Shown here one piece after another: positions 1-64,000 of a DNA stretch of 64,000 bases. This stretch comes from a virus. The stretch lies in the IMG/VR virus record IMGVR_UViG_3300021185_002806, one strand, 5' to 3'. The notes under the pieces are model-generated. The model was not told where the DNA came from. It did no database searches and was given only the letters and a program-made list of their open reading frames with translations. Within the stretch, counting starts at the first letter, position 1; every line of letters starts with the position of its first letter. Both the position numbers and the translations under genes were made by a program.

Positions 1-756
1 ATACTCACCTGGTGTCTTATTATTTCCTTCTGAGAACCCAAGTCCTTCTAACCATTCTTTTAATTCTAAATTCATTTCCATTGAACCACAAACCATAACT
101 CTGTCATGTTCTTTAGAGAATTCACTTAGTCCTAATTGTTCTTGTACTTTGCCTTTATACATTGCAGTAGTAACTCTGCCCATATTAACAAATTCTTCAC
201 GTGTTACTGTTGGATAAAACTTAAATTTACCTTGAGTAATTTCGCCCCATATTTCATGAGCATTCAATCCTTCTAAGAACTCTTTATATGCAAGTTCCTT
301 AACTGTTCGTGTACCCCATACTAATATTACATTATCATAATCTTCATAGGTTTCTAATCCTCTTACCAAACTCATAAAGGGTGCAACTCCAGTTCCTGTT
401 GCTAGTAAATATAGATTTTTACCAGGTTTTAAATTTGGTATAACCAACGTGCCTACTGCTTTAGAATTTACTAATAATTCATCGCCTTCTTTTATATGTT
501 GCAGTCTGCTTGTTAATGGTCCATCTGGTACCTTAATTGAGAACCACTCCATATATTCTTCATAGTTTGGTGATGCAACTGAATATGCTCTCATTATAGG
601 CTTATTTCTTTGTAACTTTTCTGACCAATTATCTAAGCCAATCATTAAAAATTCACCATCACGAAATCTAGTACCCTTATCACGGGTAGTCTTTATATGC
701 ATTAAGTTATCTGTATAATGTTTTACCTCTAATACTGTTTCTCTTATGATAGCCAT
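1..756 (-). CDS. fpr: Ferredoxin-NADP+ reductase (3' end runs off window)
   Basis: Manual translation MAIIRETVLEVKHYTD...RAYSVAS...IKVPDGPLTSRL...ATGTGVAPF...MVCGS...GFSEGNNKTPGEY; bacterial FNR motifs; absent from ORF track. Confidence 0.92.
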   Translation of the reverse strand, partial: MAIIRETVLEVKHYTDNLMHIKTTRDKGTRFRDGEFLMIGLDNWSEKLQRNKPIMRAYSVASPNYEEYMEWFSIKVPDGPLTSRLQHIKEGDELLVNSKAVGTLVIPNLKPGKNLYLLATGTGVAPFMSLVRGLETYEDYDNVILVWGTRTVKELAYKEFLEGLNAHEIWGEITQGKFKFYPTVTREEFVNMGRVTTAMYKGKVQEQLGLSEFSKEHDRVMVCGSMEMNLELKEWLEGLGFSEGNNKTPGEY

Positions 757-1688
757 TTGTCTACTTCATCCTGATAATCATTGATTAATTTGTCTGCAAC
801 TTTAAATTTGTTAGTTGAAAGCAACTGTTCTATACCATTTAGTTGTTTATATTTTTTATGCCAAGTTAAGTAAGTATCACTTAATGTCAGTCCAGGAATG
901 TTCTTAGATAATATCTTTGCTAACGTTTTTGCATCTGAACAATGCAATTCTTTAAAACCTAATGCAAGGCCGCCATTTGCTAAAATATTATCTCTCACTC
1001 CTATTTCATTACGTAACTTTAGTGACAACTCTGTAATATTATCATAATAGCTTTGATAAGAGAAATTACTGCGATAGCCTTCATTTTTAACTTCTTGTAA
1101 ATGTGTTATAGCCAGCATTTCAGCAGGCGATTTAGAAATTATGGCAATATGGGTATCAATTTCTAAATCATATACATCTTTAAAAAGTTTAGGGTGCGAA
1201 TACGTATCACCGATAATGTAATATTCATGTTGTCCAAATATCTGATGCTTGAATTTTATATTTCTTTCAGTCATATATTTACTATGACGGTCTTTCATAT
1301 TTGCAACTTCTAGCGATTGTATCTTTGTCAATGCTTCCTGAAATGATATACCATGGCGTAACGCATGCCAATTTGCAACATCTAATGCACCAACATCATA
1401 AAATGTTTGTCCAGTACCGTGCCTAGGCGGAAACACATTCGACAAGAAAGTTAATGGTTTAACTGAGCCATCATTTAGCAATGCAACTAAGTCATACTTT
1501 ACACCATCATGTTCTGCTACATATGTACTACCTTCTGGTGGGGCACCTGCTGTATGCTTAACAAACGTTGGCGCCCAATACCCTGCATCTTCAAAATCTA
1601 TTTCAATCTCTGGGTGCAATAATAACCATAGGCATATTTTTAGAAAATCGCCGCCGGCACCTGCATTATAACTCAAATATATATTCAT
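744..1688 (-). CDS. Hypothetical protein, possible divergent sulfotransferase-like P-loop protein
   Basis: N-terminal YNAGAGGDFL resembles PPGAGMNF/APGAGSNFL of ORFs at 44830-47667. Confidence 0.5.
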   Translation of the reverse strand: MNIYLSYNAGAGGDFLKICLWLLLHPEIEIDFEDAGYWAPTFVKHTAGAPPEGSTYVAEHDGVKYDLVALLNDGSVKPLTFLSNVFPPRHGTGQTFYDVGALDVANWHALRHGISFQEALTKIQSLEVANMKDRHSKYMTERNIKFKHQIFGQHEYYIIGDTYSHPKLFKDVYDLEIDTHIAIISKSPAEMLAITHLQEVKNEGYRSNFSYQSYYDNITELSLKLRNEIGVRDNILANGGLALGFKELHCSDAKTLAKILSKNIPGLTLSDTYLTWHKKYKQLNGIEQLLSTNKFKVADKLINDYQDEVDKWLS

Positions 1689-1847
1689 TTATTTTCCCGG
1701 TAAAACGCATATTGGTAATGTTGGTACTACAATACAGCCTACAAATTTCATTACTGTTAGTTTTACTCTATCTTCTTTTTCTTTTTCTGTTTTAGGGGTA
1801 GCACACGCACTGACTAATAATAAAATTAGTATTAAAAAAACTTTCAT
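1689..1847 (-). CDS. Small putative lipoprotein
   Basis: MKVFLILILLLVSAC lipobox; ATG overlaps the upstream stop. Confidence 0.55.
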   Translation of the reverse strand: MKVFLILILLLVSACATPKTEKEKEDRVKLTVMKFVGCIVVPTLPICVLPGK

Positions 1848-2176
1848 TAATGATTTCGCCCACCATCGAATACACATACAAAGTACATATCGCCTGAGCC
1901 TTGATTATGAACACGATGAAAAACACCATCTTCAATCAGTACACAATCACCTTCAATAACGTACAATTCTTTATCATCAAGTTCCATAATACCGTGTCCT
2001 TTTAAAAACATATAGACTTCTTCTTGTCCTTCATGTTTATGTCCACTGGTAGATTTTCCTGAATGCAATGTAGTTGAACTGACAACTAAATTTCTCAGTA
2101 AGGTATTATCCGTTACTGTATACGTTTCATTGTCTTTTACTGTTTGTCCGTCAATTTCCCATAAATTCATTTGCAT
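1847..2176 (-). CDS. Cupin-domain protein
   Basis: HKHEGQEEVY...G...HRVHN cupin motifs. Confidence 0.85.
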   Translation of the reverse strand: MQMNLWEIDGQTVKDNETYTVTDNTLLRNLVVSSTTLHSGKSTSGHKHEGQEEVYMFLKGHGIMELDDKELYVIEGDCVLIEDGVFHRVHNQGSGDMYFVCVFDGGRNH

Positions 2177-2577
2177 ATAGTTACCCTCTTACGTAAATCA
2201 CTTGAACTAAACCTATGGTCTCGTTCATTAAAATGTATATCTATCTCCCTTTTCTTACAAATATCACGACCTGTAAAATCTTTGTCTCTATATTCTACGC
2301 CGAGAATACGAATGTCAATATGCATACCACTTAGAATGTCTTCCAAGTCTTGTTCAGTTGCATATGGAATAATTTCATCTACATATTTACATGCACGTAG
2401 TTGTAAGTATCTTTCGACAACAGTTTGTACTGGTTTATTTTTTGTCGGTCTGTCCATTGTTGGGTCTGTTTGCAATCCCACAATAAGATAATCGCATTGT
2501 GCTTTTGCTTCTTCTAACATCAATGTATGACCTGCGTGTAACAAGTCAAATGAACTACATGTAAATCCTATCTTCAT
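2167..2577 (-). CDS. tagD: Glycerol-3-phosphate cytidylyltransferase (TagD-like)
   Basis: FDLLHAGH motif, ER...VDE, RFSSS end. Confidence 0.85.
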   Translation of the reverse strand: MKIGFTCSSFDLLHAGHTLMLEEAKAQCDYLIVGLQTDPTMDRPTKNKPVQTVVERYLQLRACKYVDEIIPYATEQDLEDILSGMHIDIRILGVEYRDKDFTGRDICKKREIDIHFNERDHRFSSSDLRKRVTICK

Positions 2578-2984
2578 AATACGTGTACCTTTTGTCTTAT
2601 AGTTTCAATTAAATTTCCTAATCCATTTCTACGTTGTTGAGATAATAATTGTTGAATGTTTAAACTTTGAAAATCTTCATGCTTGATTTCTTTTGCCTCT
2701 TCAACTGGTATATCTGAAAAACAATCTGCAACAATACTAGTAATACCTTTTGTAATCATTGCATCACTATCGTAATACACTTTTACTTTATCTTCTACTA
2801 CACCTACATCAATCCAAATCTTTGACATGCACCCACCTACAAGTCTATCATCAGTTCTTAATTCATATGGTAGCGTAGTAGACTTTTTTGCAAGTTCTAT
2901 TAGATAAACTAATCTTTCATTGCCATCATCAAAAAGACTTAGATTGTCTGCCCATTCATTTATTTTCATGAAAACTTTTTCCAA
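2574..2984 (-). CDS. sufE: SufE-family Fe-S sulfur acceptor
   Basis: VGGCMSKIW, DSDAMITKG, LSQQRRNGL. Confidence 0.9.
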   Translation of the reverse strand: MEKVFMKINEWADNLSLFDDGNERLVYLIELAKKSTTLPYELRTDDRLVGGCMSKIWIDVGVVEDKVKVYYDSDAMITKGITSIVADCFSDIPVEEAKEIKHEDFQSLNIQQLLSQQRRNGLGNLIETIRQKVHVL

Positions 2985-3196
2985 AGTTTATGTAATACAA
3001 AAAACCAAATACCGTTAATTGCTGGTTCTACTAATGCAACTGACCCTGCTTCCCATAAAGAGGCATCCGTCATTATTTTAACTACTGTCATAGCAATAAT
3101 AATGTGGCCACATGTATAAATTAATGCAAGTGTCAATGAGTCACTTTTTACTGCTAAGTCTTTTAAAGTTTTAAATATTCCTTCATTAAACTCCAT
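2966..3196 (-). CDS. DUF2061-like small membrane protein
   Basis: ALVEPAINGIWFFVLHKLW pattern. Confidence 0.6.
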   Translation of the reverse strand: MEFNEGIFKTLKDLAVKSDSLTLALIYTCGHIIIAMTVVKIMTDASLWEAGSVALVEPAINGIWFFVLHKLWKKFS

Positions 3197-3208
3197 AGTG
3201 TCCCTTTT

Positions 3209-3556
3209 TTATATTATATTTCTCACAATAACAATACTAGAAATACCTAACCATAAAGTATTAAAGATTACTAACGTAGGTAATCCTTTTTCTCTACTAG
3301 CCCATATTAAAAGACTGCTTGTAAAAAGTGTTAAAAAATGAAATTGCCATACTTCAATACCGTATAATAATGCAGGAAGAATGACTAATGCTTTTGCATA
3401 CCAGGCTGATGCTTCTACAACGTTATAATTTACCCAATATTCTTTCTTACCATAAAGTTTTACACATTCGATAATTTTTCTAACCCCTACCAATCTGTAT
3501 ACGATTGTTGTAACTGTTAAAAATAATCCTAAAGTTAATAATACCTGAAATAACAT
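3209..3556 (-). CDS. Hypothetical membrane protein
   Basis: Several hydrophobic segments. Confidence 0.6.
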   Translation of the reverse strand: MLFQVLLTLGLFLTVTTIVYRLVGVRKIIECVKLYGKKEYWVNYNVVEASAWYAKALVILPALLYGIEVWQFHFLTLFTSSLLIWASREKGLPTLVIFNTLWLGISSIVIVRNII

Positions 3557-3557
3557 A

Positions 3558-3833
3558 CTAGTTCCTCATTAAAAAATCTGCACAATCCTGTTCGTTTCTA
3601 AAATTGATTGTTGCAATTCTTGTATAGTTATCAATGTGACATGAGATATCTTTTTGAGCATATCTTTTCACTAAATCTTTCCTGAACTTCCTCATAGCAT
3701 CATTATTTAAAAATAATGAAGACTTAGCATTATTGGATTCTTCAACAGGAACAACTTGTGCTACAATAGAATAAGGAAGACCAACACCTGGGTTAGTCTT
3801 TGTCTTCGCTATATCTATTTTATATGTTTTCAT
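3558..3833 (-). CDS. Hypothetical protein
   Basis: Tightly packed ORF; likely start MKTYKIDI. Confidence 0.5.
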   Translation of the reverse strand: MKTYKIDIAKTKTNPGVGLPYSIVAQVVPVEESNNAKSSLFLNNDAMRKFRKDLVKRYAQKDISCHIDNYTRIATINFRNEQDCADFLMRN

Positions 3834-3834
3834 A

Positions 3835-4983
3835 TCACATCTTTGTTGTTGTATTTTCATACGTTTTATTATATTGACTATTTGTTCTTATAAATGTAGC
3901 ACATTTTGAAAGATATTTCAACCTTTTTGCACCTGCATATGTACAAGTAGAACGTATACCTCCAAGAATTGTTTGTATTGTATCTGCTACCTTTCCTCTA
4001 TATGGTACAAGTACTTCACGACCTTCACTAGCACGATAATCTTTTAATCCACCAAAGTGTTTTTGATTTGCCGCATCTGAACTCATTCCGTAGAACTTTA
4101 TGAATTGCTTTTCTTCTACTTTTTGTTTGCGATTATCTAAATGCTCCCCAACTTCATATTCTAATTCATTTGTTGTATAAAACTTAGTAATTACTTTACC
4201 GCCGCCTTCATCATGGCCGGCAAGCATACCGCCAAGCATAACATAATCTGCCCCACCTGCAAAGGCTTTAGAGATATCTCCAGGGCAATTACACCCACCG
4301 TCAGCAATAATGTGACCGCCAAGTCCGTGTGCGGCGTCGGCACATTCGATGACCGCCGATAACTGCGGATATCCCACACCAGTTTGAATCCGAGTAGTGC
4401 AAACAGACCCGGGACCAATACCCACTTTAACAATATCTGCTCCATTTAGTATTAACTCCTGTGTTTGGTCTGCCGTTACAACATTGCCTGCTATGATTAC
4501 TATATTAGGATAATTTTCACGAAATTTACCTACAAACTCTGTAAATCTTTGACTATACCCATTTGCTACATCAATGCAAACATATTGTAAGATACCGTTT
4601 AGTTGTTCGTATACTGTTCTAAATTTTTCTTCATCTGGAGAAGTGATGCCGATACTCATAGCAACATTTTTACTTCGTCTTGCATCTGGAAAATCATTAA
4701 TGAAAAACTCTACAATCTGTTCTACTGAATATGTTTTCACAAGGCAGGTAAAAATATTTTGTTGTGCAAGTGCATCTGCCATTACCAAGGTACCTACGCC
4801 GTCCATATTGGATGCCATAAGTGGGACACCTCTATAATGTCTATGCAATTCTGTCTGTGATTTTGTATTGCGAAATGTAAACCCACGTTCTAAGTCAACT
4901 TCCTTGCGAGAGCCTAATGTGCTTCGTTTAGGTCTAATTAGAACATCATCATAGTTAAGTTTAATTTCATTTTCAATATGCAT
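3835..4983 (-). CDS. guaC: GMP reductase
   Basis: [52 protein letters not shown]. Confidence 0.95.
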
Positions 4984-5009
4984 AATTTACCTTAAAGTAT
5001 TCAAAGGCC

Positions 5010-5258
5010 TTAAAGACCTTTGATAACTTCCCTAATTTCTTCTACCGCTGTAGAATCCACGTACTCACTTCGAAATATTGCATACTTCTTAGTTGAGTAA
5101 TTATATACACCAACTTCTGTGTATTCCCCATTGTCGTTTTTACTAAAACAACTATATAGACCATTACGGCCTTTGAACGGTTTTAGAAGATTAACTGCCT
5201 CTTCCATTGAAACCGACATTTTACGAGGCTTGCGCCCACGTTGAGTTTTGTTTGCCAC
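5010..5258 (-). CDS. Hypothetical protein
   Basis: ORF with GAGGA RBS downstream of an early-type promoter. Confidence 0.55.
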   Translation of the reverse strand: MANKTQRGRKPRKMSVSMEEAVNLLKPFKGRNGLYSCFSKNDNGEYTEVGVYNYSTKKYAIFRSEYVDSTAVEEIREVIKGL

Positions 5259-5346
5259 TTCATATATCCTCTTCGTCTGTAGTTAGCAAAGTTGTGTTTG
5301 TAGTTTAATCACATTTCGGTGTTAGTTCCTCATTTGAACTGTTATT

Positions 5347-5375
5347 AGTATACAACAAAATTCATTAAATTGCAA
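5347..5375 (-). promoter_or_regulatory. Sigma70-like early promoter
   Basis: TTGCAA-N17-TATACT. Confidence 0.6.
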
Positions 5376-5383
5376 GAACTATT

Positions 5384-6073
5384 TTAGTTCCAACGATAAA
5401 AAATGTGCATGCCAATTCTTCCTACTAAATCCATTCGATGGTCTTTGCTCCATGCAGGTGCCACATAAGTTGCGTGATAATGTGTTGCGCCCTCAGTGAT
5501 GCCTCGTAACCCATCATTATGCATAATGTCCCAAGCAATCATCTGTGCCTTGACCCAATTCTCTGAGCCTAATGGAATATCATCTGACTTGCCATCACAA
5601 TACCAACTAAACTGACACTTATGACGAATAGGAATATATACACGTTCACTATCATCTAAATCAGGATACTGTTTTGTCTTCCAGCTTTCCTTCATTTTAG
5701 CTTGATATACTACTCCACATATACTATCTGGGTAATGTGCATGTTTTACACGATTAAGAACAACATCAGCAACTGCCGCCATACCAGCCTTGTTATCGAT
5801 ACTTGATTCAAAGAAAATGTTTTGTGCTAAACAAAACTCATCCTGAAATTCATATGGGTCAATTAGAAAGAATTCAATATCTTTTCTATTTGAGATATCA
5901 ATAGTTTCTACTATAGTTGTTTTTACTGTATCAATATCTTTAGTTTTTTCGCCTGAGTCTACATTAAGTGTAGCACTTGCGGCATAGGCGGCAAATCCTA
6001 CTAATATACCCATCACTGTTAGGTTCATTAGTGTAACGAACCCACTACCCATTACTTTTAGAAATTTCAACAT
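5384..6073 (-). CDS. Cell wall hydrolase (SleB/Hydrolase_2)
   Basis: CLAQNIFFES, VVLNRV, CQFSWYCDGK, GATHYHA, IGMHIFY; N-terminal TM. Confidence 0.92.
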   Translation of the reverse strand: MLKFLKVMGSGFVTLMNLTVMGILVGFAAYAASATLNVDSGEKTKDIDTVKTTIVETIDISNRKDIEFFLIDPYEFQDEFCLAQNIFFESSIDNKAGMAAVADVVLNRVKHAHYPDSICGVVYQAKMKESWKTKQYPDLDDSERVYIPIRHKCQFSWYCDGKSDDIPLGSENWVKAQMIAWDIMHNDGLRGITEGATHYHATYVAPAWSKDHRMDLVGRIGMHIFYRWN

Positions 6074-6137
6074 TTATATCTGCCTCGCTTTTCTGATTAT
6101 GTATATACTATAACATGATTCGCTATTTTGTCAAGTT

Positions 6138-6695
6138 TTAAGATACATAAATTTTAAGTACTTCGTACTCAATATCACCTGCGGGACGCATAATTGCTAC
6201 AATATCACCAACTTTTGAGCCGATTAGTTCAGCGCCTAGTGGTGATTTGAAGCTAATTATTCCATTATTTGGGTCTGATTCGAACTCTCCGGCAATCGTA
6301 TATTCGATTGTCTTTTCTGTATCACAGTTTTCAATCTTAACTGTTGTACCAAAGGATACTTTTTCTTTCTTTCCTTTGGCCAAAGGCTCCATTACTGTTA
6401 CCTTTTCAAGCATTTCCTGTAGTCTATGAACTTCCATGTCTACTCGTTGCATATCTTCCAATGCAACCAAAAGTTCCTCATTTTCTTCAAGACCGCCTTG
6501 TAGTCTTGCGGCAGTTATACGTTCTGTTATTTCTGGTCGTTTATCTTGTGTTTCTAAAATCTTTCTGTATAAATCGTCTCTGCCTTTGGCACTTATTAAA
6601 TCCATATTATTTTTATTCTCACTTAAATTATTATTACTTGAACGCCCATATTTATCAGATTGTTCTACTTTAAAGCCCATAATAGTACTAGTCAT
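6138..6695 (-). CDS. greA: Transcription elongation factor GreA/GreB-like
   Basis: ARLQGGLEENEE, FGTTVKI, ISFKSPLGAELIG; true start may be near 6605. Confidence 0.85.
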   Translation of the reverse strand: MTSTIMGFKVEQSDKYGRSSNNNLSENKNNMDLISAKGRDDLYRKILETQDKRPEITERITAARLQGGLEENEELLVALEDMQRVDMEVHRLQEMLEKVTVMEPLAKGKKEKVSFGTTVKIENCDTEKTIEYTIAGEFESDPNNGIISFKSPLGAELIGSKVGDIVAIMRPAGDIEYEVLKIYVS

Positions 6696-6698
6696 TTG

Positions 6699-6989
6699 TT
6701 ATTCCTCTCCAGTTGTTTTCATATCTTTAGTCATTACATCTAACATAGTTTGTAGATGATTTTCTCTACCAAATTGCCTATCTAGCATTGCTCTAAACAA
6801 CATCGATATAGCAACCATTTCATTGCCAACACCATCATCATACGGATTAATGTCATTGTCAACTAGTACTTGAATAGCGGATTGAAGATATTCTATTACA
6901 ATATCTTCGATATCATCTTGATCCATTTCATGTACTAATTTTGTCAAATCTGGTCTATACTTATTAAGTTCTATTACATTATCGGTCAT
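6699..6989 (-). CDS. Hypothetical protein
   Basis: Operon-packed ORF. Confidence 0.55.
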   Translation of the reverse strand: MTDNVIELNKYRPDLTKLVHEMDQDDIEDIVIEYLQSAIQVLVDNDINPYDDGVGNEMVAISMLFRAMLDRQFGRENHLQTMLDVMTKDMKTTGEE

Positions 6990-7402
6990 GATTTTAACTT
7001 GTCCTCTATAACTACGTATGCTATTACTATTGACTTTTCATCACTGACACTTAAATGAATAGTTTTATCTTTTATTATTTGCTCATTTGCAATCTCATTA
7101 GATACCCTAACTTGTGGATGTTTTAATCCATAGCTTCCAGTCGGAGAGAAGTATGTAATATTACCCCAAGTAAAGTTACCTTTAAATCCAATACCTAATG
7201 CTTTAACAAAGGCTTCTTTTACTGCCCAACATTTTGCAAGATACTGTGCCTTATTTGCTTGTTGAAAATACTTTTCTTGCTCAGAGGCGCTTAAGATTTT
7301 CATAGCGAACTTATCACCATGCCTGTCTAATGCTTCCTGCATTCTTTTTATTTCAACAATATCTACACCGATACCGTGAATTTTGTTGTGCGTTTTAATC
7401 AC
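6986..7402 (-). CDS. acpS: Holo-ACP synthase (4'-phosphopantetheinyl transferase)
   Basis: GIGVDIVEIKR, WAVKEAFVKALGIG, HLSVSDE. Confidence 0.93.
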   Translation of the reverse strand: MIKTHNKIHGIGVDIVEIKRMQEALDRHGDKFAMKILSASEQEKYFQQANKAQYLAKCWAVKEAFVKALGIGFKGNFTWGNITYFSPTGSYGLKHPQVRVSNEIANEQIIKDKTIHLSVSDEKSIVIAYVVIEDKLKS

Positions 7403-7503
7403 TGATTTGCTTTCTTCTTTAGTTTGAATGCAAGTTTTCTTTTATATTTTTTTGCGGCAGTTTTCGTATTTCTAATTTTGCCTTTTTCTGATAATCTTTT
7501 CAT
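7399..7503 (-). CDS. 34-aa highly basic microprotein
   Basis: MKRLSEKGKIRNTKTAAKKYKRKLAFKLKKKANQ; overlaps both neighbours by 4 nt. Confidence 0.5.
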   Translation of the reverse strand: MKRLSEKGKIRNTKTAAKKYKRKLAFKLKKKANQ

Positions 7504-7784
7504 GTTGTCTCCATTTCTAATAAATCTTTAAACGTCCAGTTTTGTTTAACGAATGCGCCAAACATACCTGCTTCGGCATATTTTTCTAACAAAGTTCCTT
7601 TGACTTCCAATTGGTTGTTTCTAGTCAGAGTTTGCATAAACTCAGGTGTCATACCATGCTTCGTAGTCATATCATGTATATCGATATTAGGTGCAAACTT
7701 TAATGTAACTAATGCCGCTTCTTCATCTGACATAACTACACAATCATTTTGACCATTAATTGTTACACTCCAAACCTTATTCAT
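7500..7784 (-). CDS. Hypothetical protein
   Basis: Coupled ORF. Confidence 0.55.
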   Translation of the reverse strand: MNKVWSVTINGQNDCVVMSDEEAALVTLKFAPNIDIHDMTTKHGMTPEFMQTLTRNNQLEVKGTLLEKYAEAGMFGAFVKQNWTFKDLLEMETT

Positions 7785-8218
7785 TATCGGCGCATCCTTG
7801 CAATTTCTACAGCTTCTTCCTTATTGTCTGCAAATACCGGTACCATATTACTCTTATGCATTGTTGCAATACCAAGTAACTTACGTTCACCTGTATATTT
7901 CATAGATTCTTTCTTTGCAGTTGACCCTCCTAGATTATTACTAAGACTAGGATAGTCTGGTGTTTCACGTGTTTGTGGTGGCTCATATGCAGGTGGCCTA
8001 TAATTCGGATTTACTTTTGGCTTATAATTACCTTGTCTATAATCTATATATTCATCCATAGTCATTTGCATATTGTGACTACCAATACGTTTCATATTTT
8101 TGTTATACGCACGTAAATCAGTTTCGTATGCTTTCATTTTACCAGCAGTAATCTTACTACGCTTTTTCTTCTTGTAATTAGTTGTGGTCATATACGGACC
8201 AACTAAGTGCATTGTCAT
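7784..8218 (-). CDS. Conserved phage hypothetical protein
   Basis: YTGERKLLGIATMHKSNMVPVF motif recalled from marine T4-like phages. Confidence 0.7.
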   Translation of the reverse strand: MTMHLVGPYMTTTNYKKKKRSKITAGKMKAYETDLRAYNKNMKRIGSHNMQMTMDEYIDYRQGNYKPKVNPNYRPPAYEPPQTRETPDYPSLSNNLGGSTAKKESMKYTGERKLLGIATMHKSNMVPVFADNKEEAVEIARMRR

Positions 8219-8243
8219 AAGCTAAACTCCTTATTGAAGTAGT

Positions 8244-8272
8244 ACTATAACATTATTTCGTTATTTTGTCAA
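8244..8272 (-). promoter_or_regulatory. Sigma70-like early promoter
   Basis: TTGACA-N17-TATAGT; near-copy at ~6107-6134. Confidence 0.7.
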
Positions 8273-8316
8273 GTTTTTAATAAATAACAAAAGAGACCAT
8301 ATATGAGGAGAGGTAT

Positions 8317-8799
8317 ATGATTGATCCAGTATCTGCCATTGGCATAGCGGCCGCGGCCTATCGTGGCATTAAATCAGCAGTAGAAACAGGCAAAAGTTTA
8401 CATGACATGGCAGGCACACTACAACAGTGGGCGGGCGCAATGTCTGACTTAGACTTTGCACACAGACAAGCAGAAAATCCACCAATGTTCAAAAAGATAT
8501 TTGGTGCAAGCCAAGTTGAACAAAACGCCCTGGAAGTTTGGGGACATAAACAAAAAGCAAAAGAAATGCGTGAAGAATTAAGGTCTCACGTTAGTTTATA
8601 TTATGGACCATCAGCATGGAAAGAAATTGTTGGAATAGAAGCACAGATGCGTAATGAACGTAAAGCGGCAGTCTACGCCGCAGAAGAAAGAAAACAAAAA
8701 ATCTTAGAATGGCTTATCGGTTTAGCACTTGCAGGTGCAATGACAACAATTATTGTTTTTATTATTTGGCTTGTAGGTAAAGGTCAAGGAAGATGGTAG
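8317..8799 (+). CDS. Hypothetical protein with C-terminal TM
   Basis: GAGGAGAGG RBS; AATAAATA motif upstream. Confidence 0.75.
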   Translation: MIDPVSAIGIAAAAYRGIKSAVETGKSLHDMAGTLQQWAGAMSDLDFAHRQAENPPMFKKIFGASQVEQNALEVWGHKQKAKEMREELRSHVSLYYGPSAWKEIVGIEAQMRNERKAAVYAAEERKQKILEWLIGLALAGAMTTIIVFIIWLVGKGQGRW

Positions 8800-9336
8800 T
8801 TACTGTGTAACTCCTAAATTTCTTAAAGACTTCTGTACACATATACTTTGTATCCTGCAATCCTCTAATGCGTTGTGGGCCGCGAATGCTATATCTTTTC
8901 TAGGGTCTCTTGGCATAAGACTAAACAAAGTTCTACTATCCCTAATATTATAGAATGCCCAATTATAATGTAATCCTAGTTGTCTATACAAATTTTCTAA
9001 AATAGCAATATCAAATACTGGTCCTTGACACCATATCTTATCAACTCCAACTAAATACTTGTTCAACTTAATTAGGATTTCTTTTACTGAATGTCTATTC
9101 TCATCTGATAATGCTTCCTCAACGATTTCAGGTGCTTGTCTTGACCACCACTCTATTGTGCCATCTTCAACGTGTCTTCCCATAGCAGTTTGCTCATCGA
9201 CATTTGCTCTATAGTAAAATTCATTATAAGGCGGGTCATTTGTAAAAGGGTCAAACTTAATTGCACCTATTGTTAATAATACTGCATCTGGCTTCGTACT
9301 TAATGTTTCTAAGTCGATTGTTGCATGTGTTGGCAT
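8800..9336 (-). CDS. DEDDh 3'-5' exonuclease (Rv2179c/DexA-like)
   Basis: IDLETL, FDIAIL, RDSRT, HNALEDC. Confidence 0.88.
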   Translation of the reverse strand: MPTHATIDLETLSTKPDAVLLTIGAIKFDPFTNDPPYNEFYYRANVDEQTAMGRHVEDGTIEWWSRQAPEIVEEALSDENRHSVKEILIKLNKYLVGVDKIWCQGPVFDIAILENLYRQLGLHYNWAFYNIRDSRTLFSLMPRDPRKDIAFAAHNALEDCRIQSICVQKSLRNLGVTQ

Positions 9337-9338
9337 AA

Positions 9339-10064
9339 TTACTCTTTTCTAAGTTTATTGTTTACTTCTATTACAGTCTTCAATATTTCACTTTTTGAGT
9401 AGTCATAAAAAGCCTCTGTGTCTTTAGGAAAACAATGTCCTCCAAAACCAAGTCCACCATCTTCATTAGGTGCCTTCATATGACTAGGTCCTATATTCTC
9501 AAATAAGCCTAATATATCTATCATCTTATCATGATTATAGGAATTGTCAAGATTATTTTTCATTTCATGAAAAAATGCTACTTTTATTGCTAACCAAGAG
9601 TTATGTACATATTTTATCATACTTGCTGTTGTTCTATCCACATCAAAAAAGAATACATTTAAATATGAAAATACTCCTCTCCAATAATGACAGCCTTGTG
9701 GTGATCCACCTAAGATAAAATGCTTTTGTCTATCCCAATCGTCTTTCGCCGTATTTGCTCTCAAAAACTCAGGATTATATGTAACATTATCAGGATACTG
9801 TTCCAACATGTCTGGTGGCACTGTACACTTTAATAATACTTTCATATCTCCTAGTTCTGATAATACTTGTCTGATTATACTATCATCACATTTGCCATTC
9901 ACTGTAGGTGTAGGAACACATACGACTGCACCTTTAGCCTTTAGATAATCTTGTATCTTATTATCATTTAGCTTTGGATCAATCCTTACTACTTGTTTTC
10001 CATTTTCTTCTAGTGATTTAGCTACTGTTTCCCCTACAAACCCACAACCTACTACTAATATCAT
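9339..10064 (-). CDS. UDP-glucose/GDP-mannose dehydrogenase-like (lacks C-terminal domain)
   Basis: GCGFVG, CVPTP, YNPEFLR, GFGGHCFPKD. Confidence 0.85.
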   Translation of the reverse strand: MILVVGCGFVGETVAKSLEENGKQVVRIDPKLNDNKIQDYLKAKGAVVCVPTPTVNGKCDDSIIRQVLSELGDMKVLLKCTVPPDMLEQYPDNVTYNPEFLRANTAKDDWDRQKHFILGGSPQGCHYWRGVFSYLNVFFFDVDRTTASMIKYVHNSWLAIKVAFFHEMKNNLDNSYNHDKMIDILGLFENIGPSHMKAPNEDGGLGFGGHCFPKDTEAFYDYSKSEILKTVIEVNNKLRKE

Positions 10065-10249
10065 GTATTACTTTCCTGTTTTAATCGCCATATACAATAA
10101 ACATCACACCAAAGTTTGTATAGTCCCCAAACACAGAACCCGGCGAAACTTTGTTGCCACCAAATAGGAGAATAGAAAGCTACTTTAAACTGAACTAACA
10201 TGAAGTCTGCCATTAGAAAACTGGCAATATAATCATACCATCTTATCAA
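10061..10249 (-). CDS. Small membrane protein
   Basis: Coupled hydrophobic ORF. Confidence 0.5.
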   Translation of the reverse strand: MIRWYDYIASFLMADFMLVQFKVAFYSPIWWQQSFAGFCVWGLYKLWCDVYCIWRLKQESNT

Positions 10250-10446
10250 TTCTTATCCTTTTCTTCTCTATCTTTAATTTTTTGTTTTAAATCACAAATC
10301 TCTTTTGTGTATTTTTCATAAGCCCACTTTGCACCTTCGTCACCGGTTTCCAAATACATTTTACTAAATATATCTGCATTCTTAGTAAGATTTTCTATAA
10401 TTTTATTATACTTTATTCTTATCGGGGACATCCATGCTTGTGTCAT
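10246..10446 (-). CDS. Hypothetical protein
   Basis: Coupled ORF. Confidence 0.5.
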   Translation of the reverse strand: MTQAWMSPIRIKYNKIIENLTKNADIFSKMYLETGDEGAKWAYEKYTKEICDLKQKIKDREEKDKN

Positions 10447-10450
10447 TACG

Positions 10451-10741
10451 TTATTCCTTTATCAATGAGGACCACTTCTTTAGTTTGTTTCTTTTAACTT
10501 GTACACGTTCTTCAAGTTCGTTCCACTCAACTAATCCGTTCTCAGCTAACAGTTCTATCATACATAATACATCGCCTGCTTCTTCGATAATCTTATTTCG
10601 TTGAGTTTGAGCATTTAGTTTCTTACTTGTTAGTTCATCAGTGTTATCAAACTTTCTCATCATCTTACTGCATACTTGAGTTAATTCACCACATTCTTCC
10701 ATAGTGATGGTCATAAGTTCTTGTAAGTTATTTAGCGCCAT
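10451..10741 (-). CDS. MazG-like NTP pyrophosphohydrolase
   Basis: EECGEL...EEAGDV; likely start MALNNLQE. Confidence 0.82.
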   Translation of the reverse strand: MALNNLQELMTITMEECGELTQVCSKMMRKFDNTDELTSKKLNAQTQRNKIIEEAGDVLCMIELLAENGLVEWNELEERVQVKRNKLKKWSSLIKE

Positions 10742-10935
10742 GATTTTTGATATCCATATTCTACTACTTTTGCAGTTGATTTTGGGGTTCGCCATATATC
10801 TGCAAAACTATCAGCATCTTTTTCAGTATCAAACAGTTGTACTTTCATATCCATACATTTACCAGTATCTTCTGTAACATACAGCCAATCGCCTTCGCCT
10901 AACTTAATCTTTATTGCGTACTTTTTTTCCATCAC
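10732..10935 (-). CDS. Hypothetical protein
   Basis: Coupled ORF. Confidence 0.5.
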   Translation of the reverse strand: MMEKKYAIKIKLGEGDWLYVTEDTGKCMDMKVQLFDTEKDADSFADIWRTPKSTAKVVEYGYQKSWR

Positions 10936-11067
10936 TTATTCCAGTCCCTCCAGATTTCTTACTACCACAGTTGCTACAGAATTGAATTCTGACTGTAAAA
11001 AACAAATCATCTAATTCAACTACTACTTGCCTTTGGGTGATAGTAACGTTATTACAACACCCTTGAC

Positions 11068-11307
11068 TCATACCTTACCTTGTAACCGCAAGTTCAGTAT
11101 AAAATTTTCTACTGTCAGTTTAAGTATAGATGCCGCCATAATTACATCGGAATCCTTACCTTCTATCTTGTCCAACATTTCCATCACGCTAAGACCAATC
11201 ATATCGTAGACTGTATCCTCGGATACGTTTAAGTTAGTCCAATCGATTGGATCTGTGATATTTGATTCTTTAGCCAATTCAATTAGTTGACGCAGTGTAG
11301 GTTTCAT
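11068..11307 (-). CDS. Hypothetical protein
   Basis: Coupled ORF. Confidence 0.55.
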   Translation of the reverse strand: MKPTLRQLIELAKESNITDPIDWTNLNVSEDTVYDMIGLSVMEMLDKIEGKDSDVIMAASILKLTVENFILNLRLQGKV

Positions 11308-11447
11308 TAATCTTCCAGTTTGTTAGTCAGGTCTGATAGCTTTTGTCTAATTAATTCTAAGTACTTGTGTTGAACTTTCTCTATTTCAGATACACGTAAC
11401 ACTTCTGACAATCTATCTATTTCTTTAACTATTTCAATTTTAGTCAT
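11307..11447 (-). CDS. 46-aa hypothetical protein
   Basis: MTKIEIVKEIDRLSEVLR...; follows promoter 11460-11488. Confidence 0.45.
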   Translation of the reverse strand: MTKIEIVKEIDRLSEVLRVSEIEKVQHKYLELIRQKLSDLTNKLED

Positions 11448-11459
11448 TTCACTTCCCTT

Positions 11460-11488
11460 ATTATACATGTTTTATGACTATATTGCAA
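11460..11488 (-). promoter_or_regulatory. Sigma70-like early promoter
   Basis: TTGCAA-N17-TATAAT. Confidence 0.65.
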
Positions 11489-11492
11489 GTCA

Positions 11493-12509
11493 TTAGTTTC
11501 TTGTACATTCCTCAAAAGGGATACTCGCCAAGTTCTTACATTTAGCCTCAACCATAATATCGAAATTATTACGAAAAGAACCAGCCCAATCATTTACTGC
11601 ATCATTCCACATAAAGTCACTGTGGGCTCGCAGTTTGGCTTTTTTATGTCCTGTTTCTATAAGTTTTTGAAAGTCTGGCTTAACATCTGTTCTATGTCCT
11701 GTAAGGTAATCCTCACGGCTAACAGAATAATGCATAGCAGGCCTAACGCCCCGCCAACTATCAATAACTCTTTTAACTCTATCATCGTTTGCATTTATAT
11801 ATTCACCTGCACTATGTACCCAATGGTGATGTATGTCTAACACCAATGCTACATCTTTTTCTAGTTCTAAGCAAGAATCGAGACCCCACGACATTTCCTC
11901 GTTTTCGATTGTGATTGTGTTTCTTGCTTCTTGGGATAATCTTGGGAGAATTGCTTTGATACCTTCTGGACCTTTTCTACCCGATATGTGGACGTTGCAT
12001 TTGAAATCTTGAAACGACTTGCCATAGCCCATCCACCTGATGATATCTGCATGGTATTCGAACTCCTTTATGCTATTTTCTACAACATCAGGTCTGTCTG
12101 ATGCGAGAACCGTAAATTGACCAGGGTGCATTGATAAACGAACATTGTTTGCCCTAGCCTTATCACCGATTGTATTTAGTCTACTTGCAATCAAATCTGT
12201 AATATAGTTAGTCTTAGATAGATAACTAAAATTATCTTCTGTGTATGCAGGCAACATGTCACTGCCTAATCGTAACATACGTTGCTCGATAGGCAATGTA
12301 CTTACATAATCAATAAGTTTTTCTGTAGCATCAAGGTTATGTTCGATAAGGTCATAAACTTTTTCTTGTGCTTGGTCTGTATGTTCACGTAACCATCTGA
12401 TTGTTGTGCCACGAAAGTTCAATGGTTGCTGAATTTCTTTCAAAGCCTTAGGCTTTAGATTTTGATTATGATGCATGAATTTACATGCGAACCCTACTCT
12501 ACCTGTCAT
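11493..12509 (-). CDS. uvsE: UV damage endonuclease (UvsE/UVDE)
   Basis: RVGFACK, RLSMHPGQFTVLAS, IENEE, LDIHHH, HSD, MVEAK. Confidence 0.92.
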   Translation of the reverse strand: MTGRVGFACKFMHHNQNLKPKALKEIQQPLNFRGTTIRWLREHTDQAQEKVYDLIEHNLDATEKLIDYVSTLPIEQRMLRLGSDMLPAYTEDNFSYLSKTNYITDLIASRLNTIGDKARANNVRLSMHPGQFTVLASDRPDVVENSIKEFEYHADIIRWMGYGKSFQDFKCNVHISGRKGPEGIKAILPRLSQEARNTITIENEEMSWGLDSCLELEKDVALVLDIHHHWVHSAGEYINANDDRVKRVIDSWRGVRPAMHYSVSREDYLTGHRTDVKPDFQKLIETGHKKAKLRAHSDFMWNDAVNDWAGSFRNNFDIMVEAKCKNLASIPFEECTRN

Positions 12510-12921
12510 TGTACACCTCATCGTTTGCAATTGGACGCAAGTCACGAATCAATGCGCCTTCTAAAAAAGTTATATCTACTTCACTATTCAATTCTATCAG
12601 AACTAGATGCCATTTGTCAATACTATAATTATAATTTTCTTTGAACCACATCCAACCTTTTGGGTTATAATTTGCTTTATTTGTTGCTTTATCATAGTGA
12701 CTTTTATTACGTGCAGAAAAGAAGCCTTTCCCTACATAAATGATTTCATCTTCATCAAATATTACATATACACCACGCTTACGTTTATGCCCTTTGAAGC
12801 CTTCCTCCCACGATGGGAATACCTGTACACTTATAGGAGAAATGCCTTCTGCTTTCAGCCTACCATGTAATGAATTTTCTACGATGAATAAAGTTTCAGT
12901 CATTAGCTTTAATTCGTTCAT
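12499..12921 (-). CDS. GIY-YIG nuclease
   Basis: GVYVIF...IIYVGKG...R...E...N. Confidence 0.75.
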   Translation of the reverse strand: MNELKLMTETLFIVENSLHGRLKAEGISPISVQVFPSWEEGFKGHKRKRGVYVIFDEDEIIYVGKGFFSARNKSHYDKATNKANYNPKGWMWFKENYNYSIDKWHLVLIELNSEVDITFLEGALIRDLRPIANDEVYNDR

Positions 12922-13168
12922 CCTTGTATATAAAAAGCAACATAGATTCTACATGCTTATATTTCTCAGGTACTACAACTGTTTTTTCTACATATGGAGT
13001 GTAAGAAGTATTATGCAGTCCGCCCCATGTAGTCTCAATTCGTTTCAACCCTTTGAGTACCTTACCTTTGATAGTCCAATTACCCTTACCGCATTCAGCA
13101 TTAAGCAGTCTAACAATGCCGTAGAATTGCTCACGTGTACTAAACTTGAATTTGAATTCGTGTGTCAT
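12896..13168 (-). CDS. Hypothetical protein
   Basis: Downstream of consensus promoter. Confidence 0.55.
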   Translation of the reverse strand: MTHEFKFKFSTREQFYGIVRLLNAECGKGNWTIKGKVLKGLKRIETTWGGLHNTSYTPYVEKTVVVPEKYKHVESMLLFIYKDERIKAND

Positions 13169-13194
13169 CTTCTGCCTATATCCTTTACAATAAT

Positions 13195-13202
13195 GATAAA
13201 TA
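13195..13202 (+). promoter_or_regulatory. T4-like late promoter motif GATAAATA
   Basis: The same octamer, (G/T)ATAAATA, recurs before late-type genes: 18972, 28124, 29924, 31711, 35750, 37366, 37532, 41836, 50376, 52916, 57923, 60296, 62493, 63617. Confidence 0.7.
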
Positions 13203-13203
13203 C

Positions 13204-13232
13204 ATTATAGTACAATATAAAGAAAATGTCAA
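13204..13232 (-). promoter_or_regulatory. Consensus sigma70 promoter
   Basis: TTGACA-N17-TATAAT. Confidence 0.8.
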
Positions 13233-13242
13233 GGAATTTATT

Positions 13243-14010
13243 ATGTCAGATATGAAAATTTGGAAGAACATCATTGTAAATGCTACTAAAGTAGCAGAAA
13301 GCAATGACATAGAGGATGCAAATCATACAGACCATGAAGTCAGTATGGCAAAATCGCAACTATTATCAAGTGTGAAAAGTGCAGTTAGAATTGGCAAACA
13401 TGTCAATGCACTATCAGAAACAGAAGGGTTAGAAGGTTGGGTTGCATCAAAATTGACTATGGCCGAAGACTATCTTCAGGTTGTAGCAGACCATATGGAC
13501 GGAAAAAAGCTATCAGAAGGCTATAAAGTTCTTCCACCAATGGATAAAGAAAAGTATCAAGCACGTTCAGGGCTAGAAGGTCCTTTCTCTACACTAAGCG
13601 GCAAAGTAGTATACTACGATCCAAGAGAAGGCAAGTACTATGATCCTGACACTGACATGTATATCTCATATGAAGACTTCCAAAAACTTGACAATGATTA
13701 TTCTGGCATGAAAGACGAGCGTGACGAAGTTAAAGAAGCAGGTGGATATTATACACAGCCAGTATATGATATGATTAAACAACATGGTTATCCAAAAGTA
13801 ATGCATAGATTACTATCTGCCTTAGATGCAGATGTAATACAGGATTTTATAAGCCGTGAACCAGATTTAAATGAATCAGAAAAGCGTTGGAAACAAACTA
13901 GTATGTCTCCACAAGAAGCAATAGCAAAATACGGTAAAGAAAACGTAAAAGTTAAAAAAGGTGCATTGCGTAATGGCAATGATATGGTAGAAGTATTTGT
14001 TGAATCATAG
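13243..14010 (+). CDS. Modular putative head/internal protein, N-terminal part (split by 20-bp duplication)
   Basis: AAGGA RBS; LEGWVASKLTMAEDYL module; modules separated by LSE/VKE/LNE. Confidence 0.7.
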   Translation: MSDMKIWKNIIVNATKVAESNDIEDANHTDHEVSMAKSQLLSSVKSAVRIGKHVNALSETEGLEGWVASKLTMAEDYLQVVADHMDGKKLSEGYKVLPPMDKEKYQARSGLEGPFSTLSGKVVYYDPREGKYYDPDTDMYISYEDFQKLDNDYSGMKDERDEVKEAGGYYTQPVYDMIKQHGYPKVMHRLLSALDADVIQDFISREPDLNESEKRWKQTSMSPQEAIAKYGKENVKVKKGALRNGNDMVEVFVES

Positions 14011-14027
14011 AAGTATTTGTTGAATCA
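13988..14027 (+). repeat. Perfect 20-bp tandem duplication TAGAAGTATTTGTTGAATCA x2
   Basis: Seen directly; creates the TAG at 14008-14010. Confidence 0.97.
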
Positions 14028-14849
14028 TATTCACCAGGTGATGAGTATGCTGATGGTATGGTAAGTAATTGCTGTGGTGCTCCTATAATGGACTATAACG
14101 ATGGATTTGGCAGATGTTCAGATTGCAAAGAAATGGCAAGCGGTGAGAAAGAAGAAGAATACTACGAATCAACTGCTTCCGGAACTTATGCTAATGTATA
14201 TTATGATTACAGTGAAGGTTTTTATATGATTGACGTATATAAAGATGGCAAAAAGGTAGAAGAATATGATGATTACATGGGTGCAATGGAAGAAGGTAAT
14301 CCCATTAAAGATAAGTTCTTAGAACTTGTTAAGAAAGCCGGTTTAGAACCAGAAGGTCTTCCTCTTGTATCAACAGGTGGTGATGAACCTGATGAAACAG
14401 GTGTATTTAAGAATGGCAAGTTCAACTGGCATAAGTCATCAAGTGTATCAGAAGGCCCATTTAAAGGTATCGGTAAACAGTTGATGAAAAGAAAACTCAA
14501 CAAACAATATAAAAAATCAGACCTTGCAAATTTCGATAAGTCAGGAATAGACACAAGCGGAAAAACTCCTGATGAAGTCGGGCAAATGAAGTCAGATTTT
14601 TATCATGACCATATGGACAAGGCGGCTAGAGCAAAAAAAGCCGGCGACCGATTATCAGGAAAGAAAAAAGTAAAAGAATCAACACAAGCATTAACAGAAG
14701 AACAATTTGATGAAGCGGCTGGTGAGAAAGATGCTTGTTATCACAAAGTAAAAAGCAGATACAAAGTTTGGCCTAGTGCATACGCATCTGGTGCCTTAGT
14801 TAAGTGTCGCAAAGTCGGTGCTAAAAATTGGGGCAATTCAAAGAAATGA
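14028..14849 (+). CDS. Modular putative head/internal protein, C-terminal part
   Basis: In frame with the 13243 ORF once one repeat copy is removed; ends with the KDACYHKVKSRYKVWPSAYASGALVKCRK module. Confidence 0.7.
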   Translation, partial: YSPGDEYADGMVSNCCGAPIMDYNDGFGRCSDCKEMASGEKEEEYYESTASGTYANVYYDYSEGFYMIDVYKDGKKVEEYDDYMGAMEEGNPIKDKFLELVKKAGLEPEGLPLVSTGGDEPDETGVFKNGKFNWHKSSSVSEGPFKGIGKQLMKRKLNKQYKKSDLANFDKSGIDTSGKTPDEVGQMKSDFYHDHMDKAARAKKAGDRLSGKKKVKESTQALTEEQFDEAAGEKDACYHKVKSRYKVWPSAYASGALVKCRKVGAKNWGNSKK

Positions 14850-15256
14850 AAATTTCAGAGATAGATAGTAAACTTTTTGAAAAGTGTTGGAAGGGCTATA
14901 AGAAGCACGGCACTAAAATGATGTTTGGTAAGCGTGTACCTGATTGTCGTAAGAATGAATCAGAAGAACATGTAGATGAAGATTTACGTGCTTGGTTTGG
15001 CAAAGGCAAAAAAGGCGGAGCTGGCGGTGGCGGTTGGGACCGTTACAATACTAAAGGCGAACGTGTAGGTAAATGCGGAGACAGTGGCAAGGGTGAAGGC
15101 AAACCTAAGTGTTTATCAAAATCAAAAGCCGCAAGCCTTAGAAGCAGTGGTGGTAAGAAAGCTATTGCTAATGCAGTTAAACGTAAAAAGACAAATGATC
15201 CAAATGCAAATCGTAAAGGTAAAGCAAAAAACGTAAGTAATCGTCCAAAGAAATAA
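14846..15256 (+). CDS. Basic modular putative internal protein
   Basis: MKISEI leader; CWKGYKK...VPDC and EDLRAWFG...GGWD...KPKC modules. Confidence 0.72.
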   Translation: MKISEIDSKLFEKCWKGYKKHGTKMMFGKRVPDCRKNESEEHVDEDLRAWFGKGKKGGAGGGGWDRYNTKGERVGKCGDSGKGEGKPKCLSKSKAASLRSSGGKKAIANAVKRKKTNDPNANRKGKAKNVSNRPKK

Positions 15257-15257
15257 T

Positions 15258-15395
15258 ATGAATAAGAATAAAAAAATTATTAAGATGCAAGTTACAGAAG
15301 CAGACAAAAGATTAAATACTCCAGCATGGCAAAGATATATGCAAGGCGATACTAGATACGAATATAAATATCTGAGAGGATTAAAAAATGATTAA
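15258..15395 (+). CDS. 45-aa protein (ADK...NTPAWQRY module)
   Basis: Manual translation MNKNKKIIKMQVTEADKRLNTPAWQRYMQGDTRY... Confidence 0.55.
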   Translation: MNKNKKIIKMQVTEADKRLNTPAWQRYMQGDTRYEYKYLRGLKND

Positions 15396-15585
15396 GAATT
15401 TAAAAGATTTAATTATAATGATGTTAGTAATAGGCGTATTAGGATTACTAGGAGTTATAATAATTGGTGACTATTATGTAGCACTACAAGAAAATAGACC
15501 AGTAGATGAGAGTGTTATTACTCTTATGAAAATGGCACTGACCGGGCTAATAGGCATAATAGCAGGTTATATAGGAAGTAAATAA
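15388..15585 (+). CDS. Small 2-TM membrane protein (holin-like size)
   Basis: Two hydrophobic helices. Confidence 0.6.
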   Translation: MIKNLKDLIIMMLVIGVLGLLGVIIIGDYYVALQENRPVDESVITLMKMALTGLIGIIAGYIGSK

Positions 15586-15785
15586 TGCCAGAAATGATGA
15601 TTGAGTCCATGTCAACAAGTACATCGAAGACTTATTGTCAAAATTGCGGGCATTCATCACATTGCGGTACAGGCAAATATGCAACATTCAAAGACTACCA
15701 ATGTGATGGTGGTGAATACCGAGAAGTCAAAATCTGCGAACATTGTAGATGTTCAGAATGCAGTAACAAAGGAAAGAAAAAATGA
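15585..15785 (+). CDS. Cys/His-rich small protein
   Basis: CQNCGHSSHCG...CEHCRCSEC. Confidence 0.6.
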   Translation: MPEMMIESMSTSTSKTYCQNCGHSSHCGTGKYATFKDYQCDGGEYREVKICEHCRCSECSNKGKKK

Positions 15786-16198
15786 GTCAACTATCAAATG
15801 AAATGAAAAAATTGCGTGATTCGATAATGGAGTCAATTCAAACTGATAAAACTATTAATAGTGAAGCAGTAATGTCTGAGGTTGTATTAGAAGATGACCA
15901 AGACTTTCATGAACATTATGGATATCTTGCATTTTCAGAAGATGAAACAGACATGTTTGAAGCTGAATATCAAGGCAGAAGTGTTAAACTAAACAAACCA
16001 ATGCGTGGTGATGTTAAAAAGTTTAAGGTTTATGTAAAAAATGATAAAGGTAACACAATAAAAGTTAACTTTGGCGACCCAAATATGAAAATTAAAAAGT
16101 CTAATCCTGCTAGAAGAAAATCTTTCAGGGCAAGACATAACTGTGATAACCCAGGACCAAAAACAAAAGCAAGATATTGGTCATGTAGAAAGTGGTAA
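15782..16198 (+). CDS. Putative internal protein with conserved basic C-terminal domain
   Basis: FEAEYQGRSVKLNKP...VNFGDPNM...RKSFRARHNC...ARYWSCRKW. Confidence 0.78.
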   Translation: MSQLSNEMKKLRDSIMESIQTDKTINSEAVMSEVVLEDDQDFHEHYGYLAFSEDETDMFEAEYQGRSVKLNKPMRGDVKKFKVYVKNDKGNTIKVNFGDPNMKIKKSNPARRKSFRARHNCDNPGPKTKARYWSCRKW

Positions 16199-16220
16199 TC
16201 ATCCTTAACTAAAAGGAATT

Positions 16221-16358
16221 ATGAGATATAATGCTAGTGCTACTGCACACGAAAGAGGCCCTAAAAAAAGAACGGCAATAGGCAATTCTACTAGGTCTCG
16301 ACCTAATAACAAACATAAGAAAAGATCCTTTAAGAAATATAGAGGACAGGGTAAGTAA
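16221..16358 (+). CDS. 45-aa basic protein ending KKYRGQGK
   Basis: Manual translation; AAGGA RBS; C-terminal motif recalled from T4-like marine phages. Confidence 0.65.
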   Translation: MRYNASATAHERGPKKRTAIGNSTRSRPNNKHKKRSFKKYRGQGK

Positions 16359-16390
16359 AAAAGGGAGCATTACGCTCCCTTAGTTTTTTT
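16357..16390. terminator. Bidirectional intrinsic terminator
   Basis: AAGGGAGC-ATTAC-GCTCCCTT with A/T tracts, between convergent genes. Confidence 0.8.
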
Positions 16391-16404
16391 AAATTCTTTT
16401 TTTA

Positions 16405-17235
16405 TTAACCTAAAAGTTTTGCTAAAGTCTTTGGTCCTGCAATACCATCTGCTACTAGACCGTTTGCAACTTGCCATTCTTTTAACTTTGCTTCTGTTCC
16501 AGGACCGAAATCTCCATCTGCACTGATACCAAGGGCTTTTTGCATTTTTGCAACAGTACTTCCTTTACTACCTTTACGAACAGTTTCAAGTATCTCTTTT
16601 GGTTCATAATGACCTCCGAGTACTTCTATCGCATGTGCGTAATGTTTCTTACGGTCTTCTAGTCCTATAGTTCCGCCATTAATACGTTTCGTCATTCCAA
16701 CAATATCTTGTGCATCGCAGTAACGATTAATATTGTTAGTCTCCCAGAACCAACATGCACTTGCTAATGCACCAATAGGTGTACGAACAAAATCAGTACA
16801 TTCTTCCGCAGTTCTTCTTTCTGACTCTCCAAACTTTGTATAATTGTGACGACCTGTTAGTTGTAGGATTCCCCCACCTCTAAATCTCCAACCGTCACCA
16901 GAGCCAGTATCTCCGTTATCCATACGATTTGCATAGATTACGTTTGCGATTTTTTCTGGTTGTCTATGATATTCTTGTGCATTTCTTCCTGCACGTTTAA
17001 AATATTTCGGGAAAATCTTATCTAGTGCATCTGCACTATAATTTAGATTCTCAGATAGAACAGTGTAACCAGCAGATTCGTGTGCCGTCTGAGCAATAAA
17101 TCCTGCTACTCTATCAACAGTATCAATATCCCATCTGGGTAAAACTCTAGTCATTGCATCATGCCATTCGTTAGCATCTATGCGTGGTAGTAATTCCGCT
17201 ACATGTTCTACAGTGAAATTAAACTTAAAAGCCAT
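16405..17235 (-). CDS. GH19 endolysin with C-terminal peptidoglycan-binding domain
   Basis: AQTAHES, ENLNYS, FRGGGILQLTGRHNY, TKRINGG; ADGDFGPGT and ADGIAGPKT. Confidence 0.93.
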   Translation of the reverse strand: MAFKFNFTVEHVAELLPRIDANEWHDAMTRVLPRWDIDTVDRVAGFIAQTAHESAGYTVLSENLNYSADALDKIFPKYFKRAGRNAQEYHRQPEKIANVIYANRMDNGDTGSGDGWRFRGGGILQLTGRHNYTKFGESERRTAEECTDFVRTPIGALASACWFWETNNINRYCDAQDIVGMTKRINGGTIGLEDRKKHYAHAIEVLGGHYEPKEILETVRKGSKGSTVAKMQKALGISADGDFGPGTEAKLKEWQVANGLVADGIAGPKTLAKLLG

Positions 17236-17238
17236 TCT

Positions 17239-17691
17239 TTAGTCCTCCAATTTTACTTGGCCTGCTTCTATTAGCCATTCTCTATTTTTCAAGTGAGCCT
17301 CTTGTATTGCATCTTTTGATTGACCTTCATACGGGACTGCATGATGATTGTCTAACATAACTGTAGTAAATGCTACATAATCATCTTTGTCTTTATCCCA
17401 AATTTTAAAGTCTCCTAAAATTCTGCCAAATTTTCCTGTCTTGTCTTTTTGTGTTATGATAATTTGACTAGATCCAACTGGCATAAGAAATCTTACGAAC
17501 TCTTTCGCCGCAAGTCCGAATTTCTTTTCAGTCAAATCTCTGGTTCTAGATTCAGGAGTATCAATACCCATGATTCTAACTCTTTCTCTGTGCATCCATA
17601 CACCAAAGCCTAAGTCTATATCAACGTCAACTGTGTCTCCGTCTACTATTCTTAGTATTTTACATCGGTATTCATACATAATCCTCTCCAA
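17239..17691 (-). CDS. Thermonuclease (SNase-like)
   Basis: VDGDTVD, GIDTPESRT, GKFGRILG. Confidence 0.9.
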   Translation of the reverse strand: MERIMYEYRCKILRIVDGDTVDVDIDLGFGVWMHRERVRIMGIDTPESRTRDLTEKKFGLAAKEFVRFLMPVGSSQIIITQKDKTGKFGRILGDFKIWDKDKDDYVAFTTVMLDNHHAVPYEGQSKDAIQEAHLKNREWLIEAGQVKLED

Positions 17692-17928
17692 TTATTTCTT
17701 ATTAACATCTTTCAAACAACCGGGAAATGCTTTTTCTGTCCCATCTGTTATTTTCTTTGCAAGTTTATACGGAAGAAATCCAAAAAACTGCGGAAAGAAA
17801 GCATGAATGATGCCTGTTATTACCATTAGCAAACCAATACCATTAAAGTACATAGCTTTATAAAAATGTGTAAACCAGTTTGCTTCTGCCTTGTCTAAAT
17901 GGTCAATATCGATTAATTTATCTTCCAT
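17692..17928 (-). CDS. Small membrane protein (DUF6356-like)
   Basis: HL...YxxH-like and IHAFFP motifs. Confidence 0.55.
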   Translation of the reverse strand: MEDKLIDIDHLDKAEANWFTHFYKAMYFNGIGLLMVITGIIHAFFPQFFGFLPYKLAKKITDGTEKAFPGCLKDVNKK

Positions 17929-18939
17929 CTATTTTTTACCCTTACCTTTCTTTTTGTCATCCTTTTTCCATTCACCTAACATGCCACTATCTTCAATATG
18001 TTCTAGTCTTTTATTCCATAAGACCTCTTCGCCATTATCGACTATCTTATCAATATTATCGATGTAACTTGTCATGTAATGGTCAGGAAGTTCTTTACCT
18101 ACTTCCCAGAATGAAAAATCTTCTCTTGCCGCAAATAACCAGAAACTATTCACACCAAAGTTTAAACTATCTGGTTCTTCTAAATGACAATACTTACCAT
18201 TGTCTAGCAATTTAATTAATGTACCACTGTGTGCGTATCTATGCCTGTGTGTACCTGTCGGTGGCACCAATGCAACTATATCTGTCTCGTTAACAACACG
18301 GGTAAGTTTAATCTTACCTCTCATTGCTCTAGTACCGTGTGAATCTGTTACTTTAGGCTGACCATATGTGATACATTCTGCAACTTTAAATCCTGCATAA
18401 TCTAAATACCAACTTACGATTACTGCTTCTGCACCACCTAAACTATGACCTGTAACTGTTATATCCCATGTCTTATCTAATCTGCCCATGATATCATCTG
18501 CTATCATTTCAGCAGTTCTATGAAACCCAGTGTGCAGTTCGATGCCTAATCTAAAACTTTTATCTTTGAAAAACTTTATATCTTGCATTGCATTGTGAGA
18601 ATTCTTAGTTCCCCTAATTGATACATAATATGATTGTCTATGAGTATCAGTGATTACACAATACTTGATATCATTTATTTCATTTATATAAATTTTCTTA
18701 TCAAGATTTTTATACTTTTTTTGAATACTAGCATTGTCTTTATAGATATAGCTGGCTAGTTCTCCATACCATTTGATTTTAGTCCAGTCAATTTCTTTCT
18801 TGTTTACACAAGTTTCTTTGAATTTATTTTCTAAATCGTATTTTTTTACAAGGTACTTTCTAACTCTTTTTGCTAGTCTGGCTAGGAGCCAACCCTGAAT
18901 AACCCATTTTATAAAATAGTTTACTAAAAAAATCATCAT
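17929..18939 (-). CDS. Class 3 lipase
   Basis: SIRGT, HTGF, TGHSLGGA, TYGQPKV, RVVNETDIVALVP, DH. Confidence 0.9.
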   Translation of the reverse strand: MMIFLVNYFIKWVIQGWLLARLAKRVRKYLVKKYDLENKFKETCVNKKEIDWTKIKWYGELASYIYKDNASIQKKYKNLDKKIYINEINDIKYCVITDTHRQSYYVSIRGTKNSHNAMQDIKFFKDKSFRLGIELHTGFHRTAEMIADDIMGRLDKTWDITVTGHSLGGAEAVIVSWYLDYAGFKVAECITYGQPKVTDSHGTRAMRGKIKLTRVVNETDIVALVPPTGTHRHRYAHSGTLIKLLDNGKYCHLEEPDSLNFGVNSFWLFAAREDFSFWEVGKELPDHYMTSYIDNIDKIVDNGEEVLWNKRLEHIEDSGMLGEWKKDDKKKGKGKK

Positions 18940-18989
18940 AGTTTCTCCCTTCTTTATTAGATAACTACGACTATTTATCAGTATTTCTC

Positions 18990-20447
18990 TTATTCTGTTT
19001 TGTATGTGTTTGTAGGTATATGAAACCAGTGAGGTTTCTTTGGATAATCGTTCATAATTTTAGCAAGTTCAGGGAACACCTCTTGAAAGTTCTCACCTCG
19101 AACATTGTCTAAATCATTAGTATATTCCCAGAATTTCCACACCCTATGAGACCAATCCTCTTGATTGATGAATTCTACCCATCTATCAACAAATTTAATC
19201 ACAGCCTCTTTAATATCTTCTGGTTTTCGCTTACCTGAATACTCATCAATACTATCACACCATTCTATCATCTTATCACGCCATTCGTAGTATTTCTGTG
19301 TTACATACTTCTTGGCACTTAGAGGCATCGTTTTAACACATAGAAAATCAGGACCGTGTAATGGATGGGCACAGAAGTTCTCGTCATGCCATTGCCATAG
19401 ATAATCAAAATCGTACTTACCTGCTTTCACTTTCCACTCAATGAAGTCAAGTATATGTAGTACATTATATGTACTAATTGTGATAGAATCATTTAGCTTA
19501 ACATTATGATTGTTCTTTGCGAATTCTTCTACTCTGTTTATGTTTCTAAGAATGTGGTTCCATTTGACTGGATGCCTCATATATTCTAATTCTGGGCCCA
19601 TACCATCGATACTAAAACCAATCATTAATGATTTAAAATGTGACCAATATCCCATAACTTTTTCAGGTATGTTTGTCAAGTTAGTATCATACTGTAATGT
19701 AATATGACTCGCATCACCACTTTCTACGCATTCTTCTAAAAACTTGAAGTGTCTATGTATCATCATTGGTTCACCACCAATCAAATATAGATGTTCAATT
19801 TCTCCCTTGATAGCAGACATTTGTTCCCAAAATTCATCTGACTCTGCCCATGCAAATGGATTAGGAGTAATATTATATTGTTTGCCTTTAACATGTTCAA
19901 TATTGATAGAGAAAGGATCCTTGCCGCCTCGTACTTTAATATTAGCTTTATCACCTAATCTCATCATTTTCATGTAATCAGGTATCCAAGCCGAACTAAC
20001 TAGTGGATTACAAATTCTACATTTAAGATTACATAGATTACCTAACTGAATATCATAATAAAAAGGCTTATGGTCTACTGGTATTTCACCAGTTTCTTTA
20101 TTAGTAATTTTCTCTGCTTCAACTTGTGTGAAGTCTTTCCATCTGTCGCCGTATAATTGTCTCATACTACGCATACCAGATGATTCTTCATTTTTACATC
20201 TTGTACAATTAGTATGCCATTTGCCTTGTAGCATATCTAATCTTAATTCTTTACTTGTATCAGAATTCATAGCACCGTTGATGCCATCTTTTGCAACAGT
20301 ATGTACTTTGCCGTCAGTAAGCAATCTGCCTCCAACTTCTCCATGGTTCATAACACAACATCCTTTGAATGTCCCGTCAGTTATTACATGTACATCATGC
20401 CATGGCGCAATGCAAAACGTTTTAGAATTTAAATCCGTCTTCATCAA
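18990..20447 (-). CDS. Radical SAM protein with N-terminal twitch/SPASM domain
   Basis: FCIAPW...GCC...CTRC; CNLKCRIC; GGEPM; FSIDG. Confidence 0.9.
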   Translation of the reverse strand: MMKTDLNSKTFCIAPWHDVHVITDGTFKGCCVMNHGEVGGRLLTDGKVHTVAKDGINGAMNSDTSKELRLDMLQGKWHTNCTRCKNEESSGMRSMRQLYGDRWKDFTQVEAEKITNKETGEIPVDHKPFYYDIQLGNLCNLKCRICNPLVSSAWIPDYMKMMRLGDKANIKVRGGKDPFSINIEHVKGKQYNITPNPFAWAESDEFWEQMSAIKGEIEHLYLIGGEPMMIHRHFKFLEECVESGDASHITLQYDTNLTNIPEKVMGYWSHFKSLMIGFSIDGMGPELEYMRHPVKWNHILRNINRVEEFAKNNHNVKLNDSITISTYNVLHILDFIEWKVKAGKYDFDYLWQWHDENFCAHPLHGPDFLCVKTMPLSAKKYVTQKYYEWRDKMIEWCDSIDEYSGKRKPEDIKEAVIKFVDRWVEFINQEDWSHRVWKFWEYTNDLDNVRGENFQEVFPELAKIMNDYPKKPHWFHIPTNTYKTE

Positions 20448-20871
20448 TTTCTTCTTTATGGTTCTTTATAAAATCTTCCTTGTATTTAGGGTGTTCCATA
20501 TAGTACTGAGGACCTCTGCCTCCCCTATGTGCCAATCTAACACTACCAGGAAACCCTTCACAATCGCCTGTATGTCTTGGCATAAAATGTACATGAGGCC
20601 ACATTACAGATTGTCCTGCCGATACTCTCATATTCATGCCAAAATTATATCCGTCAATTTTTCCTTCAGCAATCAACTTTTCACCATATTGTACAGTTGC
20701 CTGCAAGGCTATCGTAATAAATTTTGTGTTATTTTCTTTAGGAACAAATAATAGATGACCATCACATACTGGCCACTTGTCTTCAAACGCTTTATAATAT
20801 TCTGTTTCTTCTATTACGTTTTGTTTATTCTTTTCAAATGGGGTGTCTTCAAATTTTTCTATCATGCCCAT
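20422..20871 (-). CDS. HIT family hydrolase
   Basis: GHLLFVPK, AGQSVMWPHVHFMPR. Confidence 0.88.
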   Translation of the reverse strand: MGMIEKFEDTPFEKNKQNVIEETEYYKAFEDKWPVCDGHLLFVPKENNTKFITIALQATVQYGEKLIAEGKIDGYNFGMNMRVSAGQSVMWPHVHFMPRHTGDCEGFPGSVRLAHRGGRGPQYYMEHPKYKEDFIKNHKEEIDEDGFKF

Positions 20872-21575
20872 GCATCCATTACAGGCAATAATCGATTTAC
20901 AACTTCTGCCGCTTTTGTCGAACTATCGTCAACAAATTCATTAAAATCAAAATGCGAATCATTTCCTGCAAGGTCACTTAACACTCTTACTACAACGAAT
21001 GGTTTGTGCCAGTTACATGCCACTTGTGCGATTGCGGCACCTTCCATTTCTATTGCATCTGCTTTAAATTGTTTATGAAACATATCTCTTGTTTTCGCAC
21101 ATGCTAGATAAGTGTCACCTGTTAAAATTCTACCAAATTTAGCGTCATCTCCTAATGCATGTTTTACTGCGTCACGCATATCTATTGACATTTTATAAGA
21201 TACATCTTCATGTTCATCTACCATCCCAGGAAAGCTACCCGGAATTGCACTGATTACTTGTCCGTTTACTACTGCACCATAATCATGTTGTATGAGTTGT
21301 TCAGCAATTAATACATCACCAATCTCATACTTAGGATTTAATCCACCTGCTACACCTGAGAACACAATACTATCGCACCCAAAATGTCCTAACAGCAAAG
21401 ATGTAGTCATACTAGCATTAACTTTACCGATACCACACTCTGCCGCAATTACCTTTACACCATTCATAGACCCGAATTGAAAAATCTTATTGATAATCGT
21501 TTCAGTTCTTGGTTCGCTATCCCATTCTAATTTTGAATATTCTTCTGGGATCGCTGATATTACACCTACTGTCAT
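20862..21575 (-). CDS. mtnN: MTA/SAH nucleosidase
   Basis: GIGKVNA, SGVAGG, QHD, EMEGAAIAQV, RVLSDLA. Confidence 0.92.
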   Translation of the reverse strand: MTVGVISAIPEEYSKLEWDSEPRTETIINKIFQFGSMNGVKVIAAECGIGKVNASMTTSLLLGHFGCDSIVFSGVAGGLNPKYEIGDVLIAEQLIQHDYGAVVNGQVISAIPGSFPGMVDEHEDVSYKMSIDMRDAVKHALGDDAKFGRILTGDTYLACAKTRDMFHKQFKADAIEMEGAAIAQVACNWHKPFVVVRVLSDLAGNDSHFDFNEFVDDSSTKAAEVVNRLLPVMDAWA

Positions 21576-21585
21576 TTTTATTTCC

Positions 21586-21810
21586 TTAATTAATCCAATA
21601 AATCCATACTAGCATTGGTATTATGATTGCAAACTGTGGTAAGAAATTCAATATAATTGCTTTCTCATTCCATTTGTAACCTACATATATCCAACCACTT
21701 GCACCAATCATTTGTATGATGCTATTCCATGGTGTGATACCCGCAACGTGTAATACCATTGCAATTAATATTAAGATTGCACTTGCATATTTAATATATA
21801 CTATGTTCAT
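21586..21810 (-). CDS. Small membrane protein (DUF6552-like)
   Basis: GWIYVGYKWNEKAIILN; paralog at 47669. Confidence 0.6.
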   Translation of the reverse strand: MNIVYIKYASAILILIAMVLHVAGITPWNSIIQMIGASGWIYVGYKWNEKAIILNFLPQFAIIIPMLVWIYWIN

Positions 21811-21837
21811 TATATCAAATACAAATCATAAAGTCAA
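21809..21837 (-). promoter_or_regulatory. Sigma70-like promoter
   Basis: TTGACT-N17-TATAAT. Confidence 0.55.
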
Positions 21838-21838
21838 T

Positions 21839-22249
21839 TTATAATTTGCCTTCCTTTCGCATTTCTGCTCTTATTTTTGTAGCACTAATACTATGTATCT
21901 CTTTTCCTAAGTCATGTTCTGTGAATGTATATCCTACTCCTCTGCCATAACTAATATCTACAATATTAGGTACTCTCATTATGATATATTCATGACCGTA
22001 TGTATATCCTACTTTTTCTAATTCTTTCTTAATGTTTTCTTCGACATCTGTAGCAATAAAAGGGTTATCATCTTGTACGACTGTACGACCACCACTTGCG
22101 TCTTCTTGTTGTGGAACAGTTCTAATTTGAATACATACTTGTCCTGTTTCTGCTAATGCACGTTTGAACAATTCTGTATGACCATCATGCCAAGGTTGCC
22201 ATCTGCCTAGCATTTGTGTTGTTGGTTTGAACTCATTGAAAATCGTCAT
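21839..22249 (-). CDS. HxGH-family nucleotidyltransferase
   Basis: GRWQPWHDGH, ISATKIR. Confidence 0.85.
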   Translation of the reverse strand: MTIFNEFKPTTQMLGRWQPWHDGHTELFKRALAETGQVCIQIRTVPQQEDASGGRTVVQDDNPFIATDVEENIKKELEKVGYTYGHEYIIMRVPNIVDISYGRGVGYTFTEHDLGKEIHSISATKIRAEMRKEGKL

Positions 22250-22727
22250 TCTCTAATCTCCATGCACTGTATCCTACAGGTGTTGTTGTTTTCTTTTTCA
22301 TATATCTTTCTACAATAGGAACTAATTGAGTATGTGTATCATCGAACCATTTTGCGACATGATAATCTCTTTCATATACACCGGGTTTTTCAAACATCTT
22401 GTTTGTGTCTTCGTATCTACCTTCTTCAATAGTATCCATCCATACTGTAAAGTCTGCACCAAATTCTTCTCTTGCTTTTTGTGTGGGGCAAACAAAGTCA
22501 GCAACCGCAATTTTGCCAGCCATAATTACTCCATCAGTAAGCAACTTCATTCTTTGTGCTTGTCTCATACGTCCTTCGGGACTAAAGTCCCACTTACTCA
22601 TATCATGCCCTTCATACTTTTCTCGTACTCTATCTGCATTGACATGAACGCCTCCAAGAAGTTTTGCTAGTGGTTCTGCAAGAGTACTCTTGCCACTTCC
22701 CGGTAAACCAAATATTAAAATTTTCAT
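22233..22727 (-). CDS. cysC: Adenylylsulfate kinase-like protein
   Basis: GLPGSGKSTLA, NADRVR, DFSPEGR, FVCPT, FEKP. Confidence 0.8.
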   Translation of the reverse strand: MKILIFGLPGSGKSTLAEPLAKLLGGVHVNADRVREKYEGHDMSKWDFSPEGRMRQAQRMKLLTDGVIMAGKIAVADFVCPTQKAREEFGADFTVWMDTIEEGRYEDTNKMFEKPGVYERDYHVAKWFDDTHTQLVPIVERYMKKKTTTPVGYSAWRLENDDFQ

Positions 22728-23365
22728 ATTGCCCCTTTCCGACTACTTGCTAATTTTATTATTTTATCCAATTCTGATTCTGTTTGTGAGATATATTTTT
22801 CGTTTGCGTCTTTAGATAATATCTCTAGTAATCTAATATTGTCTTCTGTTAATTCACTATCCAATAATCCTAATTCTTTTTCTAACCATTGTAAATAATT
22901 TAACTTGTATAAGTATAACATTTCTTGGCTTGCAAAGATAGTCCTAAAATTAAAAATTATACTATCTATCTGTGACATAAAATCAGGAGTAGTGTGTTTT
23001 CCTCTCACACGTTCTTGTTGTAATCTAATAATATTTCTATCTCTGCCTATTATTAGAAATTGAATATCAGCAAATTTCTTAGCTATATTTATGAATTCTT
23101 TATATTGTGGAATAGTTTCTACACCATCATCAAAATATGGGCAACTGATACTTGTGATGAAATACTGACTTTGTTTCCAGTCAAAATCATTTAGTTTTAA
23201 AGGATCTTTCCAGCACTCTGCAAAGGGTTCTAAATCATGGCCTTCCCAATACTTTTCTTGCAATGCAGGCCATACGAATATATTTTTATTTTGTCCTAGT
23301 GCTTTACTGAATAAGTGATTACCACTTCCCTGTGGCCCTGTCATTATTGTTAATAATGGTTTCAA
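22724..23365 (-). CDS. Sulfotransferase-like P-loop protein
   Basis: TGPQGSGNHLFSK; IIGRD. Confidence 0.55.
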   Translation of the reverse strand: MKPLLTIMTGPQGSGNHLFSKALGQNKNIFVWPALQEKYWEGHDLEPFAECWKDPLKLNDFDWKQSQYFITSISCPYFDDGVETIPQYKEFINIAKKFADIQFLIIGRDRNIIRLQQERVRGKHTTPDFMSQIDSIIFNFRTIFASQEMLYLYKLNYLQWLEKELGLLDSELTEDNIRLLEILSKDANEKYISQTESELDKIIKLASSRKGAI

Positions 23366-23580
23366 CGTTTACCCCATTTTACTATATTCCATATACGTTC
23401 ATGTATATAAAATACTATAGTGTTGGCTGTTAATTGAATGATTGCAATAGAACCACTGATAGTTAAATCACGTAGTATTGCATAACTGATTAAAAATGTA
23501 CAAAGAGTTCCTGTTAATCTCCAAGATACAGTTTTAACAAGACTTCTTACTCTAGTGTCCAAAATAATTCTCCAATTCAC
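23362..23580 (-). CDS. DUF2061 membrane protein
   Basis: RSLVKTVSWR...YIHERIW...WG. Confidence 0.85.
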   Translation of the reverse strand: MNWRIILDTRVRSLVKTVSWRLTGTLCTFLISYAILRDLTISGSIAIIQLTANTIVFYIHERIWNIVKWGKR

Positions 23581-24619
23581 CTTCTCGGTCTATGTCACTT
23601 GTAATACAATGTATACCGCCGCCCCAAAAATACCTATGACGAAAGTGGCTGATATGTTGTTCAATTCCATTTTCTTTTAACTTCTTTTTTACTTGTGGAT
23701 TGTCGTTAAACACTATAACATTTGATTCGTCTATGCTTAATATGTTTGCATCAAATACATTACGACTGCAATATTCTTGCCAGCCGTTGTCTAACCATTC
23801 ATATACAAGTTCTTTTCTTTCTTGGTCAGCATCTTTATTCCACATTTTCCAACTACGACTTTGTTTATATTCTAACCACTTATCCATTTTAGCCCAACTA
23901 TCATTTAACACACTAATGACAGTCCATCCTGGAAATGTACTTGCATAACGTGGTGCTTCGTATAAACTTAATAACACACCTGGTTTCAGTGGCCTATAAC
24001 CTCCATCTTGGAATCCAAGAACATCAAAATATCTATTGTCATATTCACTTGCAAATTCATTAACAAACTTATCAAATTCTGTTGTTGGCAATGGGAAGTT
24101 TTGAAATGTTCCTAAACTATATGTGATTCTTGTACCTATCTTAGTGATGTAGCCTTCAGCATTTAACACTGTATCGCTATGTTTAATTGAATTACCATGA
24201 CTTTGTACAAAGTCTAATATATTTTGATACTGTGGTAGTTGATATGGTTTCAACCAATGTATAAATTGTTCACCCAACATCATAAACCAATCACGTGGTT
24301 CCATTGGTGGAGGCAAAAGACAATCAAAAGTAGGAAAGTCCGTTTCTCCATTTTGAAATCCATATTGTTTAAAGAATGCGTTGTTGGTTTTTCTTTTTAC
24401 AAACTCTGCTTTTTCTTCTACAACAGGTCTAATTGTTTCTACATCAAACTGATGTAGCAAATTAATTAGGTGTTGATAATCTTCTTCTGTTTCTTCCGCT
24501 ATGCGTTGCCATCTACTTCTTGTGCCACTGTCTTCAATAAAGTTATAAAACTCTGGAGCATAACTTTTTCCAACAATACACTTGCGAAGTGGCTGAAACA
24601 TACAATGACGTTTTAGCAT
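23552..24619 (-). CDS. Amidinotransferase-family protein
   Basis: PLRKCIVG, EETEED, PRD, FDANILSID, GGGIHCITSD. Confidence 0.82.
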   Translation of the reverse strand: MLKRHCMFQPLRKCIVGKSYAPEFYNFIEDSGTRSRWQRIAEETEEDYQHLINLLHQFDVETIRPVVEEKAEFVKRKTNNAFFKQYGFQNGETDFPTFDCLLPPPMEPRDWFMMLGEQFIHWLKPYQLPQYQNILDFVQSHGNSIKHSDTVLNAEGYITKIGTRITYSLGTFQNFPLPTTEFDKFVNEFASEYDNRYFDVLGFQDGGYRPLKPGVLLSLYEAPRYASTFPGWTVISVLNDSWAKMDKWLEYKQSRSWKMWNKDADQERKELVYEWLDNGWQEYCSRNVFDANILSIDESNVIVFNDNPQVKKKLKENGIEQHISHFRHRYFWGGGIHCITSDIDREGELENYFGH

Positions 24620-25363
24620 TTAAATCTGCCATATCGTATCACGTGACCCATTAGCGATAATTTCTCTAGTCTTTTCAGATTTTAATCCTGTAATCTGAAT
24701 AGATGGTCTAGGGAAATTACTTGCGTTTGCAGTGGCATGTGGTGCGTTAGCCCAATCAAAAATATGAGCCTCACCAGCTTTCCATCTTTCGTAGATACAA
24801 TTTCCATACATATAAAATTGTCCTGGTTTCCAATCATCTAAGAAAAATGTAATACGACATACTTGTTCTGGATCATCGATACATCTGTCCCATAGTTTAT
24901 CAATATGTAAATTAAACATTTGACCTGTTAACTGCACATGGGCACGATATTTTAATTCATCTTTTCCGCCTATTACTCCAAAGTGTTCTTTCATTTTAAC
25001 AAGCATTGGATAATCTTCTAACTCATCTTTCATATTTGTAAGCATAAGTTTTTTAGGATCCCCACCACCTTGTGCAATATCATATTCTTCTTGTTTTAAC
25101 ATTGGGGACTCGTCTTCTCTATCTCCGTAGAATTTACGAGTTTCCCAATTAATAGCTTTTATTGATTGCTCAACTAATCTATCTCTATCTTCTTTCCACA
25201 AATCTGGATTATCAAATCGGCCTAATACCTTAAACCATTCACCTTCTTTATCAACTTTGTTATCATCAAAATGATATTCGCTATGTGCTACTGTCCAATC
25301 CCAATTCGATTCGAATTCAGATGGATCTTTTAAGGTCTTAGACCAATTTGTTTTGTGTATCAT
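24620..25363 (-). CDS. Fe(II)/2OG hydroxylase (Asp/Asn beta-hydroxylase-like)
   Basis: HID...WKAGE...PHATAN...QITG. Confidence 0.7.
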   Translation of the reverse strand: MIHKTNWSKTLKDPSEFESNWDWTVAHSEYHFDDNKVDKEGEWFKVLGRFDNPDLWKEDRDRLVEQSIKAINWETRKFYGDREDESPMLKQEEYDIAQGGGDPKKLMLTNMKDELEDYPMLVKMKEHFGVIGGKDELKYRAHVQLTGQMFNLHIDKLWDRCIDDPEQVCRITFFLDDWKPGQFYMYGNCIYERWKAGEAHIFDWANAPHATANASNFPRPSIQITGLKSEKTREIIANGSRDTIWQI

Positions 25364-26883
25364 GTATAATCGAGTCCTTTATCTTTTCTTACAAGACTAT
25401 TTATGAATATACCTAAAGCTATAAGAATACATACAAGAAAAATAGGATGATTATAAATGTTGAATAAATCAAACCATCTAAAGTCTGACATCGAACTCAA
25501 TCCTGGTTTCCAGAATTTATAACCGTACAACTGTAGTGTTCCCCAAAAATATTCATCAATTTTAAATGCTACAACGTATGCAACTAGAATTGCTGGTCTA
25601 CTAATATTAAAGTGTTTACATACTACACCAATAGCACTTAAGATAACGAGTAGAACAAAGTCTTCCCATCCACCTGTGTATTGCATATTAGCCCACGTTA
25701 TGACTATCAAAATAAATGTTGCATAAATCCAGAAAGGAACTTCTAATACTTTAAGAATCCATTTGTATAAAACTATACTTAATAATGCCACACCAATTGT
25801 TCCAAAAATATAACCAAATGCTAAACTGTTTGTAAAGTTGACATCTTCTAATAGACTTGGTCTACCAATCTCCATACCAAAGTACATACATATTGCCATA
25901 ACCATGGCCGCAAATGGTGCCGCAGGTATACCAAACAAACAAGCAGGTATCATACTAGATACTTTCTGTGCATTGTTGGCTCCTTCACAGCCTAGTAACC
26001 CTACAGGATTACCTTCACCAAATGGAATTTCTTGGTCTTTTTCTTTGTGTGCGGCTTTTGTGGCACCGTATGCTAAGAAGTCGCCTACTGCTCCTCCTAC
26101 ACCTGGCAATAAGCCAGTTACGAATCCAATTAGTCCACCTCTACACATATCTTTCCAATGTCTTCTACAATCACCAAAGCCTTGTTTAAGGCCTTCCCAA
26201 TAACTTCCTTCCATTGGTGGTGCCGCTGATTTTAATTGTTTCTTAAATCCATCTAATAGTTCTGGAACTCCAAATAGTCCTGATAGTAAAACTACCATAC
26301 CTATTCCATTTTGTAAATATTCCCAACCAAACGTTAGTCTAGGATTACTTACAACATCTTCTCCTACCATACCTACACATAATCCAAAGATAATAGCACA
26401 GATACTTAAGAAAACATTTTTACTTGCCACAAAGCCTACACAGGCTAGGGCCATTGTCATGAAGCCCAGAAACTCTGGACGTCCAAATAATACAATTACT
26501 TTCCCATAATAAGGAAGTAAAAAGAAAGTCAATGCCGCAAATATAACTCCATTAAATGTAGAATCAGTTATAGCAATTCCCATTGCTCTTGCCGCCTGAC
26601 CTTTTTTAGCCATAGGGTAACCATCAATAACACAGGCCGCAGTCGTACTTGCACCAGGTATACCAGTAAGAATACTTGTATAACTATCTGCACTGGCACA
26701 ACTTGCCACGATTGCAGTCAGAAAGACCAACCCCAAGTAGGGGTCGGCCATAAAATATGCACCCATGCTGAATACAGTAATTAGTGCTGTGGTAACACCT
26801 GCGATAGGAATAATACCAATTAGCATTCCATACACGGTGCCGGCCATAGCCCACATTACATATTCCATCCACATGAATTCCAT
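25360..26883 (-). CDS. tctA: Tripartite tricarboxylate transporter permease TctA
   Basis: GIPG...DGYPMAKKGQA, GLLPGVG, EGANNA, GIP. Confidence 0.9.
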   Translation of the reverse strand: MEFMWMEYVMWAMAGTVYGMLIGIIPIAGVTTALITVFSMGAYFMADPYLGLVFLTAIVASCASADSYTSILTGIPGASTTAACVIDGYPMAKKGQAARAMGIAITDSTFNGVIFAALTFFLLPYYGKVIVLFGRPEFLGFMTMALACVGFVASKNVFLSICAIIFGLCVGMVGEDVVSNPRLTFGWEYLQNGIGMVVLLSGLFGVPELLDGFKKQLKSAAPPMEGSYWEGLKQGFGDCRRHWKDMCRGGLIGFVTGLLPGVGGAVGDFLAYGATKAAHKEKDQEIPFGEGNPVGLLGCEGANNAQKVSSMIPACLFGIPAAPFAAMVMAICMYFGMEIGRPSLLEDVNFTNSLAFGYIFGTIGVALLSIVLYKWILKVLEVPFWIYATFILIVITWANMQYTGGWEDFVLLVILSAIGVVCKHFNISRPAILVAYVVAFKIDEYFWGTLQLYGYKFWKPGLSSMSDFRWFDLFNIYNHPIFLVCILIALGIFINSLVRKDKGLDYT

Positions 26884-26894
26884 AAGCTACTCTC

Positions 26895-27962
26895 CTATTG
26901 TTCTAGTAGCTCTGGTTTGTAGATTGATGGAAAACCATATGCTTCTTGATTCCATCTAACTGCATTTTTCAATGCGTCTTCTGTAATCAATGACTTCATA
27001 ATGTCAAGCATTTTTTGTCCATCTTTACCTTCAATCCAAGGATACGTTCCAGTTTTAGCATAAATTTCTGCACTTGCTACTGGATCATTAATCATTTCGT
27101 GCAATGCGTCACGTAGGATTTGTGTATTTGGATTACCTTTGTTTACCCATAATGATTTCTGAACAACATCACGCCAGTTACGAGTAAGTCGGTATGCTTC
27201 ATATAACTCACCTGATGGTCTTTCGCCCCATAACTTCTCATATACATCTTCCATTTGAGAACCTGGGAAGTTTGGATCATTCATTTGTACTTTGTTTTCT
27301 AAGTCCAAAATACCATGTGTGAACCATAGTTCTTGTTCAACGTCTGTGTAAAAACGATTCCATGCCGCTGGTGATTCTCTTGTTACATCAAATTCACCGT
27401 TCATAAAGCCTAGACGTTTTTCTCCGCCTGCAACACCGTTAATCCAATTAACACGCTCTCTCCAACATTCTAAATATGCATCGATTGAACCGTTTGGTTG
27501 TGGTCCACAAACAAGCATAGCAAGAGCGGCGCCATCTGGCTCATAGCCTGATCCACCAGCAATAATCCACGTGCCTGTTTTTTCATCTTTACCGTTTTGT
27601 TTACCAAGAACGATATCATTGTTCATTGAACCAATTAAGTCATATTCAAAATAATTGTAATCAACTTTATCTAATAGAAACGATACACCGTTACCACCAT
27701 GTGCAACCATGATTGTTTTGTCATCAAATCTTAGTGAGTTATGGAACTTGTTATATCCAGGAATATCTCTAGCACCTGGAATGTGTCTAATAACAACTTT
27801 CTCTCCATCTGGTAAGAACTTTTCTAAGTTCTTAGCAATGATTTCTCCCCATACAGAAGTACCTTTACCAGGTTCCTGAGGGACAATCAATGTATAATCA
27901 GCCAATGCCGATGTTGCAAGACCAAATGTCAATGCAACTGTCATTAGTAGTTTTCTAAACAT
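26895..27962 (-). CDS. tctC: Tripartite tricarboxylate transporter substrate-binding protein TctC (Bug family)
   Basis: Signal peptide MFRKLL...ALA-D, TLIVPQEPGKGT, HIPGA; AAGGAG RBS supports start 27962. Confidence 0.8.
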   Translation of the reverse strand: MFRKLLMTVALTFGLATSALADYTLIVPQEPGKGTSVWGEIIAKNLEKFLPDGEKVVIRHIPGARDIPGYNKFHNSLRFDDKTIMVAHGGNGVSFLLDKVDYNYFEYDLIGSMNNDIVLGKQNGKDEKTGTWIIAGGSGYEPDGAALAMLVCGPQPNGSIDAYLECWRERVNWINGVAGGEKRLGFMNGEFDVTRESPAAWNRFYTDVEQELWFTHGILDLENKVQMNDPNFPGSQMEDVYEKLWGERPSGELYEAYRLTRNWRDVVQKSLWVNKGNPNTQILRDALHEMINDPVASAEIYAKTGTYPWIEGKDGQKMLDIMKSLITEDALKNAVRWNQEAYGFPSIYKPELLEQ

Positions 27963-27974
27963 ATATTTCTCCTT

Positions 27975-28123
27975 TGTGAGTTTAGTTTTTTTAAAGAATA
28001 GTATATGAGTAGATATTACAAAGTAATGCCCATACACCTTTCTTCAAAAGTTAAAGTTTTTTGAGGGTTAGACATGTTCTGCAACTCTGCAATACATGTT
28101 GAAATACGGTTCCGTATTACTTT
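27975..28123 (-). promoter_or_regulatory. Structured 5' leader of tctC
   Basis: Four hairpins between GATAAATA (28124-28131) and the RBS. Confidence 0.45.
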
Positions 28124-28169
28124 TATTTATCATAATTATATGCTAATATAATTCTAAAGGCTATTTTTT

Positions 28170-28847
28170 CTATTTTTTTCGTAAAACAAAATAAAAACGG
28201 TCACCTTCATCTTGTCGTAGTGTTAGTACATTACAATTAAGATGTTCTGCGGCATTTGAAATGAAGATTGGATCCCAATCATAAAAGTTAATCCATTTAG
28301 CCGCTGGTTTATCATGTTGAATACCAGGATTAACTCTAAAGTATAAGAAACCGCCTGACTTGACCATGTTTACTACATTTTCAAGTTCATTAAGTATCTT
28401 ATCACTGCTACCGAAATTGATACTACCTAAACATATAGCAACATCAAATTCAACATCCGGGTTATAATCTAATGTGTGTACACATACATCCGCTCTATCA
28501 TTATATGGATCGATGCCAATTAGATTTTTAATCTTACCTTTGAACTCGTTATACCCACAACCAATATCAACTACATTGTCTGGATTCATACTATTGACTT
28601 CATCAATAATAGCTAGTCCACTGTATTTGTATTTCTTTGTTTCGGGTTGCCAAACTTTACTAAAATAGTTTGATAACACTGCTCTATCAATCTGTTCTGC
28701 TAATGCATGTATTTCTGTATCATTGATTTGACTTAGTTCAATATCAAATACACCATTGACAACTTGGCAGAATGTATTCTTGTCTGATTGCAAACTTGGA
28801 TTACTTTTTAGAATTCTATCCAGTTCGTTTAAGATTTTTAGATTCAT
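28170..28847 (-). CDS. Class I SAM-dependent methyltransferase
   Basis: VVDIGCG, GIDP, FDVAICLGSINF. Confidence 0.85.
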   Translation of the reverse strand: MNLKILNELDRILKSNPSLQSDKNTFCQVVNGVFDIELSQINDTEIHALAEQIDRAVLSNYFSKVWQPETKKYKYSGLAIIDEVNSMNPDNVVDIGCGYNEFKGKIKNLIGIDPYNDRADVCVHTLDYNPDVEFDVAICLGSINFGSSDKILNELENVVNMVKSGGFLYFRVNPGIQHDKPAAKWINFYDWDPIFISNAAEHLNCNVLTLRQDEGDRFYFVLRKK

Positions 28848-29558
28848 TTATGTCCTCGATTTTTTAGTCTTTGCCGTATCCCAATTTAATGTATAGGATA
28901 TAGGAAAATGTCCTTGTTCTATATCTATATCTGTATTATGCACTATTATATCTGAAATGTCAATAGCAAAATTAGAAATTAATCTATCTAAATTCATCAT
29001 ACCTTCCCTAGATTTAAATGTGTCATAATTATCTAAATAACTGGTAAATCCATATTCTTTTAGCATGTCATCCATTTCTTTATTCGGCGCCATATGGAAG
29101 TCTCCTGCAATTATCGTTTCACTATCCTTATATTTTTCTAATAGAAATTTTACATCCTTTATCGAATCTTCTTGTAATACAGGATACTCGCCTGTTATTT
29201 CTGGAAAACAAGGAAGTACTGATATGATATTAACTGATCCTATTACTCCCTTCAACGCTGTACATCCTTGCCATGGATTAGCGATTGCAGTAATAAGTTG
29301 TTGGCTTGGTAAAGTGATTGTTTCCAAACTACCTATGGAAGAAACTTTTTCAGTTTTTCCTATTACTAAACTTAATTGATTCGGTCCTACACTATCTGTT
29401 ATAAAAACTCTATCAATTATATTGCATAGTTTCTTTTGTTCTTCTTTTGGAAAACGCTGTAATAATATTATGTCTGCTTTTTCGACTTGTCTTTCTAATA
29501 CATCCCAACCTAATCGCAGGCTGTCTGTATTGTATTGTAAAAATTTGTATGTGGTCAT
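28848..29558 (-). CDS. Endonuclease/exonuclease/phosphatase family protein
   Basis: QYN, DIILLQ, IAGDFH, LDRLI, GHFPI. Confidence 0.75.
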   Translation of the reverse strand: MTTYKFLQYNTDSLRLGWDVLERQVEKADIILLQRFPKEEQKKLCNIIDRVFITDSVGPNQLSLVIGKTEKVSSIGSLETITLPSQQLITAIANPWQGCTALKGVIGSVNIISVLPCFPEITGEYPVLQEDSIKDVKFLLEKYKDSETIIAGDFHMAPNKEMDDMLKEYGFTSYLDNYDTFKSREGMMNLDRLISNFAIDISDIIVHNTDIDIEQGHFPISYTLNWDTAKTKKSRT

Positions 29559-29585
29559 TGTGAGTCTCGGTTGGGGCAGACTTGT

Positions 29586-29900
29586 TTAGTCCGCCGGTTC
29601 TAATGTTACCGTCAATGGGTAACCATGCGCCCTACTTGCTCCGTGAGTCTCTTCCACCTTTTGTTCTGCTATTTCTAAGTTAAACATACCAACTATAGCT
29701 TTATCATCTACGTGAATTTTGTTTGCCAAGTCTTCTGCGGTCTGTTCATCATGCCTGTATAATTCGATTAATAATCGCACAACGAATTCAATTGGAGTAC
29801 CATCATCATTGTGCATAACAACATAGAAACGCTTTGGCGGTTCTATTACTGTTTTTGTTGTAGCATCAACAATAGTATCTGTTTCGTTGCTTACTTGCAT
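29586..29900 (-). CDS. clpS: Clp protease adaptor ClpS
   Basis: VVMHNDDGTPIEFVV, IHVDDKAIVG, YPL. Confidence 0.92.
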   Translation of the reverse strand: MQVSNETDTIVDATTKTVIEPPKRFYVVMHNDDGTPIEFVVRLLIELYRHDEQTAEDLANKIHVDDKAIVGMFNLEIAEQKVEETHGASRAHGYPLTVTLEPAD

Positions 29901-29934
29901 TATTTACCTCACTATCTTTTAAGTATTTATCTGA

Positions 29935-29963
29935 ATTATAGCACCATTACAGAAGTGAATCAA
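29935..29963 (-). promoter_or_regulatory. Sigma70-like promoter for clpS (GATAAATA also at 29924-29931)
   Basis: TTGATT-N17-TATAAT with extended TG. Confidence 0.6.
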
Positions 29964-30810
29964 GTCTTTTTTGATAATTACTTAACATGTCTTCTATGTG
30001 CTCCATATCCTTTGATACAGCAATCTTTTCTGCTTTTGTATGTATCTTCTTAAATTTGTTACCAGTAAAGTTTATATCTTCATACTTTACTATTTTATTT
30101 ACTTTATCACCCAATGTTTCCAGTAATTTAATGTTTATCTCACAACATCTATGGACCCACTCATATGGAGTAGGTTGATGCATTTTTCTTTTAATGTTTG
30201 GATTGAAACTTATATTGCATTCACTTATTGATGTAGAAGTTTCATCTGTACTAGCCTTATGATAAACCATCGTAAGTTGTGCAACTATTTCACTTAGTGC
30301 ATTATCTAAAGGATCTCTAATCAATATGTGATGTTTGGTATCGTACTTGATATCCTCGAATGCAATTCTTGGATTAAGTTTAGCATCATAATCATACAAT
30401 TTGATTGCCTCGGATACTCTTGCCAACTTAAGCAAATTCGTTATTCCATCTAAATGATTTTTTATGTACCACATTGGAATAGTTCGATTATAGAACGGAG
30501 TAATACCATTTTCGGTAGATTTCCAATCAGTCCAAACCCATTCATCATTATGATTATCTAAATGATGCGTAATATTATTTGGTTCATTGTCACATTTCCA
30601 CTTAAATTCATTATCAAATGGATGACTTGCTTGATATTCAGAGTTATTAGTATTGGGATTTTCCTCTTTGCATATCGACGGCCATGCACCATGTACAGAC
30701 ATAATCTCTTGTGCTAAATCAGATTTAACTTGTCCAGTTGTTTTTAAGTAATTACAGTATGCAGATGATCCCGACCTTGGTTGACACCATACTGTTATGT
30801 GCTTTGCCAT
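29947..30810 (-). CDS. Sulfotransferase-like protein
   Basis: QPRSGSS 5'-PSB-like loop; LIRDPLDNALS; YED. Confidence 0.65.
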   Translation of the reverse strand: MAKHITVWCQPRSGSSAYCNYLKTTGQVKSDLAQEIMSVHGAWPSICKEENPNTNNSEYQASHPFDNEFKWKCDNEPNNITHHLDNHNDEWVWTDWKSTENGITPFYNRTIPMWYIKNHLDGITNLLKLARVSEAIKLYDYDAKLNPRIAFEDIKYDTKHHILIRDPLDNALSEIVAQLTMVYHKASTDETSTSISECNISFNPNIKRKMHQPTPYEWVHRCCEINIKLLETLGDKVNKIVKYEDINFTGNKFKKIHTKAEKIAVSKDMEHIEDMLSNYQKRLDSLL

Positions 30811-30832
30811 TATAATGTCCTTATCATCTGGT

Positions 30833-30857
30833 TAGAAGCGAGGAAACCTCGCTTCTA
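30833..30857. terminator. Perfect 11-bp hairpin downstream of hsp20
   Basis: TAGAAGCGAGG-AAA-CCTCGCTTCTA. Confidence 0.55.
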
Positions 30858-30878
30858 TTTATGAAGTAATATTTTCTA

Positions 30879-31322
30879 CTATGAGATTTCAATACTACGA
30901 GGCTTCTTACCTTCTGGAACGATACGTTCTAAAGATATTTTCAGTAACCCGTCTTTCAACTCGGCACCTTTCACTTCAACATCATCTGCAATAGTGAATG
31001 CTTTAGAGAACATTCTTTTAGAGATACCTCTGTGAAGAACACCGTCTTTATCATCATCTGATTTTTCTTTCTTAACAGATTTAACTGTCAAAATGTTATC
31101 AGCATAGTCAACTGTAATATCATCTTTTGAGAATCCAGCTAATGCTAGTTCTACATCATAAGTGAAATCTCCAGTCTTTACGATATTGTAAGGTGGGAAG
31201 TTTACTTGGGTTTGAAATGTTGCAACATCGCCATCGAACATACGTTCAAAATGGTCAAACATGTTGTCAAAGCCTACAGTTACAGGTCGTAACTGGTTAA
31301 AAATAGATAGTCCGTTTGTCAT
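30879..31322 (-). CDS. ibpA: Small heat shock protein Hsp20 (IbpA-like)
   Basis: FPPYNI, ALAGFS, HRGIS, AELKDGLLKI. Confidence 0.95.
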   Translation of the reverse strand: MTNGLSIFNQLRPVTVGFDNMFDHFERMFDGDVATFQTQVNFPPYNIVKTGDFTYDVELALAGFSKDDITVDYADNILTVKSVKKEKSDDDKDGVLHRGISKRMFSKAFTIADDVEVKGAELKDGLLKISLERIVPEGKKPRSIEIS

Positions 31323-31326
31323 TGTT

Positions 31327-31381
31327 AACTCCTTTGTTAAGCAAGTTGATTAAAGTGTAGACCCTATCAAGCAATCTACAC
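31327..31381 (-). promoter_or_regulatory. ROSE-like RNA thermometer in hsp20 5' UTR
   Basis: AACUUGCUU pairs with AAGGAGUU (SD) leaving a bulged G; upstream GUGUAGA/UCUACAC hairpin. Confidence 0.7.
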
Positions 31382-31414
31382 AGTTATTTATGCACACTAT
31401 TGTACATATATACT

Positions 31415-31443
31415 AATATAATGATTATTTATGGAAATGTCAA
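31415..31443 (-). promoter_or_regulatory. Sigma70-like promoter for hsp20
   Basis: TTGACA-N17-TATATT. Confidence 0.65.
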
Positions 31444-31694
31444 GTCTTTTTCTCAAGTTTTTCTGAAAAAAGTTCAATTCCCTTAGATGGTCCCGCATCC
31501 CGCGGCAATCCACCATATTTTCCAATATAATCTTCAAGTACTGCTTTATACCAAAGTTGGCTATTGTGGTGTGCTTTTTTGTTATATTTTGAGATACCAA
31601 CACTTGTTCCATCCTGAGTAAGCAATGCTCTTGTGCTTTCTTGTTGCAATTCTCTTAGTGTTAATTTTTCTAAATCTATATTCAATTTATTCAT
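31440..31694 (-). CDS. Hypothetical protein
   Basis: AAAGGATG start context. Confidence 0.55.
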   Translation of the reverse strand: MNKLNIDLEKLTLRELQQESTRALLTQDGTSVGISKYNKKAHHNSQLWYKAVLEDYIGKYGGLPRDAGPSKGIELFSEKLEKKT

Positions 31695-31754
31695 CCTTTG
31701 TTCATATTTTGATAAATAACATTATAATCAAACACATTTAGGAGGCCACCTATT

Positions 31755-32072
31755 ATGATTAAAGAAACCAAAGTATTTTACCCACATATTGTAAAACAGT
31801 ATGATGATAATGCACAACTGATTTCTGAGAATAATTATGATACATATTATTCACTAATGAGAACAATTCTTTCCGATAACGGAATTGACTTGACTGATAA
31901 TACTAAGTATAAAGAAGATTTGACTACTGATAAGTTCGAAGGCAAAATTACTATTGTTTATCCAAACAATGAAACTATGACTGCTATCGAAACTGCTATC
32001 GGTTCTCAAATGTCTTCTTTTAGCGACAGTCAACCAATCTTTGAAGAATTCTCTGATAATCATTTGTTCTAA
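31755..32072 (+). CDS. Hypothetical protein (late promoter)
   Basis: GATAAATA at 31711; AGGAGG RBS. Confidence 0.7.
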   Translation: MIKETKVFYPHIVKQYDDNAQLISENNYDTYYSLMRTILSDNGIDLTDNTKYKEDLTTDKFEGKITIVYPNNETMTAIETAIGSQMSSFSDSQPIFEEFSDNHLF

Positions 32073-32091
32073 TACAAAATAATCATGAAAT

Positions 32092-32120
32092 GAAAAGGTC
32101 GCTTTATGCGGCCTTTTTTT
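32092..32120. terminator. Bidirectional terminator
   Basis: AAAAGGTCGC-TTTAT-GCGGCCTTTTTTT between convergent genes. Confidence 0.75.
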
Positions 32121-32400
32121 ATTCCAATTCTTGTGTTCTTTGTTTTCTATACCAACGCTTCTTTCCGGCATCCCGTGCTTTACGTTTAACCTCACTTGGT
32201 TTCACATAAGCAGTACGGTCACGAACCTCTTGTATAATGCCTGCATCTTGTACTTTCTTTTTGAACTTACGTAATGCTCTTTCAAATTGTCCGTTTCTTA
32301 CTTCTACTGTTAGACCCGACTTATTAGTTTGTGAAAAGTCGTTTCTATCGTTTGATTTATATTGTCTATTCTTATTATAACTATTATTGTAACTAGTCAT
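32119..32400 (-). CDS. rpsU: Ribosomal protein bS21 with N-terminal extension
   Basis: VEVRNGQFERALRKFKKK...YVKPSEVKRK. Confidence 0.92.
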   Translation of the reverse strand: MTSYNNSYNKNRQYKSNDRNDFSQTNKSGLTVEVRNGQFERALRKFKKKVQDAGIIQEVRDRTAYVKPSEVKRKARDAGKKRWYRKQRTQELE

Positions 32401-32938
32401 TTTTTATTATTACACCTATTATCCTATTCCCGTTTGTTTTTAGAGGGAGGTCGTATTTGAAACTACTCAAATACTCAGAGATTTGGGAATTAAAGAACTC
32501 TAACACATCACTTGCCTTAGAATTTTCCCTGCCCCTCATTTGTACTGTCACTTTTACTTTATTGCCTTTATCAATAAACTTTTGAACTTGGTTAAGTTTC
32601 ATCTTTAGGTCGTTCTCACCTATAGCTGGTCTAAACTTAACTTCTTTAACTTCAACTGAATTTTGTCTGGCTAGTTTTGCCTTCTCTTTTTCACGTTTTT
32701 TGATTTCGTAATTGTACTTATTTATACTAATGATTTTTGCAACTGGCGGCTTTGCATCTGGAACAATTAGAATCAAATCTAATCCTTCTGAATCCGCTTT
32801 TTGCTGTGCTTCTTGTTTTGATAAGACACCAAGTTGTTCACCGGTGTCTGTGACTACACGTAATTCATCTGCACGAATACGTTGATTGGCTACAACGAAT
32901 GGCTTTCGCCCTCGTTCTTCCTTAAAGTTTTTCTTCAT
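32393..32938 (-). CDS. infC: Translation initiation factor IF-3
   Basis: NQRIRADELRVV, LDLILI..AKPPVAKI, KEVKFRPAIGEND, KVKVTVQMRGRE. Confidence 0.95.
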   Translation of the reverse strand: MKKNFKEERGRKPFVVANQRIRADELRVVTDTGEQLGVLSKQEAQQKADSEGLDLILIVPDAKPPVAKIISINKYNYEIKKREKEKAKLARQNSVEVKEVKFRPAIGENDLKMKLNQVQKFIDKGNKVKVTVQMRGRENSKASDVLEFFNSQISEYLSSFKYDLPLKTNGNRIIGVIIKND

Positions 32939-34196
32939 TCGTTCCTGTTGATTCCCCTATTTCTTCTGTAAATACCAAAATCGGTTCTTTGTTATGTTTA
33001 ATAAAATCACCTGTAATTTCTACTGATACAAGCCCTTGTTTAGCAAGTTTAGGCAACTTGAATTGTAATTTCAATAGTGATTTTTCTAACACACTCCTAA
33101 GACCTCTTGCTCCTGTCTTATTTGATTTTGCTATTTCAGAAATCTCATTTATTGCATCTTTAGTTAAATTTAACTCAACTCCATCTAATTTAAAAATCTT
33201 CTTAAATTGTGCCATTAGATTGTTTTTAGGCTCAGTCAATATACGACTTAGTTCATCTTTAGTTAAGTCGTTGATACCTACTAGTATTGGAAAACGTCCC
33301 ATGAACTCTGGTATAATACCGTATCGGATTACGTCTTCTGGTAATACTTCTTCTGATACTCTCATATCATCTGCCGAGTCTTGTGCCATAACTCTTGCGC
33401 CGAAGCCAATTGAACCATTGGCATTTAATCTTCGCTTGATTACTTTATCAAGACCAACAAAGGCGCCGCCGACAATAAACAGGATTTTGCTTGTATCAAC
33501 TTCAAGCATTTCTGCGCCAGGATGTTTTCTTCCACCACCCGGTGGAACACGTACAACCGTACCTTCAACAATTTTTAATAGGGCTTGTTGAACACCTTCA
33601 CCACTAACATCTTTAGTGATAGAGATACTTTCACCCTTCTTTGCTTTTTTATCGATTTCATCAATATAGATAATACCTTGTTCTGCTTTTTTAATATCAA
33701 AGTCTGATGCCATAAGTAAACGTTGTATTACATTTTCAACATCTTCACCTACATACCCACTTTCTGTTAGGGTAGTTGCATCTACTTGTGCGAAAGGAAC
33801 ATCTAAAAATTTTGCGATAGTCTTACCTAAGAGAGTTTTACCTGTACCACTTGGTCCAAGCATCATTACGTTAGATTTCTCTAACTCTACTTCATCATCA
33901 TCTTCTGGTAAATTAATTCTTTTATAGTGGTTGTAAACAGCAACACTCAAAACTTCTTTAGCTTCATCCTGACCAATTACATGAGCATTTAAAAACTCAT
34001 TGATATCCTCAGGAGTTGGAATATCGCTGTTTACTTCTGTTGTCTTGTTATCTACGCTCTTACGTTCATGGACGATAGAATGACAAAGGTCAATACACTC
34101 GTTACAGATATACGTTGCCGGTCCTGCAATTAAGGTGTTGATTTCATTCTTATGCTTTCCACAAAATGAACAATGATAATCTTTTTTATCGGACAA
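32922..34196 (-). CDS. clpX: ATP-dependent Clp protease ATPase subunit ClpX
   Basis: CSFCGK zinc domain, GPSGTGKT, GYVGEDVE, DEIDK, IGFG loop, GARGLR; TTG start. Confidence 0.97.
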   Translation of the reverse strand: MSDKKDYHCSFCGKHKNEINTLIAGPATYICNECIDLCHSIVHERKSVDNKTTEVNSDIPTPEDINEFLNAHVIGQDEAKEVLSVAVYNHYKRINLPEDDDEVELEKSNVMMLGPSGTGKTLLGKTIAKFLDVPFAQVDATTLTESGYVGEDVENVIQRLLMASDFDIKKAEQGIIYIDEIDKKAKKGESISITKDVSGEGVQQALLKIVEGTVVRVPPGGGRKHPGAEMLEVDTSKILFIVGGAFVGLDKVIKRRLNANGSIGFGARVMAQDSADDMRVSEEVLPEDVIRYGIIPEFMGRFPILVGINDLTKDELSRILTEPKNNLMAQFKKIFKLDGVELNLTKDAINEISEIAKSNKTGARGLRSVLEKSLLKLQFKLPKLAKQGLVSVEITGDFIKHNKEPILVFTEEIGESTGTNEEKL

Positions 34197-34213
34197 TTTT
34201 TATACTTTCTCTA

Positions 34214-35746
34214 TTAATTGTTATTATTCAAACCATCAAGCCAGCCTGATTTCTTTTCTGCTTTAGTATTTATTTCCCTTTCAACCTTTGATTTAATTTC
34301 TTTCAATGATTTTTCATCAACATTTTTTAAATCAATTTCTGCCGGGTCTAAATACACGCCACCTGCTTTGCTTTCTGTTTTAACTTCTTCCACATCATTA
34401 GTTTCTTCTATAACTTCTTCTAAATCACTATCACTATTATCGCTCATTGAGGTCGTTTTGTCAAGCGTTTTCTTTTCAGATTTTGAAAATAGTGTGTCTA
34501 GGATTTCATTCTGTCTTCCTTCATGATTGTTTCTGTTAGCAAAACTATAGTTTGCCGCAATCAATAGAATAACTGCTAATGGGTCGAATACAAAAATAAA
34601 GATAATAATTAACCAACGTACTGCTTCATCAATAATAGTAGGAGTGGTTTCCCCATATACTAATTCTGCAATGTACTTAATTGGTCCAACTTCTGCTTCA
34701 AGGGCCCTTACTTCACTTTCTAATTCGAATTTCTCATCATAGAGATTTTCGATGGTCTGTTCCGTTTCTGACACTTTTAAAACTAAAGCGGTTATCTCAT
34801 CCGTATTGTCTATTTCTCCAACTTGTGTTAGGAGATTTCGTAGACGATTAATATTATCTTGTGCATTTTGAATTTCTCTGTCTGCCATGCCACGCAAACG
34901 TTTTATTTCTTCACGTGCTTGGTCGATAATATCTGTGTTTACTGAATTACGAATATCCTCAACGATAGCAATAAGTCTGTCTTTTTCTGAATTTGATTTT
35001 TTAATAAATTCAGTAACTTTGCCAGCAGTGATATATCCGTATTTTCCATCTACTTTTGTACCAATCATAGCCTGTATCTTTTTCACATTATTTTCATCAT
35101 CTACATTCTCAGCATAAGATTGTATCTTAGCAAGAGTTTCGTCAATTCGAACAATCTGTTCAGTATACGACTTTACTTGATCCTCAGAACCTCTTTGTTC
35201 TTCTTTAACAATGTCTAACTGTTCATCAATCGCAGGCTGAATACGTAAGTATGCATTATCCATACGTTGTTGTTCAGCATCAATCTGACTATTGATATCA
35301 GATGAATCATCACTAGTTTCGTTATCAAGTTTAGCTATTTTTATTTCAGTACGTTCTATTAATGAATTAAATCTGATAATATCATTGTCAATACGTTCAA
35401 CCTTTGCTACGTTAGCCGTTCCCTGTGCGGCTTGTTCTAGGTGTGCTTTCGATAAGAAACCGAAAATACCCATGCTTGTGATGAACATCAAAACGACAAC
35501 TGCTATTGTCAAATAAAATTTTAATAGAAATGGAGCCCTCTTCCAATTACGGTACACCCACGATGCGGCTATAAGTTTGCCTATTTCAAGTGAACCCGCC
35601 ATTAATGCTACTGGTACCGCAGAGGCGGCAAAAATCGCCATGAGTCCGACGATTGAAAACCAGGCGGCTATAAACGCAATAGCAATAGCCGTAGCAAAGG
35701 TAATAATTGGAAATAACATAATCTTCTCCTTCTTAGTAGACCTCAT
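34214..35746 (-). CDS. Membrane protein with long coiled coil and peptidoglycan-binding-like motif
   Basis: 3 N-terminal TMs (ITSMGIFGFLSKAH), EVGPIKYIAELVYG, FVFDPLAV TM; likely start near 35719. Confidence 0.8.
   Translation of the reverse strand: MRSTKKEKIMLFPIITFATAIAIAFIAAWFSIVGLMAIFAASAVPVALMAGSLEIGKLIAASWVYRNWKRAPFLLKFYLTIAVVVLMFITSMGIFGFLSKAHLEQAAQGTANVAKVERIDNDIIRFNSLIERTEIKIAKLDNETSDDSSDINSQIDAEQQRMDNAYLRIQPAIDEQLDIVKEEQRGSEDQVKSYTEQIVRIDETLAKIQSYAENVDDENNVKKIQAMIGTKVDGKYGYITAGKVTEFIKKSNSEKDRLIAIVEDIRNSVNTDIIDQAREEIKRLRGMADREIQNAQDNINRLRNLLTQVGEIDNTDEITALVLKVSETEQTIENLYDEKFELESEVRALEAEVGPIKYIAELVYGETTPTIIDEAVRWLIIIFIFVFDPLAVILLIAANYSFANRNNHEGRQNEILDTLFSKSEKKTLDKTTSMSDNSDSDLEEVIEETNDVEEVKTESKAGGVYLDPAEIDLKNVDEKSLKEIKSKVEREINTKAEKKSGWLDGLNNNN
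34436..34464 (-). promoter_or_regulatory. Promoter-like element inside CDS, upstream of clpX
   Basis: TTGACA-N17-GATAAT. Confidence 0.5.
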
Positions 35747-35809
35747 CTGTATTTATCTAATTAAGAAGGAGAATTTAACTTCTATGTTATACTTTCGTAT
35801 AGATTGTAG

Positions 35810-36325
35810 TTAATTTAGTGTTGTAGTAACGTTTAAAAACGCTATAGTTCCGACTTTCCATTGGTCTTTAGTCTGATATACATAACTATTACCATTAGAT
35901 GTTTGGAATGTAGTGTTGTAACCTACAGTTTTGTTTACTACTGTTTCGATATAAATTACATCACATTGTTGCACTTGCTTGTAACCAACAACTACTTGTT
36001 GTGATTTATTTTTATTGGCAGTATCCGCACCTATGATGGCACCTAATGCAGTTGCGGCATCTTTACCCTTACCGCCACCGAATTGATTACCGATTACACC
36101 ACCGATAATTGCACCGAATAAAACATCACCTGTACTTGCAGAACTTTGCGTTCTACCATAAATAGGAACATCTACTGTTCTACATTGCTGTGAAGGTGTC
36201 TTTTGTACTACTTGTTGAGTAATTGCAGTACTATCTGTTACCTCTGCTTGTACTCTTGTTGAATTCGCTTGTGCAGTTGAAACTAACATCAACGAACTAA
36301 TGATTGCTACTATAAACTTATTCAT
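35810..36325 (-). CDS. Secreted glycine-zipper 2TM domain protein
   Basis: Signal peptide; GAIIGGVIGNQFGGGKGKDAATALGAIIG. Confidence 0.85.
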   Translation of the reverse strand: MNKFIVAIISSLMLVSTAQANSTRVQAEVTDSTAITQQVVQKTPSQQCRTVDVPIYGRTQSSASTGDVLFGAIIGGVIGNQFGGGKGKDAATALGAIIGADTANKNKSQQVVVGYKQVQQCDVIYIETVVNKTVGYNTTFQTSNGNSYVYQTKDQWKVGTIAFLNVTTTLN

Positions 36326-36359
36326 CTTATATCCTCTCGTATGATTAATAATTACTTAC

Positions 36360-36388
36360 AGTATACACGTTTTAGGTGGATTTGTCAA
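36360..36388 (-). promoter_or_regulatory. Sigma70-like promoter
   Basis: TTGACA-N17-TATACT. Confidence 0.7.
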
Positions 36389-36427
36389 GTTTTTTATGTA
36401 GAAAAAAGTGAGATAATATAGGGATTT

Positions 36428-37360
36428 TTAGATATATTTGGTGATTTTTCTACCACCTTTTGGGTATACTGAGAAACGTGCGCCTTTTACACCGAAGTTA
36501 TCTCTATCACCTTTGTACATCGCCATTAATACTGGTTCGAATTCGCCTTCTACACGTTCACCATTTGAGTGATGTGGTCCGGTTGATACAAGTTTGTTAC
36601 CTTTAAATACTGGATCGCCTTGTAATACTAAGTCAACATTTTGCTTACTAGGTTCACCTTTAAACCCAATACCATAAATTGCTATACCTCGTAATATACC
36701 ATTTTTAATTTCTCTTGCATATGTAGTTGCTCTTGGGATTTGACCATCTGTCATATCGATTACTGTCTTAGCAAATGCAAGAATTTCTTCTTTTGCTTCT
36801 GGAAATCTTTCGTATACAGTTTTCATTTCTCTGTCACTCATACCGCCCCATTGTCCAAAATCTTTTGCACGTGAACCTTTCTTATGAGATATCCAAGCAA
36901 CTTCATTACCTGAGGCATCCACTGCATGAAAGTCAGACTTAGGTGTTCCAGGAGTTGTGACAAACTTAGCAACATTAACTATTCTACCGCCAATGTCTAG
37001 TTGTATTTCTGCCTTATCACCTTTTAATTTTGCAAACATTTCACCAATACTACCAAGTGCCGCATCCTCATCACGTGTAGAAAAACCTGCGCCTTTGCCT
37101 CCAAATTCACTTGTTTTTTCTAAACTTGTAAGTCGTACTACTCTTCCGTCGTGTGTTGCAAATTTATCAGGTATAATACCTTGCTTTAGATTAGCTAGAA
37201 CTTCATCGTCTTTTTTTAATTTAATCGTAGGCTTATCACCACCTAATGCTACAAACAGTTGTCCTGTTTCGTATTTTCGAATAAAGTTGGCTAGTCTCTT
37301 ATTATCTTTAATAAGATCCTTTTTAGTAAGTTTACCTTCTATGATATCTGAATAACGCAT
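36428..37360 (-). CDS. Putative virion-packaged protein with PD-(D/E)XK-like motif
   Basis: MRYSDIIE leader; TPKSDF...WISHK...FGQWGG. Confidence 0.6.
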   Translation of the reverse strand: MRYSDIIEGKLTKKDLIKDNKRLANFIRKYETGQLFVALGGDKPTIKLKKDDEVLANLKQGIIPDKFATHDGRVVRLTSLEKTSEFGGKGAGFSTRDEDAALGSIGEMFAKLKGDKAEIQLDIGGRIVNVAKFVTTPGTPKSDFHAVDASGNEVAWISHKKGSRAKDFGQWGGMSDREMKTVYERFPEAKEEILAFAKTVIDMTDGQIPRATTYAREIKNGILRGIAIYGIGFKGEPSKQNVDLVLQGDPVFKGNKLVSTGPHHSNGERVEGEFEPVLMAMYKGDRDNFGVKGARFSVYPKGGRKITKYI

Positions 37361-37391
37361 ATATGTATTTATCATTTATGTTACAGATACA

Positions 37392-37530
37392 AATGGAAAA
37401 CCCACTCCGAAGAATGGGCTCCATTAAAATTTGTTTTGTGGAATGTCAGAATGTGTTACGCAGTGTCCGACACACTTATACCTTTTTTAAAATCCTATGC
37501 GTACTTAGTTATTAGTTTTGTTCTATAAAG
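37392..37530 (-). ncRNA. Candidate late small RNA with pseudoknot and C(UUCG)G hairpin
   Basis: Follows GATAAATA (37532-37539); no convincing ORF. Confidence 0.4.
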
Positions 37531-37542
37531 TTATTTATCTTC

Positions 37543-38474
37543 TTAGTGCAAACCGTTAGGAACGATTATATAGTGAATAGATAAAACTACACCAACACTT
37601 GCACCTAAGCCAATCATCATCTTTATGAAGTCTTTGGTCACAAGAGGGAAAACAGTTTTAAACTTTTCTTTACCAGTAATTGTTGCCATAGCAAGTTCAC
37701 GACCACAATTGGTATATCATTCAGTTCCTTGAAGAACCAAAGAATTAGAAAATATACACAATCAATTATTGTAGCACTTCTTACATAACGTGTATTATGT
37801 TTTTCAATTACGATGTTTTGTATTTTACCACCACCAGTATAAAATATATAACCTAAGCCAAATACAAATACTGCACTTACCATTACCATTAAATCAAATG
37901 GGATTTGTCTTGGTAAGAATACGGCAATGTTTGCCATATCATGTGATAACCAAGTGAACCATAAAAAGCCAGTTGTTATCCACTGACCTACTCGCCAATA
38001 CATTTTATGATTTTCAGCGACTGGTTTTGCTTCGTCAAGTATTTTAGTAACACCAATCCAGATTACATATGCCGCCACAGCCGCAACTGCATAACCCATC
38101 ATTGATTTGACTAGCATCTTCTCTAATATAAATGTACTAGCAAATGCACTTAACACTAAGAAACTTGTACTTACTGGTACACCTATTCTTGTTAATATCA
38201 ATAGTAAGCCTGGTGCGGCGGCATGATACCATTGAATCTCTTGAAATGGAATTTTGTTTAATCGTCCGTAACTAATATCTCCACCATTAGTTGTCCAACC
38301 ATACCACAAAGTATAAAGCAGTACCGCACTTGCGGCTCCCCACATTATCTTCCAATTAAATTTTTCGTTATTTGATGCAATCCAAGTACCAAGAGTTTGT
38401 ACTGAATCGTTTGCTATTACTGAATATGCGGCAAATAGAAAACCTATTGCCATCCATAGGGTGAGTGCATCCAT
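37543..38474 (-). pseudogene. Multi-TM membrane protein (PiT/PHO4-like ANDS motif), frameshifted near 37708
   Basis: IANDSVQTLG, PVSTSF, HDMAN; after ELNDIP the hydrophobic C-terminus CGRELAM...IVPNGLH continues in another frame to 37543. Confidence 0.65.
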
Positions 38475-38644
38475 TTTTTATCTCCTTCTGCTTAACGTCT
38501 TTACCACGTTGCTCACATAATTAGACCAGGCTCGATTGATGCCTGGTTGTAACCTTATTGTTACTTTCATATTTATGAATGTAACACAAAAAAGATATTA
38601 AATCAATACACTTTTTAATTGAGTTGTTGATAAGTTGGGGAAAT

Positions 38645-38709
38645 AAAAAAGAGACAGTCAGCAATATAAAATGAAAGTGAGTAAAATATGGTTTGCCAAC
38701 CGTCTCTTA
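38645..38709 (-). terminator. 16-bp hairpin with 28-nt loop plus U-tract
   Basis: AAGAGACGGUUGGCAA pairs with UUGCUGACUGUCUCUU. Confidence 0.5.
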
Positions 38710-38742
38710 ATTTTTGATTACTTGGTATTGTAATCAGAAAAT

Positions 38743-38959
38743 ATAAGCAAAGTAGGAGGGACTTGGTTACACCCCCAACCCCTCGACACAGATACCATTC
38801 TGAATCCAGGGAACCTAGTTCCGTTCGGTAGAACGATGTGACTCTTAGCCTCTCAGCTTTGAACCTGGGTACCACCCCTAACTAGTCAAGTTCGACCGTC
38901 TGGTAACAGCCTCTTCCTTGCACTACAATCATTGAGTCGCTAAACTCTCTGATGCTTAT
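38743..38959 (-). ncRNA. Large structured ncRNA, manA-motif-like
   Basis: GC-rich island; AUAAGCA/UGCUUAU terminal stem; GUGCAAGGAA...GGUGGUACC; dedicated promoter. Confidence 0.7.
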
Positions 38960-38965
38960 GTTATT

Positions 38966-38994
38966 AATATAGCATAATGATTCGGTATTGTCAA
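38966..38994 (-). promoter_or_regulatory. Sigma70-like promoter for the ncRNA
   Basis: TTGACA-N17-TATATT with extended TG; predicted +1 at 38959. Confidence 0.75.
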
Positions 38995-39002
38995 CAACTT
39001 TT

Positions 39003-39725
39003 TTAATTTTTTTTAATATAAATTAAATCAGCCCAATCTGTACGACCATTCATTGGGTTTTTACTAACATGTGCGATATCGAATAATTCAAAACCCAAGG
39101 GAATCAGGGTTTTTTCTATATCATAAAAACTACACTGCTTTTCATATAAGTCATAAAATGATAATTCAGTAAGAACGATTCGGGTATTCTTTAGTGTTTC
39201 AATTCCATTTTCTAATATCTCTGGTTCGGCTCCCTGAGCATCCATTTTAATCATATCTATGTAATCTATATTATTTTCACTTGTAAATTTATCTAACGTT
39301 ATAACTGGAAATTGTATAGTTTCAGATTCTAAGAAATTCTTATGGGCTTTCTCTGGTTTATTGATAGCAATACTATCCTTGCTGTCTGCATTTAATTTAT
39401 AAAATCCACTGAGCATAGGCTGGTGTTTATTAATATTAAAATCTTGCCAACCATTTGTTGAACCAATTGCTGTATTATATACATGAACGCCGGGTAATCT
39501 ACCTTTTGTTAAGTATAATTGTTGATATGCATCTGGTAAAGGCTCTATAGAATGTATTACTGCATGTTCCCATATAGTCTTTAACTTATCTACTGTTTGT
39601 CCTATATTTGCACCAATGTCTAATATTATGGGAGTATCAGTTCCAACTAAGTTTTGCAAAACTTTGTTTTTATCAAACTTAGAAAGATAATCTTTTGTTC
39701 GTTGATTACTATTTTTATACTTCAT
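39003..39725 (-). CDS. FkbM family methyltransferase
   Basis: LDIGANIG, IEP, TLD, KMDAQGAE. Confidence 0.9.
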   Translation of the reverse strand: MKYKNSNQRTKDYLSKFDKNKVLQNLVGTDTPIILDIGANIGQTVDKLKTIWEHAVIHSIEPLPDAYQQLYLTKGRLPGVHVYNTAIGSTNGWQDFNINKHQPMLSGFYKLNADSKDSIAINKPEKAHKNFLESETIQFPVITLDKFTSENNIDYIDMIKMDAQGAEPEILENGIETLKNTRIVLTELSFYDLYEKQCSFYDIEKTLIPLGFELFDIAHVSKNPMNGRTDWADLIYIKKN

Positions 39726-40279
39726 ACGATTACTGTCCTATCTCTCCAGGTTTCATCACAATAGTTTACAATAATACTTACTCTGTTGTTTAGCAAAGGC
39801 TTCAATCCATGTAGTTCTGTTCCAGTATTTGCAAAGAACCAACCAGAATTCTTTCTAGCAGGAGTATTTGTTTTCATGAAACTTGTACTTGTGTCTGTGT
39901 CTGATAGGTATATCTGTAAAGTAAATAGTTTTGCTTTATCATCAAAATGATTATGTAACCAACTTCCTTTTGCATCTTTGCATAGTTCGATTCGTGTGCC
40001 TAAATTTGTAAAGTCTTTTTCACAAATTTCACTAAACTTTTCTTTCATAAGTCTACTGTCAAAATATTCACAAACTTCTAGGAAAGACGAATGACTTGAC
40101 TGGTTCATCCAGTTTCTCTTGCCCGTCTTGTCTGTACGTTTGCCTTCCATTGGAATAAATGGCAAATCATTAGACTGTTTTAATACTGCATCCTCAAGAC
40201 CTAATTTGAATACATCTTCCACTACCCAAACAGGATAACCATAATCTTTTTTAGTTATTATCATAATACTAACTCCCAA
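39722..40279 (-). CDS. 2OG-Fe(II) oxygenase
   Basis: HFD...LQIYL...HG...RVSIIVNY. Confidence 0.78.
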   Translation of the reverse strand: MGVSIMIITKKDYGYPVWVVEDVFKLGLEDAVLKQSNDLPFIPMEGKRTDKTGKRNWMNQSSHSSFLEVCEYFDSRLMKEKFSEICEKDFTNLGTRIELCKDAKGSWLHNHFDDKAKLFTLQIYLSDTDTSTSFMKTNTPARKNSGWFFANTGTELHGLKPLLNNRVSIIVNYCDETWRDRTVIV

Positions 40280-41208
40280 AATCCATTATTATTTCTGAGT
40301 ACTGTGCTACCGTTTACTTTTACTTCATTGCCTACCTTTTCATAACAACGAGGTGGCATATAAGTAGTAGGTTTAGCTAAGTTTACTGTTATAGCGGCTC
40401 CCTGTACTTCTCTATATTTAGCCCTTGTATTTTTAGGAGATAATGTTCTAGTGACTGAGCGTGGACTAAAATCATCATTACCTGTATAGCCCAGTGATAA
40501 TTTTCTCCCTGTAACATCAAATTTATGTAAATGCATTTCATCAACCATTGGATAAAATGATTTTATATAACCATTTGAATAATCTGTTATGATTGCGTTT
40601 ACTTTGCCTTCATATACATTTGCTAATTGCATTCTTGTGTTACCAGGATGTAATTGCCATCTGCCACGTACTGTTAAATGACTAAAACATTCTTGTTGCA
40701 TTTGTTCTATATGGGCTTTCCATCTTGTTTTTGCAATGCCGGTATTAAATGTAGGTTCAAATTGAGTTATGGGTCTTGTAGGTTTCTGTTCCGCCACTAT
40801 ACCGGGCATATACCAATCAGGAAACCAAACTAAATTTAAAGGGTCATATATTTTTTGGCCATTTCTTAATTCTTCTAATATGTGATAAAACGCATTTGGT
40901 TTGGTTAACAAATCATCACGTGAATGTTCAGTGTTAAGCCAATCTTCATTGCTCCAAACTTTATTACTATTAGAAAATAATTCATCTATTACATGTACAA
41001 TACTGCCATGTATATTACGGCGAATGCCATCATCATCAAATCCAAAAAGATTTATCCATATATCTTTTATTGTGCCTCGATATATCCAGGTCTTTTGCCC
41101 TGACTCTGCATCTGCACGTTTAGTTACAGTTAGATAATGTTCGTATGAAGTTAGGTGTCTGTGGGACCAATTAGGTGCTTCTTTCCAAAGACTTTCGTTA
41201 TCAGTCAT
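40261..41208 (-). CDS. Hypothetical protein
   Basis: Long coupled ORF; HPGNTR motif weakly ParB-like. Confidence 0.6.
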
Positions 41209-41539
41209 AATCGTCTAACAACTTTGTCTTATCTCCTGTATATCCCATTGCAGGGTTTAGTGAGTCTGCATCTGGAAGAGGGTCTTCTCTCTCTGTAATG
41301 ACAGGCCATTGCTGTGACCATTTCTCATTTATATCATACAACCGTTGCGTGAACAATGGCGATGTATCTGGAATGATTGCATCTGCTGGACACTCTGGTT
41401 CGCACACACCACAGTCAATGCATTCGTCTGGGTTAATTACTAACATATCTTCGCCAACGTAAAAACAATCTACTGGGCAAACTTCAACACAATCAGTATA
41501 TTTACATTTAATACAATTCTCGTTTACTACGTATGCCAT
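41201..41539 (-). CDS. fdxA: 7Fe-type ferredoxin
   Basis: [18 protein letters not shown]...[12 protein letters not shown]. Confidence 0.95.
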
Positions 41540-41569
41540 ATATTTTCTTTATTAACCCCAAATTAAAAT

Positions 41570-41830
41570 ATGACTTTTCTGTTGCCAGGTAAGCCATCAA
41601 CCCCTACGTGCTTAAAACTAAGCCGCTAATGCCATTTCTGGCTCATAATTTGCGTTTGCAATTATAGTTTTTGACCAATAACGCAGTCATCCGGTAAACT
41701 CCACTTCACTTTCGCACCTGTCGATCCTAGTTCAGCCCCATCATAAAAACATTCAGTAAATGTGCTTATGGTGGAGCTGTGGGGTACTGCCCCCCAGTCC
41801 AGAATACGTCTACGTTGCTTCAACGTCTAC
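41570..41830 (-). ncRNA. ssrA: Circularly permuted two-piece tmRNA; tag (A)ANANYEPEMALAA
   Basis: Acceptor piece ...GGGGCAGUACCCCACAGCUCCACCA ends at 41769; 29-nt spacer; coding piece GGGGCUGAACUAGGAUCGAC starts at 41739; G3.U pair; tag ORF 41659-41618; outer ends approximate. Confidence 0.93.
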
Positions 41831-41835
41831 AATAT

Positions 41836-41866
41836 TATTTATACACGATAAACGTATATAAGTCAA
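41836..41866 (-). promoter_or_regulatory. Overlapping early and late promoter for tmRNA
   Basis: TTGACT-N17-TATAAA, whose -10 is part of TATAAATA. Confidence 0.6.
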
Positions 41867-41874
41867 TACATTAA

Positions 41875-42231
41875 TTAAAATGTAATTGATGTTCCGATTA
41901 CTGATTCAGTTCTTTCGAATGAATCGTTCAAATCATTTTTAAGATAAATTGTTACATTATCTTGTAGCGGGAATGAAAAGTTTAACATTTGCTTGTTCAA
42001 ATCTAAAAAATCTTTTCCATCAGCATCGATGTCCCATTTTGCACCGTAAGATGCAGTGATACCAAATAGTGGTTTTGCTACTGAAAACTCACCGTTTTGT
42101 GTATTTGCCTCAATCGCTCTTTCAAGTGATAGAGAAAACGTCATATCGTCTGATACAGACGTTCCTTCAGCCATCGCTGATGTTGTAAATAAGGCCGCAA
42201 CTAGCAGACCTGTTAGTGTTACTTTTTTCAT
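41875..42231 (-). CDS. Secreted outer-membrane beta-barrel-like protein
   Basis: Signal peptide (AMA), alternating beta strands, C-terminal Phe. Confidence 0.6.
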   Translation of the reverse strand: MKKVTLTGLLVAALFTTSAMAEGTSVSDDMTFSLSLERAIEANTQNGEFSVAKPLFGITASYGAKWDIDADGKDFLDLNKQMLNFSFPLQDNVTIYLKNDLNDSFERTESVIGTSITF

Positions 42232-42282
42232 AAGTAGTCCTCCTTAAAAAAAATGCTACCCAACTCGGGTAACATAAGTTGT

Positions 42283-42311
42283 ATTATAGCACAAGTAAAT
42301 TCCAGTGTCAA
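42283..42311 (-). promoter_or_regulatory. Consensus sigma70 promoter
   Basis: TTGACA-N17-TATAAT with extended TG. Confidence 0.8.
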
Positions 42312-42689
42312 CTACCCAAAGAAGAAAAAATGAAAATAACCATCATTTTTCAACCAAGTAATTAAGGCACTCATTATCCCGCAAGCCATAATGTACAAGA
42401 CAGTTTTCACTGTCCAATGTTGTCTTCCTGACCATCTTTTAACTTTGTTATCAGACCTACTTGCTTTATCCATAAGTTTGTCTTCAATGCTAAAAGGTGG
42501 AGTTTTTAAAAAAACAACAAAACTAAAAAACAGCATCCACCAATATTCATCCCAGTTTGTAACTACCATGAATGCAACCATTCCCAGTAAATACCAACCT
42601 ATTTGTTTTCGTAAATGCTCCCTAAAATATATGATTAGTCCCGAAGTAATGATTAAACTTACTGCAAGGTAAAATAAAAATAAATCCAT
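42312..42689 (-). CDS. Membrane protein
   Basis: Multiple TMs. Confidence 0.6.
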   Translation of the reverse strand: MDLFLFYLAVSLIITSGLIIYFREHLRKQIGWYLLGMVAFMVVTNWDEYWWMLFFSFVVFLKTPPFSIEDKLMDKASRSDNKVKRWSGRQHWTVKTVLYIMACGIMSALITWLKNDGYFHFFFFG

Positions 42690-42732
42690 AACTTCGCCTT
42701 TTTCTTTCCTGTTTATTTATCTATATCAGTTT

Positions 42733-42972
42733 CTATTCTTCTTTTTCTGATATATATCTTTTTTCCATTTCTTCTTTAATATCGACAACTTTTTCCTGAG
42801 TGATTATATTAATAATCGTTTCTGTTAGATTTTTTTCTCTACGTAGCCAATATAGTTTTTCTTCAATCTTTTTGAGTTCCTTTTCATAAAAGTGAATTTC
42901 ATCTTCTTTTCTTTTGCTCTGGTCTAAAAACTCAGACAAAAGTATTAATCTAGGTGGGACTGTATTTTCCAA
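42733..42972 (-). CDS. Hypothetical coiled-coil protein
   Basis: Coupled ORF. Confidence 0.6.
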   Translation of the reverse strand: MENTVPPRLILLSEFLDQSKRKEDEIHFYEKELKKIEEKLYWLRREKNLTETIINIITQEKVVDIKEEMEKRYISEKEE

Positions 42973-43162
42973 TTAATTCCTCATACGCTTTCTCAAATCC
43001 TTCTTCATATTCTTCTAAACATTGGGATTCGTTATTCCATAATCTTCTAAAATAGCTATCGTGCATAGCTATTATTTCTTTATCTTGCCATGTATGACAA
43101 CCTAAATGGCCTTTTACAAGCCAAAATCTTCGATATGCTTCTTTTCGAAAACTAGGTGTCAT
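42950..43162 (-). CDS. Hypothetical protein
   Basis: YRRFWLVKGHL...YFRRLWN. Confidence 0.6.
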   Translation of the reverse strand: MTPSFRKEAYRRFWLVKGHLGCHTWQDKEIIAMHDSYFRRLWNNESQCLEEYEEGFEKAYEELIGKYSPT

Positions 43163-43179
43163 ACAAGAAGTTCACAATC

Positions 43180-43341
43180 TTACTCTGATTTCCAGATTGT
43201 CCAAACACCCCAAGCTACAGCAATACCTGCCGCAATCTTGGCTAATGGTGCCATGAATAGAATCATTAATCCTAGTCCGATACATACTGCACCGTCCCAT
43301 GATGTTCTTTCTTTTGTTCTATCTTTTATCCATTTCATCAT
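43180..43341 (-). CDS. 53-aa 2-TM membrane protein
   Basis: Manual translation MMKWIKDRTKERTSWDG...WTIWKSE; AAGGAG RBS. Confidence 0.65.
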   Translation of the reverse strand: MMKWIKDRTKERTSWDGAVCIGLGLMILFMAPLAKIAAGIAVAWGVWTIWKSE

Positions 43342-43398
43342 ATTAATCTCCTTATTTTAAGAGTATTGACATAATACCCTATTGTATTTAGTTGATTT

Positions 43399-44328
43399 TT
43401 AGTTAGTTTTGTGCATTTCTGAGACCAATAACTGTCCCAATATTCTCTGAGCGGTAGCATTATAATGCGTACCGTCATGCCATGACATATGCTCTCTTAC
43501 TGCATACTTATCTTTGTTGTCGCCTACACCTGTAAAAAATGCATCTTTGTGTGTCTTACATACACTATGTAAGTAATCTGATATTGAGTATATGGACCTA
43601 TTATGTATTGCTTTTCCAAATACATCTTTACTAAGAGCATTAATGTGATTAATACTTAGGTAGTTAGCAAATGTAGGTTCATCTTCTATATTTTCCATCC
43701 ACTCTCTAAAGTCTGGTATAATATCTAAATTATGCCAATGTGTTGATCCTTGGCCTATTCTAAATTTGTTTTTTAGTTTATTAACTCTAATATCCATAGG
43801 ATCAAATGAATGAAATACTAAGTGTGGTAAGTTTCTATACTTCAATACTGAACTTAAATGCTTTCTAAATAGCCAGTTTTTGAATGTCATATTAATCTCA
43901 GTATTAATTTCTGTGTAAAAACTCTCTATTGCTTTTGGTGAAATATTATGTGGGTGCGATGCATTAAAAACTTCTAACGAATCAACATTAAGTCTCTTAT
44001 CGCCATAATCTTTTACTTTTTTAAAGAATATTTCTCTTTGTGGATCAGCTAAACTGAATAATATAAAAACATTCTCGCCTTTGTTTTTGTCTAACCAAGT
44101 ATTCATATTAAGTAATGCAAGTTCATTACTGCCTGCAGGTGTACCTAAGTTAACAACTTTTCTAAACTTTAAACGTTTACCAACATGTGAAGTATAAGAA
44201 AGTTCATTACATGCATTGCGCCAAACTTCTCTTTCTTCTGGACCACCTGTATAATCAGCAATAGTACCCTGACCAAATGTAAAACTACATCCTAAACTTA
44301 ATAATGTATAGTTAGAATAATCCATCAC
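43399..44328 (-). CDS. SGNH/GDSL-hydrolase-like protein
   Basis: GCSFTFG, NLGTPAGSN, DGTHYN. Confidence 0.65.
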   Translation of the reverse strand: MMDYSNYTLLSLGCSFTFGQGTIADYTGGPEEREVWRNACNELSYTSHVGKRLKFRKVVNLGTPAGSNELALLNMNTWLDKNKGENVFILFSLADPQREIFFKKVKDYGDKRLNVDSLEVFNASHPHNISPKAIESFYTEINTEINMTFKNWLFRKHLSSVLKYRNLPHLVFHSFDPMDIRVNKLKNKFRIGQGSTHWHNLDIIPDFREWMENIEDEPTFANYLSINHINALSKDVFGKAIHNRSIYSISDYLHSVCKTHKDAFFTGVGDNKDKYAVREHMSWHDGTHYNATAQRILGQLLVSEMHKTN

Positions 44329-44840
44329 TTGTCCTTGTTCTTTTTCTTAATTCTTTTTATTTTTTCTCTACGAACTGCCTGGGCTCTACTTAATTGGCTT
44401 GTCTTTGCTCTTTTATCAAATGTTATGCCCATCAAGTGGTCATGTTCATGTTGTATTGCTTGGGCCCATACGCCATTAAATAACTGTGTCTTTGTTTCAC
44501 CTTTTAGATTAGTGAATGTACAATGTACCTGATTGTATCGTTCTATTGTTAGTGCTAGATGTGGAAAACTTAAACAGCCTTCTTGGAATGATTCTAATTT
44601 TGCTTCTGTTGTTGGTGCCCATGTTGGGTTTATACAAACAACAAAACCAACATCTTTGTGTCCTATAACAAATAATTGTTCCATAACACCTAACTGTGGT
44701 GCCGCTAATCCTATACCATCGTGTTCTTGCATTTTTGCAATCATATCATATACTAGGCCTTCAGTCGCCGCATCTATTTCATGTTTAACACAAGTTTGTC
44801 TTAATCTTTTATCTGTTTCACTAATCAACTCAAGTTGCAT
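44325..44840 (-). CDS. def: Peptide deformylase
   Basis: GIGLAAPQLG, EGCLS, QHEHDHLMG. Confidence 0.96.
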   Translation of the reverse strand: MQLELISETDKRLRQTCVKHEIDAATEGLVYDMIAKMQEHDGIGLAAPQLGVMEQLFVIGHKDVGFVVCINPTWAPTTEAKLESFQEGCLSFPHLALTIERYNQVHCTFTNLKGETKTQLFNGVWAQAIQHEHDHLMGITFDKRAKTSQLSRAQAVRREKIKRIKKKNKDK

Positions 44841-45882
44841 GTATTTCCTCGCTGTTATCTAACCAATTATTTACATAAAAATCTACATTACCCAAATGAT
44901 AATCTTTAAATGCTTTTATTTCTGTTTCTCTATTTTTATCAAAGTATTCTCCTTTATCAAAAAATACAAATAGCTTACGTATCTCTGTTGGGTCATTATC
45001 ATAAAACATCTTTCTATAGCTTACTACATTATCAGCATGTTTGCATTCATCATCATTTGAAGGCAACATGTACGCTATAGTTTTTTGGTTATTTAAAATG
45101 GTTTCCCGCATATGTTTCAAATTTAATATATCTGTTACAAAACTACATACACTTTGTTCTGTATGTACAACGCATATATTAGCTATATCTGATAGTTTAT
45201 CACGTGTATTTATAGCCAAAGGCAGATAGTGTTCTATTGAATGAAGTGTTTCATCCTCTAATTTATGACATTCGAAAGCGATAGTATTGAATTCTTGTAT
45301 AAACTTATATACATTTTTCCACTGTGGTGTGTCAATAGGCTGTCTGTTAAGATGAGACTTTGGTAAGTCTTTTTGACTATTATAATATTCATTCATTGAG
45401 GCTTCTAAACTACTCAGCCAATAAATAGGTTCCCTATATAAAGGAGTGTACTTGTGCCATTGCAACTTTTCTAAAGAATGTATCATCGCATTGTTTAATA
45501 CTTTGTCAGTATGCACGTTATTAACTTTATCAAATCTAGCCAACAAATTATTTATGTACTTTATATCAGAATAAACGTTACTAGTATCAAATCTATTACA
45601 GATTTTCATAGCTTTTGGGAATGTATGTTCCATATAGCTATCGAAATTCTCTGGGTCATTTTCAGTGTAATTTGTTCCCCATATATTATCGCCTATATTT
45701 TCTATACCGAAATGTTCTCTTACCTTATCAGATATACTACTGCATTCTCTGTTCGAAAAGAATTCATGCATTTTATCAGGATTAACATGACCTGCTACAT
45801 TTAGTCCCAATCTCATACCTAGAAAGTTACTGCCCGCACCTGGTGCCACAATTAACAATTTTAGTTTATCAGATTTTAGCAT
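44830..45882 (-). CDS. Paralog 1 of tandem hypothetical family
   Basis: APGAGSNFL; C-terminal SYRKMF...IRKLFVFF...FKDYHLGN. Confidence 0.65.
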   Translation of the reverse strand: MLKSDKLKLLIVAPGAGSNFLGMRLGLNVAGHVNPDKMHEFFSNRECSSISDKVREHFGIENIGDNIWGTNYTENDPENFDSYMEHTFPKAMKICNRFDTSNVYSDIKYINNLLARFDKVNNVHTDKVLNNAMIHSLEKLQWHKYTPLYREPIYWLSSLEASMNEYYNSQKDLPKSHLNRQPIDTPQWKNVYKFIQEFNTIAFECHKLEDETLHSIEHYLPLAINTRDKLSDIANICVVHTEQSVCSFVTDILNLKHMRETILNNQKTIAYMLPSNDDECKHADNVVSYRKMFYDNDPTEIRKLFVFFDKGEYFDKNRETEIKAFKDYHLGNVDFYVNNWLDNSEEIHAT

Positions 45883-46795
45883 CTTCTAATAATCCTAAAT
45901 TAATTTCATGGTATGATTTAAACTTACTGGCTATGTAACTTGGTTTACTATCAAATACATGTTCATTTTCAAAAAACTTATATACTTCTCTAATCGCATC
46001 AGGTTTAATATCAATAAATATATCTCTAAAATCTATAGAGTCATCAGATAAGTTTACATTTGCATCATCACAAGACTTCATAAAATTTAAATCGTTAGTA
46101 TTGTTCATAGAATTTATCTCATTTACCAATGTCGCATCTTTAGAAATTGAAATAGCCAATGTTTTCATATCGATTCCAGCTGGCTTTACTAATTTAGTGA
46201 AATGGTGGGCCGGATGCACATAAGTAATATTCTTTACATCTATACCAGACTTCATCATAATTTGATATCTTAGTTTCATACAAAGGGTCAGCCATCTATC
46301 AATCTCTTCCTCAAATCCAAGTAATGGAATAAGATGGTAAGATACATCATATAGTCCTATTTCATCCCAAGATTTTTGCAATAGCAATTCACGTTTATCA
46401 CTGTTAAATTTATCTCGGTGCCTTTCAACAAATTCAGCAATATCAACTTTTTTACCTGATAAGAATGATTGAGAATGTCCCCATGCATTCGGATATTCGT
46501 GTCTTACTTTATCTATGTGCCATGTATCTGACCTATACCACCAATCGTAAGATGATTGCAAATTATAATTACACATTGGACAATTTTTACCGGGCAGTGA
46601 CTCAGCATATTTAATTTTTCTTTTAATAACATCATCATTAAAAATAAAAGGCGAAAGTTCTGTAGGAGTATTATATTGATTATTCTTGCCAATCGCATTC
46701 CTAAATAGTGTACCAGTTGGCTCACAATACAATGCCATATGTGATAAAAATTTATCTACATTTGATGGTATATATAACTCTTTTAAACTTCTCAT
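45869..46795 (-). CDS. Paralog 2 of tandem hypothetical family
   Basis: C-terminal DFRDIF...IREVYKFF...FKSYHEIN. Confidence 0.65.
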   Translation of the reverse strand: MRSLKELYIPSNVDKFLSHMALYCEPTGTLFRNAIGKNNQYNTPTELSPFIFNDDVIKRKIKYAESLPGKNCPMCNYNLQSSYDWWYRSDTWHIDKVRHEYPNAWGHSQSFLSGKKVDIAEFVERHRDKFNSDKRELLLQKSWDEIGLYDVSYHLIPLLGFEEEIDRWLTLCMKLRYQIMMKSGIDVKNITYVHPAHHFTKLVKPAGIDMKTLAISISKDATLVNEINSMNNTNDLNFMKSCDDANVNLSDDSIDFRDIFIDIKPDAIREVYKFFENEHVFDSKPSYIASKFKSYHEINLGLLEDAKI

Positions 46796-47667
46796 TTTTT
46801 ATGCCTTTCTGCCCAAGCGTGAATAAAAGTTTTATCATAACCAGGTGCTGATGAAAAATCAAAAGAACTAATTAAATTTAAATTTGTAAGATTATATTCT
46901 CTAAATGCTTTTACAATTTCAGTTACATTATTATGGAAATGGTTTTCAATTCCAAAAAAGTCATATAGCCTCCTTAGTTCTTTTACATTTTGCTCCATAA
47001 ATATTTTTCTATAACTTATAGTGATATCTACATTAGATTTTTCATGTCTAATAAACTTACGAGGTTCCGTAGATAGTTCAGGCAATGGTTCGTCTTTATT
47101 AGCTGGTGTTAAATGCTTCACGTAAAGTAAATTAGACACAAATTCTTCGCAGTCTTCGATATCAATTTGCATAGTATCTACGTTATAATTATTTCTAGGT
47201 AACTCATAATGAGTAAGAGATATAAGACTCTCTCCTGCGTCACTGTGTATCTTCCAACAAAGAGACATAAGTTCATCTAAATATAAATCAAATTCTGGAT
47301 CTTTGCCATAAAAACTCAAGTAAAATATAGAGTAATCATGTATAGGTAGCCAATAATATTTCTTTTGTATAACACGTATCCCAGCGGCTGTTATTCTATG
47401 TTTTAAGGCAAGTTTGATGAATTGTTCTTTAGACATTTTATTTCTAAAACTTTTCAGACTAGAGACTATATCAGGATATAACATTTCAAATTCATTAATT
47501 TCCCGTGTGATATCCCAAGGCCATAATGTAGATTTTTGAAAATCACAGGAATATTCATTTACATGCGATTTGTAATTAATAATTTTATTGATATCAGCAA
47601 GATGTAGGCAATGGAATGCTATGAAGTTCATACCTGCTCCAGGTGGAATATATGCCTTTCTTAACAA
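46792..47667 (-). CDS. Paralog 3 of tandem hypothetical family
   Basis: PPGAGMNFI; SYRKIF...LRRLYDFF...FREYNLTN. Confidence 0.65.
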   Translation of the reverse strand: MLRKAYIPPGAGMNFIAFHCLHLADINKIINYKSHVNEYSCDFQKSTLWPWDITREINEFEMLYPDIVSSLKSFRNKMSKEQFIKLALKHRITAAGIRVIQKKYYWLPIHDYSIFYLSFYGKDPEFDLYLDELMSLCWKIHSDAGESLISLTHYELPRNNYNVDTMQIDIEDCEEFVSNLLYVKHLTPANKDEPLPELSTEPRKFIRHEKSNVDITISYRKIFMEQNVKELRRLYDFFGIENHFHNNVTEIVKAFREYNLTNLNLISSFDFSSAPGYDKTFIHAWAERHKK

Positions 47668-47668
47668 A

Positions 47669-47992
47669 CTAGGCTCCGAAATAGAAGTTTAAGAGGCCGG
47701 AAAAAATTAAAGTAACAAGAACACCATTAAGCATTATCAATGCTCTATCGTGCCATAACATTCCTACCCAAAACCAACCCATCGTCCCAAACAATCCGAA
47801 CCACAAATCTACCTGTGGTATAGTACCTGTTGCTCTGGCACAGGTGGCAACCAATATCAATACTGATGCGGCCCATTTTACATACCAAGATAAATCATAT
47901 TTAGGTGTGACCTTTTTAAATACCCTACTAGAGTTAAGTTGTTTAATCTTTTCATCTAGTTTTTCTCTAATAGGTTCAATCTGTTTATTCAT
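47669..47992 (-). CDS. DUF6552-like membrane protein
   Basis: WYVKWAAS...GWFWVGMLWHDRALIMLN. Confidence 0.7.
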   Translation of the reverse strand: MNKQIEPIREKLDEKIKQLNSSRVFKKVTPKYDLSWYVKWAASVLILVATCARATGTIPQVDLWFGLFGTMGWFWVGMLWHDRALIMLNGVLVTLIFSGLLNFYFGA

Positions 47993-48899
47993 TAAATATC
48001 CTCTTGTATGTGTTTGTTATTCCTTGTACTTGTTCTATCTCTGGTTCCCATCCCAATAGCTTCTTTGCTTTACTTATATCTGCTAGAGTATCCCTAGCAT
48101 ATCCTCTTGGATTTGCTTCATGTAATACCTTAACATCTTTAAACTTCTTAATGATATCTACTACACCATTTACTGATATGTTCGTACCTGTACCAACATT
48201 AAATATTTCATTTCTTACTTTTGATTCAATACTCGCTATGCAGGCCTTTGCTACATCAGAAACATGTATATAATCTCTCTTATATTCTCCGTCGCCATGA
48301 ACCGTTAACGGCTCTCCTTCGTTAGCAAGTCTACCAAATTTACCTATCATCAGTCCGCCTGTATTAGAATTAGGTTGGTTCTCTGAATACACTGTGAAAA
48401 AACGTAGAATATTATAATTTAAATCGAACATATTCTTGTATTGTTTACATAGATGTTCGCCAAACAACTTAGTCATAGCATAGTAGTTGAGTGGGTCTGG
48501 TTTGTGATAAGGTTTATGGGGTGTTTGATTATTTCCATATACTGAACTACTGCCTGCAAACACAAATTTACGTACTCTAACTGCACTTGCGGCTGTTAGA
48601 ATATTACGTGTACCTGTTACATTATTATCAAAGTATTCATCTGGATTGAGGAAACTCTCTGGTATACGAGGCTTTGCGGCTAAATGAATTATAAACTCTT
48701 GTCCCGCACATGCCATAACACAACGTGCCGCATTTTGTAAATCTCCTTGAATATATTTTACCCTACTATCTATATTCTCGGGCTTATCTTTTTTATCTAG
48801 TATTGTAACCGAATACCCATTAGACAACAGTTGGGTTACCAACTCTGTTCCTATAAATCCTGCTCCGCCGGTAACTAAAACTTTAGCTTTTAATTTCAT
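47985..48899 (-). CDS. NAD-dependent epimerase/dehydratase
   Basis: TGGAGFIG, HLAA, SSSVYG, YAMTK, RDYIHVSD. Confidence 0.93.
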   Translation of the reverse strand: MKLKAKVLVTGGAGFIGTELVTQLLSNGYSVTILDKKDKPENIDSRVKYIQGDLQNAARCVMACAGQEFIIHLAAKPRIPESFLNPDEYFDNNVTGTRNILTAASAVRVRKFVFAGSSSVYGNNQTPHKPYHKPDPLNYYAMTKLFGEHLCKQYKNMFDLNYNILRFFTVYSENQPNSNTGGLMIGKFGRLANEGEPLTVHGDGEYKRDYIHVSDVAKACIASIESKVRNEIFNVGTGTNISVNGVVDIIKKFKDVKVLHEANPRGYARDTLADISKAKKLLGWEPEIEQVQGITNTYKRIFNE

Positions 48900-49287
48900 T
48901 CATTTCCTCTTTTGACATTTTATAAACTTTGCGAGTCGCTTTATCTAAACATGTAAAACTAAAAGTTCCCACAAAACAGTCATACCAATCTAAACTTCTA
49001 TTGTCTCGGTATTGCATCGTAATTGATACATTTATTCTTGCAGGTGTTACTTCTATAATTTCAGCATAGGATTCTATAAAGCCATATGCATATGCAGGAG
49101 CAACAAACTTAACATCCGCACTATTTGTAACTACCGCAATGTCCGGTCTTTCTGTTAAAAATGTTTCATTAATCATAGTGTATGCCGATACATCAGCCAT
49201 ATCAAATAGCCTTCCTCCACTAACAGTTCCTCCTGCATTAACGTGGTCTGCTACAAGATGTACTTTCCATACTAACTTTTTCATCAA
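48883..49287 (-). CDS. Acyl-CoA thioesterase (hotdog fold)
   Basis: HVNAGGTVSGGRLFDMAD, VKFVAP. Confidence 0.75.
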   Translation of the reverse strand: MMKKLVWKVHLVADHVNAGGTVSGGRLFDMADVSAYTMINETFLTERPDIAVVTNSADVKFVAPAYAYGFIESYAEIIEVTPARINVSITMQYRDNRSLDWYDCFVGTFSFTCLDKATRKVYKMSKEEMNEIKS

Positions 49288-49292
49288 TTCAC

Positions 49293-49907
49293 CTAGTTAA
49301 GTTGAAACATATTCGATAATGGTATAATGTTATATGCAATTAGTCTATCACCACCACCGCTATTATTTACACTATGCCAGGTATTCCAATTATTGAGAAA
49401 GAATACGCCTGTGCCTTTTTTAGTAGGTCCTTGATACCAACTGTCTTCGACATTATGAGGATCCGTATACCTATGAAATGATGTACCAGAACCAATAGGA
49501 TTATCTTGTAAATTTACAATAACTACTCCAACTACTGTCCTGTTATCAATATGAGACCCCATACTAAAACCGTCTCTGTCATGCATTATTTGTATACAGC
49601 TTAAATGTCTAGGCCAATCAAATCTTGCAAAACCATTAGGCCACATAGGCTGTAATTCAATACATTCTTTATATGCGGATCCATCCTTTAAAAATGTCTG
49701 AATAGTGTCACAATGTCTAAGCCATTCTGTTTGGAATTTTAGATGATTATCATTGCCTTCAACTAAGTCCATAGGCTCACGTTTTTGACTCATTGGAAGT
49801 AATTTTTCCGTACTATTGTTATATAATGCAGGTACGTCTAAATTTGGTAATGTTACATTACTTAATTCCCATACGGGAACTTTTTCACTTTGTATCGAAA
49901 TTTCCAT
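49293..49907 (-). CDS. 2OG-Fe(II) oxygenase
   Basis: HIDN...GTSF...WHSV...R. Confidence 0.78.
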   Translation of the reverse strand: MEISIQSEKVPVWELSNVTLPNLDVPALYNNSTEKLLPMSQKREPMDLVEGNDNHLKFQTEWLRHCDTIQTFLKDGSAYKECIELQPMWPNGFARFDWPRHLSCIQIMHDRDGFSMGSHIDNRTVVGVVIVNLQDNPIGSGTSFHRYTDPHNVEDSWYQGPTKKGTGVFFLNNWNTWHSVNNSGGGDRLIAYNIIPLSNMFQLN

Positions 49908-49918
49908 TTACTATCTTT

Positions 49919-50203
49919 CTATCTTAGGTCAGGGATATTAGGATCCCTATATTGCTCAGGCATAGCAAGTTCGCCTGGCTCATATAAGAACTTATCTCTA
50001 TTCTCTGACAAGAATGCCCTAGCACTTTCATCCATTAAATTTAGTCTATTCTCATTTATCAAAATAGTTTGAAAATTTAACCATTCATTCCATGCTTTTT
50101 CTGAGACATTCTCAAGTACTCGTTTACCTGCTTCTCCCGGAAATGGTGCTTTTTCTAATCCGGGCAATTCTTCATTATACTTTGAACAAAAAACTTTTGG
50201 CAT
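49919..50203 (-). CDS. yggX: Fe(II)-trafficking/oxidative damage protection protein
   Basis: VFCSKY...PFPGEAGKRV...AWNEW..QTILINENRL. Confidence 0.92.
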   Translation of the reverse strand: MPKVFCSKYNEELPGLEKAPFPGEAGKRVLENVSEKAWNEWLNFQTILINENRLNLMDESARAFLSENRDKFLYEPGELAMPEQYRDPNIPDLR

Positions 50204-50389
50204 ATTGTCTCCTTTTGTAATATTACTTAGTTATAATAACATATTTAATATAAAAAATCAATAGTTATTTTGATATGCAGTGAGGTTATCGAGGTATGCA
50301 AGTAGCTTTGCATTTAGGACATAGCGGGAATGTCGAAAAAACACTGTTAATTCATCATTTATTCGTGTATATTTATATAAATAAAAGTG

Positions 50390-50499
50390 ATACAAGAAGT
50401 CCTTTCTTGTATTGGCACTGGGAAAGACCAGGGCAGGCGCAGACTGCCACAACAAACGAATGACGCCGGAAAAGACCGGGGTATTGCTTTCCTCAAGCA
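50390..50499 (+). ncRNA. Multi-hairpin leader with twin RAAAGA-loop hairpins
   Basis: Follows TATAAATA (50376-50383); five hairpins. Confidence 0.5.
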
Positions 50500-50531
50500 C
50501 AAAGAAAATTTATTTTATACGGAGAACGTAA

Positions 50532-50732
50532 ATGACGTTGAACTTTTTCAGCGGCCTTGTGAGTGTCTTTTCGTCCAGAACTTCTAATAAGTTGCAAAAG
50601 GACATGATGCTTTGGGCCAAAACAGAATACAAGAATGATTGGCAGTATGCCTATCAAGTAATGATAGAAACAGGTGATGGACCAAAAGGATATCACGGAT
50701 TAGGACATATCGGAAGGAATTTTAATGCTTAA
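50532..50732 (+). CDS. Small hypothetical protein
   Basis: GGAG RBS; WAKTEYKNDWQYAY. Confidence 0.6.
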   Translation: MTLNFFSGLVSVFSSRTSNKLQKDMMLWAKTEYKNDWQYAYQVMIETGDGPKGYHGLGHIGRNFNA

Positions 50733-50895
50733 GTTTATTTTAAAATTACTAAAGAAATTAAAACCAAGAACAATAGAACAAATAGAATATGATTACTTGG
50801 CTAGTTCGCACGACTTAGTTGACTTAGAGCGTAGACAACGAGTATTACAAAGGCGTGAAACTACAGTAAATCATAATCTTAAGGGATGGGTATAA
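50725..50895 (+). CDS. DUF3563-like small protein
   Basis: Manual translation with YLASSHDLVDLERRQR. Confidence 0.65.
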   Translation: MLKFILKLLKKLKPRTIEQIEYDYLASSHDLVDLERRQRVLQRRETTVNHNLKGWV

Positions 50896-51083
50896 TGAAT
50901 ACGATGATAATTAGAAGCACATGCAGAATATGTGAAATAATAAAGATGGCTCTTACAACAGCGGTTATGGCAATATGGGCGTTTGGTGAGAGTGCCGGTC
51001 GTGCAAGAGCGGCAAGTGAGTTGTACCGTCAAGGGTATATCAAAGAAGCTAAAGCATTAATGTTAAGAGAAAATGATGTTTAA
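50895..51083 (+). CDS. Small protein (RARAASELYRQGY)
   Basis: TAATG-coupled start. Confidence 0.6.
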   Translation: MNTMIIRSTCRICEIIKMALTTAVMAIWAFGESAGRARAASELYRQGYIKEAKALMLRENDV

Positions 51084-51210
51084 AAGATTTATAAAAGCAA
51101 TGGAATACAGAAGTTACTGTATGGCAATTAGAGAACTAAGAAGTAGAGGCTATTATAAAAAAGCCAATGAGATTTCTGAATTTAAACACAACATGTATGG
51201 AAGTTTTTGA
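51073..51210 (+). CDS. 45-aa protein similar to upstream ORF
   Basis: MMFKRFIKAMEYRSYCMAIRELRSRGYYKKA... Confidence 0.55.
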   Translation: MMFKRFIKAMEYRSYCMAIRELRSRGYYKKANEISEFKHNMYGSF

Positions 51211-51211
51211 T

Positions 51212-51265
51212 ATGTGGCCTTACACAGAAGAAGAATTAGATTTCATCAATGGTACAAAAAAGTAA
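51212..51265 (+). CDS. 17-aa micropeptide MWPYTEEELDFINGTKK
   Basis: Starts 1 nt after the upstream stop and ends at the terminator. Confidence 0.4.
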   Translation: MWPYTEEELDFINGTKK

Positions 51266-51286
51266 AAGGGGCTTAGGCCTCTTTTA
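51264..51286. terminator. Bidirectional terminator
   Basis: AAAAGGGGC-TTAG-GCCTCTTTT. Confidence 0.75.
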
Positions 51287-52141
51287 CTATATGTCATCTT
51301 CGATTGAAGAATTTTGTTGAAATATTTTACCAACATTACCAGAAAAGGTAAAGTGCCCTACATGGTCTAAATTGATTAGTGGGTCTAGCCAAACTTCACC
51401 ACCTAATGCTTGCCATCTACGACAAAATGCGTAGTCCTCTGATAGATACCGCTTTGTATCTTGTTCATGCATACAATCAAAAAATAGATAAGTCCATTTA
51501 GCAAATTCTTCATCCATATTCAAATCATTATTAAAATACAAATCAGGATAAGCGGAAATCATTTTTTCAATTACTTCACGTTTTATCAACATAAAACCAG
51601 TTGCCGCGTCACGTAACTTTACCAACCCATCTTTAGTTTTTATTTTACGTGAATTGTCTTCTTCTATGTTCCAATCAAAATTCAATGCATAATTGGCGCC
51701 TGCTTGTTTCAAATCTTCTAATGTATCCGCACGGCCACCTAGTATTCTACGTTCTATGCCTCTCCAATCTAAATCTTTTTTTGGATATGCACCGACTATA
51801 ATATCTTTATCATGTTGCAACATATGTAAGATATCAATACAATCAAAATTAACATCAGCGTCAATAAACATTAAATGTGTTGCTTTTGGATTAGCCATAA
51901 AGTACGCAACCATATGACAACGGGCTCTTGATATCAACGATTCATTTGCACTAGTTGTAACTGAGTAAGGTATTTCGTGTCTAGTATACATCATATGTGC
52001 CTTAGTCCAACTACGAAAGAAAGGCTCTGTGATTTGTCCACCATAACAAGGGGTACAATAATGAACGTGAGTTTTTGAAATAAACTCTAAGTCAATATTT
52101 TTGCGATAATTTTGAAATTTTTCTAGTATGTTTTGATCCAT
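51287..52141 (-). CDS. Glycosyltransferase (GT-A fold)
   Basis: TPCYGG, ESLISRAR, FIDAD, ATGFMLIKR, SEDYAFC. Confidence 0.8.
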   Translation of the reverse strand: MDQNILEKFQNYRKNIDLEFISKTHVHYCTPCYGGQITEPFFRSWTKAHMMYTRHEIPYSVTTSANESLISRARCHMVAYFMANPKATHLMFIDADVNFDCIDILHMLQHDKDIIVGAYPKKDLDWRGIERRILGGRADTLEDLKQAGANYALNFDWNIEEDNSRKIKTKDGLVKLRDAATGFMLIKREVIEKMISAYPDLYFNNDLNMDEEFAKWTYLFFDCMHEQDTKRYLSEDYAFCRRWQALGGEVWLDPLINLDHVGHFTFSGNVGKIFQQNSSIEDDI

Positions 52142-52201
52142 TATTCACCTACATAGTTATATACTAATAATACTATATTTAGTGAGGAATGTCAATAGTT
52201 A

Positions 52202-52897
52202 TTATGGACCAGTATTGCGTTTTGTTTTTTCGTCTTGTATCCACTGCTTTGCTTGACGCTTAGACGGTGGTTGAATAAGAAACTTATCAATTTGATTGTT
52301 AACTTTTGAAAAGTTTTCTGCTCTTTCTGGATCTTCAAGTCCGCCAGAATTATCTACAATGTGGAAGTTGCCTGCACGAAATAGTTGCTGAAACTTCATA
52401 AGATTTTGTTGTACTGAATTCCACATCTTATTAACTTGTTCTCTAGGAAGACTTCTTGGGCGATCCTGATTACGTTTCTGTGCAACTTCTTCACTTGTGT
52501 TTACAAACAACATCATAGTGTCATAACCAAGTTGATGTAACTGTTCTTGTGCTTTTGATACTTTTGCAACGTCTTTGCCAGTACCATCAATTATAAGTCC
52601 TAATCTTCCTGCGATATGTGATGCTTCTTTATTCGCAGTAATCTCTTTAGCACGATTACGAATTCTTTGTCCTTCATCTGAATAGATATTGTCAGGAGTT
52701 AATTCTTTACCTGCTTTGCCCATCATAAACTCGAAAATGTCATCAGAGTTTATAGGTTTAAGTCCAGTACCTTTTAGTAATTTTTTAGCAACAAAAGTTT
52801 TACCTGCGCCTGGGCCTCCAGCAAAAAATACTGCTTTAAAAATATGAGGGTCATTGACGCCTTCTTCCATTGGTTTTAAAATTTCTTCAATACGCAT
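52202..52897 (-). CDS. Zeta-toxin/AAA_33-like P-loop kinase with virion-type leader
   Basis: AGGPGAGKT, INSDD, IIDGTG, RNQDRPR; MRIEEI...MEE leader; GATAAATA upstream. Confidence 0.75.
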   Translation of the reverse strand: MRIEEILKPMEEGVNDPHIFKAVFFAGGPGAGKTFVAKKLLKGTGLKPINSDDIFEFMMGKAGKELTPDNIYSDEGQRIRNRAKEITANKEASHIAGRLGLIIDGTGKDVAKVSKAQEQLHQLGYDTMMLFVNTSEEVAQKRNQDRPRSLPREQVNKMWNSVQQNLMKFQQLFRAGNFHIVDNSGGLEDPERAENFSKVNNQIDKFLIQPPSKRQAKQWIQDEKTKRNTGP

Positions 52898-52925
52898 AAT
52901 TAAACTCCTTATATCTATTTATCAT

Positions 52926-53591
52926 TTAAGAGAGTTTTATCCATGGCATTGGATCATCAGTATTTCTACTTAAATCTAATATATGATTATCCATTATTGT
53001 CGTATGTACACTATTTACTACACGGCCTGCATATTCTTCTATATTAGTTTCATCTAAGTATGACGGACTCATACATGCTATTTTCATATTCTCTTTGCTA
53101 CATGCCATCCATTGTTGCTGTTGCATCTGTCTTATACTAATATAATCTTTATACTTAAATTTATATGCGGCAGTCTTATCAGTTACAGTGATAGAACTTG
53201 TAATGAATATAACATTTATATCTTTTTTACCACTACGTCTATTTGATGATTGAACTTCATTAAGAACGTGTGATATAGTATTAATAACTGTTACTGGGTA
53301 TGACCATTTCCATGAGTATGGGTCCTGATGTTGGTTTATATGTTTAAGTCCTTGATTCCAGTGAGGAGGTTCATCCTTTGGTAAAAAATCACACTTTTGA
53401 TTTATGATTATATAATCTGGTACTTTCATCCTTGATACTTTTTCTACACAACCTTGAGTATCAACAAATACAAAATTGTCTCTACCAAATATCTCAACAT
53501 CATCATTATATCTAATTTGTTGCTGTCTAATAATTTCTTTACTAAAGTCTGATGTTTGTCCAAATATCCAGATTAACTTTTTATTTTTCAT
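52926..53591 (-). CDS. Divergent SDR-like protein
   Basis: WIFGQTS, IIINQ, IFITSS. Confidence 0.5.
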   Translation of the reverse strand: MKNKKLIWIFGQTSDFSKEIIRQQQIRYNDDVEIFGRDNFVFVDTQGCVEKVSRMKVPDYIIINQKCDFLPKDEPPHWNQGLKHINQHQDPYSWKWSYPVTVINTISHVLNEVQSSNRRSGKKDINVIFITSSITVTDKTAAYKFKYKDYISIRQMQQQQWMACSKENMKIACMSPSYLDETNIEEYAGRVVNSVHTTIMDNHILDLSRNTDDPMPWIKLS

Positions 53592-54292
53592 GGTGCTGTC
53601 ATCCTAAGGCCTGCTTGAGCCAGAGTTGCCGATTCTGTATAGTGTGTTTTTGCATCAATAAGTGTACTATGCACATCAAGTCCATCATCAAAATGTCTTT
53701 TTATGTATCTTGCTAATTCTTTATTTTGTTGATGACTCATATGACACACTCTTCCTAGACTGGAATCTTCCCATATATCTATAGTTGGCATCATATCTTT
53801 CATATCTAATTTACTGATGTTAGCTAATTCCCTAGTATTTAAAATCAATGTTTTATCGTGTAAAGAACTCACTGCACGTTTTACTGCATCATCAACGAAA
53901 TCAAATGTATCAGGATAATGAACACGTAAAGTATGTGCCGCATGTAATACTTGCAGATTAACTTTTTCATCATTTGAAATGTTAAATTTAGAAAATTTAA
54001 ATTGATTATTTAAAGCCATAGATTCTGTAGCATTACGAGAATTGTAAAGTAATTCATGGTTTGTACTATTGTTGATTAAATGCAGTCGGCCTGGTTCAGT
54101 ACATATAAAAATAATTTTAGAATACTCTTGTAATCTATCGATATTATCTAAAAGTTTTCTATATGAATAAGACAATGAAGTTCCATATAGTGCAAAGTTT
54201 TCTTGTGGTTCATCGCTTAGTTGCGATAATATAGTTGGCCAGCCTATGGCGCCATTCTCATGTGCAAAACTATCTCCAAAAATACCTATCAT
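53588..54292 (-). CDS. SGNH/GDSL-like protein
   Basis: IFGDSFA, NFALYGTS, CHMS. Confidence 0.65.
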   Translation of the reverse strand: MIGIFGDSFAHENGAIGWPTILSQLSDEPQENFALYGTSLSYSYRKLLDNIDRLQEYSKIIFICTEPGRLHLINNSTNHELLYNSRNATESMALNNQFKFSKFNISNDEKVNLQVLHAAHTLRVHYPDTFDFVDDAVKRAVSSLHDKTLILNTRELANISKLDMKDMMPTIDIWEDSSLGRVCHMSHQQNKELARYIKRHFDDGLDVHSTLIDAKTHYTESATLAQAGLRMTAP

Positions 54293-54297
54293 TAATA

Positions 54298-56028
54298 TTA
54301 CCTAACATTTTGGTCTATAGAGTTCCACTGCACTACTGCACTGGCATAATTTCGTTTGATACGATTTATCAGTCTAGTTGTATGTGGTGCGACTTTAGAA
54401 TTCAAAAGTTCTAGTTTGTTTTGCTCTTTGCTATCGATTCTAAATTTATTTCCTTCTGATTCATAAACTAGCTGAGAATTAGCTGATTTTAATTCTACTG
54501 AAACCGATGTTTCATCCTGTGCTAATTGTTCAGAAAGTATGATTGCTTGTTGCTTTAATTCTTCTGTAGAAAAAGTTTTTGTTGCAACTGCTTGGTTAAT
54601 AAACATCTTTAGATGTTTTATATCTCTTTTTAATTCTAACAATGTATTAGAATATGCTCCTTGCCATTGCCTCCAGGCATCACTTGATATAATTGTTGGT
54701 GTTGTCTTTGGTGTATTAGTTGATGTCGATGGCAATGAGCCAGTTTTAGGTGTAGCTGAAAGCACTGTTCCTCCTACTGCATTCTTAATAGTATCAAAAG
54801 TGTCTCCGAATATACCCGTAACTTCTGCAAATAAATTATGCAAATATGCGTCTAATGGTTTATGTAATTTTGCAGTTTCAGTAAATGGTGATTGTGGGAC
54901 TCCAGGAGATTGTGATGCTTCTTGTTTTGCTTGGTCCATTGTTTTAATAACAGTACCAGCATCCGCCCTACTATCAATAGATGTAGGAATAGATGAAAGT
55001 GCATTCATCGGTGCATTAAGTTTATTAACTGCACCTTTCATTTCATTACTTCCTGTATTAAGTATTACTGCCATTTGACATGGATCTAATGCCGCCGCCG
55101 CCATTGATAATGCCAATGCTTTTGAAAGTAATTCACTTGCTAAACCTAATAACTTTTGGGCTTCCATTGCAATCTGGTTTGTAACATCTGCAATCGCATT
55201 TGTTACTTTTCCTACCATACTTCCTATCTGCCCTAATATACCACTGAGTGCCGATGTCGCTGAATTTATAACACCAGATACTGCATTAATTACATCACCT
55301 ATAATGCCTCCTGCACCACTTATCGCACTAGTAATTTGGTCTATAATTCCTGATATGCCTGATTGTTGTAAAAACCCACCTAATTTATCAAATGCATTAT
55401 CAATAAAATCCATTGTGCCATCAAACCCACCACTTAGCACTCCTAATATTTCATTAAAAAACGAACAACTATCTTTTTGTTCGCCAAACTGAGAATTCAT
55501 TCCAGCTAAAGCACTAGCATCTGATAGTGTTTTCGGCAAATCACTCATTTGTCCTGTCGTATGTGTTTTTAAAGAATTAAATAGTGCAAGGCCTAATGCC
55601 CCTATACCCAATACTTTAATTACATTACCTACATCAACACCTGTTAATTCTAATATGCCGGCAAAAATTGCTGTTTGCTCTATAGCACTAAAGGACCCAA
55701 AAGCACCTGCTAACGCTGTAACATTTGCTAACGTTGGGTTTAGTGCAAAGTTGTTTATGATGCCGATACTATTATCTGCTCTTCCAATATATGGATTTGT
55801 AAAGTTGTTACCTGCAACTTCACTGGCAATAGTTGATAATGCAGACTGTCTATTAAACTGTTCTTGTCTTGCTATCAATAATGCTTCTTGCCCTGGTGTA
55901 AGTGATGCAGATGATGTTGTACTATAATACTGTGCAGGCGTGGTATTTACGTTTGAAAACGTGTATTGTCCTCCGCCTCTATTTACAAATTCTTGATATA
56001 GTCTTTCAATTTCTGCTTCACTAGCCAT
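54298..56028 (-). CDS. Putative structural protein (Gly/Ala/Ser-rich helical)
   Basis: Next to PAAR gene; amphipathic repeats. Confidence 0.55.
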   Translation of the reverse strand: MASEAEIERLYQEFVNRGGGQYTFSNVNTTPAQYYSTTSSASLTPGQEALLIARQEQFNRQSALSTIASEVAGNNFTNPYIGRADNSIGIINNFALNPTLANVTALAGAFGSFSAIEQTAIFAGILELTGVDVGNVIKVLGIGALGLALFNSLKTHTTGQMSDLPKTLSDASALAGMNSQFGEQKDSCSFFNEILGVLSGGFDGTMDFIDNAFDKLGGFLQQSGISGIIDQITSAISGAGGIIGDVINAVSGVINSATSALSGILGQIGSMVGKVTNAIADVTNQIAMEAQKLLGLASELLSKALALSMAAAALDPCQMAVILNTGSNEMKGAVNKLNAPMNALSSIPTSIDSRADAGTVIKTMDQAKQEASQSPGVPQSPFTETAKLHKPLDAYLHNLFAEVTGIFGDTFDTIKNAVGGTVLSATPKTGSLPSTSTNTPKTTPTIISSDAWRQWQGAYSNTLLELKRDIKHLKMFINQAVATKTFSTEELKQQAIILSEQLAQDETSVSVELKSANSQLVYESEGNKFRIDSKEQNKLELLNSKVAPHTTRLINRIKRNYASAVVQWNSIDQNVR

Positions 56029-56037
56029 CTTATTATC

Positions 56038-56331
56038 CTAACTATTTACAATAACATTTCCTGACCCAGAAACAACTTTAATGCCACATGAAAACGAATC
56101 GCCTACTCTTCCCAATGGACGCCCATTGACAAAAACATTATGCGAACCTACAACAAGAGGAGTTACATGTGGTGTACAAAAAGGCGGTACACCGTGTGGT
56201 GTATCCTTGTCATTCACTCTAAATGCATTTAATCCATTGATGATTACATTTTCAGAACCTGCATCGCACGTACCTGGTCCACAGGGTGAGTGTGCTGATG
56301 TACTATCTGTTGTTCTTGCGGCACTTGGCAT
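56038..56331 (-). CDS. PAAR-motif baseplate spike tip (gp5.4-like)
   Basis: MPSAAR..D..H...GS.NV.ING...RVGD...C...GS.NV. Confidence 0.92.
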   Translation of the reverse strand: MPSAARTTDSTSAHSPCGPGTCDAGSENVIINGLNAFRVNDKDTPHGVPPFCTPHVTPLVVGSHNVFVNGRPLGRVGDSFSCGIKVVSGSGNVIVNS

Positions 56332-56636
56332 TACGTTATTAATCCTGAGTCTGGTGTAACTAATCCGCTTGTTGCAGATTGATACGCTTTGGTCGTTTCT
56401 TTGTTTGTTTGCAAAACAGAAACTATTTTATCATCACGTAATACAACTTCGCCTTCACTATCACCTGTTACAGTAAATGGCTGAAACGAAATCTGTTGTC
56501 CAAAGACCAAAGTCAATGGTTTTTTAACGACAAAATCTGTACCGTTTTCACTTACAAACTTACCTAGCAATTCTTGTCCACCAGTCATTACTAATGTGAC
56601 AATATCGCCTTCTTTATATTGTTTTGTTTTTAACAT
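56331..56636 (-). CDS. Sm-like-fold hypothetical protein
   Basis: GDIVTLVMTGGQELLGKF...YQSATSGLV. Confidence 0.6.
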   Translation of the reverse strand: MLKTKQYKEGDIVTLVMTGGQELLGKFVSENGTDFVVKKPLTLVFGQQISFQPFTVTGDSEGEVVLRDDKIVSVLQTNKETTKAYQSATSGLVTPDSGLIT

Positions 56637-56674
56637 TTGCTTTCTCGTATTTATGTTGTTAATTATATATGTAT

Positions 56675-57115
56675 TTATTTCCGATCCTTAAGAGTCGAAT
56701 TAATCTTCTTTTTATCAAACTTTTCCATAATATGCAAGTCTTTTTTGTGCTTTTCATATTCACATACTTGGCCGTTTGCTCTATTTAAGATATATCCATC
56801 ACAATATGCAACTAAGTACATATCACCATGTAACATATCATGTACTAACCAAAGTTGGTTATCTCTGTCTGGACATGCAAAATCTACAGTATAATAACAC
56901 CCTAGACCATTACCACTATGCGTATACCAACCTTCATTGATGTATTCCCAGATATCTGGCCAGGTGTACATATCATCATAGTTGAAGCCATGTGTTGCTG
57001 GATCAAGGCTTGTAAACCAATCCATAGTTTCTTGTAGTTGCTTTTTAGAGAAGTCTTTTTGAAGTTCTAGTCTTATCTGTCGCCACTCATAAAGCAAAGT
57101 AGCTTTATCACGCAT
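56675..57115 (-). CDS. Hypothetical protein
   Basis: TWPDIWEYI motif. Confidence 0.65.
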   Translation of the reverse strand: MRDKATLLYEWRQIRLELQKDFSKKQLQETMDWFTSLDPATHGFNYDDMYTWPDIWEYINEGWYTHSGNGLGCYYTVDFACPDRDNQLWLVHDMLHGDMYLVAYCDGYILNRANGQVCEYEKHKKDLHIMEKFDKKKINSTLKDRK

Positions 57116-57116
57116 A

Positions 57117-57899
57117 TTACATTGTCCATCTTTTAACCGTAAAACTTATATCTGTTTCAAATCCTGCATTTTGTGTATAATTAAACTTGATATCATCGCC
57201 GTCAATTACTGCATCAAAATTAATATTTGAAAATTCATCTGGTTCTGCAATGTTATCTCCATCATCTTGCCAAATTTCTGTGTTATCATCGCTAAGTTTT
57301 ACTTGGTTGATACCTTGCGGAACACCATTAATTACTTTAATTTGTCCTACTCTTACATATGTCACATTGCCGTCAGTTTGTTTTAATGAGTAGTCAATAA
57401 AGAATGATGTACAATCTGTCTTAAGATATCTTAAAAATGTACCTGCTGTTGTTTTTAGTTCTTTGTTAAATAGACTTGAACGCCTGCCTGTTGCCGCATC
57501 TAACGATTGTAAATGCTGGTCTGCAAACATTTGATTAAAAGAGTTTTCTGTTACAACTTCTACGTTACGTCTTGCACGTCCGTATTCATGTACGTTAAAT
57601 GAACCTGATGTGTCCATTGCAGTTATCAACGCATCAACATCTGAAACCTGACGAATAACTAAATCTTCATCAATAGTTAAACCTGGTTCTGGGTTGTCTG
57701 CACTATCTAACCAAGACTGAACAACTGCTTGTGCATTTGTAAATGGATCAAACTGTAATTCATTGATTGCTGAATCAATACCAACATATAACTGATTGGT
57801 ATCATAAGCAAAGCCCATTTCTCCTGTTTCAAGGGTATCTGCACTAATTTCTTTTCTTAGTCCACGTCTGAGTAAAATTTTAACGTTAGTTGTAGCCAT
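57117..57899 (-). CDS. Structural protein with Mtd/hyaluronidase-like N-terminal domain
   Basis: ILLRRG...LETGEMGFAYDTNQLYVG; late motif upstream. Confidence 0.7.
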   Translation of the reverse strand: MATTNVKILLRRGLRKEISADTLETGEMGFAYDTNQLYVGIDSAINELQFDPFTNAQAVVQSWLDSADNPEPGLTIDEDLVIRQVSDVDALITAMDTSGSFNVHEYGRARRNVEVVTENSFNQMFADQHLQSLDAATGRRSSLFNKELKTTAGTFLRYLKTDCTSFFIDYSLKQTDGNVTYVRVGQIKVINGVPQGINQVKLSDDNTEIWQDDGDNIAEPDEFSNINFDAVIDGDDIKFNYTQNAGFETDISFTVKRWTM

Positions 57900-57915
57900 C
57901 TAAAACTCCTAATTA

Positions 57916-58605
57916 CTACATGTATTTATCAAAATACTCTTGAACCTTGTTCGCCCATTGTAGCGAATACTTGTCAAATTCGTTTTCTTCTACAACAAAT
58001 TCTTGATAATTGCCCATGTTGTCTGCTTCTGCATCCCAACCAATCATCATGATAACAATAGTTTTGATATCTGTTCCATGTATCTCATTATGTGCGGCCG
58101 AATATGCGGCACCTTGTAAAAAATAATCATCAATCCATTCACGTTTTTTTGGTTTACGAGAAGTCTTAAAGTCAATGATTGCAGGCTTCCCTTTCCATAC
58201 ACCAACACAATCAGTGGTACCTGCATATAATCCGGGATAGTACAGAGGAACTTCTGTACCCCAAACTTCATCTACGTTTGAGAGTCCTTTGTCAATAACA
58301 ATGTCTGATAATTCTTTTGCCATTTGATGAATAAGATTAGACCCATTTGGTCTATCTTCTTCAAGTATAAATTTTTCGATATGTAAGTGAACTTGTGTGC
58401 CTATACCTGTTGCAAGTTTCATAATGCGATTTGCTTCTTCATCGCCTACTCTTTTGCGCCATTCATATAATGCAGTTTTGTCCTTAAGTGCATCCAGCAC
58501 TGTAGTAACACTCGGTAATGGTTTTCCTGTAGGTGTTTGATAATGTCGAGATCCATCCACATTAACACGTTCTAAGGGTTGATAGTTATATTTTTCTAGT
58601 AGCAT
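57916..58605 (-). CDS. PD-(D/E)XK exonuclease (Cas4/MGME1-like)
   Basis: PSVTTVL, GTQVH, AGTTDC, IIDFKTS, YFLQ..AY. Confidence 0.9.
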   Translation of the reverse strand: MLLEKYNYQPLERVNVDGSRHYQTPTGKPLPSVTTVLDALKDKTALYEWRKRVGDEEANRIMKLATGIGTQVHLHIEKFILEEDRPNGSNLIHQMAKELSDIVIDKGLSNVDEVWGTEVPLYYPGLYAGTTDCVGVWKGKPAIIDFKTSRKPKKREWIDDYFLQGAAYSAAHNEIHGTDIKTIVIMMIGWDAEADNMGNYQEFVVEENEFDKYSLQWANKVQEYFDKYM

Positions 58606-58611
58606 ACTAAT

Positions 58612-58640
58612 AGTATACTACAGAATCATATAGAATGCAA
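58612..58640 (-). promoter_or_regulatory. Sigma70-like promoter
   Basis: TTGCAT-N17-TATACT. Confidence 0.55.
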
Positions 58641-58647
58641 GTGAAAC

Positions 58648-59091
58648 TTACAAATTTTCGTTAATTTGTGCGATTAAATCTGCTTTAGTTTTTCTTCGGT
58701 CTAGTGACAAACCTAAATTTTCTTCTGCCCACATGTCTATTTCTTTCTTAGTCATTGATGCAAAATCTGGTCTTTCAGCAAGTGACACAGACTTTTTAGC
58801 CATAATAGCTTCTTTTTCTGCTCTTGCTTCTGTGATAATCTCAGGTGTTGTGATAACTTCCGCTTCTGCAATCTTACGTTCTTCTCTAGTAGATATTGCT
58901 TTCTTGTCTGCAACTCTTTGCATAAATTCACGGTGTCTTTTAGCACTAGCAATTTCTTTACGAACTTCTTTTTGTGAGTCCGATAATTTTTCTGTGCCTT
59001 TGTTTGCGTTATCTTCTAAATCCTGAGCAACCTTATTTGCCATTTCTTTTTTAGAAATAATATTGTGTTCGCCTTTAATAATTAAGCCCAT
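58648..59091 (-). CDS. Hypothetical protein with Rho-N/HeH-like C-terminus
   Basis: MTKKEIDMWAEENLGLSLDRRKTKADLI. Confidence 0.65.
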   Translation of the reverse strand: MGLIIKGEHNIISKKEMANKVAQDLEDNANKGTEKLSDSQKEVRKEIASAKRHREFMQRVADKKAISTREERKIAEAEVITTPEIITEARAEKEAIMAKKSVSLAERPDFASMTKKEIDMWAEENLGLSLDRRKTKADLIAQINENL

Positions 59092-59417
59092 TATTTTATC
59101 CTCTTATTCGCTGTTTTAACAGCAAGTTTTTTAACTGTTTCGCGGTCTTTTTCTTTATCATTGTTTCCACCAGATGGGGCTCCGGCTAAATCAATGGTAT
59201 CGACTGTTACTTTACTAACATACTTGCTATTAGACAATATATCTACTAAACTTTCTGGAGTAACACTATACCCCATGTCTGTCAACTCATCTACCATCAT
59301 ATCAGTACCTACGGTGCCAATATCATTTGCTTTTAGTCTAACAAGATACGCATTTATATCATTACGCATCTGTGCATTGTAGTTTGCGTCTTCGTTCAAC
59401 AGACTTGAAATTTTCAT
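59091..59417 (-). CDS. Putative head protein
   Basis: MKISSLLNE leader. Confidence 0.6.
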   Translation of the reverse strand: MKISSLLNEDANYNAQMRNDINAYLVRLKANDIGTVGTDMMVDELTDMGYSVTPESLVDILSNSKYVSKVTVDTIDLAGAPSGGNNDKEKDRETVKKLAVKTANKRIK

Positions 59418-59419
59418 GT

Positions 59420-60259
59420 TTAGTCTCTTTTCGCACGACCTAATGGTTCATCAATTTCACCCGATGCAGATTCGTCGCCACCGGCTATATCTGCCGTAAT
59501 GTCGCTTTCCATATCATCTTGCATGTCGCCGCCCATTTCGTTGTCAGCTGGTGCCATTGAATCATCTGATGCCGCTTCGCCTGAAAGAACTAGAGTAGCA
59601 TTATTAACTGAATCTTTTGCTGTTCGTGCCGAGTCTAATAAACTAGCAATCGCTGAATCAACAGAAGATTTAAATGTTCCTGCTTGGTCTGGTCCATGGG
59701 TATAAGCCATTTCATCAGATAGTGGACCTAATTGGTCGTTTTGAATTTTACCTAATTTTTCGATAACGTCTTGTAGTTCGTCTACGATACCACGTGCCGC
59801 CATTGTAATTTCAGCCTCAGCCGCGTCACCTTCTAGTAGTTTATTCAACTGTGCTAGAAGACTTTCTTCTAAATTTTCATTAGAAACCTCGGCAGATTTT
59901 TTATCTGTATTTTCCATTTTTGGTTCCTTTGTTTTAGTGTTTTCTTCGGCCTTCTTAGCGTGAACAGCCTTACGTTGTGCATCACTTACGTATTTGTGTT
60001 TTCCACCTTCGTCAAGTGTTTGCTCTTTGTGTGCTTTCAACAATGACTTAACTGTTTCTAGCATCATCATAGTTTCTACGTACTCACGGTTTTGATAGTC
60101 TGAACGCATTTCACGTTTCTTTGATTCCAGCTTATCTTTAGCCTCGCTTAATGATTTCAAGTCTCCTTCAACTGAATAATTGAAGTTTGACTTGAGATAC
60201 TCATTTAGTTTTGACGATATCATTATTGTATCTGTCTTAAAAAAGTTTGTACTTCTCAT
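59420..60259 (-). CDS. Putative prohead core/scaffold-like protein
   Basis: Acidic and helical; many LxE sites; ends LGRAKRD. Confidence 0.6.
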   Translation of the reverse strand: MRSTNFFKTDTIMISSKLNEYLKSNFNYSVEGDLKSLSEAKDKLESKKREMRSDYQNREYVETMMMLETVKSLLKAHKEQTLDEGGKHKYVSDAQRKAVHAKKAEENTKTKEPKMENTDKKSAEVSNENLEESLLAQLNKLLEGDAAEAEITMAARGIVDELQDVIEKLGKIQNDQLGPLSDEMAYTHGPDQAGTFKSSVDSAIASLLDSARTAKDSVNNATLVLSGEAASDDSMAPADNEMGGDMQDDMESDITADIAGGDESASGEIDEPLGRAKRD

Positions 60260-60311
60260 GGTAATTGCCCCATTACATAATATGTTTATATTATGTATTT
60301 ATCTTTTTAAA

Positions 60312-60953
60312 TTAAATTAGTGGTTTTTGTGTTTTAATAGCTTCATACAACTCATTAACGTGCTTTTTAGCATTCCAGGCTTCTGCTTTCGCTCTACTAA
60401 ATCGAGCCTCTGCTATGTCCATCTTACCAAAATCGTTACGCTTCTTTGCTAACTTGTATGTATTTTTATGCTGTAATGCATCATAATAGAATTTTTCGAA
60501 TACTGCATTGGTTGAAATAACTTTTGTTATCTCTTGTGAGTTAATCTTTCTGCCTTCATTCAAATGATGTACTAAAATATATGCTGTTTCATACGCTCTT
60601 AAATCTTCAAACAGCGTGTCATTTGTTCTACTATCAACAATATTAAAGGCCTTATCGTCTGTTTTTTCAACAGCATATATACCTACTTGTACACCTTTTG
60701 GTGTTTTTTTAGATTCATTAATTGTAGTTGCAACTTTTTTTGCAACGTTTGCCGTAGCACCTTGGAAATTTCTCATAATATTTTCCATGGCTTTGATGTC
60801 CGCAGTTTTTATACCGGGACTTACATCCACTATCTCGTTCCCACCCTGAGATTGTTGTGCTTCTGTTTGTGCTTTTAATCCACTCTTATCGCCATTCATA
60901 GCTTTAAGAAGATTCGCCATTGCACCTACATCTGCTCTACTTGGTCCAGTCAT
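60312..60953 (-). CDS. Putative virion protein
   Basis: Late cluster; INES site. Confidence 0.55.
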   Translation of the reverse strand: MTGPSRADVGAMANLLKAMNGDKSGLKAQTEAQQSQGGNEIVDVSPGIKTADIKAMENIMRNFQGATANVAKKVATTINESKKTPKGVQVGIYAVEKTDDKAFNIVDSRTNDTLFEDLRAYETAYILVHHLNEGRKINSQEITKVISTNAVFEKFYYDALQHKNTYKLAKKRNDFGKMDIAEARFSRAKAEAWNAKKHVNELYEAIKTQKPLI

Positions 60954-60964
60954 TACTTCCTCCG

Positions 60965-61159
60965 TTATACAGTCCTATACCCTCTTAATGAAGGCACAAG
61001 AACACCTTTGTGTGACAGTCTTTCTGCAATTATCTGTTCTCTTTCAGATAATTGTGTTTCATTGACATATTCATTTTCTGAGAAATATTTAGCAATTAAA
61101 TCGCTCTCTTCCTCATTAATCATTACGTATAATCCACCTAAAACTTCTGTTAATCTCAT
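60965..61159 (-). CDS. Small winged-helix-like virion-cluster protein
   Basis: MRLTEV; LSEREQIIAERLSHKGVL. Confidence 0.55.
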   Translation of the reverse strand: MRLTEVLGGLYVMINEEESDLIAKYFSENEYVNETQLSEREQIIAERLSHKGVLVPSLRGYRTV

Positions 61160-61174
61160 TCAATACCCCTAAAA

Positions 61175-61903
61175 TTACTTGTTCAGTTTATTTAATAGAT
61201 TTCTAAATTGTGTTGCAGTTCTAGGATCCGCCGCTAAAGCATCAACCGATGATGCTTGTTGTGCCATTGCTTTACGCTGTATTGGCGTTAGTGCTTTTCC
61301 TTGTCCTGCCTGCGTGACTGCATCTGCCGCCTGTTGTGCAGTTGCTCCGCCTAAATTATCTTTTCCTAATCGTTGCATCGCTTGTGCTTTTTTAGTTTTA
61401 TCTGCCGCTGTTGGTGCCTGTGCTGTAGCGCCCGCTGATGCGGCCTTTGATGCTCTCATTTCGCCAGGAGACTGGGTTCCACCAGCTGAATACTGTTCTT
61501 TAAACATACGTGATGGAATCTTTTCTTTCTCAATTTTCTTAGCATATTTCAAGTCTTCTTTATCTACAGGACCTTTAAACCCATATGACTTGTCGTAGAT
61601 GTGTTCCCAGCCATTGCCATCATTCTTAATATATGAAATTGCCGTATCTGGGTAGCGTACAATTCCGTACTTTGCATTATCTACAAATTCTTCATTCACT
61701 CCAAGACCTAAAATTTCTCTTGATGTTTCCATTTCTGTGTTTCTAACAGCCTTGACAAGTTCTATATACTGTTTAAAATCTAAAGTCTTCAATCTGTCAC
61801 GAACTACTTCTTCTTTCTCTCCAACCAAATCGGCAATATCTGCAATTTTGTCATCGATGCTTTCAGTTCTCATTGATTTTTGTATTTCTTCTTTTAAATT
61901 CAT
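61175..61903 (-). CDS. Putative modular head protein
   Basis: Modules bounded by RTE, VNE, FKE. Confidence 0.6.
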   Translation of the reverse strand: MNLKEEIQKSMRTESIDDKIADIADLVGEKEEVVRDRLKTLDFKQYIELVKAVRNTEMETSREILGLGVNEEFVDNAKYGIVRYPDTAISYIKNDGNGWEHIYDKSYGFKGPVDKEDLKYAKKIEKEKIPSRMFKEQYSAGGTQSPGEMRASKAASAGATAQAPTAADKTKKAQAMQRLGKDNLGGATAQQAADAVTQAGQGKALTPIQRKAMAQQASSVDALAADPRTATQFRNLLNKLNK

Positions 61904-61914
61904 AATAGTACCTC

Positions 61915-62193
61915 TTACCTTTTATTCAACGTTTTTAAACGTCTACTTGCAGGATTCATTCTTCTTGTCATAGCCGCTTTTCGTTTCAACCTTGATCCTA
62001 GTTTTGCTTTTGTCCTAGCAAGAGTAAATCTCTTTTTAATATCAACTGGCTTAAAACAAGCCGTCGGAGTTGATACAGTTTTACCTTTTAATCTACCAGA
62101 TGAACATCTGTACTTACGTACAATTTGTCTGCCTTTTCTAGCATAAACTAGTTTGGCTTCTTCTACTGGTTGGAGAACTTCAAATACTTGCAT
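61915..62193 (-). CDS. Basic putative head protein
   Basis: MQVFEV...VEEA; KYRCSSGRLKGK. Confidence 0.65.
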   Translation of the reverse strand: MQVFEVLQPVEEAKLVYARKGRQIVRKYRCSSGRLKGKTVSTPTACFKPVDIKKRFTLARTKAKLGSRLKRKAAMTRRMNPASRRLKTLNKR

Positions 62194-62450
62194 TATATAC
62201 CTACCGCACTGCCAAATACAGATGTTAATAACGCTAACAACATTGTAGCAAATAATGTAGAACTTGCCCAGATAATAATCTTTTTAAGTTCAGAAATACC
62301 TTCTTTAGTTTCAGAGGCATTTTTCTCAATAAGACCTTCTAATCTAACAATACTTGTGTCAAGGTTTTTGAATCTTTCATGGGCAACAGCTACATGAGTT
62401 TCTAAACTTTCTGCTTCTAACTGCGCCAACTTGCTATCAATTCCTGCCAT
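62193..62450 (-). CDS. Coiled-coil protein with C-terminal TM
   Basis: SLETHV...ERF; late motif at 62493. Confidence 0.65.
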   Translation of the reverse strand: MAGIDSKLAQLEAESLETHVAVAHERFKNLDTSIVRLEGLIEKNASETKEGISELKKIIIWASSTLFATMLLALLTSVFGSAVGI

Positions 62451-62519
62451 AATAAAACTCCAAATCTAGGGAAAGTGTTATCCCGTTGATTGTATTTATC
62501 ATTTTAATTCAGAAATTTT

Positions 62520-63185
62520 TTATGCGAATTTAATGTATTTTTGCTTTTCTGGTTTAGGTTCATTTTTCCACATATTTCCAACATCAGTATATGACATATT
62601 CATTTCTTTTGTATGAGGATTATATGTTTTTCTAGTACTAGTAGAACCAACTCCTAGTCCAACAGCAACATAGAGGTCTTTCATATCGTCTATGTTTAAT
62701 TTTTCTTTAATCTTATCCAAATGCTCGTATTCCCAATCCATACAATTACAAAATCCACTGTCCAATCCTTTAGTTTTCGCTGAAAGCATAATATTAGTAG
62801 ATGCAATTCCTATTTCCATTGCAGTTATCATATGTCTATTGTACACTTGTGTCTGTAAATCAATAGTATGAGAAGGATCACCTTCTCTATTCCAAGGTGC
62901 ATCTTTTCTTCTAGTAAATACTAAAAGGTACGGTGCTAATACTTGTGTGTTATATTGTGCATTTGGTGTTCTTGGGTCACGTTGACAAAAATTATTGAAA
63001 TGATTTCTAAATTCTGTATCTGACCAATCAAATATATTGATTTCGTATCTTACTACATTTTGTTTTGAAGCTGAACGCCTATGAACTTCGTCCATTATTT
63101 CTTCGACAACGCTTTTATCAACAACCTGATCCATATCCCAAGTTGTTGTTTGTACTCTGTCGTCAATTAATGATGCCCATTCCAT
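62520..63185 (-). CDS. Nitroreductase-family protein
   Basis: R.QTTTW, ASKQN, EIGIA...AKTKGLDSGFC. Confidence 0.75.
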   Translation of the reverse strand: MEWASLIDDRVQTTTWDMDQVVDKSVVEEIMDEVHRRSASKQNVVRYEINIFDWSDTEFRNHFNNFCQRDPRTPNAQYNTQVLAPYLLVFTRRKDAPWNREGDPSHTIDLQTQVYNRHMITAMEIGIASTNIMLSAKTKGLDSGFCNCMDWEYEHLDKIKEKLNIDDMKDLYVAVGLGVGSTSTRKTYNPHTKEMNMSYTDVGNMWKNEPKPEKQKYIKFA

Positions 63186-63577
63186 TATAGAATGTCTGAC
63201 ATTACATATTCTATATTAACGCCTTCTTGCAAAGAAACACCGTCAATGGTAATGCCCTCAGTAAGTTCTTTTAATATAGAAGTGGTATCGCCATTTCTTT
63301 CAAATACTTTACCATGCTCTACTGCAAACTTAAATAGCATACCAGCGCCCGTTAACGATGGAGCTAGTCCATCTAGTGACACTGATAAAGGGTTATTCAT
63401 AATGATAGGTTGTGCAACTAATGAAACTAAGTTAACTATGTCATCAAAATTTTGCTGTGACTGGTCCGAAACATCACCGGTTGATGTAATGTCTAATCCT
63501 TTTACATACAATGTGTAAAAGTTGATATTGCCTGATAAGTTTTCACCAGCACTTGCGGCTCCATGTATTCTTGCCAT
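63185..63577 (-). CDS. Putative structural protein
   Basis: MARIHG...; similar N-terminus to 63728 ORF; late motif at 63617. Confidence 0.6.
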   Translation of the reverse strand: MARIHGAASAGENLSGNINFYTLYVKGLDITSTGDVSDQSQQNFDDIVNLVSLVAQPIIMNNPLSVSLDGLAPSLTGAGMLFKFAVEHGKVFERNGDTTSILKELTEGITIDGVSLQEGVNIEYVMSDIL

Positions 63578-63647
63578 ATTTTTTCTCCAAATATAAATTT
63601 ATATTCTTGTTATATGTATTTATCATTTTATAAGGTAAATCAAAGGC

Positions 63648-63678
63648 AAAAAAAAGACCCTCTTAAAGAGGGCCTTTT
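63648..63678 (-). terminator. Intrinsic terminator
   Basis: GGCCCUC-UUUAA-GAGGGUC followed by U8. Confidence 0.85.
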
Positions 63679-63727
63679 AATTACACGTAAAGTGTGGGTT
63701 GGACTTAAAGTCCAGGGGGGTAATAAC

Positions 63728-63991
63728 TTAGTAATCGAAGTCGGCTACTGAGAAATCAGCACCTAGAGCCGCGTCTAAACCAGCGGCATCCCATGCGCCG
63801 TTGTTTTCTACTGCGATTCTTACATCGTTACCATCGATAGCACCAACTAGTACTACTGTAGCACGTGTTCCTGTGCCTTCGATAATTGCTTTCATGTCGC
63901 CTGCCGCCATACCAGTCTTAGTCACTGTGAAGTGATTTAAGTTACCAGTAAGGAATTGACCTGCTGAATATGTTTCATGTACTTTTGCCAT
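63728..63991 (-). CDS. Putative structural (decoration-like) protein
   Basis: MAKVHETYSAGQFLTG; followed by a strong terminator. Confidence 0.6.
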   Translation of the reverse strand: MAKVHETYSAGQFLTGNLNHFTVTKTGMAAGDMKAIIEGTGTRATVVLVGAIDGNDVRIAVENNGAWDAAGLDAALGADFSVADFDY

Positions 63992-64000
63992 TTTAGTTCT

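Follow-up and report, generated by a model that had tools for sequence, protein, structure and literature searches.

The question raised by this locus is whether a phage that carries clpS, hsp20, a clpX-infC-rpsU run, a tmRNA and def runs proteolysis and translation initiation largely by its own means, or supplies only specificity parts for host machinery. The whole stretch of 64,000 nucleotides that was analysed is referred to as the window. Its phage origin was indicated by a tape-measure-like gene and PHROG hits, by relatives among IMG/VR viral contigs, which reach 518 kb and in some cases carry terminal repeats, and by the clpX-infC pair that is common to the window and the cultured phages Atu_ph07 and Phosso.

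Gene content of the locus

The seven features named in the original prediction (clpS, hsp20, clpX, infC, rpsU, tmRNA and def) were all recovered on the minus strand at the positions given below, and all the named genes were real and intact.

29586-29900, minus strand: clpS (PF02617, 3.3e-23, 81.7 bits vs a cut-off of 23)
30879-31322, minus strand: hsp20, IbpA-like small heat-shock protein (PF00011, 1.7e-17)
31415-31443, minus strand: sigma70-like putative promoter TTGACA-17-TATATT ahead of hsp20, a consensus match only
31440-31694, minus strand: orf84, small conserved protein, located between rpsU and hsp20 and found in 25 of 74 loci
32090-32118, minus strand: GC-rich hairpin with A and T runs on its flanks, immediately 3' of rpsU
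32119-32400, minus strand: rpsU, bS21 (PF01165, 56 bits vs 27; TIGR00030, 61.3 bits vs 28.95)
32393-32938, minus strand: infC, IF3 (IF3_N and IF3_C; TIGR00168, 143.8 bits vs a cut-off of 60)
32922-34196, minus strand: clpX, TTG start (zf-C4_ClpX and AAA_2; NF003745, 568 bits vs a cut-off of 359)
34214-35746, minus strand: orf510, virus-only membrane protein directly upstream of clpX
35810-36325, minus strand: small membrane protein of the glycine-zipper 2TM type, first gene behind the putative promoter
36360-36388, minus strand: sigma70-like putative promoter TTGACA-17-TATACT, 11/12 consensus, a consensus match only
41567-41883, minus strand: tmRNA, two-piece (permuted) alpha-type (Rfam covariance models and ARAGORN)
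44325-44840, minus strand: def, peptide deformylase (PF01327, 1.2e-35, 122.9 bits)

The N-terminal Cys4 zinc-binding domain of ClpX was detected at 2.8e-16 (PF06689), and residues C9, C12, C31 and C34 were invariant in 24 phage sequences. In the alignment with E. coli ClpX (8e91_A) the motifs GPSGTGKT, GYVGEDVEN, IYIDEIDK, GGRKHP and GARGLR were present, and Walker A/B, the pore-1 GYVG, the RKH loop and sensor-2 were all found. The segment SIGFGA, aligned to GIGFGA of E. coli and with G and F invariant in the clade, is the predicted docking loop for ClpP. IF3 contained both its N- and C-terminal domains (PF05198, 2e-24; PF00707, 2.7e-19). The start codon of the phage infC is ATG; that of bacterial infC is typically AUU. 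The phage bS21 carries a 30-aa N-terminal extension rich in N, K, R and Y.

The clpX and infC frames overlap by 17 nt, with the infC start lying over the clpX stop, and infC and rpsU overlap by 8 nt. The frame overlaps in the block are kept among the relatives, also where infC is missing. The putative promoter at 36360-36388 precedes the glycine-zipper gene, orf510, clpX, infC and rpsU, and the hairpin behind rpsU is likely the terminator of the clpX-infC-rpsU unit, judging by its stem and flanking runs; other stems occupy this position in the relatives. A single translationally coupled unit, apparently driven by the sigma70-type promoter and closed by the hairpin, seems to comprise the membrane protein gene, clpX, infC and rpsU. 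In the protein encoded by orf510, the likely true start of which is M10 at 35719, three TM helices at the N-terminus are followed by a ~250-aa coiled-coil hairpin, a fourth TM helix and then a disordered tail. Of 76 loci, 72 had orf510 immediately upstream of clpX; the conservation of the glycine-zipper gene was limited to closer relatives.

The N-degron pocket of ClpS (N, D, T and H; N34, D35, T38 and H66 of E. coli) was kept in the window and showed little or no variation among 66 phage ClpS proteins. The ClpA-contact residues E, E and K (E. coli E79, E82 and K84) were also kept. The gatekeeper Met is Ile in the window, and M, F, I or V across the clade. Since the NCBIfam equivalog cut-offs were missed (74 vs 143), the protein is regarded as a divergent ClpS. 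ClpS is not known to act together with ClpX; its established partners are ClpA and ClpC. In the deformylase the motifs GxGxAAxQ, EGCLS and HExxH were all present as GIGLAAPQ, EGCLS and HEHDH, respectively, and the TIGR00079 score was borderline (103.2 bits vs a cut-off of 103.95).

The tmRNA scored 127.6 bits with RF01849 alpha_tmRNA (gathering 50) and 121.4 bits with RF04321 tmRNA_permuted (gathering 47). Its tag was determined by ARAGORN (permuted call) as ANANYEPEMALAA; it ends in ...ALAA, a terminus resembling those of marine Rhodobacteraceae tags. The G3:U70 pair was kept, G:U being invariant in 11 phage tmRNAs, and compensatory changes were found in these at 9 of 20 predicted pairs, including the T-arm and the acceptor stem. 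Close by on the 5' side lie TTGACT-17-TATAAA and TATAAATA.

Conservation of the block in related phages

The block was compared in 80 related viral contigs with ClpX proteins 48-88% identical to that of the window. Companion genes were counted in 19 long records, of which 3 are complete genomes; the closest complete relative has a genome of 342.6 kb and a ClpX about 87% identical. Public assemblies contained the exact ClpX protein of the window in 227 blocks, among them a 301.5-kb scaffold; because of this recurrence the phage is considered abundant in the ocean.

The order membrane protein - clpX - (infC) - rpsU - hsp20 - clpS was the same in all 55 scorable related loci, and the clustering is therefore far beyond chance. 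Among 74 loci, clpS was present in 71, hsp20 in 70, rpsU in 60 and infC in 54. Across the 80 contigs the flanking genes vanished below 60% ClpX identity, as scored by tblastn, by which fast-evolving neighbours may be missed, and the block order persisted. The identities of the block genes dropped along with that of ClpX (Spearman 0.54-0.75). The predicted co-occurrence was thereby borne out, as the five core genes are syntenic across a deep phage clade. The tmRNA was likewise a regular companion: 12 of the 19 long records, including all 3 complete genomes, had a permuted tmRNA, always on the clpX strand and at a distance of 8-26 kb on the upstream side of clpX. The link of def to the block was loose (8/19 records, in variable positions). 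In the window itself the tmRNA and def lie about 8 kb and about 10 kb upstream of the block, respectively.

In bacteria, clpP-clpX, infC-rpmI-rplT and rpsU-dnaG-rpoD are three separate operons. The phage block unites genes of these unrelated operons and holds them together over deep divergence, which makes it a good handle on the way large phages maintain or take over translation and proteolysis. The synteny may nevertheless stem from history instead of functional coupling. The genes would then be independently useful auxiliary genes in a conserved early-gene neighbourhood, with no circuit joining tagging, degradation and initiation. The variable position and presence of tmRNA and def, the absence of infC from about a quarter of the loci, the hsp20 in this slot, seemingly exchanged between clades, and the lack of a known partnership of ClpS with ClpX are all in line with such an explanation. 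However, the block outlives all its neighbours, its overlapping frames are maintained, genes that lie in three separate operons in bacteria are held adjacent, and proximity of bS21, Hsp20 and Clp genes was described independently in published phage genomes (Chen 2022, PMC9723584). We consider an assembly by history alone doubtful, though it has a real chance of being correct. The reading preferred here, and the rather probable one, is that the block is vertically inherited in a lineage of jumbo and huge phages that infect Alphaproteobacteria and serves proteostasis and the start of translation.

The cultured kin of this lineage are Agrobacterium phage Atu_ph07 and Sinorhizobium phages Phosso and AP-J-162, which make experimental tests feasible. 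In these 'group 2.2' phages of Iyer et al., ClpX is about 53% identical and infC is immediately downstream; the likeness was judged by these two features only. Alphaproteobacterial hosts and a phage GC content far under that of the host are common to both groups. The gene set as such has already been published for Atu_ph07-type jumbo phages and for huge phages: seven Clp proteins were reported in Atu_ph07 (PMC6102473), clpX adjoining IF-3 together with tmRNA, Hsp20, S21 and PDF in AP-J-162 (PMC11242549, 2024), and IF3, S21, PDF and tmRNA among huge-phage genes (Al-Shayeb et al. 2020, PMC7162821). The three cultured genomes also encode ClpA, ClpB, ClpP, ClpS, Hsp20, S21 and PDF, with tmRNA in addition in AP-J-162 (PMC6102473, PMC11242549). 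In contrast to the compact orf510-clpX-infC-rpsU-hsp20-clpS of the window's marine clade, clpS (by gene number in PMC6102473) and hsp20 of the soil phages are placed outside the clpX block, topoisomerase genes take the place of orf510 upstream of clpX, and rpsU of Phosso is about 7 kb off clpX.

The basic/aromatic N-terminal extension of bS21 was described in huge-phage and bS21 studies (Al-Shayeb 2020, Mizuno 2019, Chen 2022), in which Hsp20 and Clp genes are among the bS21 neighbours, as in the window. In the Bacteroidetes phages of Chen 2022 the bS21 gene is late and lies in the structural-gene region, whereas here it is coupled to clpX/infC behind a sigma70-like promoter. In some phages of that literature SmpB is encoded beside tmRNA, unlike in the 19 records studied here. 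New in the present analysis are how deep the synteny reaches, the conservation of a membrane protein upstream of the block, and a tmRNA without SmpB.

Clp cores and dependence on the host

According to the original prediction, only the specificity parts come from the phage; coupled to ClpP, ClpA and SmpB of the host, they would redirect degradation and initiation. No clpP, clpA or smpB was detected among the window ORFs scanned, which were a part of those in the 64 kb. In the relatives, an SmpB gene was found in none of the 19 records, the 3 complete genomes included, and an SspB gene in none of 5 records. Host SmpB would consequently have to serve the phage tmRNA, and this part of the prediction stood. 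In one complete relative, of 452.8 kb, ClpX and ClpS are encoded but a true ClpP and a ClpA are both lacking, so reliance on host cores is found within the clade. Delivery of substrates to host ClpAP by phage ClpS was proposed by Iyer et al. (PMC7824862).

A true ClpP (>200 bits) was present in 9 of the 19 records, one of them the closest complete relative. In this relative and several others the ClpP is canonical and its Ser-His-Asp triad intact. Marine contigs encoding a ClpP 93% identical to that of the closest complete relative were 200 kb or longer and came from the sample series that carries the exact ClpX. A ClpA-like protein of 738 aa was found in 2 complete genomes, again including the closest relative. 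Borrowing of host ClpP and ClpA is not supported by these results; as close relatives carry their own, the dependence of the phage on its host would mainly concern SmpB. Judging by its relatives, this phage would have its own ClpP and ClpA.

Altered specificity was not indicated either. The RKH, GYVG and IGF elements of ClpX and the ClpS pocket are standard, and the tag terminus is host-like. The ClpX motifs, ClpS residues, G3:U70 pair and ...ALAA tag are the same as in trans-translation and ClpXP/ClpAPS of bacteria (E. coli, Caulobacter), and the bacterial ClpP triad was seen in the phage relative, not in the window. The differences from bacteria are the lack of SmpB and SspB and the Ile in place of the gatekeeper Met of ClpS. 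Altogether, co-occurrence, the tmRNA companion and the missing phage SmpB were upheld, and the borrowed cores and special specificity were not. Given the ClpP and ClpA-like proteins of relatives and the canonical determinants, a phage that provides specificity parts alone is unlikely. The tempting picture is corrected to one in which the phages of this lineage are close to self-sufficient in Clp proteolysis, and SmpB is the conspicuous host protein that they do not encode; host AlaRS and RNA-processing enzymes would be needed too.

Proposed function

We infer the following mechanism from the sequences. Host AlaRS and host SmpB would load the phage tmRNA, which would release ribosomes stalled on broken messages and append a host-like ...(L/M)AA tag. 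Phage ClpX, its IGF loop docked on ClpP, would degrade the tagged products and further substrates; like its nearest complete relative, the phage probably encodes this ClpP itself. ClpS would pass N-degron substrates to ClpA-ClpP, with ClpA encoded by the phage in close relatives and by the host in others, and Hsp20 would hold unfolded proteins. The freed 30S subunits would be re-equipped for phage messages by phage IF3 and the extended bS21, and PDF would process the new N-termini. Taken together, these activities would sustain translation capacity and amino-acid supply through a long infection, with canonical and not re-aimed specificities. Initiation and degradation might be redirected by the phage; takeover of initiation via phage IF3 and bS21 has been voiced before (PMC7162821).

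Alternatively, the main task of the Clp proteins and Hsp20 could lie outside translation quality control: they could help to assemble the virion, as unfoldases and chaperones of large capsids, or control replication along the lines of lambda O and Mu. Such roles were proposed for Atu_ph07 and AP-J-162, where clpX is near topoisomerase genes (PMC6102473, PMC11242549), and ClpA and ClpX were suggested to be assembly translocases by Iyer et al. (PMC7824862); in many relatives a T4-type late box (TATAAATA) stands ahead of hsp20 or clpS. In the window and its marine relatives, however, no topoisomerase gene was detected beside clpX, the constant partners are IF3, bS21 and tmRNA instead of structural genes, and the promoter of the clpX unit is sigma70-like, i.e. 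of the early type. A main role in assembly or replication is accordingly regarded as very unlikely.

A further reading would make the block a single functional machine and not a neighbourhood, in which the invariant orf510 localises or regulates ClpX, ClpXP and ClpAPS clear host initiation components or ribosome-bound factors, and co-translated IF3 and bS21 replace them on tmRNA-freed ribosomes. We give such a machine only a slim chance. In it, the coiled-coil hairpin of orf510 would be periplasmic, and its cytoplasmic tail would end in the recurrent motif basic-x-(G/S)-W-(L/F/I).

Gene content and layout of the block

The DNA of the window has a GC content of about 35%, and its minus strand holds nearly all genes. 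The gene set named in the original prediction was confirmed, as each of the genes was matched by profile searches and the tmRNA was matched by covariance models and ARAGORN. The features are listed below.

Features of the block and its surroundings (coordinates of the window)
29586-29900, minus strand: clpS (profile search)
30879-31322, minus strand: hsp20 (profile search)
31443, minus strand: second sigma70-like promoter after orf84, the small gene between rpsU and hsp20, and before hsp20 (consensus match only)
31755-32072, plus strand: 105-aa gene between the rpsU hairpin and orf84, on the opposite strand
Directly 3' of rpsU: GC-rich hairpin with flanking A and T runs, putative terminator (sequence match only)
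32119-32400, minus strand: rpsU (profile search)
32393-32938, minus strand: infC (profile search)
32719-32726 and 41836-41843, minus strand: T4-type late box TATAAATA (motif match)
32922-34196, minus strand: clpX (profile search)
36388-36360, minus strand: sigma70-like promoter ahead of a glycine-zipper membrane protein, orf510 (the membrane-protein gene directly upstream of clpX), clpX, infC and rpsU (consensus match)
41567-41883, minus strand: tmRNA (alpha and permuted tmRNA models, ARAGORN)
44325-44840, minus strand: def (profile search)

The reading frames of clpX and infC overlap by 17 nt, and those of infC and rpsU by 8 nt. ClpX, IF3 and bS21 passed the NCBI equivalog cut-offs. ClpS and PDF scored above the Pfam cut-offs but below those of NCBIfam and are therefore regarded as divergent members. 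At the spot 3' of rpsU, stems of differing sequence were detected in the relatives. The AGGAGG ribosome-binding site of the 105-aa gene was invariant in the alignment of the window with four close relatives (viral loci L001, L002, L004 and L005). A 287-aa insertion between hsp20 and clpS was confined to the closest relatives.

ClpX relatives were found on 80 viral contigs in IMG/VR with lengths up to 518 kb, some of them with terminal repeats. A ClpX identical to that of the window was present in 227 blocks of public assemblies, one of which is a 301.5-kb marine scaffold, NOWI19-1_SAMN10350896_METAG-scaffold_2 of ENA ERZ23495660 (301,505 bp). The nearest cultured phage ClpXs, those of Agrobacterium phage Atu_ph07 and Sinorhizobium phage Phosso, were about 53% identical, and in both phages clpX is directly followed by infC as in the window. 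The possibility that the window is a piece of a bacterial chromosome was ruled out by the viral relatives and the phage genes.

Conservation of the block and its upstream membrane protein

The co-occurrence of the genes was surveyed by tblastn with the window proteins against the 80 loci. Among the 74 loci with enough downstream DNA, clpS, hsp20, rpsU and infC were detected in 71, 70, 60 and 54, respectively, and orf510 was found, directly upstream of clpX, in 72 of the 76 loci with enough upstream DNA. The order clpX, rpsU, hsp20, clpS was kept in all 55 scorable loci, and clpS begins a median of 1.6 kb after the end of clpX. With the loci binned by ClpX identity, the block was still present in the most distant bin (ClpX identity below 52.5%, 32 loci); in the same bin almost none of 14 flanking genes were detected, with a single FkbM-type match, although fast-evolving neighbours may be missed by tblastn. 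Few flanking genes were left where the ClpX identity was below 60%. The proposed co-occurrence is thus borne out by the preserved order and by the persistence of the block in the most distant bin. The identities of the block genes dropped along with that of ClpX (Spearman 0.54 to 0.75), and the overlap of rpsU with the preceding gene was kept, whichever gene that is. The bacterial homologues belong to three separate operons, clpP-clpX, infC-rpmI-rplT and rpsU-dnaG-rpoD, and the arrangement was therefore assembled in phages.

A deviating pattern was observed with hsp20. The window's hsp20 (30879-31322, minus strand) was 72-82% identical to that of a distant clade (ClpX 53-58%), in contrast to just 38-43% with the same-slot hsp20 of a nearer clade (ClpX 65-70%; compared set L006-L026), which suggests an exchange or replacement inside the slot.

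The AF2 model of the orf510 protein (mean pLDDT 75) is all-helical: three TM helices at the N-terminus lead into a coiled-coil hairpin of some 250 aa, which is followed by one more TM helix and a disordered tail. The positive-inside rule would place the hairpin in the periplasm and the tail in the cytoplasm. No match was found in Pfam, NCBIfam or PHROGs, the Foldseek search returned generic coiled coils only and no explaining match, and the Atlas clusters with orf510 were unnamed and virus-only. The TM block was better kept than ClpX, being 56-63% identical even at a ClpX identity of about 50%. A basic-x-(G/S)-W-(L/F/I) motif recurs at the end of many tails.

Proteolytic partners, tmRNA and specificity

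The core genes were surveyed in 19 long related records, 3 of which are complete, and hits above 200 bits were taken as true ClpP. True ClpP was found in 9 of the 19 records, among them the closest fragment and the closest complete genome, which is 342.6 kb long, has terminal repeats and encodes a ClpX about 87% identical to that of the window. The ClpP of the closest complete relative scored 267 bits against solved bacterial ClpP structures, with Ser, His and Asp in place. A weaker ClpP-like gene, also common among the 19 records, is probably the prohead protease. The closest complete genome also encodes a 738-aa protein matching ClpA end to end (902 bits), and a similar ClpA-like protein is encoded by the 518-kb genome. 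These findings speak against the proposal that ClpP and ClpA are borrowed from the host, with one exception: neither true ClpP nor ClpA was found in the complete 452.8-kb relative, so at least one member of the clade does depend on host cores. Judging from the relatives, we infer that the window's own genome carries clpP and clpA. An abundant marine ClpP with 93% identity to the ClpP of the closest complete relative was detected next to baseplate and lysozyme genes on contigs of at least 200 kb, which belong to the same sample series as the identical ClpX; neither protein clusters nor exact look-ups linked it directly to the scaffold with that ClpX.

The SmpB gene was found in 0 of the 19 records and SspB in 0 of the 5 records searched, with both searches positive in control bacteria. 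The result for SmpB agrees with its predicted borrowing from the host.

In the marine relatives (L108-L123), the phage ClpP gene is not near clpX; it is encoded on the opposite strand and flanked by a gp25-like baseplate gene and a phage lysozyme gene. The def gene was present in 8 of the 19 records at variable positions. In the complete 518-kb relative (G003, the record of locus L070), def directly adjoins the clpA-like gene (485.7-488.2 kb), by which N-terminal processing is paired with the ClpS partner.

Both the alphaproteobacterial and the permuted model matched the tmRNA at more than twice the gathering scores, and the tag determined by ARAGORN was ANANYEPEMALAA. The window's tmRNA has G3:U70, the alanine identity pair. 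This pair did not vary among 11 aligned phage tmRNAs, and compensatory changes were detected at 9 of the 20 predicted pairs, some of them in the T-arm and the acceptor stem. An integration-site remnant was ruled out by the complete gene, its own promoter boxes and the covariation. The permuted tmRNA was found in 12 of the 19 long records and in all 3 complete genomes, always on the clpX strand and 8 to 26 kb upstream. A gene for an FdxA-type 4Fe-4S ferredoxin (41201-41539, minus strand), 53-87% conserved in about 24 of the 80 related loci, lies immediately 3' of the tmRNA.

The phage tags end in (L/M/I)AA, for example ANANYQPEMAMAA, ANNNRAPEMALAA and ADENLALAA. Bacterial genomes were scanned with a pattern reaching only those which share the phage tmRNA acceptor stem, and the matches were almost all Alphaproteobacteria. 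The tags closest to those of the window's clade belonged to marine Rhodobacteraceae: Planktomarina (ANDNKAPMALAA), HIMB11 (ANDNRAPVAMAA) and Yoonia (ANDNRAPMAMAA). Because the scan is restricted by its pattern, this likeness is taken as a lead to a possible Rhodobacteraceae host and not as an assignment.

In comparison with E. coli ClpX, the four zinc-finger Cys, Walker A/B, the GYVG pore loop, the RKH loop, sensor-2 and the IGF loop, which docks on ClpP, were all kept, and the functional positions were invariant or nearly so among 24 phage ClpX sequences. In ClpS, the N-degron pocket (E. coli N34, D35, T38, H66) and the ClpA-contact residues E79, E82 and K84 were kept; the gatekeeper Met40 is replaced by Ile in the window and is M, F, I or V among 66 phage ClpS sequences. 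The three catalytic motifs of PDF were present, and the start codon of infC is ATG in the window and most relatives. The bS21 carries an N/K/R/Y-rich N-terminal extension of 30 aa; similar, often shorter ones occur in most relatives, and such extensions were already described for huge phages (PMC7162821). At the sequence level, nothing points to an altered specificity of the phage proteins. The predicted re-aiming of ClpX, ClpS and the tag was not supported, the determinants of ClpX and ClpS being canonical and the tag ends most like those of marine Rhodobacteraceae.

Relation to known systems and further elements

This kind of system is already known from published phages and gene neighbourhoods. 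A report of 2018 describes ClpX, ClpA, ClpB, ClpP and ClpS in Atu_ph07 (PMC6102473), and in the jumbo phage AP-J-162 (2024) clpX adjoins IF-3, with tmRNA, Hsp20, S21 and PDF also present (PMC11242549). IF3, S21, PDF, tmRNA and SmpB were listed among huge-phage genes by Al-Shayeb et al., who proposed a redirection of initiation (PMC7162821), and jumbo phages with ClpP, ClpS, ClpX, ClpA and IF3 were described by Iyer et al. (PMC7824862). According to the counts of Chen et al., the genes no more than 10 positions away from phage bS21 include Hsp20 (n = 127) and Clp genes (n = 50 and 47) (PMC9723584). New here are how deeply the block and its exact order are conserved, its apparent translational coupling, the invariant membrane protein upstream of clpX, and the finding that a permuted tmRNA regularly accompanies the block and SmpB never does.

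We moderately favour the reading that the block is inherited and serves proteostasis and the start of translation. Its proteins would team with phage-encoded ClpP and ClpA and with host SmpB, and by canonical specificities would keep ribosomes and amino acids available throughout infection. The original interpretation was partly supported: it held for the co-occurrence and for the absence of SmpB, which none of the 19 records encodes, and found no support for the borrowed ClpP and ClpA or the altered specificity.

The T4-type late box was depleted in the window (6 found vs 13 expected). Among loci L001-L055, most relatives have it about 30 nt ahead of the tmRNA; several clades have it within infC, 316-326 nt ahead of rpsU, and in 18 loci it precedes hsp20 by 60-99 nt. 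Late transcription may also occur in parts of the block. Just ahead of orf118, at 42253-42311 (minus strand), a hairpin and T run lie no more than about 10 nt downstream of a perfect 12/12 sigma70 promoter that has a TG extension; this element may be an attenuator or give a very short transcript. A manA RNA motif at 38746-38994 (minus strand) scored 55.5 bits, barely above the gathering score of 55.2. It has its own TTGACA-17-TATATT promoter, and at the DNA level it is 75% identical to an unannotated region of Pelagibacter phage Mosig.

Follow-up and report, generated by a model that had tools for sequence, protein, structure and literature searches.

The 64,000-nt contig IMGVR_UViG_3300021185_002806 (hereafter 'the window') probably carries, on its minus strand, a free-standing gene for a trans-acting ncRNA of the manA family, and the phage to which it belongs is a T4-like marine phage. 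The RNA joins a family that is already known, and its interest is that a comparison of relatives speaks against the label 'cis-regulatory' that this family bears. Since 2010 the manA motif has figured among the orphan riboswitch candidates, largely on account of its placement upstream of genes. The value of the RNA described herein is that it challenges this label and fits new cryo-EM data, and together with those data the findings lead to the testable proposal that a free RNA particle is produced in cells infected by T4-like phages of the sea, SAR11 phages among them. If the cage reading discussed below is true, some of the ocean's most abundant viruses would naturally produce a particle made of RNA alone. 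An isolate that carries a manA copy, Pelagibacter phage Mosig, exists for experiments.

A cmscan search against Rfam, which the preliminary description of this DNA had proposed as a check, yielded a match to manA (RF01745) at 38944..38746 (-) that covers the full length of the model (positions 1-192) with an E-value of 1.8e-11. The resemblance to manA that the preliminary description had pointed out is borne out by a covariance model score of 55.5 bits for the RNA itself, which exceeds the gathering score of 55.2 by a margin of 0.3 bits, and by scores of 58-75 bits for its homologues. No other Rfam family matches the RNA region at E-values up to 1. Throughout the window, at E-values up to 0.05, the only matches are manA and a permuted tmRNA at 41567-41883, with no 6S, RNase P or SRP RNA, and thus the possibility that the structured RNA is itself a known housekeeping RNA (6S, RNase P, SRP or tmRNA) found no match over its length. 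The conserved GUG.. and the GGUGGU(A/G) of L5 and ACC of L7 are present in the loops and junctions of the cmscan alignment, and the conserved manA loop and junction columns are either invariant or at least 90% conserved in an alignment of 56 relatives (A4, see below).

The copy in phage Mosig (MT647606, 108164-108371, minus strand) scores 64 bits with Rfam and is unannotated in its record. Three other loci (L016, L049 and L123; L-numbers are our labels for manA homologue loci or contigs) are clear homologues by alignment, yet they fall under the Rfam gathering score. Because this pelagiphage subtype scores at or below the threshold, it is under-annotated and under-detected by standard annotation. 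The genome paper on phages Melnitz and Mosig treats their tmRNA and riboswitches, and a mention of manA was not found there. An 86-aa ORF at 38615..38875 (-) overlaps the RNA and was rejected as a coding candidate, as it has no Pfam match and the indels and compensatory changes in the region fit an RNA rather than a protein.

When the RNA is folded as a single sequence, its stability does not differ significantly from that of shuffles (z -1.59), and therefore the structural support rests on covariation. Given this unremarkable fold and the thin Rfam margin, relatives were sought with a pattern built from two boxes common to the window and Mosig (GTGCAAGGAA, 25-50 nt, GGTGGTAC), which matches more than 119 IMG/VR contigs. 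After coding false positives were removed, 73 exact-non-redundant copies of the subtype were retained, and 56 sequences with at most 95% identity form alignment A4. Structure was scored on manA-type pairs that were written explicitly (57 pairs). Among cellular genome contigs, the first 120 matches listed for the RNA pattern were essentially all due to chance, and the only true manA RNA among them (L195) lies on NYWG01000240.1, a 6,096 bp contig binned to a Verrucomicrobiales MAG that is probably a mis-binned phage fragment.

The manA core, comprising P1 through P9, is paired in 93.4% of cells in A4, compared with 30-47% for slid controls, and 36 of the manA pairs exhibit compensatory changes on both sides. 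The covariation score of 0.467 compares with 0.05-0.09 for slid controls and was not reached in any of 500 shuffles. An RNAalifold consensus of the 56 sequences likewise carries compensatory change in 33 of its 46 pairs. The strand is fixed by the frequent G-U pairs. The internal complementarities listed in the preliminary description correspond to CGUUC/GAACG, which forms P7, and to GGGGG/CCCUC (described as GGGGG/CCCUCC), which forms P9, and both of these stems covary. The covariation analysis that had been suggested for the motif thus supports the fold.

Upstream of this structured region is a sigma-70-type (phage early) promoter at 38966..38994 (-), consisting of a -35 TTGACA element (38994..38989, -), a 17-nt spacer and the extended -10 sequence TGcTATATT, with its TATATT hexamer at 38971..38966 (-). 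The promoter TTGACA-N17-TATATT that had been claimed is therefore present on the minus strand, where a consensus scan gives 11 of 12 matches and the TG of the extended -10 is in place. Sites conforming to TTGACW-N16-18-TATADT number seven in the 64-kb window, all on the minus (coding) strand, whereas 0.56 would be expected by chance. This distribution indicates that the phage uses host-type promoters, and that the manA promoter is one of them. As a separate observation, the sigma-70-like promoters at window positions 6107-6134, 8244-8272 and 38966-38994 (-) have a common spacer motif, CGAATCA (CGAAATA in one), which also occurs in the manA promoters of L118, L123, L251-L254 and L020 and may be a regulator site.

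The predicted transcription start, A38959, is located 7 nt past the -10 hexamer and is the first base of AUAAGCA. From this nucleotide to the end of the terminal helix, the predicted RNA spans 217 nt (38743..38959, -), and the GC content across the element is 0.44-0.455 compared with about 0.30-0.36 in its flanks, in agreement with its initial depiction as a GC-rich island. The pairing that had been noticed between this 5' terminus and a 3' UGCUUAU is present as well, and it forms a terminal helix, P0, between AUAAGCA (38953..38959, -) and UGCUUAU (38743..38749, -). This helix is absent from the Rfam manA model, but its sequence covaries in relatives, where it is replaced by AAUGC/GCAUU (UAAUGC/GCAUUA), AUAAUAG/CUAUUAU, UUGUUAAU/AUUAAUAA, ACAAUAUGC/GCAUAUUGU, AUAAGCAA/UUGCUUAU and UAUAGCAA/UUGCUAUA. 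The longest terminal helix averages 6.8 bp, compared with 4.5 +/- 0.13 bp in shuffled tails, and 68.9% of its cells are paired in a MAFFT alignment, compared with 23-51% in slid controls.

Of the 73 copies, 58 carry a promoter of the form TTGAC-N16-17-TATAnT whose spacing to the RNA is fixed, as counted by the occurrence of TTGNNN-N16-18-TANNNT ending 39-43 nt ahead of the GUGCAAGG box, and two more copies have one with slightly different spacing. Among the 58 promoter-type copies, 43 also carry, starting 14-33 nt past P9, a canonical terminator formed by a GC-rich hairpin and a U-run, and such terminators begin a few bases 3' of the terminal helix. Beyond the terminator, a further TTGAC...TATAAT promoter often appears, or else a late-type GATAAATA promoter that precedes an Rfam freshwater-2 RNA and a gene. 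For example, in L049 (10561-10644), L009 (6624-6706) and many other loci, the terminator is followed by the GATAAATA promoter, freshwater-2 (RF02980) and a gene for a protein of about 150 aa starting with MG; L049 also carries a glutamine riboswitch (9985-10032). On the basis of these sequence features, manA copies of this subtype appear mostly to be self-contained genes that have their own early promoter, are sealed at the ends and stop at a terminator. The earlier suggestion that the RNA stands alone rather than serving as a cis riboswitch thus gains support from the promoters, terminators and terminal helices of 73 copies, with the transcript itself being a prediction.

These findings bear directly on the published hypothesis for manA, which was proposed to be a riboswitch and is sited upstream of non-homologous genes (Weinberg et al. 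2010, PMC2864571), a proposal that later phage papers repeat. Rfam assigns the family the type Cis-reg, and a recent preprint still terms it 'putative cis-regulatory' (bioRxiv 10.64898/2026.07.01.735769). According to this hypothesis, the RNA would be a leader that senses a metabolite or condition and controls one or more downstream genes via a terminator or translation. Its complex fold with invariant loops is indeed aptamer-like. Furthermore, at the tmRNA-linked loci as well as in Mosig, L050 and L086, no terminator separates the RNA from an SD-bearing gene that begins 17-36 nt past it (25-34 nt in Mosig, L050 and L086), which is the classical 5'-UTR layout, and in the window the next gene is on the same strand and codes for a membrane protein. 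However, the genes of T4-like phages lie nearly all on one strand, such that a position upstream of a gene is the default, and this weakens the original cis-regulatory argument. The genes after terminator-less copies are unrelated in function, and they include those for rubrerythrin, peroxiredoxin, a NifU-like protein, gp32, the late-transcription coactivator and small unknown proteins.

An antiterminator, through which an expression platform would compete with the aptamer, is also not seen. At the 43 terminator-ended loci, the duplex energy of the terminator's 5' arm with the 3' part of the RNA averages -5.8 kcal/mol compared with -5.2 kcal/mol for shuffles (mean z -0.4), and the next genes either have promoters of their own or are convergent. 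A convergent next gene is found in L118, L123 and L251-L254, and also in L087 and L119. For these reasons, we consider a riboswitch or leader function to be an unlikely explanation for the RNA in the window. Because terminator-less copies do reside next to genes, a cis role may nevertheless exist somewhere in the manA family.

The window's own clade consists of seven contigs (the window, L118, L123 and L251-L254), all of which have a gene order composed of an FkbM-type methyltransferase gene, the promoter, manA, a small hairpin and a long-stem terminator. In the window, the small hairpin (UGAUUAC-8 nt-GUAAUCA; 38715..38736, -; dG -6.5, z -5.4) is situated between the RNA and the terminator. 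Its stem covaries, becoming UGAUUGC/GCAAUCA in L118 and L251-L253, and is replaced by the unrelated stem GGUUAUAU/AUAUAACC in L254. The downstream terminator that had been described earlier is present at 38641..38708 (-) in an atypical form, with a 16-bp stem (38708..38693 with 38664..38649), a conserved 28-nt loop (CCAUAUUUUACUCACUUUCAUU...) and a U-tract at 38648..38641 (dG -20.4, z -6.25). The terminator loop is also spanned by a short plus-strand ORF (MKVSK...), which is frame-shifted in L118, and we therefore do not regard it as coding.

In six of the seven clade members the next gene is convergent, and thus there is nothing to regulate in cis at those loci. In L118 this is a gene for a 308-aa class II aaRS-like protein (5596-6522, -; Pfam tRNA-synt_2) of about the size of EpmA/GenX, and in L123 the manA unit is followed by a minus-strand tRNA and then a minus-strand ORF. 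Only in the window is the next gene on the same strand. It codes for a 278-aa PHO4-like membrane protein (38474..37638, -) and is located 270 nt downstream of manA, and so read-through into this gene is possible. The protein is 92% identical to a 320-aa protein of L118 over 256 residues, after which its C-terminus diverges, possibly through a frameshift or truncation.

This PHO4-like gene has a 165-nt leader that L118 and L123 share at 87% identity, although in both of them a convergent gene keeps manA apart from it. Given that the leader is conserved with its gene and independently of manA, we assign it to the gene and place the end of the manA unit at the terminator (~38641). The leader (window 38475-38636, -) forms the hairpins ACCAGGC..GCCUGGU and AACGU..ACGUU, has a late-promoter-like ATAAATA box within a hairpin loop, and ends with ~60 nt that are identical in L118 and L123. 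It gives no Rfam match, and it is a candidate for a cis-regulatory leader of its own. With both a terminator and a separately conserved leader ahead of the next gene, the manA RNA of the window is not located in a 5' UTR. As this placement is a positional annotation rather than a structural criterion for the family, the assignment to manA stands.

The terminator of this clade raises the question of whether the hairpin itself might be the active part of the transcript. Its 28-nt loop, CCAUAUUUU(U)ACUCACUUUCAUU, is kept although the stem (14-16 bp in the clade) is replaced by a wholly different sequence in L123, and the element was encountered solely in the position just past manA, namely in six IMG/VR contigs (including L118 5537-5600 and L123 11957-12020) and in the window. 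Such conservation might be expected if the terminator hairpin served as a base-pairing small RNA with the manA domain as a stabilising 5' structure. We judge this explanation to be very improbable, since the element is limited to seven contigs compared with more than 100 manA copies that have ordinary terminators, no complementary target was found elsewhere in the window with up to three mismatches, and it would leave unexplained why the manA core is conserved.

The contig itself can be placed with the help of sequenced phages. A blastn search of phage records revealed that Pelagibacter phage Mosig (Kyanoviridae), the nearest isolate, matches over precisely the stretch of the manA element, at 74% identity, and that Methylophilales phage Melnitz matches across the tmRNA. 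Homologues of a neighbouring protein occur in T4-like myophages, and the auxiliary genes of the window (GMP reductase/IMPDH, UvdE, TctA and ferredoxin) are of the kind usually carried by large marine myophages. Together, these characteristics identify the window as part of a T4-like marine phage whose permuted tmRNA is of alphaproteobacterial type, and the host is probably SAR11 or another alphaproteobacterium. The habitat known for manA, marine T4-like phages, is thus also that of this RNA, whose relatives are found in Mosig and more than 100 IMG/VR contigs.

The proximity of manA to tmRNA is a recurrent feature of these genomes. At least 10 non-redundant promoter-less copies follow a same-strand permuted tmRNA at a distance of 10-55 nt, often with an SD-bearing gene next. 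In seven cyanophage-like contigs (L008, L024, L032, L035, L051, L052 and L067) the tmRNA directly precedes manA, L026 has an array of tmRNA, tRNA-Gly and manA, and manA lies 2.5-3.1 kb past the tmRNA in the window (2.6 kb), Mosig, L050, L118 and L123. Additional loci (L036, L070 and L122) have tRNAs within 100-330 nt of manA. These neighbourhoods put manA in the company of stable-RNA genes, which speaks for an RNA gene in its own right. In L024, the gene after manA codes for the late-transcription coactivator, which matches the order of tmRNA and then coactivator described for Melnitz.

An arrangement of this kind could mean that the RNA is an accessory of a phage stable-RNA and translation module, made and processed together with the tmRNA and tRNAs and acting alongside them during infection, for instance in trans-translation or in the handling of ribosomes. 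Yet most promoter-type loci are without a tmRNA in the DNA examined, where ARAGORN reports one in 13 of 111 loci, an undercount because the program misses some permuted tmRNAs that Rfam finds. The linkage may also reflect the mere clustering of RNA genes in T4-like genomes. We therefore regard participation in translation as a rather improbable main function.

Our preferred explanation is still that of a free-standing gene whose product acts in trans. Transcription by the host's sigma-70 RNA polymerase would begin at A38959, directed by the near-consensus early promoter, and the 217-nt RNA would fold into the P1-P9 core, with the AUAAGCA/UGCUUAU helix joining its first and last nucleotides. 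The small hairpin and the long-stem terminator would then end the unit ahead of the next gene's own leader. We infer that the manA RNA builds up early as a stable transcript whose action is in trans rather than on a neighbouring mRNA, where the start site, the 3' end and the stability of the RNA are predictions from sequence.

Some indication of how such an RNA might act comes from a July 2026 preprint, not peer reviewed, that describes cryo-EM structures of five manA RNAs (bioRxiv 10.64898/2026.07.01.735769). Pentamers are the building blocks of every assembly reported, which include decamers, an octamer and an icosahedral cage of 60 subunits (bioRxiv 10.64898/2026.07.01.735769). The RNA A0F1 forms the 60-mer cage, whereas 67AA, pho_A28C and pho34_A767 form decamers (bioRxiv 10.64898/2026.07.01.735769). 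The contacts within pentamers are either L5-L7' and L8-L9' kissing loops, or L5-L7' and L3-L8' together with docking of the GNRA loop L6 on P6' (bioRxiv 10.64898/2026.07.01.735769). These oligomers were formed in vitro only, by other members of the family, with RNA at ~3 mg/mL and 10 mM Mg2+ (bioRxiv 10.64898/2026.07.01.735769).

The window RNA belongs to the same family as these solved RNAs, and it possesses loops that could make the same contacts. L5 (GGUGGUAC) and L8 (AUGGUAU) can be compared with L3 (UUACCAGA), L7 (UACC) and L9 (UAACCAAG), among which there are the complementarities GGUA/UACC, UGGU/ACCA and UGGUA/UACCA, and L6 is the GNRA loop GAGA. Loops L3, L5, L7, L8 and L9 are near-invariant while the stems vary freely. 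The L5-L7 pairing is formed in 86.6% of cells in A4 with no compensatory change, L5 being invariant in a set that was gathered with L5 and the GUGCAAGGAA box held fixed. A GGTGGTB scan of IMG/VR for variants of L5 (GGUGGUAC) gave seven matches, none of which is a manA RNA. For L8-L9, compensatory change is found in only two cells of A4 (L041 and L044, with UGGAAU/AUUCCA), and there are 29 mismatches at one position.

Because the loops are complementary in the same manner as in the cryo-EM contacts, we take self-assembly to be the most likely mode of action of the window RNA, with the caveat that sequence cannot distinguish intramolecular from intermolecular contacts. The loop-loop contacts L5-L7', L8-L9' and L3-L8' and the L6-P6' contact, which drive the formation of decamers and a 60-mer cage elsewhere, would thus be possible for this RNA, and the self-assembled particle might bind or sequester some host or phage component during infection. 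A more far-reaching version of this model, which we put forward tentatively, is that manA is not a riboswitch at all but an early stable RNA, linked to the tmRNA/tRNA module, that would form pentamer-based rings or cages in SAR11 or cyanobacterial cells and, in trans, enclose or sequester its target.

Compared with the manA motif as originally described (RF01745, Weinberg et al. 2010), the RNA reported herein has the same multi-helix core, conserved loops and marine T4-like phage habitat. It differs in that it lies at the edge of the model's scores, carries an extra terminal helix and forms its own promoter-to-terminator unit rather than part of a 5' UTR, and the Mosig copy widens the host range of the motif to pelagimyophage-type phages. 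A second comparison is with the species 1 and 2 RNAs of phage T4 (rnaC/rnaD), which are stable non-coding RNAs encoded beside tRNA genes and expressed from early promoters. Species 1 and 2 arise by processing of a tRNA precursor; the window RNA, by contrast, has its own promoter and terminator, and we know of no sequence or structural relation between these RNAs and manA. Finally, the ROOL and GOLLD RNAs are large, structured, stand-alone ncRNAs, often phage-borne, that form homo-oligomers. Unlike manA, they are several hundred nucleotides in length, form dihedral assemblies and are unrelated to it in sequence and fold, but the manA unit resembles them in being stand-alone, highly structured and phage-borne.
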